Shown: positions 1 to 64,000 of the stretch, piece by piece | Position numbering within the stretch: position 1 is the first letter of the stretch | Layout: each line of letters opens with the position of its first letter | NCBI GenBank assembly: GCA_001783065.1 | Contig: MFQN01000003.1 | Location: forward strand, 15,314-79,313 | Reading direction: 5' to 3' | Length of the DNA stretch: 64,000 nucleotides | DNA from: Candidatus Magasanikbacteria bacterium RIFCSPLOWO2_12_FULL_43_12 | GTDB taxonomy: Bacteria; Patescibacteriota; Patescibacteriia; Magasanikbacterales; UBA922 | Translations under genes and position numbers: made by a program | Notes under the pieces: generated by a model | Databases searched by the model: none | What the model was told of the DNA's origin: nothing | The model's input: the letters and a program-made list of their open reading frames with translations, nothing else

Positions 1-327
1 CAAAACATAAATCAAATCCACTTTCGTCTTTCCAAGAGAAAATTTATTCATGTTCGCTCGAAAGAGTCTTGTTTTAATTTCTTTTTCTTTGGCGCGCGCT
101 TCTACAAAGTTCAACATCTCTCTGTTCAAATCCAATCCATAATATTTATAGCCGCGTTTATGCCATTCTTCCAAGTAAGGACTGTTTCCGGAAGCTAATT
201 CAAAAATTTTTCTAACTTTGACTTTAGAAAATTTCTTTATTGCTTTTTCAAAAAAATCAACCTCGTTTGATATATTCCTAAAACTGAAAGCGATTTCGTA
301 ATACTTGGGATTTTTATAAAGATACAT
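1..327 (-). CDS. class I SAM-dependent methyltransferase, N-terminal part (gene continues past the left window edge)
   Basis: Reverse-strand translation from ATG (complement of 325-327) reads MYLYKNPKYYEIAFSFRNISNEVDFFEKAIKKFSKVKVRKIFELASGNSPYLEEWHKRGYKYYGLDLN... with an E-L-A-S-G-N stretch resembling methyltransferase motif I. Open to position 1; absent from the ORF track because it is incomplete. Confidence 0.5.
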   Translation of the reverse strand, partial: MYLYKNPKYYEIAFSFRNISNEVDFFEKAIKKFSKVKVRKIFELASGNSPYLEEWHKRGYKYYGLDLNREMLNFVEARAKEKEIKTRLFRANMNKFSLGKTKVDLIYVL

Positions 328-330
328 AAG

Positions 331-430
331 TGGGCGATAATGGAGTCGAACCATCGACCCGCCTGCATTGACTTGCTGTCAAAGCATGTCGGGCAGGCCT
401 CGTCATTACCGCGCCCGACTTCGCCTTGAC
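331..430 (-). ncRNA. atypical ~95-100 nt tRNA-like element (T-arm ATGG-TTCGACT-CCAT, then 3' acceptor-like TATCGCCC; long internal hairpins); identity unresolved
   Basis: Minus strand reads ...GGTCGATGGTTCGACTCCATTATCGCCCAC, a canonical T-loop followed by an acceptor 3' strand. No convincing 5' acceptor or D-arm could be folded by eye. It lies directly 3' of tRNA-Ile in the same array. Confidence 0.3.
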
Positions 431-459
431 CTCTATATAAGATGATTAAAACTAACGTT

Positions 460-536
460 TGGTGCGCATGCCTGGATTTGAACCAGGGACCTCGTCATTA
501 TCAGTGACGCGCTCTAACCAACTGAGCTACACGCGC
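460..536 (-). tRNA. tRNA-Ile (anticodon GAT), CCA encoded
   Basis: Minus strand GCGCGTG TA GCTC AGTTGGTTA GAGC G CGTCA CTGATAA TGACG AGGTC CCTGG TTCAAAT CCAGG CATGCGC A CCA. All four stems pair (one G-U in the acceptor). Confidence 0.9.
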
Positions 537-560
537 TTATTTTTCTAAAATAAAAACTTG

Positions 561-624
561 CGCTCCCTGCCCCGCACCGACCCGAAGGGTCTGGTGCTGG
601 GGTAACCAATTGAGCTAATCGCCC
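561..624 (-). ncRNA. tRNA 5'-half-like segment (GGGCGAT TA GCTC AATTGGTTA) fused to a conserved 49-nt hairpin module, then GAGC; not a complete tRNA
   Basis: Acceptor-like 7-mer, D-stem 5' strand and D-loop are canonical, but are followed by the hairpin CCCCAGCACCAGACCC TTCG GGGTCGGTGCGGGG and then CAGG GAGC (closing the D-stem). No anticodon or T arm follows. Confidence 0.3.
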
Positions 625-629
625 CCTTG

Positions 630-704
630 TGGGTCTGAGCCGACTTGAACGGCTGGCCTCTTCGATGTCAACGAAGCGCTCTAACCAAACTGAGCTACAG
701 ACCC
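630..704 (-). tRNA. tRNA-Val (anticodon GAC), CCA not encoded
   Basis: Minus strand GGGTCTG TA GCTC AGTTTGGTTA GAGC G CTTCG TTGACAT CGAAG AGGCC AGCCG TTCAAGT CGGCT CAGACCC A; 75 nt, all stems pair. Confidence 0.85.
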
Positions 705-708
705 ATCG

Positions 709-773
709 CGCTCCCTGCCCCGCACCGACCCGAAGGGTCTGGTGCTGGGGTAACCAACTAAGCTACGAGCCCC
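709..773 (-). ncRNA. second tRNA 5'-half-like segment (GGGGCTC GT AGCT TAGTTGGTTA) fused to the identical 49-nt hairpin module
   Basis: Positions 709-757 are identical to 561-609 (49 nt). The upstream 15-16 nt are a different tRNA-like 5' acceptor/D region. It is followed after 4 nt by tRNA-Val. Confidence 0.3.
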
Positions 774-1042
774 TATCGTTTTTTGTAAATATCATGCGAA
801 CCCGCGTCAAGAAGATCAACCGAATCAGAAGCAATAAAATCAAAAAGAACCCGGTACCCGTTCTGTAGCCGAAACACGAAACACTCTTGGAGACGTCCTT
901 TGAGTTTGTGTGTTTTAAGCGAAGGATGATTTGGGTTACGCATGAACACTTTCATTTGCTTATCAAAATCATCTTGAATGCGCGGAGGAAGCTTCTTATA
1001 CGCGCGCTTGAAACGCGGCGAGAAGTTTATATTCATAATCAA
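773..1042 (-). CDS. type II toxin-antitoxin system toxin, RelE/ParE family
   Basis: 89 aa; the pattern ...HPSLKTHKLKGRLQECFVFRL.NGYRVLF... is typical of RelE/ParE mRNA-interferase toxins. It directly follows a small partner ORF, with the upstream stop adjacent to this start. Confidence 0.65.
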   Translation of the reverse strand: MIMNINFSPRFKRAYKKLPPRIQDDFDKQMKVFMRNPNHPSLKTHKLKGRLQECFVFRLQNGYRVLFDFIASDSVDLLDAGSHDIYKKR

Positions 1043-1300
1043 TCACGCGCGCAAAGCGGCGATTAAGCTCTTTGGAGTTTTATGAGTGGAATAATCGCCA
1101 AGAGCGTAATCAAGCCGCGCTTCGTTAATAATCTCATCAATCGTTTTGGCGGCATTAACCCGTTTCAAATCATCGGTTGAAATCTCAACAACGATCTTTT
1201 TTCCACGGGAATACCGAGAGAGATAACGAAACGCAGACAATGGTATTTTTACTATTGCCTCTTTTGTTTTTTGACAAACAACCAAATTTCCATTAGCCAT
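1043..1300 (-). CDS. putative antitoxin partner of the RelE/ParE toxin
   Basis: 85-aa ORF immediately upstream of and abutting the toxin gene; antitoxin-first operon order. Confidence 0.5.
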   Translation of the reverse strand: MANGNLVVCQKTKEAIVKIPLSAFRYLSRYSRGKKIVVEISTDDLKRVNAAKTIDEIINEARLDYALGDYSTHKTPKSLIAALRA

Positions 1301-1388
1301 ATTTTTTGCTAATATACGAAAATTCTATCATAGAACAAAATAAAAAGCAAGTGGCGCTGAAGAATGGCGGCCTACACGAATTATCAGA

Positions 1389-4300
1389 TCAAACATCCTC
1401 CTCCCCAAGCTCCTCTCCATCCTTATACGCCTCCGACTTGGAAATCGTCACAATCCTATCCCAGCGGAAATTCAGAGCGTTGAACACCGCTTCGTTCTTG
1501 ATGTGTCTTTTCACTTGTTTGCTGGAATCAGCCGGATCCGGTTCCAGACGATAAATTTTTGTTGAAGCGGCGTACTTAATCAAAGTATAATTTGGATGAT
1601 GATCGGTATAATTTATTTCTGAACCGGTGATGTATTTATCCAACAGTTTCTTATCAATGTCTTCAACCCAATTCCACGAATACTTAAGTCCGGTAAAAAT
1701 CTCTTCCGCGGTTATCCAATATTTCTCCCCGCCGAGAAGCAGATAAACTTTCGGATCGCTCACGATTTTTACCAGCGCGCCGTATTTCGGATCATATTTC
1801 GGCCCCCATGGCATAAATCCCAAAGTATCCAAAGGAATTTTATCTAATTTTGTTTTCGTTGTCGCGACCACGTCAGACCACGAACTGAAATAAGTAAAAA
1901 AAACATTTGATTTGTTGAACGGCCGCTTGGCGCATTCGTCAGTGATGTAATAGACCGCCGGCGAGCCGCTCAATTTATAAGCGCCATTGATAGTCAACGA
2001 ACATGATACTGGTGTTGGAACCGGTGTTGAGGTGTTTACGGTAAAAGTGAAAGATGACACCGGGCTGGAATTACCTGCCGCGTCTTTAGCAAAAACTTTC
2101 ACCGTATGCGAACCGTCAAACAAACTGGCGACAGTATATGTCTGCGCGCCGCCGATATCTACCAAAGATCCGTTATCCACTTGAACCACATAAGAAGTAA
2201 CACCATTGTTGTCATTGGAAGAATTCCAAGTAAATGTCGGCGTTTTGTCAGAATCATCACTAACTTTTTTCATTCCGCTCGGAGTGGTTGGGGCCGCTGT
2301 ATCAACCACATTCACCGGCGCGGCGCTCACTGAAACTGTAGCCAAAGATCCCAACCCGACATTACCCGCGTCATCCGAACAACGCGCCTGTAAACTGTGG
2401 CTGGCGGTATTAACAAATGTATATTCGCGGCTGGCAGTGCCGGTCTTTGTTCCTGATAAAGTCATCGCGCCTTGATTTGAACTGTCAACATACAGATCGC
2501 AAGAAACCACGCCGACAGCGTCAGAATAAGACGCGGTGAAGGATTGAGAAACAGTAGCCTGCGCGGTAACCGGAGTGATTGCGCCAACTGATGGCGGAGT
2601 AGTGTCAGCCGGCGTCGCGCTAGTGATTATCCATGTGTAAGAATCAGCGGTAGCGTCAACATTGCCCGCGGCATCTACCGCGCGCACTTGAAAAGTATGA
2701 TTGCCGACTGACAAATTGCTGTAGCTCTTCGGACTGTCGCATGAAGAAAATACGCCTGTATCCAATTTACATTCAAAAGTTACCGGTGTGATTGATGATC
2801 CTGTATAGCCAAAAGTAAAATCTCCCATACCGACACTGTTTGAGGATGGTTTGACCATGATTGATGTATCTTGCGCTGTCGTGTCCAAAATAATCGTATC
2901 AATATATTGCGCGCTAGTATTCGCGGCGCTGTCTTTGAATTTTACCGCCACTGTCTTCGCGCCATCGCCGCCGGACAAAGTAACTGTCTTGCTCGCCGCG
3001 TAGCCTTCCAATGATTCTGTGTCAACTGTCCCATCAACCGCGACTGTCATGCGTGTACAACCGACATTATCACTGCAAGTTAAAATTAATGTCGCCGAAT
3101 TGCTGTTGGTATAAGACGCGCCGCTGTTAATCGTGATTGAACCGGTTGGCGGGGTAGTATCCGGCCCAGTAGCGACAGTTACAGTTACGGTAGTGGCCGC
3201 GCCCCAAGTAGTGTTCGTGCCATCACTGCATTTTGCTTTCACCGCGTAAGAACCGGCGGAAGAAAAAGTATATGATTTTGTCGCGGTGCCGGAAGTCGTT
3301 CCTGCCAAAGACATATTGCCTTGAGAAATATCATTCACATATAATTCACAGCTCGTAACGCCAACATTATCAGAATATGAATTTGTAAAAGATTGCGCGC
3401 TGTTAGCGGTGGCGGTAGCCGGTGAAATCGCGCTAACTACAGGCGGAGTTGTGTCAGAAACGGCCGCGGCGCTCACAACAACAGTAATGGCCGCGCCCCA
3501 CGTAGTATTGGTGCCATCAGTACAGTTGGCTTTAACCGCGTAAGAACCGACTGAAGAAAAAGTATATGATTTGGTGGCAGTACCTGAAGCGACGCCGGCC
3601 AAAGACATGGCGCCTTGGGGGATGTCATCTACAAACAACCCGCAACTGGTAACACCGACGCTATCTGAATAAGACGCGGTAAACGATTGCGCGCTATTTA
3701 CGACTGCTGTAGCCGGTGAAATCGCGCTGACTGTTGGGGGGGTGGCGTCAATGGTATAGGTTAATGTGCTAAAAGGTCCGACATTACCCGCGGCATCAAC
3801 AGCCCGCACTTTGAAAGTGTGCGAACCATCAGCGCTATTATCAGGTAAAAATGTGACAGTGTAAGAAAAACCGGCATTAGTAATAGGCCAACTGTCTAAT
3901 TGAAACTCATACTTAGCTATGCCAGTACCAATCGTTCCGCTAACATCATCGCTGGATATACCCCAAGTAAGGGTTGGGTAATTATCATTATCAGGGGAAG
4001 TCTTGATTAAATTGATAGGCGCTGTTGGCGCGGTTTCGTCATAACGGACGATTGTGCCTGAACCGCCAACTGCCCATGCGGTTAGAACCGGACTATATTT
4101 AACTGCCACGCCATAAAGTGTTTGAGAGGTGTTGGAAGTTTCTGCCACCCAAGTCCAACCGCCTCCACTTTGCGTCCCGCGATAAATAAGTCCGGAAGAA
4201 CCAATGGTATAAATGCCGCCACTAGTATAAATGCCGCCGCTAAAAATACCTACTCCTAAAAAACTCTGTGTCATAGCGCCATCTTGAATCGCCGACCAAT

Positions 4301-5021
4301 TGGTGCCGTAGTTATCCGAAAGCAATATTACGCTGTTACCGGATACTCTTAAATTGCTTGTGGAAGATATCCGGCTAATATCAAAAAGCGTCGCGGTCGT
4401 ACCGGAATTTTTCGTTGTCCAGTCCGGTGTATCGCTGGCATTGGCATAACTGGTGTAAACAATTGTGCCATTTGTGCCAACAGCCCAGATACATCTTGTT
4501 GATAATCCACAAGCGCTAAATTCAACCCCGTATAGAACAGCGGCCAAATCCGACTGCAACACTGTCCATGTAACGCCATTGGTCGTTCTTAAAACCACAC
4601 CAGCAGTGCCAACCGCCACTACTTCTAGGCCATTATAAACATTAACATCCTGCAAGGAAAAAGAAGTGCCGGAAACTTGCTCTGTCCAATCTTCTCCACC
4701 ATTTGACGTTTTAAAAATTTTGCCGCTCATGCCAACCACCCAGCCGATTGAACTGTTGTACATATCAATACCGTAAAAATTGTTGCCCGCGCTGGTGTAA
4801 ACAGTACTCCAATTTTTTCCGCCATTAATGGTTTTTAAAATCGTTCCGCCATCACCAACCGCGAAGCCAATATTTTGATCAATCATATTAATATCACGCA
4901 GAATCACTGTAACACCAGAACTCTGCGCCACCCACCCGGCCGCGTAGCTTGACTGCGCCAAAAAAAATCCAATCGCGATGATTAATAAAAAAAATACTTT
5001 TGCTATGTTTTTTCCTAACAT
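1389..5021 (-). CDS. giant secreted surface protein: N-terminal signal peptide, BNR/Ycf48-like beta-propeller repeats, three Ig/PKD-like ~95-aa repeats, unknown C-terminal domain
   Basis: 1210 aa. N-terminus MLGKNIAKVFFLLIIAIGFFLAQSSYAAG. Repeated ...ILKT.NGG.NW.../...IFKTSNGGEDWTEQ blocks. Three copies of TPP.VSAISPATA..NSAQSFT.SYSD.VGVTSC.L.V.D..QGAMSLAG..SGTATKSYTF.S.GSYAVKA.C.DGTNTTWG. Confidence 0.8.
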   Translation of the reverse strand: MLGKNIAKVFFLLIIAIGFFLAQSSYAAGWVAQSSGVTVILRDINMIDQNIGFAVGDGGTILKTINGGKNWSTVYTSAGNNFYGIDMYNSSIGWVVGMSGKIFKTSNGGEDWTEQVSGTSFSLQDVNVYNGLEVVAVGTAGVVLRTTNGVTWTVLQSDLAAVLYGVEFSACGLSTRCIWAVGTNGTIVYTSYANASDTPDWTTKNSGTTATLFDISRISSTSNLRVSGNSVILLSDNYGTNWSAIQDGAMTQSFLGVGIFSGGIYTSGGIYTIGSSGLIYRGTQSGGGWTWVAETSNTSQTLYGVAVKYSPVLTAWAVGGSGTIVRYDETAPTAPINLIKTSPDNDNYPTLTWGISSDDVSGTIGTGIAKYEFQLDSWPITNAGFSYTVTFLPDNSADGSHTFKVRAVDAAGNVGPFSTLTYTIDATPPTVSAISPATAVVNSAQSFTASYSDSVGVTSCGLFVDDIPQGAMSLAGVASGTATKSYTFSSVGSYAVKANCTDGTNTTWGAAITVVVSAAAVSDTTPPVVSAISPATATANSAQSFTNSYSDNVGVTSCELYVNDISQGNMSLAGTTSGTATKSYTFSSAGSYAVKAKCSDGTNTTWGAATTVTVTVATGPDTTPPTGSITINSGASYTNSNSATLILTCSDNVGCTRMTVAVDGTVDTESLEGYAASKTVTLSGGDGAKTVAVKFKDSAANTSAQYIDTIILDTTAQDTSIMVKPSSNSVGMGDFTFGYTGSSITPVTFECKLDTGVFSSCDSPKSYSNLSVGNHTFQVRAVDAAGNVDATADSYTWIITSATPADTTPPSVGAITPVTAQATVSQSFTASYSDAVGVVSCDLYVDSSNQGAMTLSGTKTGTASREYTFVNTASHSLQARCSDDAGNVGLGSLATVSVSAAPVNVVDTAAPTTPSGMKKVSDDSDKTPTFTWNSSNDNNGVTSYVVQVDNGSLVDIGGAQTYTVASLFDGSHTVKVFAKDAAGNSSPVSSFTFTVNTSTPVPTPVSCSLTINGAYKLSGSPAVYYITDECAKRPFNKSNVFFTYFSSWSDVVATTKTKLDKIPLDTLGFMPWGPKYDPKYGALVKIVSDPKVYLLLGGEKYWITAEEIFTGLKYSWNWVEDIDKKLLDKYITGSEINYTDHHPNYTLIKYAASTKIYRLEPDPADSSKQVKRHIKNEAVFNALNFRWDRIVTISKSEAYKDGEELGEEDV
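2260..3700. repeat. three ~300-nt intragenic repeats (approx 2260-2560, 3040-3340, 3340-3700) encoding the Ig-like modules of the surface protein
   Basis: Near-identical peptide modules in the translation; visibly repeated DNA such as gccaaagacat.gcgccttg and gtaacgccgac..t.tc.gaata.ga. Confidence 0.7.
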
Positions 5022-5125
5022 AAAATTTTAATTAAACATTAATTTTTTATCTGTCTATATTATACTTCAATCTAAAAAATAGCGCAACAAAAAAACAGCC
5101 ATACGCTGTCATAAATAATAAAGAA

Positions 5126-5700
5126 TGGGGATCGCGGCGCTCCGATGTACATCGGAGCGCCGCGAGTGAAGAAAGAGGAGAATGATGAGGATTACTGGGG
5201 GTTGCGGAGGCGTGTCGCGACCTCGGAGAACAGCACGCGTTGCGCGCTGTCCGCCGCAGGTTGAACTCCTGGGAGCGGAATGTAGAAAGTGTCAGTGCTG
5301 GAGCTAACCTCCACCACCACCCTCCCGCCTGAAATGGTCATTCCGTGGGCAATCCGCCCGTCAAGAAGCCGCTGGGGAACCGAGAACCTGTGAGTTGTTC
5401 CCATTAGATTATCGCCCCCACGATGGCGTCGAACCTGACCATGACCGCCGGCTTGCGATCGTTGGGACGCGCGTAGCACGCCACTCTTGGCAGTTTGCTA
5501 CCTCGCTTTGGGTCCTTTATGACCACCGCACCGCTCTCAGTGCGATCGACATAGAGCACCCCCTTGCCACTAACCGTAACCCTCTTCCTTGTGCACGGAT
5601 TCAAGATTCTCTCCTTTTCTCTAGTACTGTAACCAGCTTCCGCCAACTTGGCGAAGATCCGGCGCCTGCCGGACTTTTTTCACTGGTATGATGGAAGTGA
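5126..5700. other. GC-rich (~60%) ORF-poor island between recG and the surface-protein gene; candidate structured ncRNA or decayed foreign gene
   Basis: Begins with a perfect 14-bp palindrome GCGGCGCTCCGATG TA CATCGGAGCGCCGC (5129-5158). About 550 nt of high GC in a ~40% GC genome; only short overlapping ORFs in different frames (5192..5479, 5404..5646, 5395..5691). Confidence 0.3.
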
Positions 5701-5744
5701 TTGTATACTAAAAACGGTTGACTGTCAAGGGAGCGACGGTGTAA

Positions 5745-5872
5745 ATTTTTAATTTTTAATTTGTAAACAATTTTTAATGAATTAATTTTCAATTACCAAA
5801 TGGCGGCATTATCACTAATTGAAAATTGGAAAATTGGTCATTGTTTAAAAATTACAAATTACAAATTAAAAA
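5745..5872. repeat. AT-rich palindromic intergenic element (AATTTTTAATTTGTAA ... TTACAAATTACAAATTAAAAATT); family member 1
   Basis: Long imperfect AT-only inverted repeat directly downstream of the recG stop; the same family recurs at 11602-11713 and 16040-16165. Confidence 0.5.
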
Positions 5873-8149
5873 TTATTCTAAATGCACTCTCTCTCCCCAC
5901 TCCTCTACTTTCTCTTTCAGCGCCGGATATTTTCCAAAATCCATCCCCCGCGCTAAATCGCGCGCCAGTTTTATAAGCTGTCCGTCTTTCATGGTAGCCA
6001 ACCGAAAATTTTCCATTCCGCTTTGCGCCGTGCCATAGACTTCGCCGGGGCCGCGGTTTTCCAAATCATATTCCGCGACTTTGAAACCGCTGGTGTTTTG
6101 TTCAAAAAATTTCAAACGCTCCGCGACTTTCGGAGAATCGCTATCCGTGAATAAAAAACAATATGATTGATGCGTGCTCCGGCAAACCCGGCCGCGGAAT
6201 TGATGCAATTGCGCCAAACCAAATCTTTCCGCGCCCTCAATCATCATCACGCTGGCATTAGGCACATTCACGCCAACCTCAATTACTGAAGTTGAAACCA
6301 AGATATTGATTGCTTGCCCAGTAGTGATGCTGAAAGCATCTACTACTGTGGATCCATTGCTAAACTGCTCCATTGTTTCTTGTTTTTCAGTTGATTTTAA
6401 TTTCCCATGCAAAAAACCAATTTTCAAATCCGGAAAAATCGTCTTAGATAACTTTTCGTATTCTACCATCACCGTTTTTCTCTCGTCATTTTGAAATTTG
6501 AAATTTGAAATTTGAAATTTATTTGTATCTTGTATCTTAGTATTTTGGTCAGTCTGAATCAACGGACAAACTACAAACACTTGTCGTCCTTGCTTCACTT
6601 GTTCTCTAATAAACTGATACGCTTTATCCCGATTGCGCGGTTCAACCAATCGCGTTTTAACCGGCTTACGCCCTGGCGGCATCTCGTCAATGATTGACAA
6701 ATCCAAATCGCCAAACACCGTCAACGCGAACGACCGCGGAATCGGTGTCGCCGTCATGCTTAAAAAGTGCGGCGTGGTTATCCCCCTCTCCTTGCCAAGG
6801 AGAGGGGCGGGGGGTGAGGTGGTCTCGCCGAGAGAGAGGTCTCGCTCGCCAACCCGCGTTTTCCCTCTCAACACCTTTCTCTGCTCCACTCCAAACCTAT
6901 GCTGTTCATCCACGATAACCAAACCAAGATTTTTAAATTGCACATCTTCAGACAGCAACGCCTGCGTCCCGACAATAACGCCAACTTCCCCATCTTTTAT
7001 TTTATTCCGCAATTTACTTTTACTATTTATCTCCCTATCTCCATTTATCTCCCTTATCATTCGCTGGCTTCCGGTAAACAATCCCAAACTAACTTTATCT
7101 CCCAGCGCCTCCAACAAAGTCTCAAAGTGCTGTTTAGCCAATATCTCGGTCGGACACATCAGCGCGGTCTGAAACCCATTCAACGCCGCGTTATACATCG
7201 CCATGGCCGCGACAACTGTTTTGCCGGAACCAACGTCGCCTTCAAGCAAACGATTCATTGGCTCGTCTTTTTCCAAATCGCGCAAAATTTCCCAGGCCGC
7301 GATTTTTTGTTTTTTAGTTAATTTAAACGGTAAAGAATCAACAAATTTTTTCGTTTCTTTTTCTTTGAATTCAATTTTCGGCGCGACTGCTTTTTTGATT
7401 TCCTGCCTTATCATCTCGCCGCGCAACTGCAAAATAAAAAGCTCATCAAATTTCAACCGGCGTTCCGCGTGTTTCAATTCGTCCTGCGATTCCGGAAAAT
7501 GAATCGCTTTAATCGCTTCAACCAAACTCATAACATCCGCGCGGTCGCGCAAATTTTCCGGCAACCACTCTTTAATCTGGTTCGCGAGATTAATCACCTG
7601 ACTCAACAAAAACCGCAACTGCTTATTCGTAATCCCGCTCGTTAACGAATACATCGGCACAATTCTGGCAGTGTGAGTAGTGCGCGTCCCCTCTCCTCGT
7701 AGAGCCTGCACTGAGCTCGCCGAAGTGAGAGGGGCAGGGTGAGGTCTCTCGCGTTCGTACGCCGGCCCCACCATCTGCGCCCCAAAAAAATCACCGGTAA
7801 CTTTGCCGGAAAGATAAACCCTATCCCCCGCCTTCAAAATCTTCGCGATAAACGGCTGGCCAAACCACACCACGCGCAACTGACCGGTGTCATCAGCCAC
7901 CACCGCCTCGGTGATAATCGTCCGCTTGCGCGGACTGCGCTTGCTCGCTATCAATTCAACCTTGCCGCGCACGCTCACCTGCATTCCCTCGCGCAAATCT
8001 TTAATCGGAACGACTTGACTATAATCTTCATATCGGAAAGGAAAATAAAACAACAAATCTTTGGCTGTTTCAATACCAAGCTGGCGCAGTTTTTTCTCCA
8101 ACGTCTTGCCAACACGGTTTAAATTTGACACCGGTGTAGATAAATCCAT
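5873..8149 (-). CDS. recG: ATP-dependent DNA helicase RecG (with in-frame insertions)
   Basis: 758 aa; wedge domain, helicase motifs ...GDVGSGKTVVAAMAMY..., ...VIVDEQHRFGVEQR..., ...MTATPIPRS... It carries extra segments not expected in RecG: a KFQISNFKFQ tandem block and two GC-rich palindromic insertions. Confidence 0.9.
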   Translation of the reverse strand: MDLSTPVSNLNRVGKTLEKKLRQLGIETAKDLLFYFPFRYEDYSQVVPIKDLREGMQVSVRGKVELIASKRSPRKRTIITEAVVADDTGQLRVVWFGQPFIAKILKAGDRVYLSGKVTGDFFGAQMVGPAYERERPHPAPLTSASSVQALRGEGTRTTHTARIVPMYSLTSGITNKQLRFLLSQVINLANQIKEWLPENLRDRADVMSLVEAIKAIHFPESQDELKHAERRLKFDELFILQLRGEMIRQEIKKAVAPKIEFKEKETKKFVDSLPFKLTKKQKIAAWEILRDLEKDEPMNRLLEGDVGSGKTVVAAMAMYNAALNGFQTALMCPTEILAKQHFETLLEALGDKVSLGLFTGSQRMIREINGDREINSKSKLRNKIKDGEVGVIVGTQALLSEDVQFKNLGLVIVDEQHRFGVEQRKVLRGKTRVGERDLSLGETTSPPAPLLGKERGITTPHFLSMTATPIPRSFALTVFGDLDLSIIDEMPPGRKPVKTRLVEPRNRDKAYQFIREQVKQGRQVFVVCPLIQTDQNTKIQDTNKFQISNFKFQNDERKTVMVEYEKLSKTIFPDLKIGFLHGKLKSTEKQETMEQFSNGSTVVDAFSITTGQAINILVSTSVIEVGVNVPNASVMMIEGAERFGLAQLHQFRGRVCRSTHQSYCFLFTDSDSPKVAERLKFFEQNTSGFKVAEYDLENRGPGEVYGTAQSGMENFRLATMKDGQLIKLARDLARGMDFGKYPALKEKVEEWGERVHLE
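6489..6520. repeat. tandem heptamer (TTGAAAT)x4 plus (TGTATCT)x2 inside the recG coding sequence, in frame
   Basis: ttgaaatttgaaatttgaaatttgaaattt atttgtatcttgtatct; translates (minus) to ...NKFQISNFKFQND... within RecG. Confidence 0.8.
6781..6850. repeat. GC-rich palindromic element, copy 1 (in frame within recG)
   Basis: CCCCTCTCCTTG C CAAGGAGAGGGG, then CGGGGGGTGAGGTGGTCTCGCCGAGAGAGAGGTCTCGC; encodes ...TTSPPAPLLGKERGITTPH... in RecG. Confidence 0.8.
7683..7762. repeat. GC-rich palindromic element, copy 2 (in frame within recG)
   Basis: CCCCTCTCCTCG..(insert)..TGAGAGGGG then CAGGGTGAGGTCTCTCGCG; same arms and tail as copy 1. Confidence 0.75.
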
Positions 8150-8157
8150 AAGTTAGT

Positions 8158-8200
8158 ATAATTCCCCTCTCCTTGTAGGAGAGGGGCGGGGTCCCAACTT
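8158..8200. repeat. GC-rich palindromic element, copy 3 (intergenic, just upstream of the recG start)
   Basis: CCCCTCTCCTTGTAGGAGAGGGG CGGGGTCCC. Confidence 0.8.
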
Positions 8201-8277
8201 CCATTATACCAAAAACCTGACTAACAAAAAAACCGCTCCGTAAAAATACGAAACGGTTTTTTAATCATTAAATCAAA

Positions 8278-8742
8278 TCACGCAGCCAATCTCACAGTAT
8301 CTTCCTCCTGCGCAGCTTTGGATAATTCATTTATTTTATCCTGAACATCGCCCATGTCTATTTTGGCGGTGTCGCCTTTTTCCATAGCCGATAACGCTTC
8401 CCGCATCCGGCCGTCAATCATCTGCGCCACATTTTTCCAACCCTCTCTCTGTTCTTCTGATAAACCGCGAGTGAGTGTCACGTGATCTTTTATTTGTTCG
8501 GCCGCGCCTCCCCAAAAACCTAATAAATAATGTCTTTCCAAAGCTGGGTCTTTAGGCATGTCTATCATCGGTACGCCGGCAAAAATCTCGCCATCAAATA
8601 AAACCTCGTGTGTTTGTCGCCACCCTGTCTTCTCGCCTTGAAGACGCATCTGACCTTCCTGTCTTTTTCTGCTTTCTTCCGGAGATAACACGCCTTCATC
8701 GCCTTCGTTGGAATATTTTATTGCTCTTAAGAGTTCTGCCAT
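8278..8742 (-). CDS. hypothetical protein (154 aa from MAELLRAIKYSNEG...)
   Basis: The ORF track shows 8278..8967, but its first 75 codons overlap tRNA-Arg (8791-8862). The first ATG clear of the tRNA is at 8740-8742. No recognisable domain. Confidence 0.45.
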   Translation of the reverse strand: MAELLRAIKYSNEGDEGVLSPEESRKRQEGQMRLQGEKTGWRQTHEVLFDGEIFAGVPMIDMPKDPALERHYLLGFWGGAAEQIKDHVTLTRGLSEEQREGWKNVAQMIDGRMREALSAMEKGDTAKIDMGDVQDKINELSKAAQEEDTVRLAA

Positions 8743-8790
8743 ATTTTTGAAATTAAAATAGCTTGCAGGGCGTAATGAAATGAAGCCCTG

Positions 8791-8862
8791 TGCACCCGCG
8801 AAGAATCGAACTTCGATTACAAGATCCGCAATCTTGTGTCCTATCCGTTGAACGACGGGTGC
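8791..8862 (-). tRNA. tRNA-Arg (anticodon GCG as read), CCA not encoded
   Basis: Minus strand GCACCCG TC GTTC AACGGATA GGAC A CAAGA TTGCGGA TCTTG TAAT CGAAG TTCGATT CTTCG CGGGTGC A; all stems pair (one G-U in the D-stem). Confidence 0.75.
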
Positions 8863-8989
8863 GTTTGCTTGCCGTATTTTATCACAAAACCCCGTCTTGT
8901 CAACACAACCCCAACTCTTGCTTGGAACAATCATCCGTCGTCGCTCGTCGCGTGTTCCATGATCCATGTTACGTGGATCCTGAATCGTG

Positions 8990-9490
8990 TCAATGTATTT
9001 TCCAATTTCTCGCCGCCCGATCCGTCAACGGTTCCTCTTTTTCAATATCCTCCGACAGATACTCGCGCAGGCTGTGCTTAACCTCAATCGGATTCATGTC
9101 TAAAAGCGGAATACGCAGTATTGGTTGAAGCGTATTTTTAGTGTCCAAAAATAATGTTTTGACTTCCGGCGGGTTGTAAACAATATAAAAATTCTCAAAT
9201 TCTGCGTAGGGATAAAAACGGGTGCCGACAATTACGCCCAAATCGGTTATCTGAAACGGAATCTGACGCGGTTCTTGATGCGATTGCAAAAATAAAATAA
9301 TCGCCGCCAAGATAACGATTAAAGAAAACAAAAAGTTGCCTGTAAAAACTCCATACAAAACCAATGCCAACCCCAAGACCGCTGCCAAAACATACCACAA
9401 CATCCCGCGGGCATGCTTTTCATATTCTAAAATTGTCCACTCGTGGATAACATCGCCAAGTAATGTTTCTTCGGTGATTTTTTGCGGCAT
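8990..9490 (-). CDS. hypothetical membrane protein (two predicted TM helices)
   Basis: 166 aa; hydrophobic stretches LWYVLAAVLGLALVLYGVF and FLFSLIVILAAIILFL. Confidence 0.55.
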   Translation of the reverse strand: MPQKITEETLLGDVIHEWTILEYEKHARGMLWYVLAAVLGLALVLYGVFTGNFLFSLIVILAAIILFLQSHQEPRQIPFQITDLGVIVGTRFYPYAEFENFYIVYNPPEVKTLFLDTKNTLQPILRIPLLDMNPIEVKHSLREYLSEDIEKEEPLTDRAARNWKIH

Positions 9491-9586
9491 ATTAAATTAA
9501 TTCCGTAGTTATATTGTACCAGATACAAAAAACATTGTAAAACTTCCACAGACCCTTTGCCAAGTCTTGCAACTACGTAAACTATA

Positions 9587-9988
9587 TCAATTTTTTAGAT
9601 TGATAGCCAGTTCCGGATCAGCTGTTTCTTCAAGTCGTTCATAACCGACACGAGCCAACCAGAGCTTGAATGGCTCGGCGTTGGGCGAGGGAATTGATTG
9701 AATGAGACGAAGCATTACTTCAGTATCTGCGGCATCGGTAAGACGCATTTTACCATCCGGCGCAATCATTTTCAAAGCGTGACATTTTGTCACGGTTTCT
9801 CCTCCCCCTTCTTTTAATAATCTTTCTTTAAGTTTCCGCCAATAGGCCGCAGGATCAACACTTTTTGTTAAAACAGCAATGATGTCGGAAACGGAAAAAT
9901 ACCAAAACTCTTTTTCTTCGTCCCAATGACGGCGGATTTGTTGTCCTTCAAAAATGGCAATGACTTTGTTTTTTGATTGTTTTTTCAT
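9587..9988 (-). CDS. Bro-N/antirepressor-like domain protein
   Basis: The pattern ...KVIAIFEGQQIRRHWDEEKEFWYFSVSDIIAVLTKS... resembles Bro-N/KilA-N-type domains. The ORF-track start at 10036 overlaps tRNA-Val; the start is taken as ATG at 9986-9988 (MKKQSKNK...). Confidence 0.5.
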   Translation of the reverse strand: MKKQSKNKVIAIFEGQQIRRHWDEEKEFWYFSVSDIIAVLTKSVDPAAYWRKLKERLLKEGGGETVTKCHALKMIAPDGKMRLTDAADTEVMLRLIQSIPSPNAEPFKLWLARVGYERLEETADPELAINLKN

Positions 9989-9997
9989 AAAAACACA

Positions 9998-10073
9998 TGG
10001 TGGTCGCACCTGGATTCGAACCAGGGACCTTCGCAATGTGAATGCGACGCTCTAACCAGCTGAGCCATGCGAC
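9998..10073 (-). tRNA. tRNA-Val (anticodon CAC), CCA encoded
   Basis: Minus strand GGTCGCA TG GCTC AGCTGGTTA GAGC G TCGCA TTCACAT TGCGA AGGTC CCTGG TTCGAAT CCAGG TGCGACC A CCA. Confidence 0.9.
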
Positions 10074-10164
10074 CATAGCTGAAACCATAATATCACATGA
10101 TAATCAAAAAATCAATGATCTGGCCTTGTCAAATCCTCCAAAAACCGCTATACTATGGCCAGAT

Positions 10165-11601
10165 ATGGAAACCAGACGGATAAATTTTTTATATACCAAC
10201 AATCCGATAGAAATTCCGCCGGAATTGCCGCCGCAAAAATCGCGCAAATGGCCGATTTTTTTGATTGTAATCGCGCTGTTAATTATTATTGGCGGCGTGA
10301 TTAAACTGATGGCAAAAGAAAACGCGCCCGATGATCCTTTGGCGTATGACCCGATAACACTGGAACCAAAAAAACCGGAAGGATTTATCAGCAAAATCAC
10401 GCAAATGGTTTTTTCGCGCGAATACCAGCTGAAAGGATATTCGGATGATAGAATAAATATTCTACTGCTTGGAATCGGCGGCATCGGCCATGACGGTCCG
10501 TTTTTAACTGATACGATAATGATCGCCAGTTTGAAGCCTTCAACCGGAGAAATCGCCACTATTTCCATCCCCCGCGACCTGGGTGTGGAAATCCCCGGGC
10601 AAGGCCTGAATAAAATAAATTATGCCGGCGCTTATGGCGAAGCCAAAGGGAGCGGAACCGGCGGAGCATTTGCCGTGAAAATTATTGAAGAAACTTTTGA
10701 TTTGAAAATTCATTATTACGCCCGCGTTGATTTTAAGGCATTCGCGGAAATTATTGATGAATTGGGTGGAATAACCATTAACGTGGAAAAATCATTTACT
10801 GATGAAATGTACCCGACAAAAAACGGAGGATACGAAACAGTCAGTTTTAAAACCGGAACGCAAACTATGAATGGCGCTACCGCGCTGAAATTCGTCCGCT
10901 CCCGCCACGGCAATAATGGCGAAGGCTCGGATTTCGCCCGCGCCCGGCGCCAGCAAAAAGCGATTTTCGCGCTGAAAGAAAAAGCCTTGGCGTTTTCCAC
11001 GCTGGTGAATCCGATTAAAATCAACAACATCCGCAAGACTTTATCCGACAATATCGCCACCAATTTAGAATTTTCCGATTTGATGTCTTTTTTCAAGTTA
11101 ATGCGTGAATTAAAAGTGCCAAACATCAGCACCACGGTATTGGATGACAGTGTTAATGGAAATTTGCAAAGCGCGACAACCGAATTCGGTTCGTTTATTC
11201 TTATGCCAAAAACCGGAAACTTTTCTGAAATAAACAATTTGATTGAAAATATTTTTGCCAAGACTCCGGTTAAAATTGATGACACTCCGGAACAATCCGC
11301 GATCGCTCTGCCGCCGGCGAAAATAGAGGTCCAAAACGGCACCTGGATTGCCGGCCTCGCCGCGCGCATGGGCAAACGATTGGAAGATAAAAATTTTATA
11401 ATAACGGCTGTCGGCAATACTGAAATTAAACCGATGCCAACCAGCGGAATTTATAAAATCAACGCCAACGCGCCGTTTGAAGTGATGCAAGCATTGCAAA
11501 AAGAACTCCGCATTCCGATTCGACAAACCTTGCCAAGCAACGTCACTGCTACCAGCACCGCTGATATACTGGTGCTGTTGGGGGAAGATATGAGAGAATA
11601 A
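10165..11601 (+). CDS. LytR-CpsA-Psr (LCP) family cell-envelope protein with an N-terminal TM helix
   Basis: The ORF-track start at 10042 lies within the tRNA; the start is taken at METRR (10165). TM WPIFLIVIALLIIIGGVI. LCP core ...INILLLGIGGIGHDGPFLTDTIMIASLKPSTGEIATISIPRDLGVEIPG...YARVDFKAFAEIIDELGGITINV... Confidence 0.85.
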   Translation: METRRINFLYTNNPIEIPPELPPQKSRKWPIFLIVIALLIIIGGVIKLMAKENAPDDPLAYDPITLEPKKPEGFISKITQMVFSREYQLKGYSDDRINILLLGIGGIGHDGPFLTDTIMIASLKPSTGEIATISIPRDLGVEIPGQGLNKINYAGAYGEAKGSGTGGAFAVKIIEETFDLKIHYYARVDFKAFAEIIDELGGITINVEKSFTDEMYPTKNGGYETVSFKTGTQTMNGATALKFVRSRHGNNGEGSDFARARRQQKAIFALKEKALAFSTLVNPIKINNIRKTLSDNIATNLEFSDLMSFFKLMRELKVPNISTTVLDDSVNGNLQSATTEFGSFILMPKTGNFSEINNLIENIFAKTPVKIDDTPEQSAIALPPAKIEVQNGTWIAGLAARMGKRLEDKNFIITAVGNTEIKPMPTSGIYKINANAPFEVMQALQKELRIPIRQTLPSNVTATSTADILVLLGEDMRE

Positions 11602-11713
11602 TTTTCAATTTCTAATTTTTAATTTTCAAACAATTTTCAATGAACTAATTTTCAATTATAAAACTCGGCTCATTAATTGAAAATTAAAAATTGAAAATTG
11701 AAAATTTCTGTGT
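11602..11713. repeat. AT-rich palindromic intergenic element (AATTTTCAATT ... AATTGAAAATT family), member 2
   Basis: aattttcaatttctaatttttaattttcaa...aattgaaaattaaaaattgaaaattgaaaattt; inverted-repeat symmetry. Confidence 0.5.
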
Positions 11714-13123
11714 ATGTCAACACCAGCCACAATCAAGCCTAACAATCTTCCCACCGTCGTCCTCGTCGGCCGAGTTAATGTCGGCAAATCAACTTTGTTT
11801 AATCGACTGACGGAAAAAAATCAAGCGATTGTGTCCGGTATTCCCGGCACTACCCGCACCAATAATGAAGGGCTGGTTTTGTGGCGCGGAAAATATTTCC
11901 GATTGATTGATACCGGCGGACTGACTTTTGACGAAAAAATCCAGCTGGAACCGGATATCATTAAACAAAGCGAAATGGCTGTGGCGGAAGCTGACATTAT
12001 TATTATGGTGGCTGACGCGCAAGACGGCGTCTTGCCGCAAGAAAAAGAGCTGGCAAAACGGATACGCCGAATCGCGAACAAACCGATAATGCTGGTTGCC
12101 AACAAAACCGACAGCGAAAAAATCGCCAAAAATCTGCGCCTGTCAGAATTCATGCGCCTCGGATTAGGCAAACCATTTACGGTTTCCGCCATCAGCGGCA
12201 GAAGCACCGGGGATCTGCTTGAAGAAATTTTAAAAATTCTTAAAAAAATCAAAAAAAATCTCAAAACCAAAATCACGGAAAAAGAAATAATCCAGGTAAG
12301 TTTGGTTGGCAAGCCGAACGTGGGAAAATCTTCGCTGTTCAACAAATTGATCGGCCAAGAAAAAGTGATTGTCAGCCCGATCGCCCACACCACGCGCGAA
12401 CCGCACGATACGCTGATGTCGTATGAAGACCCTTCGGTCATTCGACAAGCTCATGGCTCAGGGCAAGTTCTGATTAATTTTATTGACACTGCCGGCATCC
12501 GCCGCAAAGCCAAGGTGGAAGGCGAGCTGGAACAAAAAGGCATTGGCAAAAGCATCCAAGCGCTGGAAAAATCCGACATCTGCCTATTCGTGATTGATGG
12601 CAAAGAAATAATTTCTTCCCAAGACCAGCAGTTGGGCGGATTTTTGGAAAGGCGCGCCAAAAGCGTAATTATTTTAATCAACAAGTGGGACTTATCGCCT
12701 GATAATAGCGACCGTCAGCGAAATGATGTTAAAAAAATGATCTACGATGAATTCCCACACCTCCAATTCGCGCCGATTATGTTTATCAGCGGCAAAACCG
12801 GTTATCGCGTCCATGATATCTTCCCTCTAATCACACATGCTTGGCGCAGCCGGCACACCATTGTTCCGGAGGATGCCCTACGAGCATTTTTAAAGCAACT
12901 GATAAAAACCCATCGGCCCGCGCGCGGCAAAGGCACACGCCAGCCGGAGATTATCGCCATCCGCCAGATTGCCTCTAATCCGCCGGTTTTGAACACGGTT
13001 ATCAAAGCCAGAACATCTCTGCACCGTTCTTATGTTAATTTTATTGAAAATAAACTCCGCGAGCAGTTTGACTTCTTCGCCACGCCGGTTATAATTAAAC
13101 TATCAAAAAACAAAAAACTATGA
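11714..13123 (+). CDS. der: ribosome-biogenesis GTPase Der (EngA), tandem GTPase domains
   Basis: Two P-loops, GRVNVGKSTLFNRL and GKPNVGKSSLFNKL; DTGG/DTAG motifs; KH-like C-terminus; 469 aa. Confidence 0.9.
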   Translation: MSTPATIKPNNLPTVVLVGRVNVGKSTLFNRLTEKNQAIVSGIPGTTRTNNEGLVLWRGKYFRLIDTGGLTFDEKIQLEPDIIKQSEMAVAEADIIIMVADAQDGVLPQEKELAKRIRRIANKPIMLVANKTDSEKIAKNLRLSEFMRLGLGKPFTVSAISGRSTGDLLEEILKILKKIKKNLKTKITEKEIIQVSLVGKPNVGKSSLFNKLIGQEKVIVSPIAHTTREPHDTLMSYEDPSVIRQAHGSGQVLINFIDTAGIRRKAKVEGELEQKGIGKSIQALEKSDICLFVIDGKEIISSQDQQLGGFLERRAKSVIILINKWDLSPDNSDRQRNDVKKMIYDEFPHLQFAPIMFISGKTGYRVHDIFPLITHAWRSRHTIVPEDALRAFLKQLIKTHRPARGKGTRQPEIIAIRQIASNPPVLNTVIKARTSLHRSYVNFIENKLREQFDFFATPVIIKLSKNKKL

Positions 13124-13665
13124 AGCTGGTTGTCGGGTTAGGAAATCCGGGAAAAATATACGCGAAGACGCGCCACAACGCGGGTTTTATGGTATTGGAT
13201 AAATTGCGCGAGGAGTTTAAAGAAAATAATATTTCCAACTGGGAGTTGAGCAAAAAATTCAATGCCGAAGTCTGCGGCTGTACCATCAGCGGCAATAAAA
13301 TCGTGCTGACCAAGCCAATGACTTTCATGAATGACTCGGGTCAAGCCGTCCAGCTCATCGCGCATTTTTATAAATTAACTCCGGCTGATTTAATCGTGAT
13401 TCATGACGACAAAGACATCAAACTCGGTGAAATAAAAATCCAAACCAACCGCTCTTCCGCCGGCCACAATGGCGCGCAATCCATCATTGACCACATTGGC
13501 ACGCAAAACTTCACCCGCGTCCGCGTCGGTGTCGCGCCGGAAAATCCAAAAAAAATGTCCGACACCGCGAAGTTTGTTTTGAACAGGTTTGGGTTGTTTG
13601 AGAGAAAAAAAATTGAAGGAGCCGTAAAACAAACTGTGAAAGAAGTATTGGGTTTGATTAAATAA
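13120..13665 (+). CDS. pth: peptidyl-tRNA hydrolase
   Basis: MKLVVGLGNPGKIYAKTRHNAGFMVLD... is the canonical Pth N-terminus; 181 aa. Overlaps the der stop by 4 nt. Confidence 0.9.
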   Translation: MKLVVGLGNPGKIYAKTRHNAGFMVLDKLREEFKENNISNWELSKKFNAEVCGCTISGNKIVLTKPMTFMNDSGQAVQLIAHFYKLTPADLIVIHDDKDIKLGEIKIQTNRSSAGHNGAQSIIDHIGTQNFTRVRVGVAPENPKKMSDTAKFVLNRFGLFERKKIEGAVKQTVKEVLGLIK

Positions 13666-13668
13666 ATT

Positions 13669-14556
13669 ATGCGCGAAGAAATCACTAGAAGAAATTTTTT
13701 GAAAAAAACCGGAGCAATTTTAGGTTTGGCCGCTTTGGAACAAATGGGTGTTAGCGAAGCCAATGCCGAACCGAAAATTGACACGGCGACAGGTGGTAAA
13801 GAAAAAGAAAAAAACCAACTGCCGGAGATTGAATACCAAGACAAACAATTAGACGGGTTTGTTTACCAAAACAACCGCGACCGAAGAGGAAAACTAAAGG
13901 TGGAATCTCCGAAAAACGGAAGGATACTTTTTTTTAGGGAGTCGCTATCTCACAAACCAAATACAATATTACGCCAACTTGATCACGAATTGTACCACCA
14001 AAATTTTGATAAAGCCGGATTGGAAAAACAAACGGAAATCGCGCGCTTAATTTTATCAAAGTACAAAATAGAAGACATTTTAAAACAAGTCCTGAATGAA
14101 CCGACTTACGAGACGCAATTTGAACAATTGCGAAAACAATCCGGGCAACCAACCGCGGAAATTTATGCTGTCAATGAGTTTCTGGGCCACGTCATGAGCT
14201 ACGCCGATTACCCGCCGCCGGAAGTAAAAAACCCCAAAGGACATTTCACCAAACAGCAGTGGACGGAATTCTTATCTGAAGAGATAAAAAACGGCGGAAC
14301 GGAAGAAACTCTTATTGAACAATTTAAACAAAATCCGAATCTGATCACGCCCGCCTCTTCCGCCGCGTATGATGTTAGCGATAAATTCTTTTTTGAACTG
14401 CGGCAAAACAACATGTTGCTTCCAAACGATCTTAAAAAAGCGCTGGAAAAGTACGGTTTAACCGCCAATACCGAACGCGCCAAGGTTTTATTGGAGAGAA
14501 TAAAAAATCTAAAACAAAAGACACCAAATAGTCCCGATAGGGACGCCAGATTGTAG
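13669..14556 (+). CDS. hypothetical secreted protein with a twin-arginine (Tat) signal peptide
   Basis: N-terminus MREEITRRNFLKKTGAILGLAALEQMGVSEANA (RRxFLK motif); 295 aa; no recognised domain. Confidence 0.65.
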   Translation: MREEITRRNFLKKTGAILGLAALEQMGVSEANAEPKIDTATGGKEKEKNQLPEIEYQDKQLDGFVYQNNRDRRGKLKVESPKNGRILFFRESLSHKPNTILRQLDHELYHQNFDKAGLEKQTEIARLILSKYKIEDILKQVLNEPTYETQFEQLRKQSGQPTAEIYAVNEFLGHVMSYADYPPPEVKNPKGHFTKQQWTEFLSEEIKNGGTEETLIEQFKQNPNLITPASSAAYDVSDKFFFELRQNNMLLPNDLKKALEKYGLTANTERAKVLLERIKNLKQKTPNSPDRDARL

Positions 14557-14720
14557 CCAGGGCATTTATGCCCTGGAAAAGATTCACATTTAAACAAAAG
14601 TCCCAGAGGGACGGCACAAGTTATATTCAATACTTTCCAAAATATCTATTTTGAGCGATGTGTCGTCCCTCCGGGACTATCCGACATTATTGATCTTTTT
14701 CCAGGGGCTAAAGCCCCTGG
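14557..14720. other. nested dyad-symmetric GC-hairpin element (two CCAGGG-N-CCCTGG hairpins flanking paired GTCCC-N4-GGGAC arms); candidate structured RNA, MITE or terminator array
   Basis: CCAGGGCATTTATGCCCTGG (14557-14576); GTCCCAGAGGGACG (14600-14613) pairs with CGTCCCTCCGGGAC (14664-14677); CCAGGGGCTAAAGCCCCTGG (14701-14720). A third GTCCCGATAGGGAC lies at 14531-14545. No ORF. Confidence 0.35.
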
Positions 14721-14951
14721 CTACTATCTGTCGCCCATGTTGGGGCTCAAAACGATTGGACAATTGAAGTACCTGACTACGACCCTTACGGGACTTAACG
14801 ATATAAAATACATTTTGTAAGCATTAGACTGCCTGCCTATAGATCAATTGTCCATAACGGGATATCTAAAGAGATCATTTGTTGCATTAGATTTTTAAAC
14901 CAAACCCATTAGCAGCATTAGCATAAATTAGTATATTGGCATTATACTCAA

Positions 14952-16031
14952 ATGCGCAAAGAAATCCTCCTCTCCTACTTCCCTAAAATCACCCCCAAAC
15001 GCTACCAGCAAATGCTGGGGCTTTTTGCATCTTTGGATAACGCCTGGCAAGGACAATTTGACGATTACAAAAAAATCGGCTGGGAAGACGATTTGATTAA
15101 TGAATTCCTGAAATGGCGCGACGCGGTTGATGAAGAAAAAATTGAAAAAATTCTGAAGCAGGAAAAAATTCATTGCCTGCTAAAAGACAACGTTGATTAT
15201 CCGCCGCTGTTGAAAGAAATTTACGATCCGCCGTTTTGTTTGTTTGTCCGCGGTGAATTGAAGCCAAACGAATTCACGCTGGCCGTGGTCGGTCCGCGCA
15301 AATTCACTCATTACGGCAAACAAATAACCGAAGAGCTGACGCGCGACCTGGCCGGACAAGGGATTACGATCGTCAGCGGTCTGGCTTTGGGAATTGACAG
15401 CGTCGCGCATCAGGCCGCACTGAACGCGAACGGAATCACGGTCGCCGTGCTTGGAACAGGAATCAATCGCGCGCACATTTACCCGGCCGCCCACAAACAG
15501 CTGGCGGAAAAAATTATTGATAGCGGTGGAGCGGTCATTTCCGAATACCCGCCGGGCACTCTGCCGACCAAATTTACTTTTCCCCGCCGCAACAGAATTA
15601 TTGCCGGCATGTCGCTCGGCACTCTGGTGATTGAAGCCGCGGAAAGCTCGGGCGCGCTGATTACGGCGCAATGCGCGCTTGATTATAATCGCGAAGTTTT
15701 CGCCGTGCCGCAAAATATTACTTCGCCGACAGCGCTGGGGACAAACACTTTAATTAAAAACGGCGCGCATCCGGTAACTGCGGCGCAAGATATTTTTGAC
15801 GCGCTAAATTTGCATGATGTAAAAAAATTCATCGCTAATCGCGAAATTATTCCTGACTCCCCGACCGAAGCGGAAATCCTCAAGCATCTTTCCCGCGAAC
15901 CGGCTCATGTTGACCAGCTCGTCAAACTCTCCGGCCTTGACAGTCCGGCGGTAAATAGTACACTGGTACTTATGGAGATGAAAGGGAAGGTGAGGAATTT
16001 GGGAGGGATGATGTACGTGTTAAGTAAATAA
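14952..16031 (+). CDS. dprA: DNA processing protein DprA (Smf)
   Basis: Rossmann-like core ...LAVVGPRKFTHYGKQITEELTRDLAGQGITIVSGLALGIDSVAHQAALNANGITVAVLGTGI...; C-terminal winged-helix-like tail; 359 aa. Confidence 0.85.
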   Translation: MRKEILLSYFPKITPKRYQQMLGLFASLDNAWQGQFDDYKKIGWEDDLINEFLKWRDAVDEEKIEKILKQEKIHCLLKDNVDYPPLLKEIYDPPFCLFVRGELKPNEFTLAVVGPRKFTHYGKQITEELTRDLAGQGITIVSGLALGIDSVAHQAALNANGITVAVLGTGINRAHIYPAAHKQLAEKIIDSGGAVISEYPPGTLPTKFTFPRRNRIIAGMSLGTLVIEAAESSGALITAQCALDYNREVFAVPQNITSPTALGTNTLIKNGAHPVTAAQDIFDALNLHDVKKFIANREIIPDSPTEAEILKHLSREPAHVDQLVKLSGLDSPAVNSTLVLMEMKGKVRNLGGMMYVLSK

Positions 16032-16039
16032 TAAGTAAA

Positions 16040-16165
16040 TAGAACCCATATGATTTAACTAAAATTACCAATTCTCAATTTTCATAATTTTCAAAAAAAA
16101 TTTAAAATTTTGAATTTCTCCTGAAAATTGAAAATTCGTAAATTGAAAATTTTAATATAATTTCT
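16040..16165. repeat. AT-rich palindromic intergenic element (AATTTTCAATT/AATTGAAAATT family), member 3
   Basis: aattaccaattctcaattttcataattttcaaaaaaaatttaaaattttgaatttctcctgaaaattgaaaattcgtaaattgaaaatttt. Confidence 0.5.
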
Positions 16166-16858
16166 ATGCAAAAACTTAATCTCAAAAAAATCATCTTCCT
16201 CGCCGCCTTCGCTCTCATCGGTCTCGCCGCGATGCAGGTTCCGTTCAGCCAGCTCGTCGGCGCGAAGGGCGTCCGTTTCTCGCTCTTTGACTTCTACGGC
16301 CCGATCGCCGGCGGATTTGTCGGTTCAATCTGGGGTTTGGTGACAGTCGGGATAATGCAACTGGCCAACTGGGCATGGCACGGTTTCGCAACTGACGCCG
16401 GAACGATTATCAGATTTTTCCCAATGTTGTTTGCTTTATTGTATTTTGCTAAAAAAACACGATGGATGTTGTTGGTTCCGGCAATCGCTATGATTGCTTT
16501 CTGGGCGCATCCGGAAGGGAGACAGGCGTGGTATTACGCTCTTTACTGGTTAATTCCGATTGCCGCGTATTTCTTTCATGAAAAATCGATCCTGCTCCGC
16601 GCTCTCGGTACCACTTTCACCGCTCACGCTGTCGGCGGGGCATTGTGGATTTGGATTTTCAATATGAAAGCAATATTGTGGATTGGCTTAATCCCCGTAG
16701 TCTGGAAAGAACGAGGTCTGATGGCGATCGGCATTACTCTCACTTTCATTCTCTTTAATTTTTTGATGAGCGTTATCGCGCAAAAAACAAAAATCCAGTT
16801 GCCGTTCATAAAATTAAATCCGAAATACTCGCTCCAGCAAAATAAAACAACCCTTTAA
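16166..16858 (+). CDS. polytopic integral membrane protein (possibly an ECF-transporter S-component-like protein; sits upstream of folC)
   Basis: 230 aa, at least 5 hydrophobic helices, aromatic-rich (W/F/Y). The functional guess comes only from the small multi-TM architecture and the folC neighbourhood. Confidence 0.5.
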   Translation: MQKLNLKKIIFLAAFALIGLAAMQVPFSQLVGAKGVRFSLFDFYGPIAGGFVGSIWGLVTVGIMQLANWAWHGFATDAGTIIRFFPMLFALLYFAKKTRWMLLVPAIAMIAFWAHPEGRQAWYYALYWLIPIAAYFFHEKSILLRALGTTFTAHAVGGALWIWIFNMKAILWIGLIPVVWKERGLMAIGITLTFILFNFLMSVIAQKTKIQLPFIKLNPKYSLQQNKTTL

Positions 16859-16875
16859 CAGAGTTGCTTTAGCGG

Positions 16876-16963
16876 CGGAGAGCAATGGAGTCGAACCATA
16901 TTCGTCTTGCGACGAACCGACTACTTATCAGGTAACGTTCTGCGCCGGCAGAATTTACTCTCC
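16876..16963 (-). tRNA. atypical long (88 nt) tRNA-like gene: Ser/Sec-like architecture (9-bp acceptor with G discriminator, 6-bp D-stem/4-nt loop, long variable arm, 4-bp T-stem) but an Ile-type anticodon loop CTGATAA (GAT)
   Basis: Minus strand GGAGAGTAA A TTCTGC CGGC GCAGAA CG GTTAC CTGATAA GTAGT CGG TTCGTC GCAA GACGAA T ATGG TTCGACT CCAT TTGCTCTCC G. It shares the identical 15-mer ATGGTTCGACTCCAT with the element at 331-430. Folding was done by eye. Confidence 0.45.
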
Positions 16964-17009
16964 ATGCGCACCGCCAGCGATATTTTATCATAAAACAATA
17001 AAACAAAAC

Positions 17010-17030
17010 ACCCCTTTCGGGGGTTTTGTC
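17010..17030 (+). terminator. rho-independent terminator-like hairpin CCCCTTTCGGGGG + TTTTG
   Basis: cacccctttcgggggttttgtc; GC stem with a T-run on the plus strand, downstream of the membrane-protein gene. Confidence 0.5.
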
Positions 17031-17082
17031 GATTCGCGAAAACGAATACGGTTCGCTACCTGATAAGTACTCCAAATATATC

Positions 17083-18495
17083 ATGCTGCAAGAAATTTGT
17101 CAAGTTTTTTATCCACAACAGAACATGAACTTCAACCAAGCCTACAACTATATTCTTTCTCTTAATAATCTGCCGAGAAAAGAATACATGAGCGATCCGC
17201 GCCATTGCGGATGGTATTTGTTGCGTTTGCAATTCTTTTTAAATCTGATTGGAAATCCGGAACGCAAAATCCCCCACTATATTCACGTAACCGGCACATC
17301 AGGTAAGGGATCGGTAACCGCGTATCTGCATTCAATCCTGCAAGCTTCCGGCAAAACCGTCGGCTCAACCTATTCTCCGCACCCAACGATAATCACTGAA
17401 CGTTGGAAGGTCGGGAAACATTACATGACTAAAAAAGAGTTTGCCGATATCGTGGAATATCTAAAACCAAAACTGGATGAATACATCGCCAAAACGCCTT
17501 ATGATATGCTTTCTTTTTTTGAAGTTACCGAAGCGATCGGCTTGTTATTTTTCGTCCGCAAAAAAGTCAGCTGGGCGGTGATGGAAGTTGCTTGCGGCGG
17601 CCGGACAGACTCCAGCAATATCATTCCTTGGAAAGACGCGGCGATAATCACCAATATCGGCGTGGACCACATCGGCGTGCTTGGCAGAAACAAAGCGGAA
17701 ATCGCGTATGAAAAAGCGGGAATAATTAAGCGAGGCGCGCCAGTATTCACGATGGAGAAGGATGAGAAGATGTTGGAAATCATAAGAAAAGAATGCAAAA
17801 AAAATTCAGCCAAACTTTATCTCTCACATCCTACGCCCTACGCCCTACGCCCAACGACTGACATAGGACATATGGCATATGACGTAGGTAAGATGAAATT
17901 TAGTTATCAAAACGAAAATTATTCTATCCCTTGTCTCGGCGCTCACCAAATTCGTAACGCTATTCTCTGCATTGAGATTGCCCAACATTTAGGAATCAGC
18001 CGACAGTCTATAAAAAAAGGATTAAGCCGGGTTCAACAGCCGTTGCGAATGGAAGTTGTTTCTAAAAATCCGCTAATAATTCTTGATGGAGCGCATAATC
18101 CGGATAAGATGCGGACGACGGTAGATACACTTCATCACTTCATCACTTCATCACTTCATCACAGCGACACGAGACGCAATGTCAATTTACTGGTTGGTTT
18201 TTCCGGCGACAAAAACGTGGCAAAAATGATAAAACAACTTGTTTCCCTAAAACCCAAAACAATCGCGGTGACACGCAACACTACCAACCCGTTCCGCAAA
18301 GTGGCTGACCCGCAATCCACAAGCAAACAATTCAAAAAACTTTTACCGAAAACGAAAATCAAAATTTTTCTTGATCCTAAAACCGCGTTAGCTTGGTCAA
18401 AAAAACAAACAAAAAAAGACGAAATATTGCTCGTTACCGGCTCAATATTTGTAAGCGGAGAACTCCGCCCTCAATTTAAAGTGAAAAAGAAATAA
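17083..18495 (+). CDS. folC: folylpolyglutamate synthase/dihydrofolate synthase FolC (Mur-ligase family)
   Basis: P-loop ...IHVTGTSGKGSVTAYL...; Mur-ligase middle and C-terminal regions. The ORF-track start at 17026 overlaps the terminator hairpin, so an internal ATG (17083 or 17125) is more likely. Carries two in-frame tandem-repeat insertions. Confidence 0.8.
   Translation: MLQEICQVFYPQQNMNFNQAYNYILSLNNLPRKEYMSDPRHCGWYLLRLQFFLNLIGNPERKIPHYIHVTGTSGKGSVTAYLHSILQASGKTVGSTYSPHPTIITERWKVGKHYMTKKEFADIVEYLKPKLDEYIAKTPYDMLSFFEVTEAIGLLFFVRKKVSWAVMEVACGGRTDSSNIIPWKDAAIITNIGVDHIGVLGRNKAEIAYEKAGIIKRGAPVFTMEKDEKMLEIIRKECKKNSAKLYLSHPTPYALRPTTDIGHMAYDVGKMKFSYQNENYSIPCLGAHQIRNAILCIEIAQHLGISRQSIKKGLSRVQQPLRMEVVSKNPLIILDGAHNPDKMRTTVDTLHHFITSSLHHSDTRRNVNLLVGFSGDKNVAKMIKQLVSLKPKTIAVTRNTTNPFRKVADPQSTSKQFKKLLPKTKIKIFLDPKTALAWSKKQTKKDEILLVTGSIFVSGELRPQFKVKKK
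17830..17852. repeat. tandem heptamer (CTACGCC)x3 in frame in folC
   Basis: cctacgccctacgccctacgccc, encoding ...PTPYALRPT... Confidence 0.8.
18129..18161. repeat. tandem octamer (CTTCATCA)x4 in frame in folC
   Basis: cacttcatcacttcatcacttcatcacttcatcaca, encoding ...LHHFITSSLHHS... Confidence 0.8.
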
Positions 18496-18594
18496 AAACG
18501 AATCAATATTTGACACTTTCGTAAATGTTGTATATCATTAAAGACAATTTCGCAGTTCGTAATTTCGTATCCGGTTCGTAAGTTCGCACATATT

Positions 18595-20898
18595 ATGAAA
18601 ACCCTCGTCATCGTAGAATCCCCCACCAAGGCCAAAACCATCACAAAATTTTTAAATAAGGACTTCGTCGTGGAGTCCTCTTTTGGTCATGTGCGCGATC
18701 TGCCGGCGAGTGAGATGGGCGTGAATACGGAAGATGGGAGTTTTGAACCAAAATACATCGTAGCCAGAAAAAAAGCGCCGACCGTAAAAAAACTGAAAGA
18801 ACTGGCGAAAAAAAGTGATGAGATTATCTTTGCTACTGATGAGGATCGCGAAGGTGAGGCTATTTCTTGGCATTTGGCAAAACTGTTAGGCGTCGAACCG
18901 CAAGATGCCAAACGGATCGCGTTTCACGAAATCACCAAACACGCGATTGACGAAGCATTAAAAAATCCTCGCGCCATTGACCAAAAATTAGTTGACGCCC
19001 AGCAAGCGCGCCGAATTTTAGACAGATTGGTCGGTTATGAACTATCCCCTCTCTTGTGGAAAAAAGTCGCTAAGGGCTTGTCCGCCGGCCGCGTCCAATC
19101 AGTCGCAGTGCGCTTAATTGTGGAGCGCGAACGAGAGATAAAAGCGTTTGTCCCGCAGGAATATTGGAGTGTCATTGGTTTATTCGCTCCTACATCCTAT
19201 GTCCTAAGTCCTATATCTGCAGAACTACACTCAATCAACGGCAAAAAATTAGACAAACTTGATCTCAAAACAAAGGAACAAATTGACAATATCCTCGCGG
19301 ATTTGAAAAACGCGGAATATAAAATTTCTGACATTAAAAAATCAGAACAAAAACGCACCCCGCCTCCGCCGTTCACAACTTCAACCTTGCAACAAGCGTC
19401 AAACCAAAAATTAGGATATTCCGCCAAACAAACTATGCGTCTGGCGCAACAGCTTTATGAGGGTGTGGAATTAGGATCCGATGGTTCGGTAGGTTTAATC
19501 ACTTACATGCGCACTGACGCGGTGAATTTGTCGGAAAAATTTTTGACTGAAGCGCGCGCTTTAATCCGAAAAGACTTCGGCGATAAATACTCTCTGCCAA
19601 AACCCAGATTTTATCAAAACAAATCCAAGGGCGCGCAAGAAGCGCACGAAGCAATTCGCCCAGCTGACGCGAGCCGCACGCCGGAATCAGTCGCGTCGCA
19701 TTTAGACCCGCAACAATTAAAACTTTATACTCTGATTTGGAAACGCGCGGTCGCCACGCAAATGAGCGAGGCGAAATTGGATAAGACAACCGTAGACATC
19801 GTCAATCTGAAGTCCGAAGTCCGAAGTCCGAAGTCCGCTTACACCTTCCGCGCTAATGGTCAAACGGTTGCTTTTGACGGCTGGTTAAAACTTTATCCGG
19901 AAAGCGTAAAAGAAGAAATGCTGCCGGAATTAACAATCAACGAACCGATGGACTGCAAAGAATTAAAGCCGGAGCAACATTTTACCGAACCGCCGGCGCG
20001 TTATTCTGACGCGACTTTGGTTAAAATAATGGAAGAATATGGTATCGGCCGACCTTCCACTTACGCGCCGACGATTGCCACGATTGAAGATCGCGGTTAT
20101 GTGGAACGCGATGAAAATAAAAAATTAAAACCCAGCGATATAGCGTTTGTGGTTAATGATTTGCTGGTGGAACATTTTAAAAACATTGTTGATTACCAAT
20201 TCACCGCGGAAATGGAAGAAACGTTGGATAAAATCGCCGAAGGCGCGGTTGAATGGCGGCCGATGATTAAAAATTTCTATGGCCCTTTCCACGAAAGCAT
20301 TGTCGCTAAATCCTCTGAACTGCAAAAATCCGCCACGGTTGGCATGCATGAACTCGGTCATGATCCAACCACCAATCTGCCAATATTCGTGCGCCTCGGA
20401 CGCTTTGGTCCATACGCGCAATTGGGCGAAGGCGGCGGTGATGACAAACCGCGCTTCGCGCCGTTTAGACCGGGTCAAACATTGGACACCATCACCCTGG
20501 AAGACGCGGTGAAACTTTTCACTTTGCCGCGCGACTTAGGGCTGAGTGAAACCGGAGAAAAAATTACTGTCAGCACCGGACGTTATGGACCGTATGTTAA
20601 ATGCGGAGAAAAATTTTATTCGCTTAAAAACATTGACCCGTTTGAAATAACTTTGGAACAAGCGCTGGTAGTGATTAAAGAAAAAAACGAAGCGGAAGCG
20701 AATAAAATTATCAAAACTTTTCCTGATTCTGAAATCCAAATTCTCCACGGGCGGTACGGACCATACATAACTGACGGCAAAAAAAACGGCCGCATTCCAA
20801 AAGATACCGAACCTTCTAGTCTTGAACTATCACAATGCCAAGAAATTCTGGCCAACGCGAAAGAGAAAAGACCGCGGAGAGGCAAAACTAAAAAATAA
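18595..20898 (+). CDS. topA: DNA topoisomerase I
   Basis: Toprim N-terminus MKTLVIVESPTKAKTI...; ...EDREGEAISWHL...; active-site region ...GLITYMRTD...; C-terminal repeats with GRYGPY motifs; 767 aa. Confidence 0.9.
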   Translation: MKTLVIVESPTKAKTITKFLNKDFVVESSFGHVRDLPASEMGVNTEDGSFEPKYIVARKKAPTVKKLKELAKKSDEIIFATDEDREGEAISWHLAKLLGVEPQDAKRIAFHEITKHAIDEALKNPRAIDQKLVDAQQARRILDRLVGYELSPLLWKKVAKGLSAGRVQSVAVRLIVEREREIKAFVPQEYWSVIGLFAPTSYVLSPISAELHSINGKKLDKLDLKTKEQIDNILADLKNAEYKISDIKKSEQKRTPPPPFTTSTLQQASNQKLGYSAKQTMRLAQQLYEGVELGSDGSVGLITYMRTDAVNLSEKFLTEARALIRKDFGDKYSLPKPRFYQNKSKGAQEAHEAIRPADASRTPESVASHLDPQQLKLYTLIWKRAVATQMSEAKLDKTTVDIVNLKSEVRSPKSAYTFRANGQTVAFDGWLKLYPESVKEEMLPELTINEPMDCKELKPEQHFTEPPARYSDATLVKIMEEYGIGRPSTYAPTIATIEDRGYVERDENKKLKPSDIAFVVNDLLVEHFKNIVDYQFTAEMEETLDKIAEGAVEWRPMIKNFYGPFHESIVAKSSELQKSATVGMHELGHDPTTNLPIFVRLGRFGPYAQLGEGGGDDKPRFAPFRPGQTLDTITLEDAVKLFTLPRDLGLSETGEKITVSTGRYGPYVKCGEKFYSLKNIDPFEITLEQALVVIKEKNEAEANKIIKTFPDSEIQILHGRYGPYITDGKKNGRIPKDTEPSSLELSQCQEILANAKEKRPRRGKTKK
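19807..19831. repeat. tandem heptamer (GAAGTCC)x3+ in frame in topA
   Basis: ctgaagtccgaagtccgaagtccgc, encoding ...LKSEVRSPKSA... A second degenerate TCCTAYR repeat lies at 19190-19220. Confidence 0.8.
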
Positions 20899-20902
20899 AC
20901 GA

Positions 20903-20929
20903 AATATCCTCGGTAAAACCGAGGATATT
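20903..20929 (+). terminator. topA terminator hairpin AATATCCTCGG-TAAAA-CCGAGGATATT
   Basis: Perfect 11-bp inverted repeat 5 nt after the topA stop, followed by a T-rich tail. Confidence 0.6.
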
Positions 20930-21217
20930 TATAAAGCTGTTTGATGGGAGCAAGCTCCCAATACTGTATCCAAAAGGGCGTGTCTTAGAAATAAACGAGC
21001 CGAAGCCTGCAATACCCTAGAACACACCCTCCATGCTTGTCTGGATACAGATGGTTATCCGTTTTCAAAAACCGGATGATCATCTAAATCCACAATTTTT
21101 GTTTTAACAACGAATGACATACTATATCACACTTTGACTGTTTTGTCAAGCCCCACCTGTGGAAAACCACAATTTCTTGGCTAAAATAACACAAAAACAG
21201 CTGGGTAATATTAAAAA

Positions 21218-21312
21218 ATCCCCTCCCCTTTTAGGGGAGGGTTAGGGTGGGGTCTCTCGTCTTCACTCAACCACAACAACCCCCTCCTCGCCTCCCCCTA
21301 CAAGGGGGAGGG
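21218..21312. repeat. GC-rich palindromic element, copy 4 (two hairpins); the distal one supplies the C-terminal codons and stop of the VanW-domain gene
   Basis: CCCCTCCCCTTTTAGGGGAGGG TTAGGGTGGGGTCTCTCG ... CCTCCCCCTACAAGGGGGAGG; the latter encodes ...SLPLVGGGEEGVVVVE*. Confidence 0.75.
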
Positions 21313-23239
21313 ATGTGTCAACATTCACCTCATCTGCCTTCTTTTCTTCCACCCCCACCAAACAAATCTTCGGCAAGGCGCGGTAATGGCTTTCAAAAAT
21401 TGTCTCTTCTTTCTTTCGGCCATTGACGAACTCGCGAGTGTAGGTAAAAGAAGCGTCCGCGCCCTTGAACGCGTTCTGACACTCCTTCTCTCCTGGTTTT
21501 AATTTTGTTGTCTCAATTTCTTTCGGCTCACCATAAGGAATCCAACGCTTAACCACTGGTTTGGAATAATATCCCTTCCGGCCATCATTCGTCCCCCACA
21601 GATAAAACCTTAATTCACCGGTGGACGTATCCATTTCCGTTTGAATCAAAACATAATTCGCCGTGTCATTTCGAAAACGGAAATCCGGCTTGGGGTCATA
21701 AAACGTAGCGTCGGTGCCGGGATTCTTATTACTCGGATCATTATAATAACTCACGACTAATGAATGATTACGCCGTTCTACGATTTCCATGCCCGCGTTC
21801 ATCGCCATTCGGAACAGCGTGGTGCCGATCTGACACAACCCGCCGCCGATCTCCGGCTTAATCTCGTCGCCTTTAATCACTTTTTCAGGCAGATACCCGC
21901 CTTCCAAAGTAAAAGGCTGGGTATATTGTATGGCGGAAAAAATTTCTCCGGGTTTTATCAAAATGCCATTCAATTTTTTAACCGCGTTGGCGATATTTTT
22001 AATGCGATTAATCGGACTGCCGGAATAATTTGATATGCCGACGCCTAAAATTTCTTTTATTCCCAAATTATTGACGTCGCCGGTTTTGACATTGGGTTCA
22101 ACTTTTTCCACCACCGCGGCCACGGCAGTGGCCACGCCTTCATCGTGCCGCGTGCGCTCAATCAGCGCCTCGTTGATTGCCAAATAAGTTTTTTCCAAAT
22201 CTAATTTAATTCCGGGACGAGAGCCTTGAAATTCTTCTGTTTTGCCTTCAACACCAATTTTGAATTTAGCGTCTTGCGCTTCAACATTAACGCTCGGTTC
22301 TACTTTTTTGGTTAAAAAATCTACCACTGATTCTCGCTTCAAACCGAAAACAAAACCTTCGTCTGCCGCCTTTTGCGCCTCCACCCAATCGGCAATCTGA
22401 CCCAAACTAATCTGCCAATCATACTTCAAACCAGTATGCGGGTCTTGGTAACTCAAACTGACCGGGCCGTGAGCAAAAACGCTTGACAAACGATTTTCAA
22501 TGCTTTTCACGTCTATTTCAAAAATTTCCGGCTGTCCATTTTTAATGGAAATAGATACTTGTGCCAACTGTAAATTGGACCAAAGCCGATACACCTCGCT
22601 TACAGCGCCGTCATAATCAAAAACAACGCCCGCTTTTGCCGGCAAAATTTCATATTGTAAAGGATCTAATGATTTAATTTTAATTTCCGCGTTACGCGGC
22701 AAAGATTCATAAACGGAAATTTTGTTTTTAATCTTCTCTAATAACCGCGCCTCATCAACGCGCACCGTCTTCAATTCATATCTTGTTTCCCGCAGACCAG
22801 ACAGCAAAGCCGACACTCCCCATGATAGCAAATTGCGATCCTTGCCTATCAGATAATCCGCCTCTTTCTCAACTTCCATCTCTATCACATCCGGCAAAGC
22901 GCTGTCGCCAACCACCTCCGGATAAATCACCGTTGTTTCCTGTCGCCCATCCACTTCGTAACTAAACCACAGACCTTCATTGGCCATCTTGTCATTCATG
23001 TCTGACAAAAAAGCGACGACCTCGTTGCGGTCAAGGCCGGCCAAAGGCGCGTCGCCAATATATACTCCGGGCAAAACTTCACCACGAAAAGATGCTCCGT
23101 AAACAGCCAACGCGGACGCGCCAAGTATTATTATAATCACCGGCAGTCCCAAAACCAATAATAAAAATCTCCGCTTTGATTTCTCTATCGGTTTTTTTTC
23201 TGTTTTTTCTTCCAGAAAGTCCAACGACATATCATTCAT
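21263..23239 (-). CDS. VanW-domain protein with an N-terminal TM anchor
   Basis: C-terminal region ...GGGLCQIGTTLFRMAMNAGMEIVERRNHSLVVSYY... matches the VanW family signature. N-terminal TM helix LLLVLGLPVIIIILGASALAV. 658 aa. Confidence 0.75.
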   Translation of the reverse strand: MNDMSLDFLEEKTEKKPIEKSKRRFLLLVLGLPVIIIILGASALAVYGASFRGEVLPGVYIGDAPLAGLDRNEVVAFLSDMNDKMANEGLWFSYEVDGRQETTVIYPEVVGDSALPDVIEMEVEKEADYLIGKDRNLLSWGVSALLSGLRETRYELKTVRVDEARLLEKIKNKISVYESLPRNAEIKIKSLDPLQYEILPAKAGVVFDYDGAVSEVYRLWSNLQLAQVSISIKNGQPEIFEIDVKSIENRLSSVFAHGPVSLSYQDPHTGLKYDWQISLGQIADWVEAQKAADEGFVFGLKRESVVDFLTKKVEPSVNVEAQDAKFKIGVEGKTEEFQGSRPGIKLDLEKTYLAINEALIERTRHDEGVATAVAAVVEKVEPNVKTGDVNNLGIKEILGVGISNYSGSPINRIKNIANAVKKLNGILIKPGEIFSAIQYTQPFTLEGGYLPEKVIKGDEIKPEIGGGLCQIGTTLFRMAMNAGMEIVERRNHSLVVSYYNDPSNKNPGTDATFYDPKPDFRFRNDTANYVLIQTEMDTSTGELRFYLWGTNDGRKGYYSKPVVKRWIPYGEPKEIETTKLKPGEKECQNAFKGADASFTYTREFVNGRKKEETIFESHYRALPKICLVGVEEKKADEVNVDTSLPLVGGGEEGVVVVE

Positions 23240-23696
23240 CCTCTATCATCACCGGAATTTTTGTGTCAACTCTTTGTTTTAAAAGCCGGATGATTAAAAC
23301 GCCATTGCGGTATTCCGCGCGCGCGGAATCAGGTTTAACATCAACCGGCAAAACAATCGTGCGCGAAAATTTTCCCCAAAAACATTCTTGGTGGAAATAA
23401 TCGGCATCACCGGCTTCAGCCAAAGGCGAAACTCGCTGGCCGCGGATCGTTAACAAATCATTGTGCAAATAAACTTCAATCTTGTCAGTCGCCGCGCCGG
23501 CCATAGTGGAGACGATGATTATTTCTCTTTCGGTTTGAGCGACATCAACTGACAATTGTCCGTCTTGATGCTCTTCATGCCAATTTTCCGGCAACAAAAA
23601 ATCAGACGGCCGCGCGCTGGCCATGGCGTTCTCACCCGCTGTTTTCAAAATCATTTCAAACACCGGATTGGAATATATTTTCTGACCGGTATTCAT
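23232..23696 (-). CDS. Hsp20/alpha-crystallin family small heat-shock protein
   Basis: ...DVAQTEREIIIVSTMAGAATDKIEVYLHNDLLTIRGQR...FSRTIVLPVDVKPDSARAEYRNGVLIIRL... is the typical ACD pattern; 154 aa. Confidence 0.8.
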   Translation of the reverse strand: MNTGQKIYSNPVFEMILKTAGENAMASARPSDFLLPENWHEEHQDGQLSVDVAQTEREIIIVSTMAGAATDKIEVYLHNDLLTIRGQRVSPLAEAGDADYFHQECFWGKFSRTIVLPVDVKPDSARAEYRNGVLIIRLLKQRVDTKIPVMIEDE

Positions 23697-23787
23697 ACCT
23701 AAGTATTATACCAGATTTCTAAAAAGAAAAATACGCCAAGCGTTTCAAAATCTGTGTAATCTGTATAAATCAGTCTAAATCAATGCT

Positions 23788-25035
23788 CTAAAACCTCTCA
23801 ACATTCTCCTCCACATAATTCCACAACTCCCGCGCGACATTACTTGGTTCGCCGGCCAGCGGCTCGTGATGCAAATCAATGAACGGCGTGCCGTTGCACT
23901 CTATAATCCCCCACTTTTGTCCTTGTGGAGGAATAGTAACATCTTTAATAATAAAATCAAAACCCACCAGCGGATCGTCCACGACTGCGGCCGCTTGTTC
24001 CATTACGTTTTTTATCTCCGGATGTGTTTCTTTGATTACTTCGGCGCGGAAACCGCCGTAACTCACGCCGATTTTTTCCAAAAGGTCAATTATTTCTCCG
24101 CCGGTTGGTACACTATTCAATGCCCAGCCTCTGCGACTCAAAAAACTAAGATGTTGATTATCAATTATAACCTCGCTGACAAGATGATGCCGAGTTTTAT
24201 TTTTAATATCAATAAGTTCCGCGATGGTATGAACGCCGTCGCCGACGACTCGCGGCGGATCTCCCCGCAAAAGACCGGCCAGCTTACCGTTAATTAATGT
24301 CGCGCGATAAACGCTTCCCTCCAAATGTTCCTCCATTATCACCCAATGACACAGTTGTTTGGCAATTTTAAACGCTTGCTTTAATTCTTCTACTGTAAAA
24401 ACATTGGTGGTGGTGTGCCGGCCGCGCGAACCCAGTCGCGGTTTTATGATCACCGGTTTATCAAGCTGACGGAACATCTCCAGTATTTTATCCCAGCGAG
24501 AAAATGAACCTCCGCGCGCGACCGGCAAATCTGCTTGTTGTAATTTTTTCTTCAGCAATTCTTTATCATCCAACCACAGCTCTGAACCGCTGTCAGTCCT
24601 TATCGGCCGCGGCAAGCCGTTAAAATAAATCCGCTTGTTGCGAACCACGGCTTGATACACGTCAACCGAACGTCCGCAGACAATAAAATTTCCCATCAAA
24701 ATACCGCGCCTGATCGCTTCCTGCCAAAACACCTTGCCGCGTTCGCAAACAACGCGCGTGATATTAGCATTCGGTTTAGCAACGCCGAAAAGTTTAAGTA
24801 CATAAATACTGCCGATAAAAAATTTGTGAGCCAATCTTGATAATAACGAATAGACCCAGCCGCGGATAATTATTCTATCCAACGGATTCAAAAATACTTG
24901 CGCGGTTTCCGCGAGCCATGCGGGAAAATGCGGAGTCGGATTGTTCCCGCACGCTTGACAGTTTTTTTTAGACAAACAGGGTTGGCTCATAGGAAAATTT
25001 TGGCGGCAAAATATTCGTTGCCTTGCCATAAACAA
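23788..25035 (-). CDS. ATP-grasp domain protein (RimK/cyanophycin-synthetase-like ligase), start uncertain
   Basis: ...KPVIIKPRLGSRGRHTTTNVFTVEELKQAF..., ...GSVYRATLINGKLAGLLRGDPP..., ...WGIIECNGTPFIDLHH... resemble ATP-grasp nucleotide-binding elements. 415 aa; overlaps the upstream ORF by 68 nt. Confidence 0.55.
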   Translation of the reverse strand: MFMARQRIFCRQNFPMSQPCLSKKNCQACGNNPTPHFPAWLAETAQVFLNPLDRIIIRGWVYSLLSRLAHKFFIGSIYVLKLFGVAKPNANITRVVCERGKVFWQEAIRRGILMGNFIVCGRSVDVYQAVVRNKRIYFNGLPRPIRTDSGSELWLDDKELLKKKLQQADLPVARGGSFSRWDKILEMFRQLDKPVIIKPRLGSRGRHTTTNVFTVEELKQAFKIAKQLCHWVIMEEHLEGSVYRATLINGKLAGLLRGDPPRVVGDGVHTIAELIDIKNKTRHHLVSEVIIDNQHLSFLSRRGWALNSVPTGGEIIDLLEKIGVSYGGFRAEVIKETHPEIKNVMEQAAAVVDDPLVGFDFIIKDVTIPPQGQKWGIIECNGTPFIDLHHEPLAGEPSNVARELWNYVEENVERF

Positions 25036-26392
25036 TTTTATATAATTCCGGCATCATCTGGTCAACCGCCTCATTAAGGGAGCGCTTTGACGCGGTATCG
25101 CGCAAACGCTCTGCGGTGTCTCCATTCGCGTAAAGGAGAAAATCAAACGGAGTAGCTGGAACATCCCTCCCCTGATTAGACAACGTGCCAAGAACAAATT
25201 CTCCGCAAAAATAATCGGTGCTAATTGAGGACAGCTGATCAATTTCAATCTGGCCGGCGCCAATCGTTTGCCGTAACGAACGATACGCTTCTTTCATGGC
25301 GGTGAGATAACTAACCTGCAAAAACCCGCCGCCGCAGGACAATCCGTAATAAAAACTCAAAACAATAAAAGTCAAGGCCATGCTCGGCATAATTTCTTTT
25401 TTAAGAATCGCTTCGCGAAGCGCGGTTGGCTCAAGCGCGATTCGGTATTCCCCGTCTTCTGATGCCAGTATTAAACCATCGCGAATCAATCGTTTTCTTC
25501 TGCCGTTCTGAATCGCCCAAAATAATATCGTGCCGCGAGCTGATTCTGAAGAAAATGCGCCGGCAATGCCGTCAAAATATTTTTCAAACGCGCGCAACGC
25601 TGATTCGTCGGTGAGTAAACGGAACAACGCGGTGTCGCGTCCCAAGTGATACGCGAGCAAAAGTTCGTTGACGATATTTTCCTGCTCAAGATAAATAAGA
25701 TTGACCGCCGACTGCCCTGGCATTTTCTTCCAAAGACAATAATTTAGATATGTAATCTGCTCCGAATAAGAACGCGCGGAAAATAATCGCGGCTGTAGAC
25801 AGACATCCCGTGTGATTTCCTTTAATCGCTCTTTGAATCCGATGGAAAAATTTTTATTCTTATCAATCTCCTCAACAATCGCGTCCAAGGTTGATTCCTG
25901 ATAACGCGGCAAAGCAAACACCGGATGCTGGCGATAACGCAGGCTGAAAAAATGCAGACATTCTTTTCCCAAATCGTTATTATGGAAAAAAAATCCGCGC
26001 GGAAAAGAAGAATTATTCAAAGATACTCCGCCAACCGAAAAAACAAAGACGCAATTACGGCCGCGCTGTTCGTTTGCCAACGAACGGACAAAATGGCTGT
26101 TGGAAAAAAACGGATGAGTGAGCGGACCATGATGGTCGGTGGTAGAAGCGCGGTAATTCACGCGCAACTGTTTTATCGCGTCGCCGCTAATCGCTGGATT
26201 AATATATTTATCAATTAAATTTTTCAAAACCGTGAAAAACTCTTCTTGCCGGGCTAATGACACCGGCGGCAATAAACTATCTGCCGTCTCTTTAAAAAAA
26301 TCAAGAAGGGATAGATTTCCCTTCTCATTAAGAATACGTCTAAATATTGGCGTGCGCTGTAAAACTTTATCACGCAGGTCTTTAAAAGTCAT
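24968..26392 (-). CDS. hypothetical protein (475 aa), co-oriented with and overlapping the ATP-grasp gene
   Basis: The ORF-track start at 26464 overlaps tRNA-Ser; the start is taken at MTFKDLRDK (ATG 26390-26392). No recognised domain. Confidence 0.5.
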   Translation of the reverse strand: MTFKDLRDKVLQRTPIFRRILNEKGNLSLLDFFKETADSLLPPVSLARQEEFFTVLKNLIDKYINPAISGDAIKQLRVNYRASTTDHHGPLTHPFFSNSHFVRSLANEQRGRNCVFVFSVGGVSLNNSSFPRGFFFHNNDLGKECLHFFSLRYRQHPVFALPRYQESTLDAIVEEIDKNKNFSIGFKERLKEITRDVCLQPRLFSARSYSEQITYLNYCLWKKMPGQSAVNLIYLEQENIVNELLLAYHLGRDTALFRLLTDESALRAFEKYFDGIAGAFSSESARGTILFWAIQNGRRKRLIRDGLILASEDGEYRIALEPTALREAILKKEIMPSMALTFIVLSFYYGLSCGGGFLQVSYLTAMKEAYRSLRQTIGAGQIEIDQLSSISTDYFCGEFVLGTLSNQGRDVPATPFDFLLYANGDTAERLRDTASKRSLNEAVDQMMPELYKIVYGKATNILPPKFSYEPTLFV

Positions 26393-26414
26393 AATGCGCC
26401 TGGATGTAAAAAAT

Positions 26415-26504
26415 TGGCGGAGAGACAGGGATTCGAACCCTGGGACCCCTTTCGGGGTCAGCACATTAGCAGTGTGCTGCTTTCAGCCGCTCAGCCATCT
26501 CTCC
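26415..26504 (-). tRNA. tRNA-Ser (anticodon GCT), CCA encoded
   Basis: Minus strand GGAGAGA TG GCT GAGCGGCTGAA AGC A GCACA CTGCTAA TGTGC TGACCCCGAAAGGGGTCC CAGGG TTCGAAT CCCTG TCTCTCC G CCA; long variable arm, G73. Confidence 0.9.
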
Positions 26505-26551
26505 GTTGGTCGTTAGTTTATACCAATTTAAACCAAGAGTCAAGACGCTCG

Positions 26552-27256
26552 CTACCCCCTCGCCACGCTAAACCCAATCACTCTTTTAACGCCGGAGGAT
26601 TTCAATACTCGCGCGCATTCTTGCATGGTCGCGCCGGTAGTGAAAACGTCGTCAACTAATAAAACCGCGTTTGCCCGAAAATCGCTATTAACAAACGCGT
26701 GGTGGACATTTAATTGCCGTTCTTCACGAGAAAGCTTGGCTTGCTGTAAAGTATAACGATCTCGCTTTAACAAATCAACCACCGGCCGGCCGATTTTCTG
26801 ACCTAAAATATCTGCCAACAGGCGCGCCTGATTGAATCCTCGTTCCGCAAAACGCCTGCGATGCAGAGGCACCGGAACAATCAAATCTATTTCTGACAAA
26901 ACTCCAAGCTGATGAATTAAAAATCCGTCAATCATTTTCGCGAACACGGCGATAATCTCTTCGGCATAATTATACTTTAGTGCCTTGATTAATTTCCCAA
27001 CCAAGTTCTCTTCTTGATAAACTGCGATCGCCACTGCTCTATCTAAACAAGACTGTGGCTGACAAACAGCGCAACAAGCGCCATTCCCATTCGGCCGATA
27101 ACAAACCGGACAATAAAATACACCGCGCAAATCTATTTTGCCAAAACAATCCGCGCAAACCCATTCTCCCTCCTTATCGCAACCCAGACAAAAAATGGGA
27201 AATAAGCAATCTTTACTTATCTGCAAAATTTTTGAAACAGCAGTCTTTGTCGCCAT
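26552..27256 (-). CDS. comFC: competence protein ComF (phosphoribosyltransferase-type with N-terminal zinc ribbon)
   Basis: Cys pairs C..C...C..C in CLFPIFCLGCDKEGEWVCADCF... and CPVCYRPNGNGACCAVC; PRTase motif ...AVLLVDDVFTTGATMQE...; 234 aa. Confidence 0.8.
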   Translation of the reverse strand: MATKTAVSKILQISKDCLFPIFCLGCDKEGEWVCADCFGKIDLRGVFYCPVCYRPNGNGACCAVCQPQSCLDRAVAIAVYQEENLVGKLIKALKYNYAEEIIAVFAKMIDGFLIHQLGVLSEIDLIVPVPLHRRRFAERGFNQARLLADILGQKIGRPVVDLLKRDRYTLQQAKLSREERQLNVHHAFVNSDFRANAVLLVDDVFTTGATMQECARVLKSSGVKRVIGFSVARG

Positions 27257-27308
27257 ACATACAAAAAGAGGTCGAGCCTCTTTTTAGCAAATATATTCTT
27301 AACAAAAA

Positions 27309-27358
27309 TTAGTATACATTAGTATCATTAGTACTCTATTCGTATATTAGTATTTTAA
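27309..27358. repeat. TAGTAT-rich ~45-nt repeat, copy 1 (CATTAGTATCATTAGTACTCTATTCGTATATTAGTATTTTAATTAGTATCCC)
   Basis: Nearly identical to 28046-28097 and, in reverse complement, to 30008-30052. Confidence 0.75.
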
Positions 27359-27960
27359 TTAGTATCCCAATAAAACCCACCCACCTTCCACTCTCCGCCT
27401 GCATCAACCAAATCAACCGTACCGGACCGATATGCAGTTTCCTGCTTATCAGCGTTGCTTTTAATCTGCTGTGTATCTACTTTGACTGACGCGCTGTTAT
27501 CAGAAATATTTGATAAGCTCGCGGCAATCACTTTCGTTGTTACACCCTGATACTCCGCCGCGGTTTTAATTTTTTGCGTTTCAATCCATTTGCCCATCGG
27601 TGATGTGGCTAAAATCAAAACATCATCAATATGCGTGTTGTCATTCTGGTTTGAAAAAGTGGTAAATCTTTCCACAAATAATCTGGCGATTTGTTTGGCG
27701 TAAATCTCGCGCGACTTTTCCACTGGAACAAAAACCTCCGGCTCTTTCGCGGGCGGTAAAACCGCCCCGCCGCCAGCCGGCGCGGAAGAACCGCCGGGCA
27801 ACGTTGCTGTGGTTTCCGCTGTGGTCTCTCCAGTCAACGGCGCCGCCACTTCTACCGCTTTTTTCTTATTTAAAACAAAATAAAACAGCAGAGTGAAAGC
27901 TAAGATAAAACCTATTCCAAGACTCAAGATAATAAAGATTCTTTTACGAAGGTCTAACAT
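27355..27960 (-). CDS. hypothetical exported/membrane-anchored protein (N-terminal TM, Ala/Gly/Thr-rich linker)
   Basis: 201 aa; IFIILSLGIGFILAFTLLFYFVL then TAETTATLPGGSSAPAGGGAVLPPAKEPE low-complexity segment. Confidence 0.55.
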   Translation of the reverse strand: MLDLRKRIFIILSLGIGFILAFTLLFYFVLNKKKAVEVAAPLTGETTAETTATLPGGSSAPAGGGAVLPPAKEPEVFVPVEKSREIYAKQIARLFVERFTTFSNQNDNTHIDDVLILATSPMGKWIETQKIKTAAEYQGVTTKVIAASLSNISDNSASVKVDTQQIKSNADKQETAYRSGTVDLVDAGGEWKVGGFYWDTN

Positions 27961-28039
27961 ATACCAATATACTAATTTACTAATTATACAAATGCTATAC
28001 CAATGTACTTTGAAGTTTCTTAATATTAAATACTTTCTT

Positions 28040-28097
28040 TATCAAGATTAGTATAGCATTAGTATCATTAGTACTCAATTCGTATATTAGTATTTTA
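28040..28097. repeat. TAGTAT-rich repeat, copy 2 (direct), immediately downstream of virB4
   Basis: ttagtatagcattagtatcattagtactcaattcgtatattagtattttatta. Confidence 0.75.
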
Positions 28098-30002
28098 TTA
28101 CCCTATATCCAAATCTTGGTTGCCGCCCTGCCGTCCGCCCATCTGCGCCTCAAACTCTTTCTTCGCCTTTTCAATAGCCATAAGTTGCGCCGGGTCGGAA
28201 GTAATCAGCTGGTCTTCGGTGTAAGACGCGATGACTTTAATCGCGGCGCGTTTTAGACCGGCAAAGAAAATTCCTTCGCCAACCGCGCTTTCCAACAATA
28301 AATATTTCTCGCCTTCGGTCAGCATAAAAGTTTTTTGGATAATATCAACCGCGGCCGGCAACTGGCGCAAAAGAAGCTGCAAGGCCGAATTGGTGACGAT
28401 TGAATGGCCATATTGCGACTGCAAAAAGTCATTAACATCCTGCGTAATCGTGGTAACGCCCAAATAATACTTGCGGCATCTTTTGACCAACGCGTAAATA
28501 AACTTCGCGCTGTCCTCATGCGTCATCAACCACCACGCTTCATCAATAATCAGCAAACGTTTTTTCCGCTCGCTCCGAACGATATTCCAAACATAATTAA
28601 CCAAACTATAAATCGCCATCGGACGCAACTCATCTTCCAGATCGCGCACGCTGAACACCACCAACTGATTGTTCATGTTAACGTTGGTCGGCGAATTAAA
28701 CAATCCGGAAAAAGTGCCTTCCGTGTATTTTTTAAGCTTCAAAACCATTGTCTGCGCCCCCTCCATTCCTTCCAAAACATCAAGCAAGTCCTGCATTATT
28801 GGCGGTTCAACCGTGGCTAAGTTAGAACTGGGCGTAATATCTTTTTTCGCGTAGGTCTCTCGCAGCGCCTGATCCATCACCGAATCTTCCAGCGCGCTTA
28901 AAGAACCAAACATAATTCTTATCAAGCCCTTTGAAGTAATTATCGCGCTTCTAATCACGTCCTCGGTGGAAATCTGCTGGCCGACCGGCCGCGGCAAATC
29001 AAAAGGATTAACTTTGCTTTCCGATGCCAAAGAAATATTAACATAAGTGCCGCCGACCGCTTCGCATAAGTGCTGATATTCCATTTCCGGGTCTATGATA
29101 ATAATGTCAGTGCCCATCATCAAACTGCGCAAGACTTCCAATTTTACCGCGTATGATTTTCCGGCGCCGGAGGTGGCAAAAACAACCATGTTGGCATTTT
29201 GCAAACTGAATCTGTCAAACAAAATCAGACTGTTATTATGCTGATTAATGCCGTACAAAATGCCATTATCGCTCGTCAATTCCGCGGACATAAACGGAAA
29301 CGACGCGGCAATCGGCGATGAATTCATGTTAAAAGCAATGTTTAATTCGTCAACGCATAAAGGCATGGTGGAGTTAAATCCCTGTTCAGCTTGAAACAAC
29401 ACGTGTTTGCTGTAAATCAATCGCGCGCCAAAAACATTTTCAATATCTTCCGTCATTTTATTCAACTCATCAACCGACTTGGCGTATAAAGTAACATAAA
29501 AAGCGAATTGAAAAAAATGTTCCGTACCCTGCGTTAAATCATCGCGCAGTTGCTCAATGTCGCGCAAAGCGGTTTCGCGCAAAGGATCGCGCGCCGCGCC
29601 TTTTTCCGCGTCCGCGCTAATCTGCGCTTCCAGCACGCCGACTTTCTTTTTTAATTGCTTTAAAATAATCGCCGAATTGATCGGATAAAAAAACATTGAG
29701 GTGTCCATCGTGGCGTTAAAATTCAAAATTGGCGCGCTCCAGCCCACGGCGATATAGCGCGGGTAAGTAATGGCAAAAATCGTGCGCAAAAAAGTCTCGC
29801 CAAGCTGGATGAAATTTGATTCAACCCGAAAGGCGGACGGCGCGATTAGATCGCGGATCGCCACCGTGCCTTCGCGGTAAACGCGCTCTTCTTCCAGAGA
29901 AATCAATTCCTCCCGCACTTCTTTCTTTTTCTTTTCCGCTTCTTCTTGGGACTTCGCGCTGCCGAGAAATTTCTTGTCAATTGTGGTCGGCTTAAATGGC
30001 AT
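28098..30002 (-). CDS. virB4: VirB4/TrbE-family type IV secretion ATPase
   Basis: Walker A ...VVFATSGAGKSYAVKLEV...; Walker B/DE ...LLIIDEAWWL...; 634 aa; overall VirB4/CagE layout. Confidence 0.85.
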   Translation of the reverse strand: MPFKPTTIDKKFLGSAKSQEEAEKKKKEVREELISLEEERVYREGTVAIRDLIAPSAFRVESNFIQLGETFLRTIFAITYPRYIAVGWSAPILNFNATMDTSMFFYPINSAIILKQLKKKVGVLEAQISADAEKGAARDPLRETALRDIEQLRDDLTQGTEHFFQFAFYVTLYAKSVDELNKMTEDIENVFGARLIYSKHVLFQAEQGFNSTMPLCVDELNIAFNMNSSPIAASFPFMSAELTSDNGILYGINQHNNSLILFDRFSLQNANMVVFATSGAGKSYAVKLEVLRSLMMGTDIIIIDPEMEYQHLCEAVGGTYVNISLASESKVNPFDLPRPVGQQISTEDVIRSAIITSKGLIRIMFGSLSALEDSVMDQALRETYAKKDITPSSNLATVEPPIMQDLLDVLEGMEGAQTMVLKLKKYTEGTFSGLFNSPTNVNMNNQLVVFSVRDLEDELRPMAIYSLVNYVWNIVRSERKKRLLIIDEAWWLMTHEDSAKFIYALVKRCRKYYLGVTTITQDVNDFLQSQYGHSIVTNSALQLLLRQLPAAVDIIQKTFMLTEGEKYLLLESAVGEGIFFAGLKRAAIKVIASYTEDQLITSDPAQLMAIEKAKKEFEAQMGGRQGGNQDLDIG

Positions 30003-30003
30003 A

Positions 30004-30120
30004 ATTCATAATACTAATATACGAATAGAGTACTAAATGATACTAATGGATACAAATATTTAGCATCAGAGGGTATTAGTATTCATTAGTATCATTAGTA
30101 AATTAGTATATTGGTATGTT
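30004..30120. repeat. TAGTAT-rich repeat copies 3-4 (inverted relative to copies 1-2), immediately upstream of virB4
   Basis: 30008-30052 is the reverse complement of the 27313-27355 core; 30070-30118 is a degenerate direct copy (tattagtattcattagtatcattagtaaattagtatattggtatg). Confidence 0.7.
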
Positions 30121-30123
30121 AAA

Positions 30124-30804
30124 CTATTCTATTTGCAACTGTTCAATCGGCTGAAGCTGTTCCGCCAATGAGATATCCGGATTGTAGCTGGAATAAAATA
30201 ATTCAATCGCCGCTTGGGTGTCCAACTGAACTACTTCCAACCCCATGCCCTGCAAACCGGAAAACACCTGCCGCAAACGCATATTTAAATCCTCTTGACG
30301 CTGTTTGAACCGCTCTTCTTTTAAACGCACGCTCAAGGCCGGTTTCAACACTTCTTTAAACTTCGTCCAAAAAGATTTTCTCTTGTTGGAAAGCGGGTCA
30401 TACGGCACCACCACATAAAAACGCTTGGTCATTATCTGTCCCATCTGTATCAACTCCTGAATAAACGAACGATAGTCCGCGGTTTGGATGCGCAAAAGCT
30501 CGTTCGGCTGCTCTTTTTCCAGTTGGATTAATTTTTCCACGTATGGCTTAATCTGCAACTTGCGCGATTGTATTACTATTTGCAAAGGAAAATCCAACGA
30601 ATTTAGAAAACTCACATACGAAGAAATCAAAGCGTTCTGCTCATCTTCCGATTTTAACGCAAAATTGATGCTGGAAGTCATCAGCACCGCGCGCAAAGTT
30701 CCGTCTTTCAAAATTATCGCGCCGTCTTTTATTTCCGCGATTGGCAAGTGCGTCTGCGTGGACGGCTTGCCAGACTTTTTCTTTTTTACCTTTTCGTTTT
30801 TCAT
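30124..30804 (-). CDS. hypothetical protein (226 aa, Lys-rich N-terminus), T4SS-cluster component
   Basis: Lies between the PrgI-like gene and virB4 with a 2-nt gap to the upstream gene; no recognisable domain. Confidence 0.5.
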   Translation of the reverse strand: MKNEKVKKKKSGKPSTQTHLPIAEIKDGAIILKDGTLRAVLMTSSINFALKSEDEQNALISSYVSFLNSLDFPLQIVIQSRKLQIKPYVEKLIQLEKEQPNELLRIQTADYRSFIQELIQMGQIMTKRFYVVVPYDPLSNKRKSFWTKFKEVLKPALSVRLKEERFKQRQEDLNMRLRQVFSGLQGMGLEVVQLDTQAAIELFYSSYNPDISLAEQLQPIEQLQIE

Positions 30805-30805
30805 A

Positions 30806-31249
30806 TTACTCCTCCGGCCGATAAAACCCGCCGGTATTCACAATTAAAGCCAAATCCCTGATATGCTCGCTCCGCGCCGCTTTTCTCTCTTCTTTTTCTT
30901 CAATCTCCGGCGGTTCTTGCAAACGCAGATAATTTAATTCGTCTTTATCATAATTTTTCCGCCAAACACGCAAGCCCGGACGGCGGACGGTTTGCAATAA
31001 ATTTAAAATAAAATAATGAAATGTTTGACCGTTAATTTTTACAAAGGCCACGATTAGCGACCCGCCGCCAACCACCGCCAAAGTTGTGATGAATAAAGCG
31101 AAATCAGCGTATTTGAAAGCAAGGAAAACCAACAGTCCGGACGTGAGCAGAATTAAAAACTGCCGCACCGTTATCGGCCCGAAAATCTTGTCTTCCACGT
31201 CAATGAATTGCGGGACTACAAATTGTTGCATAGCCAATTTAACAATCAA
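30806..31249 (-). CDS. PrgI/TcpE-like (VirB3-analogous) small membrane protein
   Basis: 147 aa; ...QFVVPQFIDVEDKIFGPITVRQFLILLTSGLLVFLAF... plus a second TM helix. Both the position upstream of virB4 and the motif are characteristic of Gram-positive-type PrgI. Confidence 0.55.
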   Translation of the reverse strand: MIVKLAMQQFVVPQFIDVEDKIFGPITVRQFLILLTSGLLVFLAFKYADFALFITTLAVVGGGSLIVAFVKINGQTFHYFILNLLQTVRRPGLRVWRKNYDKDELNYLRLQEPPEIEEKEERKAARSEHIRDLALIVNTGGFYRPEE

Positions 31250-32502
31250 ATTGTCTTTCCAACCTCCGCTATTCTTTCAAACTCTTCAAATTTAATTCCA
31301 CTCTCTCCCACAACTTCCGTTAGTTTCCTCCTCTCATTCACCGCGCGCTTAATTAAATTCTGATAATCTTTATACACCGGGCTGCTAAACCACGCATCCA
31401 GCGCCTGAAGATATATTATAACAGATTCTTTCCTTAAAGCCGAGAACTTACCGCGCAAAACCTGAATTGAATCAATCCCGCCGGTCGCCAAACGGCGGAA
31501 ATCTGTCAAAGTCATTGTCGCGATCTCATCAATCGGCCCCAGGGAAACTTTCTCCGCCGGTTCAACTTTCGGCGGCACAACATCTTGAACCAACGGTTTG
31601 GTGTTAATCCCCAACACCTCCCCTGCCCTCCTCCGAGGAGGGAGCTTGTTAGCCACACCATCGGATCCGCCTGCCGGCGATACAGAGAAAGTCTGTGAGT
31701 GTATCCTAACACCTCCATCGCCCTCCTCCGAGGAGGGAATTTTTGAGCTCCCATCTCGGAGAGGGGTAGGCCTTCGAGGCTCTAAGGAGCCCTCAGGCTC
31801 TCGAAGAGGGGGTGTGTTCGCCAAATGCCAAATTTTTTTTATCGCCGCGATCACCGCAGCTGTTTGTTCTTCAGAAAATCCCAACCCGCCTTCCGCCTCG
31901 TTTCTTTGCAAATACCCGCGCATTTGCTCTTCATTCCTCACTCCCTTTACAAAAGACACGACCAACGAATTCAATCTCCCTCTCATTTCATCTTTAACCG
32001 GAAATCTGATTTCTTTTACAAACAAATCATACAAATCACCTCTCTTGTCAGGCAAAACATTTACTGCTTTAATTTTCATCGCTTCATCAGCAGAATCTTC
32101 CAACAACGACTTATTATCCTCTCTCGTCCACGCTTTCACCTCACTATTTTTCTGTTTCTTGTTATCTGTCTCCTGCATTATATCGTCAACTCTTTGGGTT
32201 TTGTTAATTGTGTTTTGTGTTTTGCTCTTCACTGTTCGCACATACTTCGCTTCATCCACAAAAATATCCTTCACCGGCGCCGCCGTCGCTACCGCTTCCT
32301 CGCCAATCTTCGCCGGCAGATTTGACCCCAGCTCTCGGACTTCAGCTTTCGGATTTATGATTTTAGGTTTAGCAATCTCAACACTCGCCGATTGAGTTTT
32401 GTTAATTGTGTTTTGTGTTCTGTACACGCCAAACTCATCCCAACTCATCCTTACGGACGTGCCGTCGGATTTTTTGACGAGGATTGTGGGTTGATTGGGC
32501 AT
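31246..32502 (-). CDS. hypothetical protein (418 aa) carrying in-frame GC-rich palindromic insertions
   Basis: Starts MPNQPTILVKKSDG (shared 5' module). Internal TQNTINKTQ duplication. The segment ...VANKLPPRRRAGEVLG... is encoded by CCTCCTCCGAGGAGGG palindromes. Confidence 0.55.
   Translation of the reverse strand: MPNQPTILVKKSDGTSVRMSWDEFGVYRTQNTINKTQSASVEIAKPKIINPKAEVRELGSNLPAKIGEEAVATAAPVKDIFVDEAKYVRTVKSKTQNTINKTQRVDDIMQETDNKKQKNSEVKAWTREDNKSLLEDSADEAMKIKAVNVLPDKRGDLYDLFVKEIRFPVKDEMRGRLNSLVVSFVKGVRNEEQMRGYLQRNEAEGGLGFSEEQTAAVIAAIKKIWHLANTPPLREPEGSLEPRRPTPLRDGSSKIPSSEEGDGGVRIHSQTFSVSPAGGSDGVANKLPPRRRAGEVLGINTKPLVQDVVPPKVEPAEKVSLGPIDEIATMTLTDFRRLATGGIDSIQVLRGKFSALRKESVIIYLQALDAWFSSPVYKDYQNLIKRAVNERRKLTEVVGESGIKFEEFERIAEVGKTI
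31601..31812. repeat. GC-rich palindromic element cluster, copy 5 (CCCTCCTCCGAGGAGGG x2, CCCATCTCGGAGAGGGG, GGCTCTCGAAGAGGGGG), in frame within the 31246..32502 gene
   Basis: ctcccctgccctcctccgaggagggag ... cgccctcctccgaggagggaa ... cccatctcggagagggg ... ggctctcgaagagggggtg. Confidence 0.7.
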
Positions 32503-32505
32503 AGA
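32463..32505. repeat. conserved ~40-nt 5' module (reverse strand ATGCCCAATCAACCCACAATCCTCGTCAAAAAATCCGAC, encoding MPNQPTILVKKSD), copy 1
   Basis: Also at 33928-33976 and 34563-34610 with 3-5 substitutions. Confidence 0.7.
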
Positions 32506-33744
32506 TTAAAGCTCCCAAGGATAAATGCAGTGTTCATCTTTTTTCTTTCCTTCTAAACCAACCACCTTATAGTCTTTGGCTTTGTATTTCTTGCAAAATG
32601 AATTTACGGCATTGCTTTTAAAATTTCTAAAATTTGTTTTCACCTCTATCGGCAAAAGAGACGCGCGCAAATCTAAAACAAAATCAACTTCCGCGTGCCT
32701 GTGTGTCCGCCAAAAATGTATGCGCTCGCGTCCATATTTTTTTACGAGCTCGGCAAAAACGCTGGTTTCAAACAGATCGCCGCTAATCCTAGCGCTCAGT
32801 TCCTTATAACGCAATACCTGCAACAAACCTGTATCATAAAAAAATATTTTAGGAGCCTTTGACACCTCAACATTGGCGCTATGGCTAAACGGATGGACAA
32901 ATTTTATAATATACGTGTTCTCTAAAATTGATAGATACTGTTCAACTGTCTGCGCCGCCAAACCTATTGTGCTTGCCGTGGCAGATACGCTTAAAAGCTG
33001 TCCGCTCTGTGCCGCCAAAACTTTCAATAAGTTATTAAACTTTTCTATCTCCACAATATTAGCCAAATCTCTTATGTCTTTCCGCACATAAGTGTCAATT
33101 ATAATCTGCAAATATTTTTCTTTTATTTCTATTGAATCTTGCAAAACAATTTTCGGATATCCGCCATAAAAAACATATTCGCGATACATACGGATGACAT
33201 CTTCAAAAATCGGCCCTTTGCCAAGTTTAGACACCTGTTCCAAGTTATAGTTAATGTTTTTAAACCTCAAGAACTCGCTGAACGATAAATTAAAAACTTC
33301 AAAGTTGACTATCCTGCCAACGAGCGAATCACTAAATTTATTCTTAATATCAAAACTGGACGAACCTGACACAATTAGCTTTAGATACTTATGATGATCT
33401 GCCAACAATTTCAAAAAAGACGACGGTTTCTTAAGATTCTGTATCTCATCTATAAAGACAAATAATTTTTTATCCGACCGGCTTAACTCTCCCCAATCAA
33501 ATCCAGCCCCTTCAAGATAAGATAAAAAATTTTCCACGCCAGCGTCAAGGATGTCTGTTTTTCTTGAATCCTCAAGATCAAAAAAGTATGTTTTTTCACC
33601 GGCCGCATTCAGCTGATCTTGCAAATAGAGCATTATGGATGTTTTTCCAACTTGTCTTGCGCCATGTAACACCAAAACATCGTCTATATTGATATACTTC
33701 AAAATTTCATCTAAAATATCACGTTTTATCAAGTTTTTTGTCAT
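32506..33744 (-). CDS. AAA+ ATPase of the COG1373/DUF4143 type
   Basis: P-loop ...LHGARQVGKTSIML...; DEIQ Walker B ...VFIDEIQNL...; 412 aa; C-terminal region typical of DUF4143 ATPases. Confidence 0.75.
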   Translation of the reverse strand: MTKNLIKRDILDEILKYINIDDVLVLHGARQVGKTSIMLYLQDQLNAAGEKTYFFDLEDSRKTDILDAGVENFLSYLEGAGFDWGELSRSDKKLFVFIDEIQNLKKPSSFLKLLADHHKYLKLIVSGSSSFDIKNKFSDSLVGRIVNFEVFNLSFSEFLRFKNINYNLEQVSKLGKGPIFEDVIRMYREYVFYGGYPKIVLQDSIEIKEKYLQIIIDTYVRKDIRDLANIVEIEKFNNLLKVLAAQSGQLLSVSATASTIGLAAQTVEQYLSILENTYIIKFVHPFSHSANVEVSKAPKIFFYDTGLLQVLRYKELSARISGDLFETSVFAELVKKYGRERIHFWRTHRHAEVDFVLDLRASLLPIEVKTNFRNFKSNAVNSFCKKYKAKDYKVVGLEGKKKDEHCIYPWEL

Positions 33745-33927
33745 AAGTGTATGTATTTCTAAACTGCACTTTCATTTTACCATACCTTTATTTCAAAGTC
33801 AAGTTTAACTTTACCTTATGATTTTTTTACACCATACTCCCATTTTATCTGGCCTTTTTCTATCACCACACTGCCATTTAACCGCATTTTTACACCTTTT
33901 GGCTGTGTTAAGCGGAAAATAAGTTGT

Positions 33928-33976
33928 AATTGTTGGATTTTTTACGAGAATTGTGGGTTGGTTTGATGGCATAATG
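33928..33976. repeat. MPxxPTILVK 5' module, copy 2 (intergenic, 190 nt upstream of the ATPase gene)
   Basis: Reverse strand atgccatcaaaccaacccacaattctcgtaaaaaatcc. Confidence 0.65.
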
Positions 33977-34058
33977 TTATCCACTTGACAAATGAATTGA
34001 TCTACTTTATACTTTAGGTAGTATTACTAGAAAAGAGCACTTCTTAATGGTTTCGTCC

Positions 34059-34559
34059 TTAAGCGGTGCTTTTTTTATACTCTAGCTTTCCGCGCAAATT
34101 TTCCATAAAAAATATTTTCTCTTTTGCGTGTTGTCTCAACAGTCCGGAGCACCTTTTGTAATTCGGGCTTAATACTGCCAATAATTTCCTTTTTCCGTAC
34201 AGGTATCTAACCAAAGAATAAAAATCGCCGTCGCTTGTTACTACCAATGCCTTATCAAATTTTTCTAATTCTATCATCACCTGAAGCACCAAATCAGCAT
34301 CAACATTTCCTTTCAAATCACCATTTCCATCAGGAATAGTCGGCTTAAATATTAAAATAAAACCCGCCTCTTGTAATTTATTATACAAGTCTTGATTGCC
34401 GCTGACAAAACCAATAAATAAATACGCTCTCTCAATATGATATTTCTCTTTTAAATATCGTCTGAATCTTTTGTAATCTAATTTCCACCCTAAACTCAAA
34501 ATCCCTAAATGCAGATTCTGACTGTCAATAAACGCGTAATTGTTTCCTATTTTTGGCAT
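34059..34559 (-). CDS. NYN-domain (LabA-like PIN) protein
   Basis: ...NYAFIDSQNLHLGI..., ...AYLFIGFVSGNQDLYNKLQEAGFILIF..., ...NVDADLVLQVMIE...ALVVTSDGDFYSLVRYL...; the start is taken at MPKIGNN because the ORF-track N-terminus is translation of the repeat module in another frame. Confidence 0.7.
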   Translation of the reverse strand: MPKIGNNYAFIDSQNLHLGILSLGWKLDYKRFRRYLKEKYHIERAYLFIGFVSGNQDLYNKLQEAGFILIFKPTIPDGNGDLKGNVDADLVLQVMIELEKFDKALVVTSDGDFYSLVRYLYGKRKLLAVLSPNYKRCSGLLRQHAKEKIFFMENLRGKLEYKKSTA

Positions 34560-34562
34560 ATG

Positions 34563-34610
34563 GTCGGATTTTTGACGAGAATTGTGGGTTTGGTGGGCAT
34601 ACCGGCACAA
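34563..34610. repeat. MPxxPTILVK 5' module, copy 3
   Basis: Reverse strand atgcccaccaaacccacaattctcgtcaaaaatccgac. Confidence 0.65.
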
Positions 34611-34638
34611 TCTTACCGAATTTATTTACTAATCAACC

Positions 34639-36231
34639 TTAATCAAATTCTATATCTGGATTCGTAGATAAATATTTTAATTTCTTCCTCGCTTCCTCTT
34701 CTGCCTGCTTCCAAACACTTTCTTCTATACCAAATCTAAACCACGGAGTGTACCAGCTGTCCGGTAATTTTTTATTAAATTTAACTTTTCCTTCTCGTTC
34801 ATCAAAATATATAATTGGTCCGTAATCAAAAGAAGGGAACACTTCTGAATACAAATCGCTTAGACGCGCCACCCGGCTCAAAAACGGCTCATCTTCCCAC
34901 GGCACAGACTCAAAAGCGGTTATAAGTTTTGCCTTTGTCAACGCCGGCCGATCAAACAATTTAAAATGTTCTCTTAATTCTTCCGTATCTTTGTCGCTAA
35001 TATCTTGCCGCACAATTTTTTTCCAATCATATTTATCCGATAAAATCTGTTCTTCGGTGAGTATCCCGCGATAATCCACGAAATCGCAATCACGCAAATG
35101 GATATATAAATACAATAACTTCTGCAATAACGGCTTCAAACCAAGCGGCCATTTATGCTCGGCAATGGCTTGATTAATATACAAATCATGTTCAGCAACA
35201 TCACGACCATCGCCTTTGGCGAAAGACAAAAATCCCTTAATGAATCCGCCGACTGTTGTTTGGTCTTCACCAACATGAATAAGCTGCGCGCTATAACGCA
35301 AAAGTTCGGAGAAACTACCAGAATTAATAATATAATCAGTTAACAAGGGCCGACCGGCTAAATACTCCTGCAATTCTTTTTCAATCAAGACCCCAAAACA
35401 CAGCGCTTCCCACAGATACCATTCCATGGCTCTGGCCTGCCGCCATTCGTTCAACTCGTTAAAATTACCCAGAGATAAATGCAAAAGTACGATAAACAAC
35501 AGGTGGTCCGCTTCAAACTCAAAAATGTTTTTATCTGCTTGTTTAGCATTAACATATAAAAATTTACCTGCCCAAGTCAATGCTTCTCCATCGTGATTAT
35601 GCACGGCTTGACCCAAAATCCGTAATACCGGCACCCAATCAACAACCGGAACGTCTGGCTCCTTTTCTAAACCAGCAAGTTGTACTGACCCACCCAGCGG
35701 CGAATAATAAAGAAGAGCGGCCGCTATCAACCTAAGCTGTGGTTTTAATTTTTCATATAGCTCCGCCACCACTGTTAGCTGTTGGCTAATTTTTAACTGT
35801 ACCGCGTCCGTTCGACTGAACACTTTGGCAGACATCAATTCTATTCCCTGTTTATCCAATTCCAACAGCGCGCCTAATGCTTTCCATGATTCAATGGTGG
35901 CAGACGCAGTTTGACCGATTACTCCTCTCTGACTACTCTCAAAGACGACTACAGCCTCGTCAATTTTATCACGCAGAATAGCGACTACCTCCCAATTTAT
36001 CTGCTCAAGCATGGCCACAAAAAAAGCATCGCGTTTGTCGGAAACTGGTTGAGAAAAATCAAAACGCGACATCTCTTCTTGTAAATCCGCCAGCCATTGC
36101 CAAACCGATTCGTTTTTCCAAGCAGTGCCAAAAAACTCCTCGGCTGATGATACAGCCAAAATGATACTTCCCAATCTTTTTTGCCACTCAGCTGTCGTGG
36201 CCGGTACAAAATATTGAGGTAACATAGTCAA
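34639..36231 (-). CDS. hypothetical protein (530 aa)
   Basis: Long ORF without recognisable motifs; co-oriented within the T4SS-like cluster. Confidence 0.55.
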   Translation of the reverse strand: MTMLPQYFVPATTAEWQKRLGSIILAVSSAEEFFGTAWKNESVWQWLADLQEEMSRFDFSQPVSDKRDAFFVAMLEQINWEVVAILRDKIDEAVVVFESSQRGVIGQTASATIESWKALGALLELDKQGIELMSAKVFSRTDAVQLKISQQLTVVAELYEKLKPQLRLIAAALLYYSPLGGSVQLAGLEKEPDVPVVDWVPVLRILGQAVHNHDGEALTWAGKFLYVNAKQADKNIFEFEADHLLFIVLLHLSLGNFNELNEWRQARAMEWYLWEALCFGVLIEKELQEYLAGRPLLTDYIINSGSFSELLRYSAQLIHVGEDQTTVGGFIKGFLSFAKGDGRDVAEHDLYINQAIAEHKWPLGLKPLLQKLLYLYIHLRDCDFVDYRGILTEEQILSDKYDWKKIVRQDISDKDTEELREHFKLFDRPALTKAKLITAFESVPWEDEPFLSRVARLSDLYSEVFPSFDYGPIIYFDEREGKVKFNKKLPDSWYTPWFRFGIEESVWKQAEEEARKKLKYLSTNPDIEFD

Positions 36232-36242
36232 TTGCCTAATTA

Positions 36243-39200
36243 TTATTCTCCTCTTCTTTTTCCTTCACTTGCCCTTGCAAGCGAACGCCTTATACGCTCT
36301 GGGTTAAACCGATAGGAAGAATCTTGATTTACCCAAGCCACTAATTCTTCAACATTGTTTATGTTTTCACCGCAAATATTCATATTAAGGTTGCCCTTCA
36401 TACCATCATCAAACGATAAACCGCTTCGCTCGGCAAGTGAACCAAACAGGGCAGCAGGGTTATTCTGTAAAAATGCGGCGTAATTACCACGGAGTCGCTT
36501 TTCGACTTCTTTTTTGCGCTGATCTTTGTCAATAATATGTTTAAAAGTGCTTCTGAAATATGCTGAATCATCGTCGCCTATTTTTGTTCTTCCATTTTCA
36601 TCCTGACGTATTGTCTCTCCAGCGGCCATACCGGCGATGTGATCTTTATTTCTGCCATCAACTTTAGCGAATTCGCGCTGATTAGACAATCCAGCAAATG
36701 TTTCTCTGATTGCGTCATCGCATTCTTCACTCGCTGTATAATCTATTGTTCCAAAATCTTCCTGCATTTGACCTATGCTGTGGGTTTTTAAACGAGATAA
36801 ACGTTGGTCAAGACCCAATTTACGCCACTCGCCCAACACAAACTCCTTGCCTTTGTGGCCCAAGTTACCGCGTAACATTCCTTCATTCATATCATAATAA
36901 GTGTGTCCGCCGTCATCAATGTGGCCAGTGTTCATCGCCAAATTTTTAAAGTCTGCCAACATCTCAAATGCTTCCGTAAATTCATCCATAGACTTCATAA
37001 ATGTCGCAGCGGCCATCTTTGCACCATCCGCCATTCCCGCCACTGGTTCAATAAATTTTTCTGTATAAGCCATAAGTTGTTCAATGCTGGCGTCTACCGC
37101 GGCAGTGGCTCTGACATCACCTTCTCCTGCCTTTTCTATTTGCTCATCTGTTATCATCCCGGCTTCCTTCGCTACCCGCATTCTTGAGAGTTTGTCTGCG
37201 CCAGGACCGACTATGTTTGCATAATTGCTATGTGCTATCTCTGCCAATTGTTTGTTTGCTTCGCCGTAACCTTCGTCTGTACTCTCCATACGCCACAAAA
37301 CAGCTTCTTCAGCTTGCATTTGTTTCCTATCCCCTCCCATGCCAATCAATTTTTGTACTTGCGCGGTTCGATCAGCCCCAGAACGATTATCTTTTGGATC
37401 CCAATGTAACTTGTTAATAAATATTTCTTCCAACGCTTCCGCCTCTTCTCTTTTTTCCCCGGTCAGAGTTTTCTTGCTGGTCGCCATCTTTGCAACCCGA
37501 GCTAATAAATCATCCATCCAGCCATTAGACGTAAGATGTTTGACATGGGCCATCATCTGCGCTTTTTGGTCGGTGGTAATCTCTTTACCTTGTTTTTGCA
37601 ATTTAAAAAATTGACCTAGTGTTCCCATGGCGTTTACCACTGACTGCTCGCGCTCCACCCCCTGCAATCTTTCCGTCTGTTTTTTTACCCAATCTTTAAA
37701 AGCAGAAGCTGGAGTTTTAAAATTATACCTCTCCAATGTGAAAATATCCGTGGCGTGATCAGCCGCTTCAGCTTTATTCGCTCCGGTAATGTCTTTGTTG
37801 TATTCAGCTATCATCTGCGCTTGCGCCATCTTCGCGCCGACATTTGTCAACGACAACGCTTCTAATGACAGTTTTATACCTTTTGCCTGAGCGCCTTCCA
37901 AAGCATCTTTCAATTCTTTCGCTCCTTTTTTGAATAAATCGCCCATTTTTTTATCCTTGATACCGTCAATAAAGGCCTTTGACGCTTCCGCTCCCATCTT
38001 TGAAGCTACCTCGGCTGAGAATAGTGAACCATAACTCTCTAACCCAAGAATAATTTTTTTTGCTTCTGTTTCCGATGCCTCTACTCCGGCACCAACCGCG
38101 GCAGCTTTCTGGGCTGCCTGTAAATAAGCAATGGCAACGTTACTATTCTTGCGTTCTACCTCTTTTCCGTTCGCCATCACCGGTTCGCCATCCTTGCCTA
38201 TCAAGAACCCACTATATAAGTCTTCTTCTATTTCTTCCAGTCGCTTACTAACCTCCGTGTCACGATCGCGTTGGTCCATTATTTCTTTCAATTCCTTACT
38301 AATTGGTGGTTTTTCTTTACTATCACTGTCACGATAATTTTTTATTTCTTTTTCGTCTGCATCCGGTAGTGTACTACCAGCATCCGCCACTACTTTATCC
38401 CAAGCATCACTTGCTTTAATTGTTTTTTCTGTCGCCGCCTTGTAGACATCTCGTTGTTCCGCAATAGTGCGACTGCCGTCTTCCACTCTTTCTGTCTTTT
38501 CTAAATCTGTGGCAATTTGAGCTTTTTTTTCTTCTATGGTCCTTTTTGCGTCTTCAACCGCATTTACCGCCTTCTGCCTTTCGTCTTCCAACTTCTTAGC
38601 TGCCTTTTCCTCCAAAAGTCCTTTGCTGTTGCCTTGAATTTTCACATCCAGATCTTCTATCTTTTTTTCTTCCGCCACCTTCATCTTTCCAAGTTGAGTT
38701 TTGTCCTTGTCAGTCAAAACTCCCTCGGTATCTTTCAACTTTTCACTAATTTTTTCCAATGTTTCTTCCGCTTTATTCTTCTCCTCTTTATCCTCAATCA
38801 TCTCCGTATATTCTCCGCTTTTCTTTAGTATTTTCAATCCTTTTTCCGCAAATTTAATTTCCTCATTTGCTTTATTTAAATTCGTCTGCGCCAATAGCAC
38901 ATCGGTGTCCGTCTTTAATTTTGCGTCAACAACAACCTGTATCTTAGCCTCTGCGGTTCGCAAGATATTTTTTGCGCCAGCCTCTTCTGCCTCTGCCGCT
39001 ACTAAATCACTGCTCTTTCGTCCTTCTCGCGCTTCGTCGCTATCTTTGACAGCTTTCTCCATATCAGGCCTCGCCCTTTCTATAATTTTCTTCCGCTCAC
39101 TGCCTATCAGCGCCTTCCCTTCTTCCTCCCACCTCTGCTGTCTAATCGCAAAACGCGCGGCTTCCCCGGCCAGTGTGGACACCTCTCCTGTGTCTGGATT

Positions 39201-40826
39201 GAAATAGGCTTTGCCGTCTTTATAACGCGGTCCGTGCATTGCTTTTTCTTTTGCCTCTGCCACTCCTTCGGCGTCTCTATGCTTACTCCTTTCCTCATAC
39301 GCTTCTAACTCACCATGTCTGCTGCGAGCGCGATTGCCCCATTGCCCGCTGGATTGCATTTTGCCTAACAAATCTTCTGCATATTCCGCTGTATGTTCCG
39401 CCGCTTTCAGGTGTTTTTTCCTCCTAGCTGTTCCACCAGCCAAAACTCCCACATTCCAACCAAAAAGTTTACGCATACCCCTGCCCATATAATCTTCTTT
39501 AGCCAAGTCACCCTTACCTCCAGCCCCAGTGTACCAGGCATCCTTGGTTCTCGCCCATTTCATCTTTGCGTGTTCGGTCCAAAACTCTCCTCCCAAAGGC
39601 ATGTGCCACAGCGCGCCTTTCCCAGCCAACTTTACTCCGCGTCCTGTCGCCCCAGCCAACCACCTCCCCGCGGCATAACCGGTCGCGATGGTGGCGACTT
39701 TGCCGAAGAAATCTTTAGCCTTGGACGCGACACTGCCGCCGGCAACGTTGAGTTTCTGCACTTCCTGCAAGCCGACGAATAACAATACTATGGCCACCAA
39801 AAAATTCGCCATGTTTTCCCAAGTGGTAACCGCGGATAAAGTTAAAGCGCCGACTGAATCAATGCTCCCTGCCTGCAACATTTGGTCGGTAATGCCGATG
39901 TCGCTACCGAGCGTACCGGAGCCGGCAGTGGCAAAAGCCAGCCACATGAAAAACGAAATTGTTGGCGCGAGCACGACATAATTGGAAAATTCCTTCCACC
40001 ATTCGCCATAGCGATTCGTGGTTTGCGGCAAAGCGATGAATAAAAACGCCAACGGAGATAAAATAATCAAAACCCACAGCACTGTCATCCGCAAAAGCAT
40101 CATTATCGCGTAAGCGCCCATTACCAGCATGGCAAGCAAAGCGAAAAGCATGGCCACAACAGAAGCCACCAGTGTCCGGCCCAACAAATTAAAACTTTCT
40201 CCACCAACGCCAACATCATTTTTCCCGGTGGTGATAGCGTAAATCTTTTCAAAATGAAACATGTTGATCAGATTGCCGCCGGCTGTCGCGGAAATCGCGC
40301 TGGCAAAAGTCAGAGTGAAAACATGCGCCGCGTCAATGAAAAGCTGGCAAATCAAATTACTGAAATTAACAAACACCGCGCTTAAAATAAGTTTGACTAG
40401 AGTCTTATTCCATTGATATTGTTCAATGCCGAGAATGGTGCCAATGGCGATCACCAGCAAAATCACCACAAAAAACATATTGACCACATCGCGTACCATC
40501 AGCCAGCCAAGCTTGACTACCGGAGAATCAATATAGTTGTTGTATTGAGCTAACGCGATAAAAAAGCGCAGGAAAAAAATGCTCATTTTTATAAAAAACT
40601 CACCCAAACCCAGGGCCAGATTCGTAAACATGTCCATTATGCCGCCGGAAATAACCCCCATATCGCCCAAAGCTGGGTTTGCCATTGAAGTGAGCGGGAA
40701 CATCACCGCGCCAATCACCAAAATTACAAACAAAAAACTCAAGCCTGTTTTGCCTTTCCTAAACACAAGCAAACACAAAAATCGTTTCAGGATAAGAAAA
40801 AATTTTCGCTTTAATAAGCTCTTCAT
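36243..40826 (-). CDS. giant VirB6/TrbL-like polytopic membrane protein with a ~1000-aa charged coiled-coil/low-complexity C-terminal extension
   Basis: 1527 aa. The first ~450 aa contain at least 8 hydrophobic helices (FLFVILVIGAVMF, LVAIVLLFVGL, etc.). The remainder is Glu/Lys/Ala-rich and heptad-like (...EEKAAKKLEDERQKAVNAVEDAKRTIEEKKAQIATDLEK...). Confidence 0.65.
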   Translation of the reverse strand: MKSLLKRKFFLILKRFLCLLVFRKGKTGLSFLFVILVIGAVMFPLTSMANPALGDMGVISGGIMDMFTNLALGLGEFFIKMSIFFLRFFIALAQYNNYIDSPVVKLGWLMVRDVVNMFFVVILLVIAIGTILGIEQYQWNKTLVKLILSAVFVNFSNLICQLFIDAAHVFTLTFASAISATAGGNLINMFHFEKIYAITTGKNDVGVGGESFNLLGRTLVASVVAMLFALLAMLVMGAYAIMMLLRMTVLWVLIILSPLAFLFIALPQTTNRYGEWWKEFSNYVVLAPTISFFMWLAFATAGSGTLGSDIGITDQMLQAGSIDSVGALTLSAVTTWENMANFLVAIVLLFVGLQEVQKLNVAGGSVASKAKDFFGKVATIATGYAAGRWLAGATGRGVKLAGKGALWHMPLGGEFWTEHAKMKWARTKDAWYTGAGGKGDLAKEDYMGRGMRKLFGWNVGVLAGGTARRKKHLKAAEHTAEYAEDLLGKMQSSGQWGNRARSRHGELEAYEERSKHRDAEGVAEAKEKAMHGPRYKDGKAYFNPDTGEVSTLAGEAARFAIRQQRWEEEGKALIGSERKKIIERARPDMEKAVKDSDEAREGRKSSDLVAAEAEEAGAKNILRTAEAKIQVVVDAKLKTDTDVLLAQTNLNKANEEIKFAEKGLKILKKSGEYTEMIEDKEEKNKAEETLEKISEKLKDTEGVLTDKDKTQLGKMKVAEEKKIEDLDVKIQGNSKGLLEEKAAKKLEDERQKAVNAVEDAKRTIEEKKAQIATDLEKTERVEDGSRTIAEQRDVYKAATEKTIKASDAWDKVVADAGSTLPDADEKEIKNYRDSDSKEKPPISKELKEIMDQRDRDTEVSKRLEEIEEDLYSGFLIGKDGEPVMANGKEVERKNSNVAIAYLQAAQKAAAVGAGVEASETEAKKIILGLESYGSLFSAEVASKMGAEASKAFIDGIKDKKMGDLFKKGAKELKDALEGAQAKGIKLSLEALSLTNVGAKMAQAQMIAEYNKDITGANKAEAADHATDIFTLERYNFKTPASAFKDWVKKQTERLQGVEREQSVVNAMGTLGQFFKLQKQGKEITTDQKAQMMAHVKHLTSNGWMDDLLARVAKMATSKKTLTGEKREEAEALEEIFINKLHWDPKDNRSGADRTAQVQKLIGMGGDRKQMQAEEAVLWRMESTDEGYGEANKQLAEIAHSNYANIVGPGADKLSRMRVAKEAGMITDEQIEKAGEGDVRATAAVDASIEQLMAYTEKFIEPVAGMADGAKMAAATFMKSMDEFTEAFEMLADFKNLAMNTGHIDDGGHTYYDMNEGMLRGNLGHKGKEFVLGEWRKLGLDQRLSRLKTHSIGQMQEDFGTIDYTASEECDDAIRETFAGLSNQREFAKVDGRNKDHIAGMAAGETIRQDENGRTKIGDDDSAYFRSTFKHIIDKDQRKKEVEKRLRGNYAAFLQNNPAALFGSLAERSGLSFDDGMKGNLNMNICGENINNVEELVAWVNQDSSYRFNPERIRRSLARASEGKRRGE

Positions 40827-40857
40827 GCTGGTTGTTTGAAGACAGCGGTATTATACC

Positions 40858-40965
40858 ATATTTTATGCGCGAAGAGGAGGGGGTGGGGATAACGGCGAGC
40901 AGGATGCAGGATGCACGCAGCATGACACATTTTTGAAAAACAAAAAATCCTCGTTATTATTACGG
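40858..40965. repeat. upstream leader element with GGATGC/GGATAC heptad repeats (gggataacggcgagcaggatgcaggatgcacgcagcatgac...gaaaaacaaaaaa), 5' of the VirB6-like gene
   Basis: Shares ACGGCG.ACAG.ATGCAGGAT.CA and the A-rich tail with 56880-56945 and 58685-58760. Confidence 0.55.
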
Positions 40966-40985
40966 GAATTTTTTTTCTTAAAGTT

Positions 40986-41195
40986 TCACTCTAACCCAGC
41001 CGCGCGTAAAATCGCTTTTAATGTGCCTATCGGCAAATTCTTTGAATGATACGGAACCACAGCTCTTTTCTCTGGTAACGGTTGGTAAAAAACATAATGA
41101 CTGCCTGAAACATGATCCAAAATAAAACCATTTTCTTGCAATAATTTTATTACTTGTTTTGAAGTCAGCCGTGGAGTTTTAGGCATAAGCCACAT
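40986..41195 (-). CDS. hicA: HicA-family toxin
   Basis: 69 aa; ...LTSKQVIKLLQENGFILDHVSGSHYVFY... is the YcfA/HicA signature. Confidence 0.8.
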   Translation of the reverse strand: MWLMPKTPRLTSKQVIKLLQENGFILDHVSGSHYVFYQPLPEKRAVVPYHSKNLPIGTLKAILRAAGLE

Positions 41196-41421
41196 CCAAT
41201 GAGGTAATAAAACTATGTTCGTCGCTTACGACTTCGCCACCATGTTTGCGAACACTCTTAAGATACGAATCAATCGCATCAATCGCCATTTCTTTTGCTT
41301 CAGTCAAAGTGCGGCCGAAAGTAATACAGCCAGCTAAGGCCGGCACAATAACCGTAAAACCGCCCTCAATTTCAGGACGAAAAATTAAATTGTAATGCAA
41401 ATTTTTTTTCATATTTTTCAC
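41179..41421 (-). CDS. hicB: HicB-family antitoxin
   Basis: 80 aa; ...YNLIFRPEIEGGFTVIVPALAGCITFGRTLTEAKEMAIDAI... RNase-H-like HicB fold pattern; overlaps hicA by 17 nt. Confidence 0.8.
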   Translation of the reverse strand: MKNMKKNLHYNLIFRPEIEGGFTVIVPALAGCITFGRTLTEAKEMAIDAIDSYLKSVRKHGGEVVSDEHSFITSLDVAYA

Positions 41422-41479
41422 AATATTATTAACACATATACACTACAGAATTTAATCAAAAAAGTCAATACACACCTTA

Positions 41480-41550
41480 TGCGTCTTATTACACTCCCCC
41501 GTACACCACCACCCAGCTATTCAACACCTGAACGCGAGGAATGATAAAAA
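41480..41550. repeat. ~70-nt duplicated fragment of the 60694..64000 gene (homologous to 60871-60945), intergenic
   Basis: cttatgcgtcttattacactcccccgtacaccaccacccagctattcaacacctgaacgcgagg versus cttatacgtcttatcacactctcccgtacaccacccccaattatccaacacctgaacacgagg. Confidence 0.7.
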
Positions 41551-41672
41551 TAGTATACTAATACTCACTGATGATAATTTGAATAACATTCATATTTTCT
41601 TTTTCTAACAAAAAACCATCTCAATATTAAGACAGTTTTTTGTCTGAAAGAATTTTGTTTGCATAAAATCTT

Positions 41673-41987
41673 TCATTTTAATTTTATCCCCGTTCTTTTA
41701 ATTTCAAAAACCATCGGGTCAGAATCATTTTGAAAATCGCGAACACTAAAGACATGCGCCTCTAATCGCCTGTCAACTGCCATGCCTATTTTTGAATACA
41801 GCGCCAATTTCCTCCAAAAATTAATTTTGCTGTCATCAACAACAACAGCGACGTCTATGTCGCTCCACTTGCCCGCCCGCCCGGAAACACAAGAACCAAA
41901 CAAATAGGCCGCCTTGACTGTCAATCCGTTGTCTTCCAACATTTCCGCGTAATTTTTTACGATCTTTTTTACTTTAGCTTTTGACAT
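41673..41987 (-). CDS. nucleotidyltransferase (MNT-type antitoxin)
   Basis: ...AYLFGSCVSGRAGKWSDIDVAVVVDD... (G-S-x10-D-x-D); 104 aa; overlaps the HEPN partner. Confidence 0.8.
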   Translation of the reverse strand: MSKAKVKKIVKNYAEMLEDNGLTVKAAYLFGSCVSGRAGKWSDIDVAVVVDDSKINFWRKLALYSKIGMAVDRRLEAHVFSVRDFQNDSDPMVFEIKRTGIKLK

Positions 41988-42358
41988 AACATCTCATATA
42001 AGGCGACAATCCGTTTATAATACCCTTCCGTAAAATCTCTCGTGCATACTTGATAAAACTGCAACTTGAAATCGGGATAGCGCGTCGCGATATTAAAATT
42101 GTTCACCTCCTTTAGGAATAATATGTATTCCTCCGACAAATTTAATTTAGCCAAGTCATGCAAACGGACTAGGTCATGAATGCGCGGAGACTGTTTCTTC
42201 GTGATTTTCACGACCAGCGCTTTCAAAATCTTTTCTAAAACTATGTGTCCGAAAAATAAACAGTCTGAATAACGTTTCAACTTTTTTAAACCAAGCATCG
42301 TGTCAAAATCATGCTCAGCTGTCTTTTTCCAATACATGACAACTTCTTTGTAATCCAT
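41969..42358 (-). CDS. HEPN-domain protein (toxin partner)
   Basis: 129 aa all-helical with an Rx4-6H-type motif (...RIHDLVRLHD...); directly upstream of and overlapping the NTase gene. Confidence 0.7.
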   Translation of the reverse strand: MDYKEVVMYWKKTAEHDFDTMLGLKKLKRYSDCLFFGHIVLEKILKALVVKITKKQSPRIHDLVRLHDLAKLNLSEEYILFLKEVNNFNIATRYPDFKLQFYQVCTRDFTEGYYKRIVALYEMLCQKLK

Positions 42359-42366
42359 ATGTTTAC

Positions 42367-42460
42367 ACTATACCAACAAACAACCGTTGTGTCAAAAAAT
42401 CCTGCGCCCTATCCTGTAGCTCGCGCCCACCCTACTTATCCACACCACACCCTTGATAAA
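42367..42460. promoter_or_regulatory. conserved bidirectional promoter module (CTATACCAACAAACAACCGTTGTGTCAAAAAATCC ... CTTATCCACACCNCACCCTTGAYAAAAC), copy 1
   Basis: Both sub-blocks are repeated at 59426-59461 and 59806-59835; they contain a TTGACA/TTGATA -35-like hexamer. Confidence 0.45.
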
Positions 42461-42565
42461 ACTGCGAAAATCGGTCCAAAAAAACCATCAACATGATACA
42501 GACGCTTGCTAAAATCTCAAATATAACATACCATCCCTATAGCTCTTTACAGCGGAAGTTCCGCG

Positions 42566-43090
42566 ATGGATTTTAGAAACTGTCACTTTATGCCAAAAAT
42601 CACTTTGAAAAAAATAAAACCCGCGGATAAAAACCATTTTGCCAAATGGTGGCGGGACAAAACACTGCTTAAACTGACGAGCGGCATTTTAAAACCAATA
42701 TCTGATAAAGAAATAACGAAATATTTTTTTGCTATATTACAAAACAAAAATGACTATCACTTCCTAATCCGCGCGGACAAAAAAGTCATCGGCCACGTCT
42801 CTTTAGTTAAAAGGAATGGCAATCGGTATGAAACTCAAATAATTATTGGCGAAAAAAAATATTGGAATAAAGGCTATGGCGCGAAAGCTATCAAAATCCT
42901 CATGAATAAAGCAAAACGATTGGGTATTCCAAAAATATTTCTTGAAGTCAGACCGACTAACCTGCGGGCTATCAAGGCCTATGAAAAATGCGGCTTTATT
43001 AAATCCGGCGTTAAAAAATATCCAAAAAATAAATTCATGCCGGAAATTTTGAAGATGGAATTTGAAAACACATTGCAAAAAACAAAATAG
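42566..43090 (+). CDS. GNAT-family N-acetyltransferase
   Basis: ...IGHVSLVKRNGNRYETQIIIGEKKYWNKGYGAKAIKILMNKAKRLG...FLEVRPTNLRAIKAYEKCGF... (acetyl-CoA-binding Q/R-x-x-G-x-G/A motif); 174 aa. Confidence 0.85.
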   Translation: MDFRNCHFMPKITLKKIKPADKNHFAKWWRDKTLLKLTSGILKPISDKEITKYFFAILQNKNDYHFLIRADKKVIGHVSLVKRNGNRYETQIIIGEKKYWNKGYGAKAIKILMNKAKRLGIPKIFLEVRPTNLRAIKAYEKCGFIKSGVKKYPKNKFMPEILKMEFENTLQKTK

Positions 43091-43099
43091 TCCTTCTCG

Positions 43100-43400
43100 C
43101 GGTGAACCAGCAATGTTTCAAATTGTGTTTTGCAACCGGCAAAATAAACTGGATCCACACTCATAAACCTCCCAATCTCACTATTGTAATACCTCTGTCC
43201 GGCATAATATAACCCGCTCGCATCAAGCTCATACCCGGTAAACTTCTTATCATTCTCGTAAGCTGTGTATTTATTATCCAACCGGACCGAACCAAACGGG
43301 TAGTAATCCAATACTTCAACCACAAAGCCGTTTTTGTCTGTTTCAACGCTTGAACCGGAGAGGTGGTCGATATGATGGTAGATTAGTTTACCCTATCCGC
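43100..43400 (-). pseudogene. truncated RHS C-terminal-core fragment (orphan remnant)
   Basis: ...VEVLDYYPFGSVRLDNKYTAYENDKKFTGYELDASGLYYAGQRYYNSEIGRFMSVDP is about 90% identical to 48800-49120. Homology ends where it runs into the GNAT gene; no toxin tip or start codon. Confidence 0.6.
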
Positions 43401-43444
43401 TAATGCCTGAGCATGACGATGGCGGGCAAACATCGTCAATTGTA

Positions 43445-44020
43445 TTAAAAACCACCCATCGAACCACTTGACAGTTTTTTCTTTTGTTTATTGAATTCAT
43501 CAAGATCAATAATTTCTTTTTCATAAAGCCAATTGAGTGATCTTAATTTTTCGTCTTGTTCAAATGAATCGCTAACATATTTATTTAAGAAAAAAGATCT
43601 TCTCTTCTCAAAAATTTCTTTAATAAAATTATCCAGTGTTTCTTTATCCGGTCTATTATTAAAGAAAACTAGATTTGCGCTATTCAATCCTTGAATTATT
43701 CTAAAGTCTTTTTTATTAAATAAAAAAATTGCTAAACTTATGATAGCCATACCAATCCAAAATAAAATTGCCCACTTGTCATCAGTTGAATAATAAATTT
43801 GGACAATACCTAATATAATTGAAACAATTAAAAAAACAAAAAAAACAACGAGCCAGCCTCCCTTTTTATTTGTAGAAATAATTTCTTTGTTTAAAATTTC
43901 TTCAAATGAAAGTGCGCATTCAAAATAATTCCACAAGTACCTATCAGAAACCTTCACGCCATTATCTAAAATTTCAAACTTTTTGAAATTTAGACCGTAT
44001 CTTTGATTTAAAGTATTCAT
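43445..44020 (-). CDS. hypothetical membrane protein (2 TM) with a SHOCT-like C-terminal tail
   Basis: 191 aa; WLVVFFVFLIVSIILGIVQIY and ILFWIGMAIISLAIFLF; C-terminus ...LNWLYEKEIIDLDEFNKQKKKL. Confidence 0.5.
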   Translation of the reverse strand: MNTLNQRYGLNFKKFEILDNGVKVSDRYLWNYFECALSFEEILNKEIISTNKKGGWLVVFFVFLIVSIILGIVQIYYSTDDKWAILFWIGMAIISLAIFLFNKKDFRIIQGLNSANLVFFNNRPDKETLDNFIKEIFEKRRSFFLNKYVSDSFEQDEKLRSLNWLYEKEIIDLDEFNKQKKKLSSGSMGGF

Positions 44021-44089
44021 AATAATTTAATTGGCTTTTTTATAATTTCAATTATCAATACCATTTTAAAAAAATCCGGCGGGGAAAAA

Positions 44090-44965
44090 TTACCAACAAA
44101 TTACCGCCTCCCCACCAATCTTTTCTTTTATAAAATTCTTTGCTTCTGTAAAACTACCAATTTCATCTATCAAACCGTTTTCTAATGCCATCTCGCCTGG
44201 CATCGAAGATCCATCAGCCAGCGACTTCACTTTTTCAACATCCAAATTACGACTTGTGGCGATGCTTTTCACAAGATCATCGTGAAGTATCTGTATATCA
44301 CGCATAATTAATTGTTTTTCCTCTTCTGTCAGTTGCTTGTTCGGATTAGCGGAATCTTTGTATTTTCCAGAACTTAGTATATTATACTTTACTCCGTCTT
44401 TTTCGTTCTTTTTTACATTATCGAGATACGACATGGTTACACCAATACTTCCTACATCCGAATTTTTTAATGCAAATATTGTGTCAGCCCCGGTTGCCAC
44501 ATAATATGCCGCTGACAGGCCTTGAGATCTAATCAATGTTATAATCGGTTTATCCAAATGTTTCATTGCTTCCACAATTTCTTCTGCAGCCGCAGTATAC
44601 CCGCCGAACGAATCTATTTCTAATAATACCGCCTTGATATTCTCATGCTTTTTTGCTTCATCCAAATTAAATATAATATTTTCTGAGGCGGTTGAATCTG
44701 AATAAAATTCTTTACTCTTGTCATCAATAGTATTTGGTATATATGTCACTAGATTACCGCGTAAAACAACACCAGCCACGTTACAATCTCCGGCATAACG
44801 CTCCGTACTCTGTACTGATGTGTTGAGTTTAGAAAAATCTATTTTTGTGTAAAAAAAATACGCCACACTAATTACAAAAATTATAAAACTCAATCCTATG
44901 CCTGCCGCCACAAACATAAAAATTCTTTTAATATCATTATTGTTCCCCTGCTTTATTTCTTCCAT
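44090..44965 (-). CDS. sppA: signal peptide peptidase SppA (S49 family, ClpP fold)
   Basis: ...KAVLLEIDSFGGYTAAAEEIVEAMKHL.KPIITLIRSQGLSAAYYVATGADTIFA...; N-terminal TM helix; 291 aa. Confidence 0.75.
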   Translation of the reverse strand: MEEIKQGNNNDIKRIFMFVAAGIGLSFIIFVISVAYFFYTKIDFSKLNTSVQSTERYAGDCNVAGVVLRGNLVTYIPNTIDDKSKEFYSDSTASENIIFNLDEAKKHENIKAVLLEIDSFGGYTAAAEEIVEAMKHLDKPIITLIRSQGLSAAYYVATGADTIFALKNSDVGSIGVTMSYLDNVKKNEKDGVKYNILSSGKYKDSANPNKQLTEEEKQLIMRDIQILHDDLVKSIATSRNLDVEKVKSLADGSSMPGEMALENGLIDEIGSFTEAKNFIKEKIGGEAVICW

Positions 44966-44966
44966 A

Positions 44967-45854
44967 TCATTGTGCGTTAGACTTTTTATTTAGTTTCTTA
45001 GTTTTAATCTCAGTGATTTTTCTTTGTACAGAATCCAATGGCCTTACCAAGTAAATAAGGAAAACAAACTTTAAAATTAACGGCCAAATCATAAGAGGCA
45101 TCCTAAATAATATTAGCGTAACCAGATTTTCTAAAATAAGAATAATCAATATGGCAATAGCAACTTCTAAAGCAAGTTTATTTTTCTTTTTAATTAATTG
45201 TCCTAATGCAAAAAAAATGAAAGCTAATATTATTATTATAATCAAATAAATCTTAGCAAGCAAACCTTCGGATATCTTATTTAAATAAACAATTACAGAA
45301 AAGACACTGGATACAGCCAAAATAAATGCTACATTCGAAGCGACATTCCATATTTTGTCGGAATCAGATAGCACACAATTTTTTGAATCAGCTTGTAAAT
45401 TTAAGTACGCCGACTGTCCAGACACACTATCATTAATATTTCTTTGTACCCGTATAAATGGAAACATTTTACCAACCCGAAAAGCGTAAACATACAAGAC
45501 AGTGAATAGTGGTATAATTAATAATAACCAAAACACATAACCAAAAATTACCGACCATTGAGGTAAATCAGCAGCGGCTACTTTTGGTTGAATTGCGACA
45601 AAAAAATACACCGTATTCCATACTATGGCTACAAAAAAGAAAAACTTCCAAAATATCTTCTCCAATATTTTTTTACTCCAACAAAAACCATACAAACCAA
45701 CTAATGCTGGAATTAATACCACTAAATCAATAAATTTCCAAATACTATCAAATCCTTTGGAATAATCCATGATTGATAGTATCATATAAACCCAAAACAG
45801 TATCTTCCAACCGATATTTTTTGGTTTAATTAGATTCTGTTGAACTTCGTCCAT
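44967..45854 (-). CDS. hypothetical polytopic membrane protein
   Basis: 295 aa, at least 7 hydrophobic helices; 2-nt gap to sppA. Confidence 0.55.
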   Translation of the reverse strand: MDEVQQNLIKPKNIGWKILFWVYMILSIMDYSKGFDSIWKFIDLVVLIPALVGLYGFCWSKKILEKIFWKFFFFVAIVWNTVYFFVAIQPKVAAADLPQWSVIFGYVFWLLLIIPLFTVLYVYAFRVGKMFPFIRVQRNINDSVSGQSAYLNLQADSKNCVLSDSDKIWNVASNVAFILAVSSVFSVIVYLNKISEGLLAKIYLIIIIILAFIFFALGQLIKKKNKLALEVAIAILIILILENLVTLILFRMPLMIWPLILKFVFLIYLVRPLDSVQRKITEIKTKKLNKKSNAQ

Positions 45855-45909
45855 ATTTAAATTAATTTAATTGGTCGTGTCCACATCCTTTCTCAGCGCC
45901 AAAATTGAA

Positions 45910-46275
45910 TTATTGTGAATTAAAATCCTGCTTGATTTTATTAAGCCATTCTCTACCATTTTGATTCAGTAATTTTTCACCAACTTCAAGACCTTTTTTA
46001 GAACCCACTAAAACTTCAAAAACACCAACTTGAGGCAAATTCTGAACGTTTGGATCTTCAGAATCCTGCATTTCGTTTATTAAATCAAAAGATTTTTTGA
46101 TTACCCTATCACCCTGAGACTCAGATTTAATTTTTCCTAACAGAAAGTCACCAAATTTGTCAAAAACTATTGTGGGTTCACTTAGCTCAAATTCATCAAA
46201 CTGGTGATAAGATTTAAGCTCTGGAACCCTATTTAGTAATTCTTGCACTGCATTGTCGTGGGTTATTTTTGTCAT
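45910..46275 (-). CDS. putative immunity protein for orphan RHS toxin cassette 3
   Basis: 121-aa acidic protein immediately downstream (2-nt gap) of the orphan C-terminal toxin ORF. Confidence 0.45.
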   Translation of the reverse strand: MTKITHDNAVQELLNRVPELKSYHQFDEFELSEPTIVFDKFGDFLLGKIKSESQGDRVIKKSFDLINEMQDSEDPNVQNLPQVGVFEVLVGSKKGLEVGEKLLNQNGREWLNKIKQDFNSQ

Positions 46276-46276
46276 A

Positions 46277-47360
46277 TTATTTTTTTACATCAGTCGCCGT
46301 TTTCACAGCATCTTTAAGATTGTTTAATAATGATTGTCCTATTTGTCTATCTTGAGTAGATAAATTATCCTGTCCAAGATACCTCGTTAATTCTGTAATT
46401 CTTCCAGTAGCCTTCTCTATGTGTCCAGACTTAGAGAGTAAATCGCCTGTTTGAGTTTCGTAACGCAATGCATCCGCTGTGCCACCGTCACCTATTTTAG
46501 ATCCTTTTCTATACAATTGTTGTACAATTTCTTTCAGCTTATGGTCAGATACATTGTCTAATAAAACTCCTCTAGTATTTTTACCAGCTTTCGTAATATC
46601 AAATGCATGATTTGCGGCCTTCCCTGCCGCCCCATACCCGCCACCAGGCAATACAACACCGAGCAACATACCGCCGGTCGCGATTCCTTTGTCGCTAAAC
46701 GTTGCATCTTTGTCTGCCAAAGTAGATACCGTATCATACACATCATAAGCTGACATACCAAATTCTGCAACAGCCCACGCGGCTATCAAGATAGGTATTA
46801 TTTCCCCATCCGGATCCGTATATTTCAACGGATTGTTATTCGCGTAAGCGTAACTATTCAAACTTTGAGGATCTGATAAATGAACTTTTAGACTTCTCTC
46901 ATACTTTTGTTCAAACCATGCCGCTCCGATGTCGAGGAAAGATGGATCCTCGCTCAAAAACTGCCCTCTCTAACCATCATAATACCTCGCATTAAGGTAA
47001 GACAGCTCGCTTTCTTCATCAAAATATTGTCCAATGAATTGTTTGCTTGTATTATCAGAACCAACGTCAATTCTCTTTTTTCCGTATGGATAATAGTCAA
47101 ATACATGCGTGGCAGAACCTTGATTGTCCGTGGTTATGTTTGTGCTGCCGAGGTGGTCGGTGTGGATATATTTTACACTGTTATTGTTTTCAATGGTAGC
47201 GACAAGGTTGTTTCCGGCGTAGATATATTTAGATGTTTTATTTCCCTCTTTTTCGTAGTGTTTAAATGGGTATATTGTAGTTGTGCCATTGGTGGTCTTT
47301 TTTGTTCTTTGTCCGGATTCGTCGTACGCGTATGTAACACTGTTGGTAACACATCATGAC
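46277..47360 (-). CDS. orphan RHS C-terminal cassette 3: ~400 nt of RHS-core homology (46958-47360, interrupted by an in-frame TAG) plus core end DPxG...NNNPLKYTDPDGE and a distinct C-terminal toxin domain (ORF 46277..46957)
   Basis: 46958-47360 is about 90% identical to 50340-50740 of the main rhs gene; the translated ORF begins MSEDPSFLDIGAAWFEQKYERSLKVHLSDPQSLNSYAYANNNPLKYTDPDGE, followed by a unique ~170-aa tip. Confidence 0.7.
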
Positions 47361-47367
47361 CTCGTTT

Positions 47368-47688
47368 TTAATGTTCCATCCCAATCCAATCAGTTAAAAT
47401 ACCATAAACTTCTGTAGCTAAATCTTTATATTTTTCAACAAAACCGGCAGTCTCCTCGTCAAATGTTTCGATGAAAACTTTGTGGACGTTTCTGATAAAT
47501 TCGTCAACATTAAAACTTAGATTAAACATTTCCACACTCTTTTTTATTTCGAGATCATATTCATCATGATTGTTTGCATCTGCGTAGTATATCCCAACAG
47601 GATTATACTTGTTAAACACTTTCCTCAACTTTTCAAGAATGACAGAACCTTCGGCCAACTCGATCAATCTACCTTTGTCAACCATCAT
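47368..47688 (-). CDS. hypothetical small acidic protein (possible orphan immunity protein)
   Basis: 106 aa; located between two toxin cassettes; no recognisable motif. Confidence 0.4.
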   Translation of the reverse strand: MMVDKGRLIELAEGSVILEKLRKVFNKYNPVGIYYADANNHDEYDLEIKKSVEMFNLSFNVDEFIRNVHKVFIETFDEETAGFVEKYKDLATEVYGILTDWIGMEH

Positions 47689-47819
47689 AAGCCGCCACCC
47701 CCCTTCTTTTTATTCCATTCTAATGCCATACATTAGATAGTTTAATTTTAAAAAACAACAGGACTATCCTTTTCTCTTGTAACAGCATCGGTTAAATCAT
47801 TCATTTTTAGGGGTTTAAT

Positions 47820-48152
47820 TTATGGTGACCCCTCAAATAATTTAATTAATTCTCGACACGCGATCTTAGCATTATTCATATAATAATCCTCGGTAGTTTT
47901 AATTTCTTTATCCTTTTCAGCAAGTGCATCGTGACTCCACTTCTTTCGCACATCACCAAACGGCAGATGATCTGTCTCTGATGCAACACCTACAAAAAAC
48001 AACAAACTTTTGTTATTTTCTAAATTATACCCAAACTGAAAACCATTCAATTTGCGAGCCCCCTCAATAATGCTAATCTTATTATCCAGAATATCATTTG
48101 CAATTTTGATAATTTTTTCTTTGTAATCCATATTATTTTTTAAAAAAATCAA
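47820..48152 (-). CDS. putative immunity protein for orphan RHS toxin cassette 2
   Basis: 110 aa; overlaps the 3' end of the toxin ORF by 20 nt. Confidence 0.45.
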   Translation of the reverse strand: MIFLKNNMDYKEKIIKIANDILDNKISIIEGARKLNGFQFGYNLENNKSLLFFVGVASETDHLPFGDVRKKWSHDALAEKDKEIKTTEDYYMNNAKIACRELIKLFEGSP

Positions 48153-49173
48153 TTAACACGCTTTTAACTTCCACTATTTTATTATTTGCAACATTCTTGT
48201 AATAATGCGGTTGATAACGGATACCAGTTGGACTCACAAAAATTTCTTTTGTTACATTTTTTACCCAATTTTTTGCTCCGCCACCATATTGTTCAGATAA
48301 TCTTTTTGCCGCTCGTAAAGTTCCTTCTGCCCCGGAAAAAATTGTTTTACTATTTTCAATAACTTCCTTTTTTAACAAACCAGCTTGAGTAAAGGCACTC
48401 CATAATACTGAACCACCTTCCTTAATCCCCTTATTCGCAACTGAACTTCTTCCACCCGTCCCCACATCAAGCGCCATAAAACCAATCGCCAATCCACGCG
48501 TACTGCCCTTTGTGTCCGGGTCAAACACATCCGCCGCGTTGTTTATCATACCACCAATGGTATGGTTCACAAACGCCGCCGAATGACCAACAATACCACC
48601 TTGTGCTTGTGCGTAATCCGCCGAAGCATTAAAGAAATCCCCGACTTTTCTTTGATCGGCGGCCATTTGTCTGCCGATATCGCCGTAAAATTGACCGTCG
48701 GGATCAGTATATCTCAGCGGATTATTCTTAACATACGCATACGAATTCAGGTTTTGCGGATCTGCCAAGAGTTGTGGTAATTTCATTTCCGTAATTTGTT
48801 CTGCTTCGCGTGTACCCATTACTATACTTAGCGGATCCACACTCATAAACCTCCCCACCTCACTATCATAATACCTCTGTCCGGCGTAATACAATCCGCT
48901 CGCGTCAAGCTCATACCCAGTGAACTTCTTATCGTTTTCGTAAGTCGTGTATTTATTATCCAACCGAACCGAGCCGAATGGGTAGTAATCCAATACTTCA
49001 ACCGCATACCCGTCTTTATTGGTTTCAACGCTTGAACCCGAGAGATGATCGGTGTGATGATAGATTATTTTTCCGTCGTCAATCGTGGCGATTGAGCTGT
49101 CTCCGGCAAAGATATGTTTCTTTGCTTTTCCTTGCCCTGAACCAGGCTGAATGGCGGCTTCAATAGTATACAA
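48133..49173 (-). CDS. orphan RHS C-terminal cassette 2 (core end + unique toxin domain)
   Basis: ...IIYHHTDHLSGSSVETNKDGYAVEVLDYYPFGSVRLD...YYAGQRYYDSEVGRFMSVDPL...DPQNLNSYAYVKNNPLRYTDPDGQ, followed by a ~190-aa unique tip. Confidence 0.7.
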   Translation of the reverse strand: MYTIEAAIQPGSGQGKAKKHIFAGDSSIATIDDGKIIYHHTDHLSGSSVETNKDGYAVEVLDYYPFGSVRLDNKYTTYENDKKFTGYELDASGLYYAGQRYYDSEVGRFMSVDPLSIVMGTREAEQITEMKLPQLLADPQNLNSYAYVKNNPLRYTDPDGQFYGDIGRQMAADQRKVGDFFNASADYAQAQGGIVGHSAAFVNHTIGGMINNAADVFDPDTKGSTRGLAIGFMALDVGTGGRSSVANKGIKEGGSVLWSAFTQAGLLKKEVIENSKTIFSGAEGTLRAAKRLSEQYGGGAKNWVKNVTKEIFVSPTGIRYQPHYYKNVANNKIVEVKSVLIDFFKK

Positions 49174-49247
49174 CCTGTTCGGGTAGATTGAAACTTTACC
49201 CTGCGCCCCTGTGGCGCCAGGGTTGGTGTTTTCGGTTTAAATTTTAA

Positions 49248-49601
49248 TTAACTCTTAATCTCATAAGAAAAATCTAATTCGTCATAGCGATTTTCTTTAT
49301 GTGTATTTTTTTCTATAATTTCTTCTAATATTTTTTTGTCTTTTGGATCAATATTATCAAGAGCCTTATAATTTTCGAGAACAAGATGAATGCCGGTTAT
49401 TTTGTCACGATCGGGGTCATCGATGAAGGTTTTAGATTCAGTGTCAAGACTCTGAAAACTATCATCAAACGAATCCCAATTTGCATTTGTTTTCTCGCTA
49501 TCTACTGGCGGATAAGCAAAATCAAATATCTTATTAAAACAATATAAAAGATCTGCTTTACTTTTGACATTAATTAAATTTACAGTATATTTTTTAATCA
49601 T
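49248..49601 (-). CDS. putative barstar-like immunity protein for the main RHS toxin
   Basis: 117 aa, very acidic (D/E-rich), immediately downstream (5-nt gap) of the rhs gene whose tip is barnase-like. Confidence 0.45.
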   Translation of the reverse strand: MIKKYTVNLINVKSKADLLYCFNKIFDFAYPPVDSEKTNANWDSFDDSFQSLDTESKTFIDDPDRDKITGIHLVLENYKALDNIDPKDKKILEEIIEKNTHKENRYDELDFSYEIKS

Positions 49602-49605
49602 AAAT

Positions 49606-52600
49606 TTAATTATTTTTATTAACTTTCAAAAAAGCTGGTCCTTTATTTTTTTGTTCGCCATAATGAGTGTTCGTATAATACATTTCCCCATTTTTTCCTG
49701 TGACGAGTCTTTCGGCCGTTCTGTTGCCTTGGTTTGGAGTTGTGTCCCATTTCTGGTAGTGCCCTTTTTCTTGTTGAGGCAAGTAACCTTCTTTATTTTC
49801 AAACAGCCCTCCTCCTTTATAATTTTGCATTGGACTCTTAAAACCATTCCCCTCCAAGTGTTCTATCACTCCTTGCACATGCGAAGGCAACGCGCCTCTC
49901 CCAATACTTGCCATTTCATTTGCCTTCCTCACCATCCCTCCCGCAACGAATGGAACACCAGCCGCCAATCCGCTGATAGTACGATCTGTCCATGAAAGAG
50001 GGTTGCCTGAGAAAGTGTCTTTTCCTGATATGGCCTCTTTTGCGTCTATGATATCTCCCAGCACGGGGGTTGAACGGATTGAACTTTCCATGGGGCGATT
50101 TGCAAAGGCATTTCCTATCATTCCAATAAGGGCTGATTGGGTGGCGATAAATGTTCCTGCGGCAATTATGGAAGGAGTTGTGTAGGCTATAATAGGTACA
50201 AGAAAGGCAAGCTCTCCGTTTTGGTCTTGATACATGATGGGATTATTCCTAGCGTACGCATAGCTATTAAACGATTGGGGGTCTATCAAATTCTGCCCAC
50301 TCCTCCAAAACACCGGATCTTGTGAAAGGAATTTTCCTCTCACCCCATCATAATATCTCGCGTTAAGGTAAGACAGCTCGCTTTCTTTGTCAAAATATTG
50401 TCCGATGAATTGTTTGTTTGTATTATCAGAACCAGCATCAATTCTCTTTTTTCCGTATGGATAATAGTCAGATACATGGGTGACAAAACCTTGGTTGTCA
50501 GTAGTTACGTTTGTGCTGTCCAGGTGGTCGGTGTGGATATATTTTACACTGTTATTGTTTTCAATGGTAGCGACAAGGTTGTTTCCGGCGTAAATGTATT
50601 TGGTTGTTTTCGTCCCGTCTTTTTCGTAATGTTTGAATGGGTATATTGTAGTTGTGTCATTGGCTGTTTTCTTGGTTCTCTGCCCGGTTTGGTCGTACGC
50701 ATACGTAACTTTGTTGGCGACAGTCGCGGTGGTTGTATTTGTCGACGACTGCGTGTAGGTGACGGTGAGATACGGATCTTGAGTGGTGCCTGTGTATTCT
50801 CCAGAAAAGATGGAAAAATAATTGTACCGTGTGGACGTTGCCGACGAACTGATGAACGCGGAATCAATGACATCATGTCCTTCGCGCAATCCGAGCTTGG
50901 TTGCGCCGGTCTTTGAAACCCAATTCCTACCATTGGCATTAAAATTGAAAGTAAGATACTTGCCAGTGATGATGTTAGTAAGGTCTTTGCGCTCGCTTAA
51001 ATCTATACCTTCAGTTGGATTGTCAATACTTCCGGCCTGATCAAAGTCGTCTATGGAAAGGGCTGCCGCGCTGGCTTGAGAGGCCTGAACTACTGTGATA
51101 AAATCATCGCCGTCATTGTCGTGATTGGTTATTGATTGTGGAAAGACGTTGAGCGAGGCGGAAGTGACTGTTGCGTTGTCGGGAATCTGGGATGTGTCAA
51201 AAGGCAAGAATGAACGATAGATAACATAGCTGGCGGTTGATTTGGCAGGTCCTGTCAGAAGGTAGGAAAATGTCGCGGAAGCGCCTGAACCAGACGTTGC
51301 GTCATGCGCCGTGTCCCAAGAGAAGCTGGATTTGAAGATGGATCCATCCACTGCGGTTGGATAAAAATTCATGGTTGTGGTCGTTGTGGCGGCAGTATTT
51401 ATGGTTGGGGAGGTCGCGGTCTCACCGGAAGACACCAGACGGTTCTGGTAATCCCATTCGTACGTCGTTATACCGTCGCTGACAAGGTTGCCGTTGTTGT
51501 CGTAGGCGAATGTCTTGTTGCCGACTTGAGTTACCGCGTGAGGATTGGTATATCCGGTTTGGGCGTACGCGTAATCCCCGACATCTGATTTGTTTAAGAT
51601 GTTTCCAATCGCGTCATAATTATATGTTTGCGTGTAATTTTGATTGTTTTTGGCGTTGGTTATGGTGGCGGATTTTAATCGGTACAAATCATCGTAAGTA
51701 TAGTTGCTCGTTTTGGCAGTGTCTAAATTTCCCGCGTCAATTATTTGGGTGATGTTGCCGACTGTGTCATAGGCGTAAAAAAGATCTTGCAACGTAACAA
51801 CCGCCGATTTTGAGTCGGATTTGGTTGTTTGCGTATAGGTGACGGTAAGATACGGATCTTGAACGGTGCCGGAGTATTCGCTCGTACGGATGGTCAAAAA
51901 ATTGTATTGTATGGTTGTTGAAGACGAACTCGTAAATGCCGAATCAATCACGTCATGACCTTCGCGCAGACCCAATCGCGTTGCGCCGATCGCGGAAATC
52001 CAACCCAGTCCGGTGGAATTAAGGTTGAAGGCGAGATATTTGCCAACCGCGATATTGGTGATGTCTTTGCGTTCGTTTGAATTAACGCCTTCGGTCGGGT
52101 TATTTATGGCCCCAGTTTGATCAAAATCTTCCTTGGCAAGTATCGTCGTACTCGCCTGGGACGTCTGCACAAGCGTGATAAAGTCATCTCCATCGTTGTC
52201 ATCATTTTTTTTCGCATAGACATACACGTTGAGCGAGGCGGATGTGATCGCGGCGTCGTCAGGAATGGAGGAAGTATCAAAAGGGAGAAAGGTACGATAG
52301 ATGTAATACAACTTTGAAGATTTGATGATTCCCGTAGTGGCTGCTAAAGCGGTATAGTTGCTGGCTATTCCCGCTGTCGCGTCATGCGCCGCGTCCCAAG
52401 AAGGGTTGGAGCTATAGATATACCCGTCTCCGGCTGTTGGATAAAACGTCTGGGTGGTTGTCGTGGTCGTCGCGCCAGATGATTCTTGCTTATACCCGGT
52501 CGTCACTTTATGCTTGAGACGGTGAAGTTGGTTTTCATCGTAGGTGTTTGTCGTGGCTGTGCCATTGCCATTTTCTTGATAAGCAATCTGTCCAAGCGGA

Positions 52601-55600
52601 GAATAATCAAAATCATTTACCACGCTCGCAAAATCTCCGCCAGTGCTTTCTTTTTGGGAAATATTTTCAAGCAGACCCGCGGAATTGTATTGATTTTTTA
52701 CTTCGCTATTATCCGGATAGATTGTTGACTTTACATTGCCGGCTCTATCATAGGTGTATTGAGTAACATAATCTATCGCGTCAATATCCTTTGTCTCCTT
52801 CGCTATTTGTCCCAAGGCATTATAGTCATAGCTCGTATTTGCGCCGCTGTTTTTCACGCCGCACAATCGGCCGATGCCGTTTGCACAGCCGGCATCATAA
52901 GTGTAGGTTACTTCAACTCCGGCCTGCGCCGCGGTGTCTTCGGTGATTTTTCGATTGAGTGAATCATAATTATACGCGACAATTTGATTTTTCGGATCGG
53001 TTTGGTTTTTTAAATTCCCGTTGTTATCATAAGTGTAATTCCAAATCCCAAACGTGAAATCGCCAGGGGCGTGCGAATCTTGGGCAGATAATCTCCTTCC
53101 CAAACCGTCGTAGCCGAAATTTCTTACATTTCCAAGAGCGTCGGTAATTTTCACCAGATTATCATTTCCATCATACCCGTAATACGTGTGATAATTTGCC
53201 AGCGCCGGATTAGTGATTTTTTCCGTTACCTGAATTAAACGTCCAAACGCGTCATTGTAATAGTCTTTGGTATTTCCTTTCGCGTCAATGGTGGAAACTT
53301 TCCAGTTGAAATAATTATTGGCAGTCGTCCCAACCGCGTTGGTGATAGTTTTCACTCGTTTGAGAGCGTCATAAGTATAGGTGGTGTATAAATTTGTGTT
53401 TATTGTCGGCGCGGTTTGCGCGGAGCCGACGGAAAAATATGCCAACGTCTCGGATTCAACCATGCCTAATTTATTATACGCGAAATCTTCCACGGAAAAA
53501 CCGTCTTCCACTTCAGTTCGTTCTTGAATTGTCTTGTCCAAACCGTTTATGTATGAAAAAGAATCAACGGCGTTGGCGTCGTCTAAATATTTTTTTGTCT
53601 GAACCGCGCGCGGATTGGTATTGTCCGTGTAAAAATATTCGGCTGACACGACCAAAGCTGTCGGATTGCTTGCATCCGGTATGCGCTCTTGCTTGACTCG
53701 GCCGAGCGGGTCAAAAGACGTTTCATACGCGTAATTATTCGCGTCTATTATCTGCTTAGGTTTGCCGACAGCATAATCGTATTGGTATTTAACCGTTTGT
53801 CCGAGCGAGTTGGCGATGGCCGCGGGATAAAGATTATTTGCATCATAAATCATCGTCGTCAAATTATTATTGCCGTCGTATGATTTCACCGCCAAACCGA
53901 AATTATTATATGTCTTTTGATTATCCGCGTATTGATTCCCGCTTATCCAATTTTTCTCTTTGGTTTTATTGCCGATACTCGCTTGCCCGAAAGGCAGATT
54001 ATCATAATACGAGATTGTTTCGCGAATTTTTACGCCGCTTGAATCAGTAACGATTTCTTGAGACAACAAGGCGATAATATTCGCGCCGTTTCCAGCGTAA
54101 GAATATGTATGAATTCTGGCGTCCGCGCCGACATCCGCGATCGCGCCGTTATTTGGCGCTGATACTTCGCCCCATTCTGTTTTCTTGGTTAAATTGCCGT
54201 TTGAATTATTATATGCAAAACTTTCCGCGCCGGCTTTTTCCGCGCCGGCGCTATCAAAACTTTTTTTGATAGTTTCCGAATTGAAAACAAAACTGCGATT
54301 ATTACCCAAATCCGCCAAACCAAATTTATTTAATGTTTTTGCTTGCAATTTTCCGCTACCATCCAATATATCCTCGCGGTACATCAGATTAATTTTTGCC
54401 GGATGGTCAACGTACTCACCCAAAGCGCTGTCGGTTTCATCGCCTTGATGAAAATACTGTTTGGTAACATTTCCCAGCGCGTCGGTTTTGGCTACCATCT
54501 GAAATCCGGCAAAACGTTTATCCAGATAATTGTTAAAATAATATTTCCCGCCTTCATATTGATAACTCGTCGTCGCTTTATTGCCCAAACCGTCATCGGT
54601 CGCAATCTTATCCGCCACATACACCATAAAAGGCAGTTTTGGATTGGCTTGCGAGCCGTCAGTCTTTTTGAACATCTGGGCGGTTTGGTATGTTACTTCG
54701 GTAATCGCGCCCTTGCTGTGGTCAACGCGAATGAGCAAATCAGCTTTCGCCCCCTTATTCAAATATACACCATTGCCGCCCTCGCCGCCAAGCCGCAGAA
54801 AATCGCTCAAACCATCTCCATTCACGTCTATTACGCGCCAGCCATTATCCAAATTGTTTCCTCCGCCAGAATCTTTAAGAAAAGATGTGGGGATAGTTTG
54901 AGTAGAATCATACGCCCAGCCGGCGCCATCGCCTTTGTTCATATACACAACCAAGGGGTCGGTGGCTTTTAATCCATTCCCGCGCGCGAAATCCACCAAA
55001 CCGTCGCCGTTAATATCCAAAAAACTGTTAGCGCCGTCGTATGTGCCTGGGATGCCGCCGCCTAAATATGGCGTGTCAAGCGAATAAGAACAATCATAAT
55101 TTTTTCCGCCATCAATATTTAAACAAGTACTTGCCTTCGGCAACACTTGGGTCCCGCTATCGCTAACAGTGACAAACCCGGAATAAACAAAATCTTCCAA
55201 CCCGTCGCCATTAACATCCATAATCACTGTTTCATAAGGGCTGTTCATTTGCGAACACATATAATAGCTCGGCGGAAGAGAATGCTCGCTGCTTGATTCC
55301 CACGCGCCATTTCCTTTATTGATAAAAATTCCTTGAATCCAAGGAGTATATTTTAATATGTCTGCCAAACCATCGCCGTTTATGTCTGCCAAACGCACGC
55401 AATTATCCAAAATACCATTGGTTGGCGATATGTTTATAAAAAGAGCCGGTGAATTATAATTTGCATCCATTACCCAGCTATCTTGTCCGATTTTCTTGAT
55501 AAATACTTTGGTTGGCTGGGCCACATTATCTTGTATTTTTCCATACACAAAATCCAGCATACCGTCGCCATTCACATCGCCAAGACGAACGCCATTATCG

Positions 55601-56778
55601 CCGCCGTTCATGTATATTGGCGTGGGCGACCCGCCGCCACTGATATATCCGCCATTGCCGTTATTTATAAAAGACTTGTTATTTATCATCTTTCCCGTGC
55701 TATCCGTGTCATCGCTGGAAAACAAATCAAGCAAACCATCACCGGTTACGTCGGCAATCCGTTGTCCTTTGTCTTGATACCCCACCCAAGACCCCCAATC
55801 CGGCGCGTAATAACCGTCAAATTTCCAACCCTTTTCTTTTTGTTGGTAGGTGAATGTCGTCGGCGGCAATGTGATGATATTCCCGTTCTTATTTCCGGAT
55901 TCAATTATGCCGCCAAGCAAGGATCGCTTATTATTATCACCGATCACGTAACTGAAATCATATTTCCTCACCCATTCTCCATTAGCCTTTACCGTAATAT
56001 TTGAAATTCTATATTGCGTGCGGATTTTAAAACCGGCATTATACATAACCGCGGTGTCCGCGCGCGCCTCGCGATTGAAAATCACTTCAAAAATGCCGTC
56101 TTCCGTGTTATGCCCGGTATAGACAATCCGCTCCGGATATATTTGTCCGCTGTCTTTAAAATATTCGTATTTAACAAAATTGTCATTAGTGTCGCGAATT
56201 TCCTGCAACAGCCATTTATACGCGTGGCTGGCGTTGTTCGCGTCGTCTTGACGCGCGGCCGCGTCATTGCCGAAAGTATAAACCGCGCCGGTTTTATCCG
56301 TAACCACCCATTTATTATTAATCAACGCGTAATTTAAAAAGTCGCCGGTTTCCACCTTGGCGCCGTATTGCCCGTTGGCGCCATCCGTCAAATTTATTGG
56401 AATGATTTCTCCGGACAAACTGGAATAAAAATAATTTTCCGTATAAAGTTTATCAACTCCTTTTTTGGGTAATCTTTGGATATACGGAATGGAAAAAGAC
56501 CAGCCATACCCAGCGATATTTGACTGGTCTTCGTCTTGGTTGTTATATTGCAGTTTCAAATCCGGCTGCAGCCCGTTTCTGCCGGGCGGAATAACGATAT
56601 CTTGATCAAAAATAAAAGCGCCCGATTGAGCGCCTGCGGTTATCTCCGGCAGTTCTGATTTTATTTCGGTGGAAGCGCGATAAACATACCCGCCATCAGC
56701 CGCTTGAACCATGTTTAAGGGCAAAAATACCAATAGCAAAAATAAAATAATCGGATACGATTTTTTATTCTTCCACAT
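49606..56778 (-). CDS. RHS/YD-repeat polymorphic toxin: signal peptide, FG-GAP-like repeats, YD repeats, two ~230-aa internal duplications, RHS core, C-terminal barnase/RNase-Sa-like ribonuclease domain
   Basis: 2390 aa. Signal peptide MWKNKKSYPIILFLLLVFLPLNMVQA. Repeats DVTGDGLLDLF/DVNGDGMLDFVY/DINGDGLADIL/DVNGDGLEDFVY. YD repeats (YTYDALKRVKTIT..., YGYDGNDNLVKITDALGNVRNFGYDGLGRRLS). Core end ...LNARYYDGVRGKFLSQDP...DPQSFNSYAYARNNPIMYQDQNGE. Tip ...GHYQKWDTTPNQGNRTAERLVTGKNGEMYYTNTHYGEQ resembles the barnase/RNase Sa active-site region. Confidence 0.85.
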   Translation of the reverse strand: MWKNKKSYPIILFLLLVFLPLNMVQAADGGYVYRASTEIKSELPEITAGAQSGAFIFDQDIVIPPGRNGLQPDLKLQYNNQDEDQSNIAGYGWSFSIPYIQRLPKKGVDKLYTENYFYSSLSGEIIPINLTDGANGQYGAKVETGDFLNYALINNKWVVTDKTGAVYTFGNDAAARQDDANNASHAYKWLLQEIRDTNDNFVKYEYFKDSGQIYPERIVYTGHNTEDGIFEVIFNREARADTAVMYNAGFKIRTQYRISNITVKANGEWVRKYDFSYVIGDNNKRSLLGGIIESGNKNGNIITLPPTTFTYQQKEKGWKFDGYYAPDWGSWVGYQDKGQRIADVTGDGLLDLFSSDDTDSTGKMINNKSFINNGNGGYISGGGSPTPIYMNGGDNGVRLGDVNGDGMLDFVYGKIQDNVAQPTKVFIKKIGQDSWVMDANYNSPALFINISPTNGILDNCVRLADINGDGLADILKYTPWIQGIFINKGNGAWESSSEHSLPPSYYMCSQMNSPYETVIMDVNGDGLEDFVYSGFVTVSDSGTQVLPKASTCLNIDGGKNYDCSYSLDTPYLGGGIPGTYDGANSFLDINGDGLVDFARGNGLKATDPLVVYMNKGDGAGWAYDSTQTIPTSFLKDSGGGNNLDNGWRVIDVNGDGLSDFLRLGGEGGNGVYLNKGAKADLLIRVDHSKGAITEVTYQTAQMFKKTDGSQANPKLPFMVYVADKIATDDGLGNKATTSYQYEGGKYYFNNYLDKRFAGFQMVAKTDALGNVTKQYFHQGDETDSALGEYVDHPAKINLMYREDILDGSGKLQAKTLNKFGLADLGNNRSFVFNSETIKKSFDSAGAEKAGAESFAYNNSNGNLTKKTEWGEVSAPNNGAIADVGADARIHTYSYAGNGANIIALLSQEIVTDSSGVKIRETISYYDNLPFGQASIGNKTKEKNWISGNQYADNQKTYNNFGLAVKSYDGNNNLTTMIYDANNLYPAAIANSLGQTVKYQYDYAVGKPKQIIDANNYAYETSFDPLGRVKQERIPDASNPTALVVSAEYFYTDNTNPRAVQTKKYLDDANAVDSFSYINGLDKTIQERTEVEDGFSVEDFAYNKLGMVESETLAYFSVGSAQTAPTINTNLYTTYTYDALKRVKTITNAVGTTANNYFNWKVSTIDAKGNTKDYYNDAFGRLIQVTEKITNPALANYHTYYGYDGNDNLVKITDALGNVRNFGYDGLGRRLSAQDSHAPGDFTFGIWNYTYDNNGNLKNQTDPKNQIVAYNYDSLNRKITEDTAAQAGVEVTYTYDAGCANGIGRLCGVKNSGANTSYDYNALGQIAKETKDIDAIDYVTQYTYDRAGNVKSTIYPDNSEVKNQYNSAGLLENISQKESTGGDFASVVNDFDYSPLGQIAYQENGNGTATTNTYDENQLHRLKHKVTTGYKQESSGATTTTTTQTFYPTAGDGYIYSSNPSWDAAHDATAGIASNYTALAATTGIIKSSKLYYIYRTFLPFDTSSIPDDAAITSASLNVYVYAKKNDDNDGDDFITLVQTSQASTTILAKEDFDQTGAINNPTEGVNSNERKDITNIAVGKYLAFNLNSTGLGWISAIGATRLGLREGHDVIDSAFTSSSSTTIQYNFLTIRTSEYSGTVQDPYLTVTYTQTTKSDSKSAVVTLQDLFYAYDTVGNITQIIDAGNLDTAKTSNYTYDDLYRLKSATITNAKNNQNYTQTYNYDAIGNILNKSDVGDYAYAQTGYTNPHAVTQVGNKTFAYDNNGNLVSDGITTYEWDYQNRLVSSGETATSPTINTAATTTTTMNFYPTAVDGSIFKSSFSWDTAHDATSGSGASATFSYLLTGPAKSTASYVIYRSFLPFDTSQIPDNATVTSASLNVFPQSITNHDNDGDDFITVVQASQASAAALSIDDFDQAGSIDNPTEGIDLSERKDLTNIITGKYLTFNFNANGRNWVSKTGATKLGLREGHDVIDSAFISSSATSTRYNYFSIFSGEYTGTTQDPYLTVTYTQSSTNTTTATVANKVTYAYDQTGQRTKKTANDTTTIYPFKHYEKDGTKTTKYIYAGNNLVATIENNNSVKYIHTDHLDSTNVTTDNQGFVTHVSDYYPYGKKRIDAGSDNTNKQFIGQYFDKESELSYLNARYYDGVRGKFLSQDPVFWRSGQNLIDPQSFNSYAYARNNPIMYQDQNGELAFLVPIIAYTTPSIIAAGTFIATQSALIGMIGNAFANRPMESSIRSTPVLGDIIDAKEAISGKDTFSGNPLSWTDRTISGLAAGVPFVAGGMVRKANEMASIGRGALPSHVQGVIEHLEGNGFKSPMQNYKGGGLFENKEGYLPQQEKGHYQKWDTTPNQGNRTAERLVTGKNGEMYYTNTHYGEQKNKGPAFLKVNKNN
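50750..52520. repeat. two ~690-nt tandem intragenic repeats in rhs (approx 50750-51440 and 51830-52520)
   Basis: Near-identical DNA (gacggtgagatacggatcttgagtggtgcc... versus gacggtaagatacggatcttgaacggtgcc...), encoding TMNFYPTAVDGSIF... and TTQTFYPTAGDGYIY... modules. Confidence 0.75.
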
Positions 56779-56840
56779 AGATTTAGAATCAACAAATCAG
56801 CCGTGAAGTTATTATACAGGTTTTAGAAAAAACGTCAAGT

Positions 56841-56945
56841 GGCTGGCAGGTTTTGTCGGCTGATTGCCGAATTTGGGGCCGACGGCGGACAGGATACGGA
56901 ATACGGATAACATTGCTCATGTGAAAACGAAAAACAAAATAATCC
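56841..56945. repeat. composite upstream element 5' of rhs: ~28 nt homologous to the coding region of the 60694..64000 gene (GATTGCCGAATTTGGGGCCGACGGCG) plus GGATAC/GGAATAC heptad repeats and an A-rich tail
   Basis: Compare 61152-61177, 57700-57725 and 58665-58760. Confidence 0.6.
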
Positions 56946-56946
56946 T

Positions 56947-57276
56947 TCATTTTAATTTCACGCCTGTCTTTTTGATTTCATAAACCAAGGGATCCTCTTC
57001 GCTGGCAAAATCCTTGACGCTGAAAAAGTGTGGTTCTATCCCGCGTTCAACATCAACAATTCTGCGTTTTTTCCACAAAAATCCCCAATCGGCATTCCCG
57101 TTGTTTTTTTTTGAAATTATGCAAACATCAATATCGCTCCATGCTCGAGCGTGATTTTTCGCGTAAGAACCAAAGAGGTAAGCTTTCTCCACTTTTAAAC
57201 CCTTATCTTCCAAATGTCGCACAAAATCCTTGGCAAATTTTTTTACTTGTCTGACGGGGTATTTTTTTTTAACCAT
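56947..57276 (-). CDS. nucleotidyltransferase (MNT-type antitoxin), pair 2
   Basis: ...AYLFGSYAKNHARAWSDIDVCIIS...; 109 aa. Confidence 0.8.
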   Translation of the reverse strand: MVKKKYPVRQVKKFAKDFVRHLEDKGLKVEKAYLFGSYAKNHARAWSDIDVCIISKKNNGNADWGFLWKKRRIVDVERGIEPHFFSVKDFASEEDPLVYEIKKTGVKLK

Positions 57277-57641
57277 AGCATTATCTCGCGTGTTAAACGA
57301 AAATATTTTTGCGTAAATTTCTTGGTTGCTTTTTTGTAAAAAGAAAATTTAAAATCATCATACCGCGCGGCGATATTAAATGTATTAATTACGGCTAAAT
57401 GCTTGGCGTATTTACCGGGTAATTTTATATTTGAGAGAATGGCTAATCTTTCTAAATCATGAGTAATTGGAAAGATTTTTTCCCTGCTTTCTAAATATTT
57501 TCCTTTGAGTAAAAGTTCTAGAACCAAATGGGAGTAAAATAAACAATCAGAATATTTGCCGCTTCCAAACAAAGACTTTGCCGTCTCCCATTTCCTCGTT
57601 GAATTAGTGGCACAATAGTTTTTTAAAGATTCAATATTCAT
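57243..57641 (-). CDS. HEPN-domain protein, pair 2
   Basis: 132 aa helical; overlaps the NTase gene by 34 nt; similar to the 41969..42358 and 58058..58459 products. Confidence 0.7.
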   Translation of the reverse strand: MNIESLKNYCATNSTRKWETAKSLFGSGKYSDCLFYSHLVLELLLKGKYLESREKIFPITHDLERLAILSNIKLPGKYAKHLAVINTFNIAARYDDFKFSFYKKATKKFTQKYFRLTREIMLWLKKNTPSDK

Positions 57642-57680
57642 ACGGGGATATTATACCAAAAAGAAGTAAAAAGTCAATGC

Positions 57681-57760
57681 TGGGCAAGTCTTGCGTGATT
57701 GGTTGCCGAATTTGGGACCGACATCAACGCAATTAGGATATGTTGTTGGACACTCGGTAT
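57681..57760. repeat. short copy of the GGTTGCCGAATTTGGGACCGAC fragment of the 60694..64000 gene
   Basis: gattggttgccgaatttgggaccgacatcaacgc. Confidence 0.55.
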
Positions 57761-57764
57761 TGTT

Positions 57765-58076
57765 TTAAACAATTTTTATCCCACTCTTTCTTGCCTCGCA
57801 AGCCATCTGAGTGCCGCGGGTTTTAAAATCATTTTCATCAATCAGAGTCGGTTCGATTCTGGAATCGGCTCTTGCGGCGAGTTTCCATAGCAACATTTTT
57901 GCGTTTAAATAATCCTTTGTTTTCTTTGAAATAATTGCCACATCAATATCGCTGTTTTTGTCCGCCTTGCCAGACGCATAAGAGCCAAACAAATAAATAT
58001 TTGAAAACAAAAAACCACTATCTCTTAAAACTTGAGCATAATTCTTAATAATTTTTTTTACTTCATTAACAGACAT
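57765..58076 (-). CDS. nucleotidyltransferase (MNT-type antitoxin), pair 3
   Basis: ...IYLFGSYASGKADKNSDIDVAIIS...; 103 aa. Confidence 0.8.
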   Translation of the reverse strand: MSVNEVKKIIKNYAQVLRDSGFLFSNIYLFGSYASGKADKNSDIDVAIISKKTKDYLNAKMLLWKLAARADSRIEPTLIDENDFKTRGTQMACEARKSGIKIV

Positions 58077-58459
58077 AATCTTTTGTGCATTTTTTTAATT
58101 TTTGGTAAAAATTTATCCGCGTATGTTTTGTTGCACAGCTTATAAAAATCGAATTTTTCTTCTGGGTACCGGCCGGCCATATTAAATTCATTGACTATGG
58201 ATAAAAAATCTAATTCGTCCGGACTAAGCGTAATTCTAGCCAGCTCGGCAAGCCGGCGCAAGTTATGAATTCTCGGAGCGTAATCCTTAGTTTTTTCAAT
58301 AACTAACGCTTTGAGCGCTTTTTCCAAGACAAGATACCCAAAAAACAGACACGCCGAATATCGTTTGCTTTTACACAAACTTAACATTGTCTTGTAATCA
58401 TATGCCATTCCGTTTTTCCAGAAGACGATGGATTTCCTAACTGAAGATTGATTAATCAT
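58058..58459 (-). CDS. HEPN-domain protein, pair 3
   Basis: 133 aa; overlaps the NTase gene by 19 nt. Confidence 0.7.
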   Translation of the reverse strand: MINQSSVRKSIVFWKNGMAYDYKTMLSLCKSKRYSACLFFGYLVLEKALKALVIEKTKDYAPRIHNLRRLAELARITLSPDELDFLSIVNEFNMAGRYPEEKFDFYKLCNKTYADKFLPKIKKMHKRLCLLMK

Positions 58460-58499
58460 AGTCGCAATATATTAAATATACCCTGATTCCCTCTAAAAG

Positions 58500-58760
58500 T
58501 CAAATCAATGTATCAATCAATGTTTTATCTTTGAATTTCTCAACTTTCACTGCCGAACCATTGTCAACGTCGCAAGTATAATTAAATATGCGAACGACCG
58601 GAGTGTCTTTGCCCGTCCGCCATCCGGCTTGAGCCGTCAGGCGATTGCCGTGCGGACAGGTTTTGTTGGGCTGGTTGCCGAATTTGGGACCGACGGCGAA
58701 CAGAATGCAGGATACAGATAACAGGATACATTTTGGAGAAATAAAAAACAAAAAACTACT
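58500..58760 (-). pseudogene. duplicated 3'-fragment of the large Cys-rich protein gene (alternative C-terminal piece ...VGPKFGNQPNKTC...RIFNYTCDVDNG...) followed by the GGATAC-repeat leader
   Basis: 58560-58690 is homologous to 61020-61177 with a 45-nt GC-rich insertion; the ORF has no 5' part or start context. Confidence 0.65.
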
Positions 58761-58778
58761 TATTGATAGTAGTTTTTT
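58751..58778. terminator. bidirectional terminator hairpin AAAAACTACT-TATTGAT-AGTAGTTTTT
   Basis: Downstream of the hepT stop; T-runs on both sides; similar to the 60634-60667 hairpin. Confidence 0.55.
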
Positions 58779-58796
58779 GTCTTAAAGAATTTTGTC

Positions 58797-59138
58797 CTAT
58801 CCGATCTCTTCCAGCACTTTCGTAATCTGTTTTTTTAATTGCGGAATATCTTTTCGCACCACTTCCCAGACTAAATGCAAATCCACGATAAAATATTCAT
58901 AAATCAATTTATTCCTCATGCCGGAGATTTCCTGCCAAGAAACTTTAGGAAAAGCGCGGCGCACATCATCAGGAATTTGACTTACCGCTTCGCCGATTAC
59001 CTCCAATCTGCGAATAAAAGCGTCCTGCAGAAGCTCTGACTCCAAAAAATCTTTTTTTGTTTTGCCGGCCAAATAGTCTTCAACATTGGCAATGGATTCC
59101 AAAATGTGCAATAAAAAAATTTTAGGATCTTTCTTCAT
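58797..59138 (-). CDS. hepT: HepT-like (DUF86) HEPN toxin
   Basis: 113 aa; ...RRLEVIGEAVSQIPDDVRRAFPKVSWQEISGMRNKLIYEYF... Confidence 0.75.
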   Translation of the reverse strand: MKKDPKIFLLHILESIANVEDYLAGKTKKDFLESELLQDAFIRRLEVIGEAVSQIPDDVRRAFPKVSWQEISGMRNKLIYEYFIVDLHLVWEVVRKDIPQLKKQITKVLEEIG

Positions 59139-59416
59139 AAAATACGAACCTGATCTTTTTCAACATAAGATTTTAAAAGCGGATGAACGGAACGGAATGT
59201 CACCACATCAACATCAATGCCGAGCTTGCTTCTTAAATCTTCCTCCAGTCCGACCAAACCTAACAAAGACATACCTTTGGGCGGTTTTATTAATAAATCC
59301 AAATCGCTCCCATGCTTCTGTTCATTGCGAGCGTAAGAACCAAAAATCGCCGCTTTTTGTATCTTGTGCTGTTTTAACACAGGTTTAATCTTTCTTGTGA
59401 TTGCGGTTAGTGTCAT
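59135..59416 (-). CDS. mntA: MntA-like nucleotidyltransferase antitoxin
   Basis: 93 aa; ...AAIFGSYARNEQKHGSDLDLLI...; overlaps hepT by 4 nt. Confidence 0.8.
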   Translation of the reverse strand: MTLTAITRKIKPVLKQHKIQKAAIFGSYARNEQKHGSDLDLLIKPPKGMSLLGLVGLEEDLRSKLGIDVDVVTFRSVHPLLKSYVEKDQVRIL

Positions 59417-59521
59417 ATAAATAGACTATACCAACAAACAACCGTTGTGTCAAAAAATCCCTCCTCATATAGTTGAATAAATTTTTTTATTTCCGAGACG
59501 GCTAACTCGCTAAAACGGATT

Positions 59522-59752
59522 TCAAACATAAGATGGTTTTTTTGACGCGGTGTATTGTTTTTTCCACGCAATCAAAAATTTTTTCTGGAGCTGCTCAGTG
59601 GATTCATCAATATATTTATCAAGAACATCTTTTGCCTCCGCGATTGAATACCCGTTTTTTATTGATTTTTTTTGTTTCCTTGTAGCCATATAATTTGTGA
59701 TTAATTCTAATAATATTGTACATAATTGAAAACGAAAAGTCAAACCAACCAA
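59522..59752 (-). CDS. small hypothetical protein (start probably the internal MATRKQKK)
   Basis: 76-aa ORF, Lys-rich; weak. Confidence 0.3.
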   Translation of the reverse strand: MVGLTFRFQLCTILLELITNYMATRKQKKSIKNGYSIAEAKDVLDKYIDESTEQLQKKFLIAWKKQYTASKKPSYV

Positions 59753-60006
59753 ACATCTCGCATATGTTATATTATCCGTGTCCTGTATTCTGTCGCGAAC
59801 TTATCCACACCCCACCCTTGACAAAACCAGTCAAGTTAGCATAAATCACAAAACCCGCTTGACAATCATCATTTTTTATGGTCTAATTAAATTGGATAAG
59901 TGTGTTTGTTCTTTAAATCGTTTCCCTCGTTCGCGGCTAAATGCCTTGAGCTGGGGAACAAATATTGGTTGGCTTAAAACAATCCGCATGTCTGCGGTGA
60001 GGAGTG

Positions 60007-60062
60007 TAGTTTTTCTTTCGTCCCTCCCCCTCGTAGGGGGAGGCAGGAGGGGGTCTCAACGA
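60007..60062. repeat. GC-rich palindromic element, copy 6 (intergenic)
   Basis: CCCTCCCCCTCGTAGGGGGAGG CAGGAGGGGGTCTCAACGAG. Confidence 0.75.
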
Positions 60063-60159
60063 GTGTTATCACACTAAAAGAAAAAACTCTACTCCCCGCC
60101 GCAGACTAAGTTAGTCCGCACGCGGGTCGCGTCCCATTTCGGGACAAAGGAGGTGCGCC

Positions 60160-60570
60160 ATGGTGCGTTTCAACTGGCTGCTCGCCGCTCTTGCGTGCGC
60201 CATTCTCGGCGCAACTCTCCTCGCGTCCTGCGATTCCGAGGGCGTTATCGCGCCCGACCCCACCTGTCAGGACCCGGCGTCCTGTCCTTACTCGCTCAAC
60301 TCGAGCAAGGATATCGTGTCCTCCACGGACACGGAACAGGAGGGCTCCCAGCCCGACATCGAGCAACCCGCTCCCCCGCCCGCCCCGGACTACACAGGGG
60401 AACCTTGTCCCAACATTGGGTGTGTACTCACCAAGGCACCCCCAGACGAACCTAACGAATGGGACTGTGGCGAACCGCCTGACTTCCCGCCTGACTCCAT
60501 GATCATCACAGGCATTCCCACCGCCTGGGTGCCGGCCAAATGCGGCATCCCCGAGCCAACCAACGAGTAG
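60160..60570 (+). CDS. small Pro/Cys-rich lipoprotein encoded in a GC-rich (>60%) islet
   Basis: Strong SD (AAAGGAGGTGCGCC ATG). Signal peptide plus lipobox MVRFNWLLAALACAILGATLLASC. 136 aa. The antisense ORF 60106..60582 was rejected. Confidence 0.6.
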   Translation: MVRFNWLLAALACAILGATLLASCDSEGVIAPDPTCQDPASCPYSLNSSKDIVSSTDTEQEGSQPDIEQPAPPPAPDYTGEPCPNIGCVLTKAPPDEPNEWDCGEPPDFPPDSMIITGIPTAWVPAKCGIPEPTNE

Positions 60571-60633
60571 CCTGCGCTCCATCTTCCAGCAGGCATCTCA
60601 AAAGAATTTTGTAAAAACAAAATTCTTTAAGAC

Positions 60634-60667
60634 AAAAAACTACCATTTATTGAGGTAGTTTTTTGTT
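60634..60667. terminator. bidirectional terminator hairpin AAAAAACTACC-ATTTATTGA-GGTAGTTTTTT
   Basis: Between the convergent lipoprotein gene and the large minus-strand gene. Confidence 0.6.
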
Positions 60668-60693
60668 TTTTATCCCCCATTTCCATTTATCTC

Positions 60694-63600
60694 TCAATCT
60701 CCTGGTGCCACCACAATAATATTATCAAAATTTACCCATTGATAAATTCCTACTTGTTTATTTTCCAAAGCACACTGATCATTTGTTTCTGATAAATCTG
60801 TTGTATTCCACGGATACTCATTATAACACCCAGTGGACTTTTTGCTTACAGACGGTAACTGCAAATCCTTATACGTCTTATCACACTCTCCCGTACACCA
60901 CCCCCAATTATCCAACACCTGAACACGAGGCTGAAAGACGCAGACCAAATCATCATTTTCGTAGCCTTTGTCAATTAAGAAGTTGTACCATTTCTTACCT
61001 AAACTTTCGTCTATGGATATGCCGGCAAGGTTTATGGAGTTATTAGTGACTGTTTTGAAATCTTTAACTGCCACTGCCTGGCCATTGTCAACATCGCAAG
61101 TATAATTAAATATGCGAATGACCGGAGAATCTTTGCAGGTTTTGTTGGGTTGGTTGCCGAATTTGGGGCCGACGTCTTCACATTCGTACCATTCAACAAA
61201 ATTGTCTAAATTAATTTTTGATGACGGACATTCATTCTCATTATTACATGTTTGACCTGGATAAATCTCCAAAGCCGTGCCATCTTTATAGTAATTCACA
61301 CACTCTTTTGCCTTTCCACTATTGTCACCGCAATACGGTTTGTAATTTGTGTAATAACCCTGCGAAATGCCGGAGATTGTGTTATCCGGCTTGCCGTAGC
61401 CTTTCTCTTGCCAATCAACCATAATCCGGCGCAAAGGCATTTGGTTGTGGTCGGCCCAGGCGAAGAATTGGACTTGCGCCATTTTTGTCTTAATGCCGAA
61501 TAGTTTGTCATCAACTTTGTTCTTGATGATGCCATTTACGGAAAATCCCTGTTCTTTGCTATCTAATTTACATTTTTGTCCAACACAATCAACCGCCGGA
61601 TAAATTTTGGGTGGGGTGCCATTGACTGAAGCATAATCGCCAAATAACATTTGATTTTCAGCGTTCTTGGTAAACGGCTCTTGAGCAATACCCCACCCAT
61701 AAGGATTATACGTTTTAGCGCTGGTGAGCATCCTGTATGCCCGTTCGTATATAGTAGCAAACAGCCAATTCAAGATATCATGTTTGGGTTCAATAATTTC
61801 AGGCGAATTATCTTCAGTCCAATCGTCCTGTACTTCTTCATCTCGATTATAACCGGAACTTTTACCTAACCAATCCTCACTTAAGGTACACCAACCATTA
61901 AACTTGACTTTGGCTGTTGACTCAAATGATTGCAAGCACTGCCATGGCGTGCCGGCATGCAAAATGTCGTTGGTTGGATTGGGATATAAATAACACCATG
62001 GATTGTCCGCATCGCAATTGTCAAGATTATTAAATCGTGCAGAGCCAAACGGAGCGGCATCGGCGCCATAATCAACATTATTCACTTTTTGTTTTGCCGC
62101 GAATTTTCCGTACGGCCAGACATTATCCGTGTAAGCTTTATTTTTACCATCCAAATCAACAACTTTTACCGCTTCCACGCACATCGGCTTAAGAGTGAAA
62201 ATAACCGCCATTGCATAACCGAACTCATCGCCATCATCAGCATCCAGCTCTTCGCAATTACGTGAACGGTAACCGATAAATTTTCCCGTCTCTTTATCAA
62301 ATAAAATTTCCACCGCGATAAAATGATTATCATCTTCTTTGCCTGTCTTACAATCAACATCTGATTTCCCACTCTTGCTTGCCAATGGATCAACTAAATA
62401 AGTGTTCGCGTTCACATATTCTTCTATGGCAGACGAGTCTCCGGTTGTCGGATCCTCGCCATACAACGGATCCATAGCCATCCATTGTAAGAGGTATCCT
62501 TCTACTGGGTTATTATTATTCAATTTATCGGTTTTGTGCTCCGTCTTCATCGTCCAATATTTGCAAAAACTGCAATTTCCCATTGCCGCGCTTTTTTTCA
62601 TATCAAGGTTAACTGATTCGCCCAAAACATTCGGGTAATCCTTGTCTAAATAAATCGTCAGCGGCATGCCCATGCCGGGCACCACCGGATCGTCCACACC
62701 ATCATCACCGTTTTCACTCAACCACAGCGGCACAAAAGAAACCGCGTAAATCATGTCTTTTGTTAAAAGTGTTTCTGCTTTGTTTGGCCCGTGACGTAAA
62801 ATTCCGCTATCATGGTCCTCCACAGCCACGGTCTCAATCTTAAACCCATCGTTATTTTGATACACCACCGCTTTAGATGGCGTAAAATAATCATTGTTAC
62901 CCGGCGGCCACTCCACATCAGGAAATAAAGCGGCGTATGGTTTTGTTTTTTCAGGCTCTTTCGGACTATAGCCGCCTGTCGCCATTGCGGTGGCAAAATA
63001 GATGGAATTTTTCTTTAACAATTGCCCTAAGGTGTTATCCTCATAACCGTAATTATCGTCCCATTTGCCGCCCGCCCTATCCCACATCCAATCATTTTCA
63101 GCTGAATCAGGAAGGTAACTCCAGCCGCTATTATCCGGAATAGTGCCATAGCCGTTATCCTTGGCCGGCGTTACTGCCACATCCACACGACTTATGTAAT
63201 GGTATGTCCCTACGGAATTAAATCCATCGGTAGTAAAACCATTAAGACTGCCGGATAATAATCCTATCATCTGCCAGGCACTTTGTTGAATTTTTTCAAA
63301 ACCAAAAGATTCTGGTGATAAATTATAAACACCGCCTCCGCTGAAATTTCCATTATCGCACAGATTGTAACCCAACTTGTCATTACTTGACCATTTCTTC
63401 GTTAAATCGCAATCAAACTCCAAATCCGGACTCAATCCTCCCACCCCCAGCATCTCGGTGCAATACGCCCGTCCCGGACTGCCCTTGCCGGTCGGCGGAA
63501 CATAACCGATTGATGGATCGCTGTAATAAATATCAAACAAACCCGGAACATAATCCAGAGGCAGCCAAGTCAGACAGGCGAAAGCGTCCGGCGCGTCGTC

Positions 63601-64000
63601 AATCCGGCCGTTGATGTGACGGCTTAAGTCGCGCTCTAAACAGTAGCCGTTCCAGCCGATGCGCGTGTTGCGTTTTATCTGGCGAATGCAAGCGCCGCTA
63701 TTCACTTCATCATCTTTATCAGCGCAATCTTTATTTGAACTGCACGACTTGCCGTCATTCGGGCCGTCTTGGCAAATGCCGCCTTTTTGCAAATCCTGAT
63801 GCAATACGCCGCCAAGCTCGTAATATTTCGTTTCTTCCGCGGAATTATTACTGCCATATTCAACTTTAATATAATTGCAGTCGCAATTTTCTCCCTCGGC
63901 GCAAAAACTGGCATTGGTTAAAAATGACTGTGTGAATTGCGACACATCGTCTAATTTTCCTTTGAACGGACTGGCCTGTTCCGGATAACCGCGGCATTCT
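60694..64000 (-). CDS. large cysteine-rich secreted/surface protein (>1100 aa; 5' end beyond the window)
   Basis: The frame stays open from the ORF-track GTG start (63945) to the window edge, so the gene is partial. Many Cys pairs (CDCNY, CSSNKDC, CTGECDK, etc.) and Asn/Asp/Gly/Trp-rich. Its 3' region is the source of the dispersed fragments at 41480, 56867, 57700 and 58500. Confidence 0.75.
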   Translation of the reverse strand, partial: ECRGYPEQASPFKGKLDDVSQFTQSFLTNASFCAEGENCDCNYIKVEYGSNNSAEETKYYELGGVLHQDLQKGGICQDGPNDGKSCSSNKDCADKDDEVNSGACIRQIKRNTRIGWNGYCLERDLSRHINGRIDDAPDAFACLTWLPLDYVPGLFDIYYSDPSIGYVPPTGKGSPGRAYCTEMLGVGGLSPDLEFDCDLTKKWSSNDKLGYNLCDNGNFSGGGVYNLSPESFGFEKIQQSAWQMIGLLSGSLNGFTTDGFNSVGTYHYISRVDVAVTPAKDNGYGTIPDNSGWSYLPDSAENDWMWDRAGGKWDDNYGYEDNTLGQLLKKNSIYFATAMATGGYSPKEPEKTKPYAALFPDVEWPPGNNDYFTPSKAVVYQNNDGFKIETVAVEDHDSGILRHGPNKAETLLTKDMIYAVSFVPLWLSENGDDGVDDPVVPGMGMPLTIYLDKDYPNVLGESVNLDMKKSAAMGNCSFCKYWTMKTEHKTDKLNNNNPVEGYLLQWMAMDPLYGEDPTTGDSSAIEEYVNANTYLVDPLASKSGKSDVDCKTGKEDDNHFIAVEILFDKETGKFIGYRSRNCEELDADDGDEFGYAMAVIFTLKPMCVEAVKVVDLDGKNKAYTDNVWPYGKFAAKQKVNNVDYGADAAPFGSARFNNLDNCDADNPWCYLYPNPTNDILHAGTPWQCLQSFESTAKVKFNGWCTLSEDWLGKSSGYNRDEEVQDDWTEDNSPEIIEPKHDILNWLFATIYERAYRMLTSAKTYNPYGWGIAQEPFTKNAENQMLFGDYASVNGTPPKIYPAVDCVGQKCKLDSKEQGFSVNGIIKNKVDDKLFGIKTKMAQVQFFAWADHNQMPLRRIMVDWQEKGYGKPDNTISGISQGYYTNYKPYCGDNSGKAKECVNYYKDGTALEIYPGQTCNNENECPSSKINLDNFVEWYECEDVGPKFGNQPNKTCKDSPVIRIFNYTCDVDNGQAVAVKDFKTVTNNSINLAGISIDESLGKKWYNFLIDKGYENDDLVCVFQPRVQVLDNWGWCTGECDKTYKDLQLPSVSKKSTGCYNEYPWNTTDLSETNDQCALENKQVGIYQWVNFDNIIVVAPGD

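Follow-up and report, generated by a model that had tools for sequence, protein, structure and literature searches.

Hairpin-bearing tRNA gene fragments around intact tRNA genes in a Magasanikbacteria contig and related Patescibacteria

The identity of tRNA-like fragments that share a hairpin and alternate with ordinary tRNA genes is the question posed by a short array in Candidatus Magasanikbacteria bacterium RIFCSPLOWO2_12_FULL_43_12. The fragments might be working parts of split or permuted tRNA genes, as the initial annotation of this DNA proposed among other options, or remains of genes that have been displaced. The window analysed here is the whole 64,000-nt stretch of contig MFQN01000003.1, and the array lies on its minus strand. 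Direct reading gives the order first reported: 5' fragment A (709..773), tRNA-Val(GAC) (629..704), 5' fragment B (561..624), tRNA-Ile(GAT) (460..536) and a 3' element, E3 (331-459). ARAGORN and Rfam call only tRNA-Val(GAC) (Rfam tRNA, 67 bits) and tRNA-Ile(GAT) (Rfam tRNA, 74.5 bits; intact, with an encoded CCA) in this region, in line with the initial remark that ordinary tRNA annotation does not explain the array. Both intact genes are presumed to be functional. Fragment A receives no call from either program. At permissive Rfam thresholds, E3 gives a weak tRNA-Sec match (19.6 bits) and no other known RNA family; the match arises because an insertion in the variable loop mimics a long variable arm.

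Fragment A begins with (G)GGGCTCG TA GCTT AGTTGGTTA at 773/772-751, is interrupted by an insertion at 750-714 and resumes with GAGCG at 713-709. The bases at 772-751 comprise the acceptor 5' strand, U8-A9, the D stem and the D loop, preceded by an additional G at 773. GAGCG closes the D stem, and the anticodon and T arms are absent. The first G of the fragment (773) is shared with the stop codon of a ParE-like toxin gene upstream. Fragment B reads GGGCGAT TA GCTC AATTGGTTA at 624-603, followed by an insertion at 602-566 and GAGCG at 565-561; the first part (624-603) represents positions 1-22, and the second (565-561) positions 23-27, of what was once a tRNA-Ile(GAU) gene.

The insertions in A (714..750, minus strand) and B (566..602, minus strand) are identical and occupy the same tRNA position, 21/22, in the D loop. 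Each has the structure CCCC-A-GCACC-A-GACCC TTC GGGTC GGTGC GGGG followed by a CAGG tail. That the two 5' halves share one hairpin stands, with exactly two occurrences of the 33-nt hairpin in 64 kb against 0 expected, but the 49 nt originally assigned to the module do not: the insertion is 37 nt long, the 33-nt hairpin plus CAGG. As DNA, the copy in A folds at -14 kcal/mol with z = -4.65 (DNA parameters). Together, A and B form a repeat of 66 nt with 92% identity, in which mismatches are confined to the tRNA-derived part. About 50 nt, TTGGTTA and GAGCGC included, are shared unchanged, and 6/6 differences fall within the 22 acceptor and D-arm bases, with 0 in the ~50 identical nt; by our own count, C(22,6)/C(72,6) ~ 5e-4 for that placement. 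The insertion is therefore younger than the fragments that carry it, or has been homogenised between A and B. Within its variable loop, at 359..397 (minus strand; CCTGCCCGACATGCTTTGACAGCAAGTCAATGCAGGCGG), E3 contains another palindromic insertion, which is inverted so that the CCTG tail comes first. Its hairpin has z = -3.1, and it is identical at 32/41 positions to the D-loop insertion of a disrupted tRNA-Ala at a foreign locus, L013. The window locus holds 3 insertions in total: fragments A and B each have an identical copy in the D loop, and E3 has the inverted one.

Fragment B and E3 are, by their alignment with an intact gene elsewhere, two parts of a single former tRNA-Ile(GAU) gene. E3 ends with GATGG TTCGACT CCATT ATCGCCC A, a T arm and acceptor strand, whose ATCGCCC pairs base for base with the GGGCGAT of B, as was first noticed. 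Former positions 37-47 (TAATGACGAGG) lie at 398..408 (minus strand), with 11/11 identity to both the inner tRNA-Ile of L013 and the tRNA-Ile of the window. Former positions 47-74 lie at 331..358 (minus strand), with 26/28 identity to the inner tRNA-Ile of L013; this segment comprises the end of the variable loop, the T arm, the acceptor 3' strand ATCGCCC and the discriminator A, without CCA. Fragment B matches the intact tRNA-Ile of L013 at 21/22 and 5/5 positions, and its GGGCGATTAGCTCAGTTGGTTA fragment is also present in L004. Across all tRNA-derived segments of B and E3, 63/66 positions are identical to the intact tRNA-Ile(GAU) of L013, in agreement with the proposal that the 5' half and the 3' element belong to one tRNA. 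The suggested test, whether they form one cloverleaf, has a negative outcome. Nucleotides 28-36, which make up the anticodon-stem 5' strand and most of the loop, are lost or degenerate, and ARAGORN finds no tRNA in B plus E3 once the insertions are removed. Rebuilding B with a CGTTA anticodon stem leads ARAGORN to report a 'tRNA-Lys(UUU)' with G32, which was set aside as an artefact of the chosen junctions or a decayed Ile anticodon arm.

The intact tRNA-Ile(GAT) at 460..536 sits within this disrupted older gene, and because it does, the outer copy is redundant. On its 5' side, an AT-rich spacer or leader (537..560, minus strand, by direct reading) would have come in together with the replacement gene. 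A promoter role for the spacer is only a guess, and no consensus promoter was scored within it. On its other side, the right flank (409..459, minus strand, by direct reading) starts with CGTTAGTTTTAAT and ends with ...GTCGGGCGCGG. The start might be a decayed copy of tRNA-Ile positions 28-40, with a match at 9/13 positions, and the end resembles the 3' end of another palindromic element; both the 9/13 match and the comparison with rc(CCTGCCCGAC)=GTCGGGCAGG are weak. Fragment A has no 3' partner: no strand that would pair with it (CGAGCCC/CGAGCCCC) occurs on the minus strand of the window. It is the orphaned 5' third of a second older tRNA gene.

The arrangement recurs across the candidate phyla radiation (CPR). 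Pattern scans returned 14 foreign matches, 13 of them in a tRNA context, representing 12 distinct loci in a sample biased by a search pattern that demanded GGTTA followed by an insertion in the D loop; L010 is nearly identical to L006, and L014 is the window's own contig. The hosts of the 12 distinct loci are Kerfeld-, Komeili- and other Patescibacteria. At each locus a tRNA copy bears hairpins and is followed downstream by an intact tRNA at a distance of 4-60 nt; in 12/12 distinct foreign loci, as in the window, the disrupted copy either adjoins or encloses an intact tRNA. A search of related genomes for the hairpin next to tRNA genes, which had been suggested as a check, thus finds the family conserved there, the opposite of the lack of conservation that was to count as a refutation. 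The outer anticodon is readable in eight copies and equals that of the intact tRNA in 8/8 (Ile-GAT in L001, L002, L006 and L008; Ile-TAT in L005; Val-TAC in L003; Val-GAC in L009; Ala-TGC in L013). The intact tRNAs at all loci have normal length and are free of such insertions, and no hairpin was seen in an intact or lone tRNA among the loci examined.

The disrupted copies range from well preserved to decayed. Their insertions are 18-45 nt long, each a hairpin with a 4-nt tail (3' CAGG or 5' CCTG), and the insertion sites include T loops, T stems and the anticodon position 35/36 (L002). Once insertions are removed, L002, L006, L008 (6 insertions) and the tRNA-Ala of L013 give canonical tRNA folds. 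Exon mapping shows collinear exons with 0-1 nt overlap at the hairpin junctions, and therefore no target duplication. The outer copy of L009 has mismatched stems and no tRNA call, and the hairpin stem of L007 has degenerated (z = -0.7). Besides fragment A, 5' fragments that lack 3' parts, either orphaned or stacked, are present in L001, L004, L007 and L012. Nesting brings together different acceptor stems: outer GGGCGTA and inner GGGCGAT in L013, outer GGGCGAT and inner GCGCGTG in the window, and three levels in L004. Viral contigs contained neither the D-loop pattern nor the conserved hairpin, and in other genomes this tRNA locus is absent upstream of the homologues of the downstream methyltransferase. 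A GIY-YIG nuclease was considered as a common neighbour and rejected, as it is present at L013 only. We found no description of such hairpin-bearing tRNA copies in the literature.

The insertions form a family of palindromes with a recognisable build. The typical member is a CCCC...GGGG hairpin in which an A is left unpaired behind the first stem; its 4-nt tail is CAGG or CCTG, depending on the strand that is read. Against shuffles, 25/30 insertions score z <= -2.2. Conservation is seen at the hairpin base and at the unpaired A, while stems 2 and 3 co-vary (window, L008, L006, L013). Both orientations are found on the tRNA sense strand, with the asymmetry mirrored as a bulged A on the 5' arm or a bulged T on the 3' arm, and in cross-site comparison flipped copies match better than unflipped ones. 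Related elements occupy differing sites in differing tRNAs: the variable-loop element of the L013 tRNA-Ala and the 35/36 element of the L002 tRNA-Ile agree at 33/35 positions, and an identical 20-mer palindrome is common to the L001 tRNA-Phe and L004 tRNA-Ile copies.

Members of the family also lie in coding DNA. An element of the same build, CCTG + CCCCTCTC...GAGAGGGG, is found in recG at 7688..7738 (minus strand), where its 51 nt make up 17 in-frame codons and encode PAPLTSASSVQALRGEG within RecG. A second palindrome lies at aa 419-459 of RecG. The first RecG site is empty in 14/25 homologues in an alignment of distant homologues and carries differing palindromes in the rest, different GC-rich ones being seen there in three further CPR genomes. 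Beyond the tRNA locus, the window has 3 strict matches where 0.125 are expected. These copies in RecG and other coding DNA rule out the idea that the palindromes are exclusive to tRNA remnants. Because elements of this kind occur in both orientations and inside protein-coding genes, the hairpin is not a tRNA-specific RNA module. Both orientations, varied tRNA sites and the in-frame RecG copies therefore point to selfish palindromes that would spread at the DNA level, like Rickettsia palindromic elements (RPEs) or REP sequences, and not to introns. The window ORFs scanned include no Y1/HUH transposase, and the window contains no transposase or recombinase candidate. We know of no targeting mechanism for such insertions.

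Taken together, the locus is probably an overwritten one, in which displaced older tRNA genes were later colonised by micro-palindromes. Inserted DNA carrying the working tRNAs would have displaced two older genes, a tRNA-Ile(GAU) gene now seen as B plus E3 and another tRNA gene represented by A; the present tRNA-Ile(GAU) lies at about position 27/28 of the old tRNA-Ile gene, and tRNA-Val(GAC) just downstream of A. Colonisation would have followed: the redundant old copies, which would have lost their function, could tolerate insertions and would have been settled by 18-45 nt GC-rich palindromic DNA elements. Such elements would move as DNA and act as selfish DNA in the manner of RPEs or REP sequences, being kept only where they are harmless, whether in tRNA copies that no longer work or, with the reading frame preserved, in protein loops that allow for them (two RecG sites). 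At the RNA level, the fragments are probably mere leader, spacer and trailer of a Val-Ile transcript, and would be lost as RNase P and RNase Z cut the real tRNAs free.

Several observations count against this account, among them the absence of a transposase or recombinase candidate from the window and of filled versus empty tRNA sites among close strains. The outer copies of L002, L008 and L013 keep perfect exons despite 3-6 insertions, and the sole difference between the outer and inner genes of L008 is a compensated base pair (6:67). Exon preservation could mean that the outer copy is still under selection. The reading we prefer is that two once-functional alleles were brought together and that insertion was fast. 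Against that, an insertion rate able to riddle a 77-nt remnant before point mutations build up would be expected to burden working tRNA genes heavily.

A possible but doubtful reading makes the intact tRNA genes themselves the cargo of a new selfish cassette. Carried between palindrome arms, the tRNA gene would insert into the resident gene for the same tRNA, destroy it and become indispensable; successive invasions would leave Russian-doll remnants. The short hairpins would then represent the cassette in an empty or collapsed state, or else its recombination sites. Palindrome arms do surround tRNA-Ala in L013, with CCCCGAACTAAAAATTTGTG on its left and TACACAAATTTTAGTACGGGG on its right. Similar arms occur in L003 and L009, and the left arm alone in L004.

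It is unlikely that the fragments are attachment-site scars of integrative elements since lost, with hairpins that are unrelated terminators or processing stems. Integration scars come closest among the options offered by the initial annotation, tRNA genes are classic integration sites, and several features of the loci fit: a ParE-like toxin/antitoxin pair abuts the window locus, recombinase genes lie 1-1.5 kb from three loci (Xer-like tyrosine recombinases at L006 and L009, a large serine recombinase at L008), the methyltransferase-linked locus varies among relatives, and some embedded tRNAs lie between short direct repeats of 4-6 nt (ACTT in L002, GCAGTC in L006). The direct test of a scar nevertheless fails. 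The gap between fragment and intact gene is only 4-60 nt with no element in between, the window shows no integrase within 10 kb, and the recombinases of L006, L008 and L009 are not between the repeats. Classical att duplication yields identical repeats of whatever part the element carries, whereas these fragments usually differ from the intact tRNA. Scars would also leave unexplained the 3-6 hairpins per 77-nt copy and the presence of the hairpin family in RecG.

Improbable to the same degree is a selected cis-acting role, in which the 5' fragment and its hairpin serve the downstream tRNA as a leader that guides RNase III or RNase P, as a transcription signal, or as a block to recombination or re-integration. 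The fragment is always upstream of the intact tRNA and on the same strand, but this placement is partly imposed by the search pattern. The conserved hairpin base and unpaired A and the co-varying stems 2 and 3 would fit such a role, but hairpin stems are decayed in some loci (L007), and equivalent hairpins occur downstream in 3' remnants (L001 tRNA-Phe, L008, E3) and inside coding genes. The region is invariant in 13/15 strain contigs, although these are too closely related to reveal constraint. Most window tRNA genes (Arg, Val-CAC, Ser) lack such a leader.

Very unlikely is a bacterial counterpart of archaeal multi-intron and split tRNAs, in which the outer copies are functional genes whose several intervening sequences, one holding another tRNA, are removed by protein splicing enzymes or excised otherwise, B and E3 being assembled after RNase P and RNase Z excise the inner tRNA. 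Its appeal lies in the canonical cloverleaves recovered from L002, L006, L008 and the L013 tRNA-Ala, in outer acceptor stems that are fully paired though they differ by locus (GGGCATG/CATGCCC, GGGCGCG/CGCGCCC, GGGCGTA/TACGCCC, GGGCGAT/ATCGCCC), in a hairpin base conserved across lineages, and in the unusual tRNA introns already known in Patescibacteria (PMC13011429). The window itself argues otherwise. B and E3 are incomplete, lacking nt 28-36, A has no 3' half, and the outer copy is redundant, so the proposal of functional split, permuted or trans-assembled tRNAs is not supported here. An intact tRNA accompanies every hairpin-bearing copy, with the same anticodon in all eight readable cases, and none of the outer copies is needed; some show visible decay (L009, L007). 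The two orientations give differing RNA motifs, the hairpin is found in no intact or lone tRNA, and the same elements evidently are translated in frame in a protein gene. The folds reveal no bulge-helix-bulge (two 3-nt bulges around a 4-bp helix), the insertions being self-contained hairpins with a 4-nt tail that also enter T loops and T stems, and no ORF scanned in the 64-kb window has an EndA- or RtcB-like Pfam match. Archaeal-type introns are ruled out by the absent bulge-helix-bulge motif and the bacterial genome (RecG, Der, Pth, DprA, TopA), group I introns by the 18-45 nt size and the lack of any intron family (cmscan E<=10, window 1-1500), and TIGR-Tas arrays or CRISPR-like repeats by their unrelated architecture.

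The closest known systems are RPEs and other palindromic repeats of the MITE or REP type, which are likewise short non-coding palindromes of a reduced genome (PMC10969869). Both sets comprise families of related copies in either orientation, with no transposase nearby, and both are tolerated in frame in conserved protein genes (here RecG) and in RNA-gene sequences. The elements described here are 18-45 nt long, in contrast to about 100-150 nt for RPEs, and unlike RPE- or MITE-type repeats they lack both target duplication and a core bounded by terminal inverted repeats. Their hairpin plus 4-nt tail is the build of a REP; REPs carry a 5' GTAG tetranucleotide. Also unlike RPE- and REP-type repeats, there are few copies per genome, they are highly diverged except at the hairpin foot, and they are strongly associated with tRNA-gene remnants.

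Archaeal disrupted tRNA genes (multiple-intron, split and tri-split tRNAs and transposing introns of Thermoproteales, Nanoarchaeum and Caldivirga) also have short structured interruptions at non-canonical positions, including the D loop, variable loop and T arm, and one sequence family can span differing tRNAs (PMC4390854, PMC10714607). The present copies differ in being bacterial, always redundant and sometimes incomplete, with no sign of splicing, and their insertions occur in both orientations and in protein genes. Group I tRNA introns of Patescibacteria come from the same phylum and likewise defeat standard tRNA annotation, including at anticodon position 35/36 as in L002. Those introns are ribozymes of several hundred nucleotides, limited to the anticodon loop and proven to self-splice (PMC13011429), unlike plain 18-45-nt hairpins that lie anywhere in the gene and have no Rfam intron match. 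The tRNA fragments left by genomic islands and prophages are similar in that partial tRNA copies adjoin an intact gene at a locus that varies among relatives. They differ in that no island intervenes here, and the fragments are non-identical, nested around the intact gene and laden with palindromic insertions.

Remnants of this kind confound tRNA annotation in CPR genomes, where they are missed or called as odd tRNAs, as with the weak tRNA-Sec match of E3. Censuses of 'missing' or 'split' tRNAs in Patescibacteria must recognise them. An active-looking family of micro-palindromes, present in RNA-gene remnants and in core proteins (RecG) of some of the smallest bacterial genomes, parallels the situation in Rickettsia and bears on the tolerance of selfish DNA in reduced genomes. 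The repeated nesting of differing tRNA-Ile alleles points to frequent replacement of essential tRNAs by incoming DNA. For organisms presumed to depend on DNA uptake, this is a testable means of horizontal exchange.

Independent strain contigs place the window locus in a population context. A 477-nt region is identical in 13/15 such contigs, with 1 SNP in one of the others and a 148-nt deletion in the remaining one; this recurrence excludes an assembly artefact. Contig MFQJ01000040.1 of assembly GCA_001783015.1 has the locus as well. At the tRNA site, close strains showed no difference between filled and empty states, which leaves movement of the elements deduced rather than observed. In the contig with the deletion, L026 (ERZ27254759 k141_1050310), the 148 nt between the two repeats are gone and tRNA-Val(GAC) with them, suggesting that the identical insertions, within identical 50-nt stretches, create recombination substrates able to delete a tRNA gene.

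The minus strand of the window carries two 5' tRNA fragments (A and B), two intact tRNA genes and a 3' element (E3) in the order described by the initial annotation. Fragment A opens with (G)GGGCTCG TA GCTT AGTTGGTTA (773/772-751), is broken by a 37-nt insertion (750-714) and ends in GAGCG (713-709); a 4-nt spacer, CGAT, leads to tRNA-Val(GAC) (704-629) and the linker CAAGG leads on to fragment B. B runs from GGGCGAT TA GCTC AATTGGTTA (624-603) through the same 37-nt insertion (602-566) to GAGCG (565-561), and is followed by a 24-nt AT-rich spacer, tRNA-Ile(GAT) with its CCA (536-460) and E3 (459-331), whose 3' end, GATGG TTCGACT CCATT ATCGCCC A, lies 3 nt from the ATG of a methyltransferase gene. 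The observation is confirmed because Val and Ile are the sole ARAGORN and Rfam calls in the region, the 33-nt hairpin of both 5' fragments is present in exactly two copies in the window, with zero expected, and A and B form a 66-nt repeat (92% identity) with all mismatches in the tRNA-derived part. The region is no assembly artefact: 13 of 15 independent strain contigs, three being from NCBI MAGs, carry it unchanged. In strain contig L026 (ERZ27254759 k141_1050310), precisely the 148 nt that separate the identical insertions are missing (equivalent to window 598-745), so that A runs into B's hairpin and tRNA-Val(GAC) is lost; the contig is a genuine recombinant or else a collapsed assembly. 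Another strain contig, L022, has one SNP that disrupts one pair of B's hairpin.

Aligned with the intact tRNA-Ile(GAU) of a related contig, L013 (GGGCGATTAGCTCAGTTGGTTAGAGCGCGTCACTGATAATGACGAGGTCAATGGTTCGAGTCCATTATCGCCCACCA), the tRNA-derived segments of B and E3 are identical at 63 of 66 positions: 624-603 corresponds to tRNA positions 1-22 (21/22), 565-561 to 23-27 (5/5), 408-398 to 37-47 (11/11) and 358-331 to 47-74 (26/28). A degenerate CGTTAGTTT directly after the embedded gene is at best the only possible trace of positions 28-36 (CGTCACTGA). The suggestion that B and E3 make up one tRNA survives for their origin but not for their present state: with the insertions removed and positions 28-36 absent, ARAGORN detects no tRNA, and when these 9 nt are put back it calls tRNA-Ile(GAU). 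The match and the regained call show that B and E3 were a single tRNA-Ile gene, now with three interruptions: the 37-nt hairpin at positions 21/22, a block of ~150 nt that holds the present tRNA-Ile, and a 39-nt hairpin (397-359) in the variable loop. E3 has a weak tRNA-Sec score (19.6 bits) because this last hairpin imitates a long variable arm. No 3' partner for fragment A was found within the window.

Searches of related genomes for hairpins beside tRNA genes, using a D-loop context with a free hairpin interior (GGTTACCCC N GGGGCAGGGAGC), recovered five loci from GTDB species genomes (one in Candidatus Komeilibacteria, two in Kerfeldbacteria and two in 'Patescibacteria group' MAGs) and nine from JGI metagenomes, including the window's own contig (L014) and a non-tRNA chance match (L011). 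All 12 other distinct loci share the architecture, a tRNA copy with GC-rich hairpin insertions and an intact tRNA nested inside it or 4-60 nt downstream. The outer, disrupted copy of L002 reads GGGCATG TA GCTC AGTTGGTTA (hairpin) GAGC A CTT (inner tRNA-Ile) CA CTGA (hairpin) TAA TGAAG AGGTC GATGG TTCGAGT CCATC CATGCCC ACCA. That of L008 is interrupted six times, in the D stem and D loop, at 27/28 (where the inner tRNA lies), at 43/44, and in the T stem and T loop; without these insertions it is a perfect tRNA-Ile, differing from the inner gene solely in the compensated pair 6:67. L013 holds an intact tRNA-Ile within a disrupted Ile-type gene, then an intact tRNA-Ala within a disrupted tRNA-Ala. 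In L004, two stacked 5' fragments precede an intact tRNA-Ile and 3' fragments are absent. L001 has a tRNA-Ile 5' fragment ahead of its intact counterpart, and downstream of an intact tRNA-Phe lies a 3' fragment of tRNA-Phe with three hairpins. GGGCGAT...ATCGCCC, the outer allele in the window, recurs as the intact inner gene of L013 and as the outermost fragment of L004, which suggests that these loci have been overwritten again and again by differing tRNA-Ile alleles.

The 30 insertions delimited are 18-45 nt long and 47-84% G+C, against 41-64% for the genomes. Almost all are built as a hairpin with a single-stranded tail of 4 nt, either 3' CAGG or 5' CCTG (variants CTTG and CATG), and a few are perfect 20-mer palindromes with a tail at both ends (CCTGCCTGCCGGCAGGCAGG). 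In a frequent build, stem 1 is CCCC(G)/(C)GGGG; an unpaired A separates it from stem 2, and a bulged A stands between stem 2 and stem 3, which leads into the loop. Stems 2 and 3 show paired changes among the window, L008, L006 and L013. At the hairpin junctions, exon mapping revealed no target duplication.

Several features would mark these elements as selfish palindromic DNA rather than an RNA-level intron. The 5'-tailed elements are reverse complements of the 3'-tailed family, and alignment improves on flipping, from 33.5 to 51 for the L006 anticodon-loop and L007 D-loop elements and from 35 to 45 for the L013 Ala variable-loop and Ile D-loop elements; the bulge is a T on the 3' arm of 5'-tailed elements and an A on the 5' arm in the opposite orientation. 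The same subfamily recurs across sites, tRNAs and genomes: the variable-loop element of the window agrees with that in the L013 Ala D loop at 32/41, the element in the L013 Ala variable loop agrees with the one at L002 Ile 35/36 at 33/35, and the D-loop palindrome of L004 Ile is the same as that of L001 Phe. Members of the family also lie outside tRNA remnants, with three hairpin-plus-CAGG elements beyond the tRNA locus in a strict scan of the window against 0.125 expected. Two further small palindromes bearing a CAGG tail are seen at 31622-31642 (minus; CCCTCCTCGGAGGAGGG), within ORF 31246-32502, and at 60023-60047 (plus; CCTCCCCCTCGTAGGGGGAGG), in or near ORF 59778-60077.

The minus-strand recG gene carries a 51-nt in-frame element (7738-7688, sense strand; residues ~137-153), CCTG followed by CCCCTCTC...GAGAGGGG, translated as PAPLTSASSVQALRGEG. 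Among 25 aligned CPR RecG homologues, 14 have nothing at this site and 11 have 7-45 extra residues; in three of the latter the site DNA is again a GC-rich palindrome, with a CCTG tail in one. The alignment points to an insertion hot spot. A second in-frame GC-rich palindrome lies within residues 419-459 (about 6770-6900, minus). The closest homologues are labelled Candidatus Magasanikbacteria, and database RecG entries of these lineages include many partial or split gene calls. Rickettsia palindromic elements, an example of selfish palindromic DNA with such features, likewise reside in frame in conserved genes (PMC10969869).

The tRNA finding is real and unusual, and the best explanation is that the fragments are what is left of tRNA genes after displacement, and that micro-palindromic selfish DNA elements of a CPR-wide family have since colonised them. 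In some loci, replacement tRNA genes sit between the arms of such a palindrome. Outer copies might instead still function, with the insertions excised from RNA, as the strikingly intact exons of L002, L008 and L013 and the still-paired acceptor stems could imply; at the window's locus this is not supported, for part of the anticodon arm is missing from the outer copy and A has no 3' partner. Elsewhere, the L009 outer copy has mismatched stems and is not recognised by ARAGORN, the L007 hairpin has decayed, and 5' fragments frequently lack 3' parts. Hairpins never occur in intact tRNAs, and an intact tRNA stands beside each disrupted copy, with the same anticodon in all eight copies whose outer anticodon is readable. 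The intact exons and paired stems are read as recent events in alleles functional until displaced. A working split or trans-assembled tRNA, as first proposed, is unsupported here given B/E3's incomplete anticodon arm, orphan A and the adjacent intact tRNAs. Interest remains in the route of replacement tRNAs into their predecessors and in the mover of the palindromes.

Full-text searches found no description of hairpin-riddled tRNA remnants within the searchable literature. The nearest work concerns group I introns in Patescibacteria tRNA genes, which, unlike the small hairpins here, are much larger ribozymes in the anticodon loop (PMC13011429); archaeal disrupted tRNA genes and transposing introns offer a further comparison (PMC10714607).

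The window is a CPR chromosome (RecG, Der, Pth, DprA, TopA, a VirB4-like ATPase and many toxin-antitoxin pairs), with no transposase or integrase near the tRNA locus. Recombinase genes lie 1-1.5 kb from three related loci, Xer-like tyrosine types at positions 1448-2368 of L006 and 8082-9002 of L009 and a large serine type at 2047-3552 of L008, which may be coincidence. A small GIY-YIG nuclease (60-359, minus strand of L013) adjoins the L013 locus; a link between these enzymes and the rearrangements is possible but unproven. A ParE-like pair adjoins the window's tRNA locus, and toxin-antitoxin modules are dense at 41179-42358 and 56947-59138 (three HEPN/nucleotidyltransferase pairs, a HepT-like RNase, a HicB-like antitoxin and a barstar-like ORF); the set also includes an NYN-domain protein (34059-34610). 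Between tRNA-Arg(GCG) and tRNA-Val(CAC) (8790-10074) lie small ORFs, one of them for a Bro-N domain protein (9587-10036); the stretch may be what remains of a prophage or island at a tRNA gene, and no hairpin-bearing fragments occur in it. Between recG and a 1210-aa surface protein gene, 850 nt (5022-5872) without a convincing ORF have a GC-rich middle, a perfect 34-nt palindrome (5132-5165) and terminal 52-nt AT-rich inverted repeats (5744-5867), and Rfam at E<=1 gave nothing above noise. Giant minus-strand ORFs occupy 36243-40826 (1527 aa), 49606-56778 (2390 aa) and 60694-63945 (1083 aa), the first and last without a Pfam match.

A 90-nt tRNA-like gene (16876-16964, minus) is called tRNA-Ile(GAT) by ARAGORN and scores 42.7 bits against the tRNA-Sec model, slightly below the model's cut-off (47). 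The acceptor stem has 8 bp, the T stem 4 bp and the D stem 6 bp around a loop of 4 nt; the variable arm is long and the discriminator is G. These features are the 8/4 build of allo-tRNAs (PMC5389517), carried here with a GAU anticodon. The gene shares an identical T arm (ATGGTTCGACTCCATT) with E3, and with an upstream TAAAAT box and a downstream hairpin plus T-run it looks like a separate transcription unit.

Follow-up and report, generated by a model that had tools for sequence, protein, structure and literature searches.

Repeats with the architecture of the BoxC/triplex-motif class occur in frame within recG of a Candidatus Magasanikbacteria bacterium

The recG gene of Candidatus Magasanikbacteria bacterium RIFCSPLOWO2_12_FULL_43_12, an uncultured bacterium from groundwater, carries two GC-rich elements that are read through in the frame of the gene. 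Repeats with the plan of the triplex-motif class, which are described as strictly intergenic in E. coli, are thereby located in frame within recG. We consider it likely (probability of approximately 0.7) that the two recG segments, together with a copy in the leader of the gene, belong to a dispersed repeat of 35 to 50 bp of the BoxC/PIT/triplex-motif class that would spread by a copy process, be tolerated in protein loops, and undergo fast turnover. In the window, i.e., the whole stretch of 64 kb that was analyzed, the gene and these elements are located as follows.

5873-8149, minus strand: recG, an ORF of 758 aa that contains both in-frame elements.
6783-6829, plus strand (antisense to recG): element A, a full three-arm motif, mirror match 9/9.
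6783-6794 and 6796-6807, plus strand: pyrimidine arm and purine arm of element A, CCCCTCTCCTTG-C-CAAGGAGAGGGG (6783-6807).
6808-6810 and 6811-6819, plus strand: linker CGG and third arm GGGGTGAGG of element A.
6820-6829, plus strand: tail TGGTCTCGCC of element A.
6830-6850, plus strand: partial duplicate (21 nt) of the tail of element A, GAGAGAGAGGTCTCGCTCGCC.
7688-7753, plus strand: element B, a decayed three-arm motif, mirror match 7/9 (7/8 in a second scoring).
7688-7695, plus strand: first arm CCCCTCTC of element B, followed by a 31-nt loop.
7727-7734, plus strand: purine arm GAGAGGGG of element B, followed by the linker CA.
7737-7744 and 7745-7753, plus strand: mirror arm GGGTGAGG and tail TCTCTCGCG of element B.
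8164-8192, plus strand: copy C, a hairpin with a 10-bp stem, CCCCTCTCCT-TGT-AGGAGAGGGG, followed by CGGGGT, with a truncated third arm.

The product of recG contains the Pfam domains RecG_wedge, DEAD, Helicase_C, and RecG_dom3_C, matches T. maritima RecG (1gm5) with an E value of 3e-144, and shows 100% identity with a protein from Candidatus Magasanikbacteria (P0001). Its helicase motifs are intact. Elements A (6783 to 6850, including the partial duplicate) and B (7688 to 7753) both keep the recG frame open (predicted peptides, ...GETTSPPAPLLGKERGITTPHF... and ...RERPHPAPLTSASSVQALRGEGTRTT...), and their GC contents of 0.71 and 0.66, respectively, versus 0.45 for the remainder of the gene, bear out the original prediction of two GC-rich elements in frame inside recG. 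Element A and its duplicate encode residues 434 to 456, between helicase motifs II (DEQH) and III (TATP), and element B encodes residues 133 to 154, approximately, past the last strand of the wedge domain. Both inserts appear as gaps in alignments with T. maritima 1gm5 and E. coli RecG, and the corresponding loops of most of 120 close homologues comprise 13 residues (site A) and 7 to 9 residues (site B), as expected for segments that had been proposed to be inserted relative to canonical RecG; the homologue alignments did not reveal the same segments in unrelated RecG proteins. In the AlphaFold model of RecG, each insert segment is a coil with a pLDDT of <50 (residues 434 to 456 for element A and residues 137 to 171 for the region of element B), bordered by confident core elements, so that mapping of the inserted peptides onto a structure model, as had been suggested, places them in low-confidence coil between core helicase elements. 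The inserts are probably floppy loops added to an otherwise normal RecG, their translation being deduced from the intact reading frame. Other repeats are present in recG, namely, in-frame AT-rich tandem heptamers and small duplications.

Each element follows a three-arm plan in which a short loop joins a pyrimidine arm to a purine arm and a linker of 2 to 3 nt leads on to a mirror-image G/T arm (CCCCTCTCC..GGAGAGGGG-CGG-GGGGTGAGG), followed in this lineage by the tail GGTCTC(G)C. The segment GGGTGAGGT, initially viewed as a separate unit, instead forms the third arm, a mirror repeat, of one element. The palindromic structure proposed for both recG copies was recovered for element A, for which folding predicts a hairpin, but not as such for element B, the stem of which is split by the 31-nt loop. 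The element length is 32 to 68 bp. Since the MAFFT alignment of 26 elements was out of register, the arms were parsed one by one, revealing a first loop of 1 to 4 nt and a linker of 2 to 4 nt in 22 of 24 parsed elements, element B being an exception. The mirror match was 7.6/8 for the element's own arm versus 6.3/8 for the arms of other variants, an advantage that is only modest because all arms are G-rich. Translation of the coding strand of the 21-nt duplicate (6830 to 6850) yields GERDLSL, which matches the left end of the site-A variant found in the related locus L003 and in the proteins P0004 and P0006; a composite resembling element A with its duplicate is present at site A of locus L170. 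Copy C, which does not count as a three-arm motif because its third arm is truncated, lies between a TATAAT-like box and the recG ATG, 15 to 43 nt upstream of the latter, and has an RNA fold z score of -4.1. This copy is present in the window and in L003 and missing from L001 and L004. At the gathering and E-value thresholds of Rfam, no RNA family matched the elements.

Five further three-arm motifs were detected in the window.

21221-21252, plus strand: intergenic three-arm motif CCCTCCCCT-TTT-AGGGGAGGG-TTA-GGGTGGGG, mirror match 8/8.
21280-21311, minus strand: three-arm motif CCTCCCCCT-TGT-AGGGGGAGG-CGA-GGAGGGGG.
31615-31642, minus strand: three-arm motif CCCTCCTC-G-GAGGAGGG-CAG-GGGAGGTG.
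31710-31737, minus strand: repeat copy of the 31615-31642 variant, 95 nt away in the same ORF (31246-32502), mirror match 7/8.
60023-60053, plus strand: three-arm motif CCTCCCCCT-CGT-AGGGGGAGG-CA-GGAGGGGG.

Thus, the two copies predicted in recG are accompanied by a third in the leader and by five three-arm motifs elsewhere, and the window contains 7 full three-arm motifs in addition to the truncated copy C. None was found in 200 dinucleotide-preserving shuffles. Likewise, CCCCTCTCC occurs 6 times (0.22 expected) and the full hairpin pattern occurs twice (0 expected). A chance origin of the repeats is excluded. The mirror match is 9/9 for element A, 7/9 for element B, and 7/8 or 8/8 for the five other motifs. 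The 21221-21252 motif, which is predicted to fold as a hairpin, forms an inverted pair with the 21280-21311 motif, and two such pairs were found in locus L167, at 3076(+)/3119(-) and 13638(-)/13710(+). The 21280-21311 motif lies within the final 16 codons of a VanW-domain ORF (21263-23239), of which it makes the C-terminal tail (translation, SLPLVGGGEEGV). The 31615-31642 and 31710-31737 motifs would be translated as LPPRRRAGEVL and PSSEEGDGGV, respectively, in a predicted ORF assigned to no Pfam family. This ORF, which has a GC-rich stretch of 77 aa, is not homologous to the same-length neighbors of the thioredoxin-like gene in L165, L167, and L169 (18 to 23% identity). The 60023-60053 motif, contained in an ORF of 115 aa without a Pfam family, is probably intergenic.

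Comparison of the window with eight related loci, all of which were picked around recG, revealed 24 three-arm motifs, including 17 located inside ORFs, such as recG, a Mur-ligase-family gene, and the VanW-domain gene, although 12 of these 17 are the recG sites themselves. The Mur-ligase-family gene of L167 contains a 10-aa motif insert that is missing from two orthologues. In Magasanikbacteria, elements occupy sites A and B in a patchy manner, with arm variants that differ and with each of the three reading frames in use, indicating that the DNA architecture is conserved and that the peptide is not. The site-B peptides PHPNPLLQGEG, LTPNPSPYKGEG, and TSPLAPLLCKERG illustrate the three frames, and four different states of site B were observed in four close relatives (78 to 82% identity). 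The inserts fall on separate branches of the RecG tree, and L170 contains an identical 22-nt hairpin at sites A and B. Presence, sequence, and reading frame vary among related genomes, and the existence of further copies was confirmed both in the window and in the related loci. An empty-site allele at A or B was not found among the close relatives compared. In 120 loci from IMG/VR, the mirror arm was present on 126 of the 163 CCCCTCTCC hairpins, versus 5 in the control. The lineage-specific 18-mer GCGAGACCACCTCACCCC had no match in viral contigs, and its 32 matches in metagenome contigs were rejected as chance, all but one lacking the hairpin. A search of protein databases with a concatenated three-frame peptide afforded a single, meaningless match. 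An assembly artifact was rejected, since independent assemblies are occupied at the same sites, and so was a CRISPR array, since in viral locus L081 it is the entire 72-bp unit that recurs in tandem.

To our knowledge, neither a function nor a spreading mechanism has been assigned to BoxC or triplex-motif repeats in the thirty years for which they have been known. BoxC, PIT, and TM_ECO designate G/C-rich intrastrand triplex motif repeats described from E. coli, cyanobacteria, and other bacteria, with an originally reported range of roughly 260 proteobacterial genomes (Holder et al. 2015, PMC4666352), following earlier work by Bergler, Bachellier, Hoyne, and Maher (as cited in PMC4666352). The family (ITxF, TM_ECO) is defined by a first loop of 1 to 6 nt and a second of about 3 nt, the triplex being composed of G.G-C, A.A-T, or T.A-T triads, and the E. 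coli repeat reads CCCTCTCCC-TGT-GGGAGAGGG-CCG-GGGTGAGGG (Table 1 of PMC4666352). Our elements share with this class the order of the three blocks on one strand, arms of 8 to 9 nt built from common C/T and G/A words, linkers such as TTA and CCG, a multicopy and dispersed distribution with frequent inverted pairs, and an association with local sequence turnover in the absence of any known function or mobilizing enzyme. The three-arm plan is present as an inverted pair in the hrpB-mrcB spacer of E. coli K-12, and site B of L165, CCCTCTCC-TTGTA-GGAGAGGG-TTA-GGGTGAGG, differs very little from E. coli type A. The elements differ in the register and sequence of their arms (CCCCTCTCC rather than CCCTCNCCC), in the GGTCTC(G)C tail of the window lineage, and in their host, which belongs to the Patescibacteria (CPR). 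Because a regular-expression search of both strands of the window for the strict TM_ECO consensus, CCCTCNCCC-N3-6-GGGNGAGGG-N3-GGGNGAGGG (PMC4666352), returned no match, the window elements are to be regarded as a sequence variant of the BoxC class. Many copies are located in frame in conserved genes, in contrast to the always intergenic copies of E. coli K-12 (PMC4666352), and this coding residence is a departure from the family as described.

The inserts had been compared with the Rickettsia palindromic elements (RPEs), reportedly described by Ogata et al. in 2000 and also named in PMC10969869 and PMC1458961. RPEs form defined sequence families of about 100 to 150 bp that are A/T-rich like their host, and we know of no RPE family outside Rickettsia and of none with a mirror-repeat third arm. 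The behavior is shared: short palindromes reside in frame in conserved genes, apparently leaving the protein intact, noncoding copies also exist, and peptide segments would be added at tolerated, apparently surface positions. The family is not shared, and the comparison is a functional analogy rather than a family assignment because of the length of 35 to 70 bp, versus about 100 to 150 bp for RPEs, and the three-arm architecture; a sequence relationship between the two is not expected. REP/BIME elements and REPINs are GC-rich palindromes of 20 to 40 bp that are extragenic, present in high copy number, and linked to RAYT, a Y1 transposase. Our elements resemble them as short, GC-rich, multicopy palindromes that often form inverted pairs and differ by the lack of a counterpart of the GTAG or CGTC tag in the flanks of 26 elements. 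MITEs, which are usually >100 bp, are bounded by terminal inverted repeats and target-site duplications that stem from a parent IS element. They are likewise small, nonautonomous repeats landing in genes, sometimes in frame; unlike with MITEs, neither consistent direct repeats nor consistent terminal repeats were found in the flanks of the 26 elements. The designation as a selfish mobile element is unproven, no target-site duplication or terminal inverted repeat having been seen at these elements. A candidate duplication, in which direct repeats link the third arm GTGAGGTGGT to the recG flank GTGAGTGGT, was discarded, as it is absent at the copies outside recG and corresponds to conserved T-T-H codons.

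An unlikely alternative to the dispersal of a tolerated repeat is that the elements are retained in recG for a function at the nucleic acid level, a hairpin or triplex modulating transcription, mRNA stability, or translation, or providing programmed hypervariable loops. RecG acts on unusual DNA structures, the three-arm plan is kept at two sites across lineages while the peptide changes, and copy C occupies the leader in both the window and L003. These features have to be weighed against the absence of elements from most RecG homologues, including close ones, and against the occurrence of the same motifs in unrelated genes and spacers. The single orientation shared by all recG elements of the window and the eight related loci, which is also compatible with such a function, is predicted by the avoidance of stop codons, since stop-free frames amount to 50/69 for the C-rich strand, which is the coding strand in recG, versus 38/69 for the other strand. 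Furthermore, earlier work detected no promoter, terminator, or regulatory activity of the E. coli repeats (PMC4666352).

We also consider it quite improbable that the segments are no copies of a dispersed family and that replication slippage or template switching in fragile loop-coding DNA repeatedly generated them on the spot, with convergence toward G/C-rich hairpins. The AT-rich tandem heptamers and small duplications of recG, the partial tandem duplication of element A, and the composite site A of L170 would fit this scenario, which accounts poorly for the same consensus, linker length, and tail at unrelated loci, in E. coli, and in many viral contigs, or for the identical 22-nt hairpin found twice in recG of L170. 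Templated copying of an adjacent arm would, moreover, not be expected to yield a mirror repeat. Removal of the elements from the transcript in the manner of an intervening sequence, or their bypass by the ribosome, leading to a RecG protein devoid of them, is very unlikely. Stable hairpins are indeed predicted on the mRNA strand, but in intact genes the length of every examined copy is divisible by three and the frame in use contains no stop codon (evidence that is biased, because only intact ORFs enter protein databases), no Rfam match was obtained, and segments of only 35 to 70 nt display no intron-like features. An intein and an intron were considered and rejected. Finally, ancestral RecG linkers under selection at the protein level, suggested by the recurrence of the same two positions across a clade of relatives, are hardly credible, given that the segments are missing from T. 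maritima RecG, E. coli RecG, and most of the 120 homologues, that peptide and frame vary while the DNA palindrome is conserved, and that disordered coil is predicted by AlphaFold.

According to the dispersed-repeat reading, a single-stranded element would fold as a hairpin with the third arm in the groove, and elements would have reached recG via a copy process operating at the DNA level. For E. coli oligonucleotides, the triplex has been demonstrated in vitro only, by CD and NMR (PMC4666352). We infer such insertion from comparisons, since neither an empty-site allele nor a target duplication was found. Elements may persist only in two harmless surface loops, one following the wedge domain and the other separating helicase motifs II and III, where they would be transcribed and translated into disordered loops of 18 to 22 residues, rich in Pro, Gly, Glu, Arg, Leu, Ser, and Thr, with no role in RecG. 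Entry would be followed by rapid turnover, as suggested by loop insertion (element B), partial duplication (element A), replacement of arm variants in relatives, and what looks like clean loss, in line with the local instability that triplex-motif repeats are reported to have in E. coli (PMC4666352). A bolder version, which we regard as a long shot, portrays triplex-motif repeats as self-propagating DNA of ancient origin and pan-bacterial range that needs no transposase and whose fold-back structure would drive copying into specific sites during replication or repair. The repeated use of two positions in recG by separate lineages, in three frames and with identical hairpins at both sites within one genome, would then reflect structure-guided homing or gene conversion rather than mere tolerance.

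If the elements belong to the BoxC class, their near-identical architecture in Patescibacteria and in many viral contigs implies that this class is far wider than roughly 260 proteobacterial genomes. Their read-through in conserved housekeeping proteins would constitute a second, independent case of an RPE-like phenomenon, suggesting that junk repeats within essential proteins are tolerated by very small genomes. Inserts of this kind add to the length and diversity of CPR proteins, may mislead alignment, domain annotation, and phylogeny, and flag surface loops that tolerate insertion. With their patchy, multiframe occupancy, the two fixed sites lend themselves to the study of repeat movement in nature. 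Written as a 37-nt oligonucleotide, the three-arm sequence is CCCCTCTCCTTGCCAAGGAGAGGGGCGGGGGGTGAGG, and the insert-spanning tryptic peptides predicted from recG are DLSLGETTSPPAPLLGK and PHPAPLTSASSVQALR.

The recG gene of the window encodes a protein that matches the T. maritima RecG (1gm5; E=3e-144) and is 100% identical to P0001, a homologue from a groundwater Candidatus Magasanikbacteria genome bin. Two GC-rich segments, elements A and B, lie inside this gene where the original prediction had placed them; the reading frame runs on through both, and recG outside them is less GC-rich, at 0.45. Their structure goes beyond that of a palindrome. On the plus strand, element A consists of CCCCTCTCCTTG-C-CAAGGAGAGGGG followed by CGG, GGGGTGAGG, and TGGTCTCGCC, and its final G/T-rich block is not a complement of the purine arm but its mirror, with G facing G and T facing A at 9/9 positions. 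Element A is directly followed by a 21-nt partial duplicate, the first loop of element B is enlarged by a 31-nt insertion, and copy C, in the recG leader, has a complete hairpin with a stub as its third arm. A scanner requiring a homopyrimidine arm, its complement, and a mirror arm (at least 7/8 matches within 0 to 6 nt) detected 7 such three-arm motifs in the 64-kb window versus 0 in 200 dinucleotide-preserving shuffles. The further copies anticipated by the original prediction thus exist, with five three-arm motifs outside recG:

5873-8149, minus strand, recG, encoding RecG of 758 aa (Pfam RecG_wedge, DEAD, Helicase_C, RecG_dom3_C)
6783-6850, element A, inside recG, GC content 0.71
7688-7753, element B, inside recG, GC content 0.66
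8164-8192, copy C, in the recG leader, 15-43 nt ahead of the start codon
21221-21252, three-arm motif, intergenic
21280-21311, three-arm motif, last 16 codons of a VanW-domain ORF, forming the C-terminal tail of the protein
31615-31642, three-arm motif, in ORF 31246-32502
31710-31737, three-arm motif, in ORF 31246-32502
60023-60053, three-arm motif

The nonamer CCCCTCTCC occurs 6 times in the window versus 0.22 expected. Arm variants among the window motifs are CCCCTCTCC, CCCTCCCCT, CCTCCCCCT, and CCCTCCTC, and the third arm matches the variant of its own purine arm in each case, with an excess that is only modest because all arms are G-rich (7.6 of 8 for own arms versus 6.3 of 8 for cross-paired arms).

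Alignment with T. maritima and E. coli RecG revealed that the extra residues of the window protein fall exactly at elements A and B. The loop at site A, between helicase motifs II and III, has 13 aa in the majority of 120 close homologues (e.g., KTIREKSGNKKTT) versus 35 aa in the window RecG, and the loop at site B, after the last wedge-domain strand, has 7-9 aa among these homologues versus 26 aa. In the AlphaFold model (mean pLDDT of 73.5), the two inserts (residues 137-171 and 434-456) are predicted coil with pLDDT < 50 beside confident core elements, as are two further insert segments. From intact frames only, we infer that the elements are translated.

DNA comparison covered the recG loci of eleven other Magasanikbacteria; the analysis as a whole drew on 64 kb of the source genome and about 200 kb of related loci centered on recG. 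Both sites hold a full three-arm motif in the window; among the eleven relatives, six have one at site B and four at site A. In every case the purine strand is antisense to recG. Depending on the frame in which the same element is read, site B encodes PHPNPLLQGEG, LTPNPSPYKGEG, or TSPLAPLLCKERG. Four different states of site B were found among the window and three relatives with 78-82% protein identity to it, one of which has another arm variant, likewise present elsewhere in the window. Locus L170 has an identical 22-nt hairpin at both sites, and its site A combines a truncated copy with a full one, resembling site A of the window. In a quick neighbor-joining distance tree, occupied sites A fall at four or more separate places, interspersed with empty-site relatives, indicating either that the site was filled several times or that elements were cleanly lost more than once. 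L003 shares copy C with the window, whereas L001 and L004 lack it. The elements are therefore polymorphic among relatives, as had been proposed for verification, in presence, arm variant, and frame. This site-by-site comparison indicates that the nucleic acid architecture is maintained or renewed, the peptide not being conserved.

Outside recG, a Mur-ligase-family gene of locus L167 contains a three-arm motif encoding a 10-aa insert (ILPLGGGERG) absent from the orthologues in L169 and the window. Over all loci, 17/24 motifs lie in ORFs, which cover 85-96% of the DNA; once the twelve recG copies are set aside as non-independent and ascertained, 5 are in ORFs and 7 are intergenic. This suggests that the motifs are depleted in genes, yet not excluded from them. 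The C-rich strand provides stop-free frames in 50/69 cases versus 38/69 for the purine strand, in agreement with the orientation in recG if read-through is required.

The window elements have the same three-arm plan, 3-nt linkers (e.g., TTA and CCG), and arrangement in inverted pairs as E. coli repeats of the pattern CCCTCNCCC-N3-6-GGGNGAGGG-N3-GGGNGAGGG, of which Holder et al. 2015 (PMC4666352) counted 23 in E. coli K-12 and 3610 across 262 proteobacterial genomes. In E. coli, the repeats lie exclusively between genes, frequently form inverted pairs, and are accompanied by local sequence instability; as single strands they form triplexes in vitro, and in vivo triplexes were not detected (PMC4666352). 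We saw one repeat pair directly in the hrpB-mrcB spacer of E. coli K-12, and the site B copy of L165 differs little from E. coli type A. No window copy matches the strict E. coli consensus, indicating that the window elements are a sequence variant of the class rather than the E. coli family itself. A limited literature search found no account of such repeats within coding sequence or from Patescibacteria.

The best-supported reading is that copies of BoxC-type triplex-motif repeats entered recG at two positions that encode permissive surface loops, where they would give disordered loops on translation and undergo rapid turnover. The analogy to Rickettsia palindromic elements made in the original prediction holds for behavior but not for family membership, since the three-arm plan is BoxC-type. 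No target duplication, terminal repeat, or tag was found at the element flanks, and no Rfam family matched the elements. A regulatory or structural role of the element DNA or RNA in recG is not favored, because the elements are missing from most RecG homologues and the E. coli repeats have no promoter or terminator activity (PMC4666352).

The three-arm class is also common in viral contigs. The CCCCTCTCC hairpin was found at no fewer than 120 IMG/VR loci, and a mirror arm accompanied 126/163 hairpins among the matches listed versus 5 in the control. One viral contig, IMGVR_UViG_3300020057_000061 (loci L081, L022, and L028), carries more than a dozen three-arm copies, with head-to-tail arrays of 72-bp period; a CRISPR array was ruled out, as the entire unit repeats.

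Other inserts were observed in recG. A perfect tandem heptamer (TTTGAAA x 4.4; 6490-6520, aa about 544-553) is in frame, translated KFQISNFKFQ, and similar AT-rich heptamer arrays fill spacers of the window at 5744-5875, 11600-11706, and 16061-16155, indicating that in-frame entry into genes is shared by a second repeat class, which is AT-rich. Peptides of the QI(S/T)N(F/Y) type stand at this RecG position in many relatives and at site B in P0008. In the close relative L004 (10001-12191), recG is broken at the AT-rich heptamer region into two ORFs of 538 and 200 aa, either by a frameshift or by misassembly of the repeat. A 13-aa Helicase_C-domain insert, STVVDAFSITTGQ (6306-6344, aa about 600-612), missing in 24/24 aligned relatives, is low-confidence coil in the model and is encoded by an imperfect 12-bp palindrome, CAGTAGTGATGCT-GAA-AGCATCTACTACTG, with no second copy in the window. 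A small imperfect tandem duplication of ATTTATCTCC units (7025-7052, aa about 366-375) gives REINGDREIN, partly common to P0002. In the recG of P0019 (L171, 11210-11270; also P0013), a GC-rich nested palindrome, TCCGCCCAAGGC...CCTGCCGGCAGG...GCCTTGGGCGGA, gives SAQGAVPAGRQGSALGG in frame and differs from elements A and B in having no three-arm motif. In another Magasanikbacteria branch, P0043, P0045, P0055, P0078, P0080, and probably P0011 carry a 166-aa GxxExxY/PDDEXK_3 domain in frame at site A (ASLIRGQ...SALV), where close relatives (compare P0054 and P0095) have only ASLIRRQSALV or ATLLRGQSALT; the pattern suggests that a nuclease-like gene was inserted into this loop.

Between recG and a large BNR-repeat gene lies a GC-rich stretch of ~350 nt (5087-5434), with 85% identity to L001 15238-15584 and 73% to L003, a perfect 17+17-bp palindrome (5132-5165), and neither an Rfam match nor a convincing ORF. 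In L001 and L003, a cation ATPase gene, missing in the window, separates recG from the counterpart of this stretch. ARAGORN called a 90-nt tRNA-Ile (GAT) at 16874-16963, not reported by Rfam at the gathering score, which may represent an insertion-bearing tRNA or a false positive. Finally, L165 contains, ~8 kb from recG, a bAvd and reverse transcriptase gene pair (1181-2629), the hallmark of a diversity-generating retroelement.

Follow-up and report, generated by a model that had tools for sequence, protein, structure and literature searches.

The window, by which we mean the whole stretch of 64,000 nucleotides analysed here, comes from the groundwater bacterium Candidatus Magasanikbacteria bacterium RIFCSPLOWO2_12_FULL_43_12, a member of the candidate phyla radiation (CPR) of ultra-small, uncultivated lineages. 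It contains recG, a folC-like Mur ligase gene and topA, whose identities, proposed earlier in a sequence-only reading of this DNA, are confirmed by Pfam. Homologues of the folC-like product are named dihydrofolate synthase/folylpolyglutamate synthase, and TopA is 100% identical to topoisomerase I of Candidatus Magasanikbacteria bacterium RIFCSPLOWO2_01_FULL_43_20b. By TRF, an exact-repeat scan and inspection of the sequence, we confirmed tandem arrays of 7-8-nt units, perfect and degenerate, in all three genes, those named in that reading lying where it had put them; the open reading frames are intact, so that the frame is kept, as it had also stated. The genes and their arrays are:

5873..8149, minus strand: recG, 758 aa (Pfam RecG_wedge, DEAD, Helicase_C, RecG_dom3_C), with two adjacent tandem arrays and three hairpin-type inserts
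6490..6520, minus strand: perfect (TTTGAAA)x4.4 array in recG, on the coding strand (AAATTTC)x4.4, encoding ..KFQISNFKFQ.. (TRF, exact-repeat scan)
6523..6547, minus strand: adjacent degenerate (TTGTATC)x3.4 array in recG, on the coding strand (AAGATAC)x3.4 (TRF)
7025..7052, minus strand: weak array of ~9-10-nt, GGAGATAAAT-like units with 70% matches, at a further recG indel hotspot
17083..18495, plus strand: folC-like Mur ligase gene, 470 aa from ATG (Pfam Mur_ligase_M, Mur_ligase_C); the longest ORF starts from TTG at 17026
17830..17856, plus strand: folC site 1, left array (CCTACGC)x3.9 (3.3 perfect), encoding ..PTPYALRP.. (TRF, exact-repeat scan)
17860..17888, plus strand: folC site 1, right array (GACATAG)x4.1, degenerate, an imperfect repeat of the left array in inverted orientation (TRF)
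18128..18162, plus strand: folC site 2, perfect octamer array (CACTTCAT)x4.4, encoding ..LHHFITSSLHH.. (TRF, exact-repeat scan)
18595..20898, plus strand: topA, 767 aa (Pfam Toprim, Topoisom_bac, Toprim_C_rpt)
19189..19215, plus strand: topA site 1, (CCTAYRN)x~3, encoding ..PTSYVLSP.., of a unit family common to folC site 1
19809..19837, plus strand: topA site 2, perfect (GAAGTCC)x4.1, encoding ..LKSEVRSPKS.. (TRF, exact-repeat scan)

Compared with orthologues and solved structures, the arrays are translated, lineage-specific insertions at indel-prone loop sites, in line with what the sequence-only reading had supposed. All recG inserts correspond to gaps when aligned to T. maritima RecG (1gm5), and against S. 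mutans TopA (6ozw) the topA site 2 array falls in a gap of 9 aa. The two recG arrays together add ~18 aa, the folC sites 8 (site 1) and 6 (site 2) residues and topA site 2 nine; the earlier figure of 8-12 residues is thus roughly right for these, but fails for topA site 1, where the array adds only ~1 residue, and the copy number once given for the (GAAGTCC) array, three, falls short of the 4.1 measured. Every well-formed in-gene array of the window contains no stop on its sense strand, and in the GACATAG array of folC site 1 variant units at critical positions leave no in-frame TAG. Degenerate arrays adjoin the perfect in-gene ones.

In an AlphaFold2 model of FolC (mean pLDDT 89.4, with most of the protein outside the two sites above 90), the arrays fall in the segments predicted with the lowest confidence: pLDDT is ~52 over residues 251-270 at site 1, dropping below 50 at residues 259-266, and 73-79 at site 2, which partly extends a modelled helix. 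When 120 TopA and 120 FolC homologues were surveyed, the array sites proved to be indel hotspots, with at least five extra residues per site in 18-36 of ~120 sequences. Most family members have no insert at each site, and at topA site 2 the median length is the empty state. Peptide periods of 7 and 8 predominate at the FolC sites among homologues; with DNA units of 7-8 nt, one peptide period equals three units. Besides its tandem arrays recG carries clean in-frame hairpin insertions, which the earlier reading had overlooked. A 751-aa RecG variant (P0255) was considered as a three-unit loss and rejected, the 21-nt difference being in a GC-rich hairpin insert and not in the heptamer array.

Arrays across the window and in its relatives

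The window has 10 arrays with a period of 7 and at least three copies, where a dinucleotide shuffle yields 0.07, and 4 with a period of 8, where a shuffle yields 0.1; periods 4-6 and 9 gave no array of this copy number. In 197 kb of Magasanikbacteria DNA, the window plus ~130 kb of relatives, the excess holds for near-perfect arrays with 2.5 or more copies, with 30 of period 7 against 1.3 expected and 12 of period 8 against 0.2. Related loci (L004-L010) are as array-rich as the window, and a Sphingobacterium locus has no such arrays. By a stricter count over the same 197 kb, array numbers drop steadily from 2.5 to 4.5 copies, as stepwise growth predicts. An apparent preference for ~4 copies in the TRF output was rejected, since by this count the mode is an effect of the detection threshold.

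The window is 89.6% coding, yet only eight of its 20 arrays lie inside genes; the other 12 fall within the non-coding 10.4% or on its border, a predominance of intergenic arrays that the sequence-only reading had also overlooked. At least 10 different units occur in the window, and only AATTTTC-like and ATTAGTATC-like units recur. The in-gene arrays are 25-35 nt long. In the intergenic and edge arrays the unit has stop codons on both strands in nine of 12 cases and on one strand in two more. Upstream of the giant genes, the GGATAC/GGATGC heptads reported earlier are present, although in only 2-3 copies (40899-40915 and ~56885-56910). Further arrays outside the three genes are:

5744..5875: intergenic hairpin immediately downstream of the recG stop codon, with arms of AATTTTT/TTAAAAA-type heptamers (RNA fold z = -3.8)
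11599..11706: intergenic hairpin filling the lytR-der spacer, with arms (AATTTTC)n and (GAAAATT)n (z = -5.0)
16070..16151: hairpin in the spacer separating dprA from the next ORF, its arms of the AATTTTC/GAAAATT kind (z = -3.7), conserved in L004
27308-27353, 28047-28093 and 30075-30117: three ATTAGTATC-type arrays in intergenic spacers of a type IV secretion-like gene cluster
27959-27993: intergenic TATACTA-type array between genes of the same cluster
32193..32224, minus strand: degenerate array of heptamers, reading (ACACAAA)x4.6 on the coding strand, within a 418-aa ORF (31246-32502) that has no annotation

The intergenic arrays are inverted pairs that form both arms of long, strongly folding hairpins (z -3.7 to -7.3); taken together, the intergenic hairpins and the GC-rich recG inserts fold with z about -3 to -7. 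Each of the window's four perfect in-gene arrays is a single arm and shows no significant folding (z -0.5 to +1.5), and the hairpin at folC site 1 is likewise not significant (z = -0.5). A hairpin explanation for the in-gene tandem arrays was rejected on these values; it holds only for the intergenic arrays and the GC-rich or palindromic recG inserts. A search of Rfam found no known RNA family overlapping any array.

Some sequences are common to several places. The hairpin at 11599-11706 and an element at 5765-5795, two unrelated loci of the window, have in common a 31-nt core outside the arrays, AAACAATTTTYAATGAAYTAATTTTCAATTA, which aligns over ~70 nt with folC site 1 of L004-L006; just two copies of this core were found in ~200 kb, and none in viral contigs. 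AATTTTC units occur in three spacers of the window and at folC site 1 of L004-L006, the CCTAYRN family occurs in two genes (folC site 1 and topA site 1), and several loci of L004, L005 and L007 have CACTTACA-type 8-mers. Different proteins of different lineages contain identical peptides encoded by repeats, with a patchy distribution; PTSYVL of topA site 1, for example, is also found at FolC site 1 of another lineage (P0145). The lytR-der spacer has hairpins in three species, including L004 and L006, each built from another unit family, and folC site 2 of L005 is a full inverted pair, its 8-mer family being present in L005 spacers too. Inspection of the array flanks revealed neither terminal inverted repeats nor target-site duplications, and no transposase. 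Clustering of units by single linkage merged most AT-rich heptamers and was dropped as evidence of common origin.

Constancy among strains and turnover between species

Among ~7-13 independent strain-level sequences per gene, at 99.2-99.95% identity, no array changed in copy number, as judged from assembly consensus, in which minority length variants would be invisible. The set comprised DNA loci L001, L002, L003, L015, L016, L017 and L138, a 13-member FolC cluster, a 7-member RecG cluster and seven TopA sequences. SNPs, recombination tracts and indels are present elsewhere in the same strain loci, and identical arrays were recovered in assemblies from at least seven samples and by different assemblers. 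The recG array at 6490-6520 is unchanged in all RecG strain sequences, also in L016 and L017. At folC site 1 one strain allele is changed at 17873 and 17875, within the right array, and at site 2 the strain allele called B carries A for T at 18132, 18140, 18148 and 18156, so that all four units are altered at the same position; units within one array change together and the length stays constant. A 148-aa FolC fragment (P0243), the sole truncated FolC ORF, was considered as a frame-off allele and rejected because a 144-N scaffold gap begins just past the site-1 array.

Between species the units turn over. At recG, folC site 2 and topA site 2 the sister species has homologous arrays as long as those of the window; the window arrays are perfect, and their equal-length orthologues are degenerate and built of other units, the inserted sequences being unrelated from species to species. 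At recG, the sister species L007 has a degenerate array of the same length made of TTACAAA/TTATAAA, and L008 and L009 have different arrays at the 7025-7052 site. At folC site 2, L004 has (CACTACAT)x4.4, L005 its inverted pair of 8-mer arrays and L006 (AATTAAA)x4.6; at topA site 2, L004 has (AAGTCCA)x3.9 and L005 (CAATTCAA)x4.2, while L006 is array-free, with a native GAAGGCAA there. An insert is kept at both folC sites in four of four close species and at topA site 2 in three of four.

Possible origins of the arrays

On balance, we believe that the arrays probably result from a clade-wide bias towards tandem duplication of 7-8 nt, and that selection has left in genes those in tolerant loops, with stop-free units and a length divisible by three. 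Tandem duplication of short stretches, or slippage, at a period of 7, less often 8, would seed arrays genome-wide in this Magasanikbacteria clade; polymerase slippage has been proposed as the cause of the heptamer simple repeats that are over-represented in bacteria (PMC4692102, PMC4679880). In non-coding spacers such arrays would persist freely and form both arms of long hairpins, and in genes only a subset would survive, namely those in insertion-tolerant surface loops, with units stop-free in every sense-strand phase and a net length that is a multiple of three. These in-gene arrays would be read through, adding 6-18 low-complexity residues that may be neutral or nearly so, and would not act as switches. 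Once established, an array would be homogenised repeatedly at constant length, its unit being replaced over species-level time. The GAAGGCAA that L006 has in place of the window's (GAAGTCC)4 suggests a local origin of the topA site 2 array and is counted in support of a duplication bias. Against it stands the fact that slippage by one 7- or 8-nt unit breaks the frame, so that stepwise growth in recG, folC or topA needs lethal or deleterious intermediates; steps of three units or compensated double events could have avoided these, but the data leave the route to 3n-compatible arrays unexplained. The unit families that recur at unrelated places also represent more recurrence than purely local births predict.

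It is possible, though we think it doubtful, that we see small mobile elements of a non-autonomous kind, or their descendants: hairpins with arms of tandem 7-8-nt units that, like the Rickettsia palindromic elements, enter spacers and, in frame, tolerant gene loops. The sequence-only reading had likewise suggested that the arrays may be selfish, and their in-frame insertion has left the conserved ORFs undisrupted. The strongly folding intergenic pairs, the 31-nt core and its alignment to folC site 1 of L004-L006, the three hairpin families of the lytR-der spacer, the full inverted pair in L005 folC, the patchy recurrence of repeat peptides and the clean hairpin insertions in recG all point this way. 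However, the four perfect in-gene arrays are single-armed, units are mostly site-specific (one of them resembling the native sequence of the array-free L006), the flanks show none of the element hallmarks looked for, and just two copies of the 31-nt core were found in ~200 kb, with none in viral contigs; recurrent units could also stem from a limited set of stop-free AT-rich heptamers. Rather improbable in our view is an active, lineage-specific repeat system of the Magasanikbacteria, made either of hairpin elements with arms of 7-8-nt units or of a dedicated process of reiterative synthesis or repair in which several units are added in one step. It would account for non-triplet arrays in genes without frame-shifted intermediates. 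Such a system would repeatedly colonise spacers and the same permissive loops in frame, then homogenise or replace units at constant length, and would represent a new class of in-frame 'protein-remodelling' repeat in bacteria with ultra-small genomes.

There is a small chance that the repeat peptides are useful, as flexible linkers or interaction surfaces selected for length and not for sequence. The constant array length between the window species and its sister under changing sequence, and the retention of inserts at the folC sites and topA site 2 of close species, would fit, and the tandem repeats in ORFs of Borgs have been proposed to make functional disordered regions (PMC9879509); however, most family members are insert-free (at topA site 2 the median is the empty state, and L006 has none), insert sequences are unrelated between species, and the same kind of array is much denser in non-coding DNA. 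Perfect arrays whose unit length is not a multiple of three have the classic anatomy of a slippage switch, and the sequence-only reading had proposed phase variation, with copy-number changes switching the genes off. That a one-unit gain or loss toggles recG, folC or topA is nevertheless very improbable, and already largely refuted: copy number is fixed in all consensus strain sequences found, with variation elsewhere in the loci, arrays of the same length occur in the sister species, which is the outcome that this reading had itself set against its proposal, the sole truncated FolC is explained by a scaffold gap and not a frameshift, and the array-bearing genes encode a DNA helicase, a Mur-ligase/FolC-like enzyme and topoisomerase I and are not surface, host-interaction or restriction-modification genes. 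Scarcely credible, finally, is the notion that the arrays go untranslated, by bypassing or by excision at the RNA or protein level, or are assembly artefacts. Nothing but the oddity of non-triplet repeats in genes favours it; in no strain or species does an array contain a stop or leave the frame, unit variants that avoid stops would not be required under excision or bypassing, and the arrays are identical across samples and assemblers.

Comparison with known repeat systems

The arrays resemble several known systems in part. With the heptanucleotide repeats of other bacteria (cyanobacterial tandemly repeated heptamers, GGGNATC in Xanthomonas and Nostoc, TAACTGA in Beggiatoaceae) they have in common that 7-nt tandem units are strongly over-represented relative to other periods and are mainly intergenic. 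Those repeats typically have 2-6 copies, often lie beside start or stop codons, and vary in length and sequence at the same site between related species (PMC4692102, PMC4679880). They are, however, built of one or a few dominant units (such as TAACTGA or GGGAATC) and depleted in coding DNA, whereas here many site-specific units, including 8-mers, occur in a CPR host, several of them in frame in housekeeping genes. According to PMC10969869, citing Ogata et al. (2000 and 2002), Rickettsia palindromic elements are small repeats found in frame in unrelated housekeeping genes, at positions compatible with fold and function, and also in non-coding DNA. The likeness lies in the in-frame inserts in housekeeping genes and the presence in non-coding DNA, but those elements are ~100-150-bp palindromes in defined families, each with a conserved peptide, while the in-gene arrays of the window are tandem, only 25-35 nt long, without significant fold and mostly of unique units. 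Should the arrays turn out to be mobile elements, they would be a second, independent case of the Rickettsia phenomenon.

In Borgs, the giant extrachromosomal elements of Methanoperedens archaea, perfect tandem repeats pervade intergenic DNA and ORFs, preserve the frame, form low-complexity or disordered segments, originate independently and evolve fast (PMC9879509). Tandem repeats in spacers and, frame-preserving, in ORFs, where they add low-complexity residues, are found here too; the units of Borg ORF repeats, however, are always divisible by three and their copy number varies within populations (PMC9879509), in contrast to 7-8-nt units fixed among strains. The simple-sequence contingency loci of Haemophilus and Neisseria are similar in having a non-triplet repeat in an ORF in which a one-unit change shifts the frame (PMC2651432, PMC3315296), and differ from the present arrays, which show no length polymorphism, lie in housekeeping genes and have the same length in a sister species. 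Full-text literature searches that combined tandem repeats with either 'Candidate Phyla Radiation' or Magasanikbacteria turned up no account of a period-7/8 signature in this clade.

Non-triplet tandem repeats in ORFs are usually read as a sign of phase variation. Perfect 7-8-nt arrays that stay stably in frame in enzymes of DNA metabolism and of the folate type call for caution in annotating contingency loci, and together with the intergenic arrays they reveal a strong period-7/8 mutational signature in this clade. They also pose the puzzle of how such arrays, where gain or loss of a single unit is a frameshift, can originate, remain perfect and exchange their units in a gene that is kept intact. 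For RecG, FolC and TopA they give a natural map of insertion-tolerant loops, and the peptides predicted to span them include FQISNFK, SEVRSPK and FITSSLHHSDTR.

The (GAAGTCC) unit of topA site 2 is not specific to this lineage, as arrays of it with at least three copies occur in 10 unrelated viral contigs of 35-69% GC, at least two of them in frame in long ORFs. A metagenome-wide scan for (CCTAYRY)x3, as a guide to dispersal of that unit among CPR genes, was set aside as uninformative, because its matches (at least 120) are dominated by unrelated CCCTACA/CCCTATA heptamer arrays. These often lie beside CCCTAAA runs and look telomere-like, being probably eukaryotic.

Arrays within recG, folC and topA and their abundance

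With Tandem Repeats Finder and a separate scan for exact repeats, we recovered every array that the sequence-only reading had placed in recG, a folC-like Mur ligase gene and topA, whose identities are backed by Pfam. The topA GAAGTCC array is present as described, with 4.1 measured copies instead of three. The window TopA shares 100% identity with the protein from Candidatus Magasanikbacteria bacterium RIFCSPLOWO2_01_FULL_43_20b, which belongs to the CPR (candidate phyla radiation, Patescibacteria).

Host genes (Pfam) and in-gene arrays
5873-8149, minus strand: recG
6490-6520: (TTTGAAA)x4.4, perfect, in recG (Tandem Repeats Finder and exact-repeat scan)
6523-6547: (TTGTATC)x3.4, in recG, adjoining the (TTTGAAA) array (Tandem Repeats Finder)
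17083-18495: folC-like Mur ligase, host of three arrays
17830-17856: (CCTACGC)x3.9, folC site 1
17860-17888: (GACATAG)x4.1, degenerate, folC site 1
18128-18162: (CACTTCAT)x4.4, perfect 8-mer array, folC site 2
18595-20898: topA
19189-19215: (CCTAYRN)x~3, topA site 1
19809-19837: (GAAGTCC)x4.1, perfect, topA site 2

The arrays extend beyond these genes. In the window, we counted 10 arrays with three or more copies at period 7 and 4 at period 8 (0.07 and 0.1, respectively, in dinucleotide shuffles), with none at periods 4-6 and 9. When seven related loci were added to the window (197 kb of Magasanikbacteria DNA in all), near-perfect arrays with 2.5 or more copies numbered 30 at period 7 versus 1.3 expected and 12 at period 8 versus 0.2, declining steadily in number as copy number rises. 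Every related locus (L004-L010) is rich in 7-8-nt arrays, and a Sphingobacterium locus of similar G+C has none. The excess goes beyond chance and characterises the clade. Within the window, which is 89.6% coding, 12 of the 20 arrays lie between genes or run across a gene end.

Alignment with orthologues bore out that the in-gene arrays are insertions: TopA sites 1 and 2 fall in gaps against the solved S. mutans TopA (6ozw), as do all RecG inserts against T. maritima RecG (1gm5). Among 120 TopA and 120 FolC homologues, both sites in each protein are indel hotspots, with at least five extra residues of unrelated sequence in 18-36 homologues per site. At the FolC sites, internal peptide periods of 7 and 8 are the most frequent among homologues, the expected product of 7- and 8-nt DNA units. 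An AlphaFold2 model of FolC (mean pLDDT 89.4, mostly >90 outside the array sites) drops to ~52 at site 1, with residues 259-266 <50, and to 73-79 at site 2. The sense-strand unit of every well-formed in-gene array lacks stop codons in all three phases, and in the GACATAG array TAT-containing variant units at critical positions keep out an in-frame TAG, whereas units of intergenic or edge arrays carry a stop on both strands in 9 of 12 cases and on one strand in two more. Selection on translated sequence predicts this difference, which also argues against bypassing or excision of the arrays. On this evidence, the in-gene arrays are best described as translated insertions in tolerant loops.

Variation among strains and species

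Gain or loss of units had been proposed to switch these housekeeping genes off. We compared copy number among seven independent strain-level loci (L001, L002, L003, L015, L016, L017 and L138; 99.2-99.95% identity), drawn from at least seven samples and assemblers, together with clusters of 13 FolC and 7 RecG members, and found no length difference in any array, coding or intergenic, among these consensus assemblies, from which minority variants would escape. On the available data, contingency switching is refuted. Other differences are present in the same alignments: SNPs clustered in recombination tracts, an indel of 26 nt (5133-5158) and, inside one of the hairpin inserts of recG, a length difference of 21 nt. 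One truncated FolC ORF, considered as a frame-off allele, was caused by a 144-N scaffold gap.

Array sequence does vary. At folC site 2, strain alleles carry T>A at 18132, 18140, 18148 and 18156, the equivalent position in each of four units (CACTTCAT to CACTACAT), with no flanking SNPs within ~500 nt; the units change in concert among strains. In a sister species (L004 and L007, MAG JACQQA01; ~83% DNA identity to the window), arrays at recG, folC site 2 and topA site 2 have equal length, degenerate there and perfect in the window. Species further removed from the window carry different units at the same sites.

Arrays at equivalent sites in related loci
folC site 1: (AATTTTC)x4.3 in L005 and L006
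folC site 2: inverted pair of 8-mer arrays in L005
folC site 2: (AATTAAA)x4.6 in L006
topA site 2: (CAATTCAA)x4.2 in L005
recG: (GACTACA)x3.9 in L008

At topA site 2, L006 has no array, and its native GAAGGCAA resembles GAAGTCC, the unit in the window, a likeness that suggests local amplification. Taken across these comparisons, the arrays are stable at <1% divergence, homogenised at constant length and replaced over species-level time.

Strain differences are tightly grouped in short tracts (window 17589-17983 and 20496-20670; loci L001-L003 and L015), and all four combinations of folC site-1 and site-2 alleles occur, which together suggest frequent homologous recombination within the population. 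In the sister-species locus L005 (JACRPD010000022.1), folC has an in-frame TAG (2968-2970) 12 nt upstream of the site-1 array; the gene could be a pseudogene, or the stop could reflect an error or strain variation. Elsewhere in L005 (1100-1532), an Avd/23S-rRNA-IVS-protein-like gene (1139-1498) lies in the loop between inverted 8-mer arrays.

Intergenic hairpins and the origin of the arrays

In three spacer arrays, AATTTTC-like units form one block, which a loop separates from its reverse-complement block, and folding is far stronger than in shuffles.

Intergenic hairpins (fold z versus shuffles)
5744-5875: 3' of recG, z = -3.8
11599-11706: between lytR and der, z = -5.0
16070-16151: between dprA and the next ORF, z = -3.7

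The lytR-der spacer of two sister species likewise forms a single long hairpin (z = -6.6 and -7.3), with units differing by species (TAAGTGNN in L004, ATACTAAT in L006). This spacer is wholly hairpin in three species with three units (window 11601-11714, L004 2655-2750, L006 4063-4185) and leaves no evident space for a ribosome-binding site or terminator of the classical kind; it may act in RNA processing, stability or punctuation.

We lean slightly towards an origin in which a clade-wide bias to 7-8-nt tandem duplication or slippage would generate arrays, survival inside genes would be limited to tolerant loops, stop-free units and a 3n net length, and the arrays would be homogenised and turned over without switching. 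A difficulty for this reading is that non-triplet arrays would have to arise and stay perfect in these genes while avoiding frame-shifted intermediates. The main rival, that small hairpin or tandem mobile elements colonise genes in frame, with an origin like that of Rickettsia palindromic elements, seems to us rather unlikely, but several observations keep it in view: a 31-nt non-array core common to the hairpins at 5765-5795 and 11628-11658, with whose whole arm folC site 1 of L004-L006 aligns; the CCTAYRN unit at site 1 of folC and again at site 1 of topA; a PTSYVL peptide also in FolC of another lineage; the repeat-encoded peptides IQQFNNSTIQ, ILNLKS and ASLQV reappearing across proteins and sites; CACTTACA-type 8-mer arrays at several loci in L004, L005 and L007; and clean in-frame hairpin inserts in recG. 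However, the in-gene arrays of the window show no fold (z -0.5 to +1.5), we saw no terminal repeats, target duplications or transposase, and (GAAGTCC)n is also present in unrelated viral contigs (35-69% G+C), in some cases in frame, so a recurring unit need not imply common descent.

Two such viral-classified IMG/VR contigs, L145 and L148, have in-frame (GAAGTCC) x3-4 in long ORFs (e.g. ..REVRSPKSEVRSEG.. in a 517-aa ORF), placing in-frame heptamer arrays outside the Magasanikbacteria clade too.

Many bacteria have an excess of heptamer simple repeats, for which slippage tied to the footprint of the polymerase has been proposed; the repeats that coding DNA is expected to hold are those with multiple-of-three lengths (PMC4692102, PMC4679880). 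In Borgs, which are giant extrachromosomal elements of archaea, all within-ORF tandem repeat units have lengths that are multiples of three, and copy number differs inside populations (PMC9879509), unlike the strain-constant 7-8-nt units in the window genes. Rickettsia palindromic elements are in-frame palindromes of ~100-150 bp in housekeeping genes (PMC10969869), whereas the in-gene arrays here have no significant fold. Full-text searches found no paper on Magasanikbacteria with tandem repeats, and nothing describing these arrays under heptanucleotide or tandem repeats and Candidate Phyla Radiation. The Magasanikbacteria arrays are a variant within known kinds, not a separate category.

Other features of the window

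Within recG, a palindrome of 39 nt is cleanly inserted in frame (6296-6345, minus strand; fold z = -5.1); it encodes STVVDAFSITTGQ and is missing in four other species and one close strain fragment. GC-rich hairpins of the form CCCCTCTCC..GGAGAGGGG occur at 6783-6807, about 7690-7740 and 8164-8186, two in frame within recG (one giving ..APLLGKERG..) and one intergenic, directly upstream of it. The same peptide motif lies at the other recG site in L008, similar peptides of 'PLLGKERD' type are present at FolC site 2 of other lineages, and a strain allele encoding a 751-aa RecG variant (P0255) has a 21-nt difference at the recG GC-rich hairpin.

Between recG and a 1210-aa Ig-like gene, a GC-rich stretch of ~600 nt (5094-5700, minus strand) without a convincing ORF is a candidate novel structured RNA: it has a strong sigma-70-like promoter (TTGACA-17-TACAAT, 5728..5700), a terminator-like hairpin and T run (5110..5094) and a fold z of -5.75, contains AAAGUCCGG and matched no Rfam family. 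The 26-nt indel separating strains lies within it.

A 90-nt tRNA-Ile(GAT) at 16874-16963 was called by ARAGORN and is absent from the Rfam report. Two more tRNAs (8790-8862 and 9998-10074) overlap mechanically listed ORFs, making the boundaries of ORF 8278-8967 and the lytR start doubtful.

Heptads similar to those in the genes had also been noted in giant-gene leaders; they are indeed present upstream, with only 2-3 copies. These (GCATCCT)x2.4 and CCGTATN-like units (40899-40915 and about 56885-56910) precede two giant ORFs by ~60-100 nt, immediately 5' of TATAAT-like boxes, and could be regulatory sites. Within the 1210-aa gene (Ig-like and BNR-type domains), a 294-nt tandem duplication (3190-3732; 1.8 copies, 77% identity) is an ordinary domain-level repeat.
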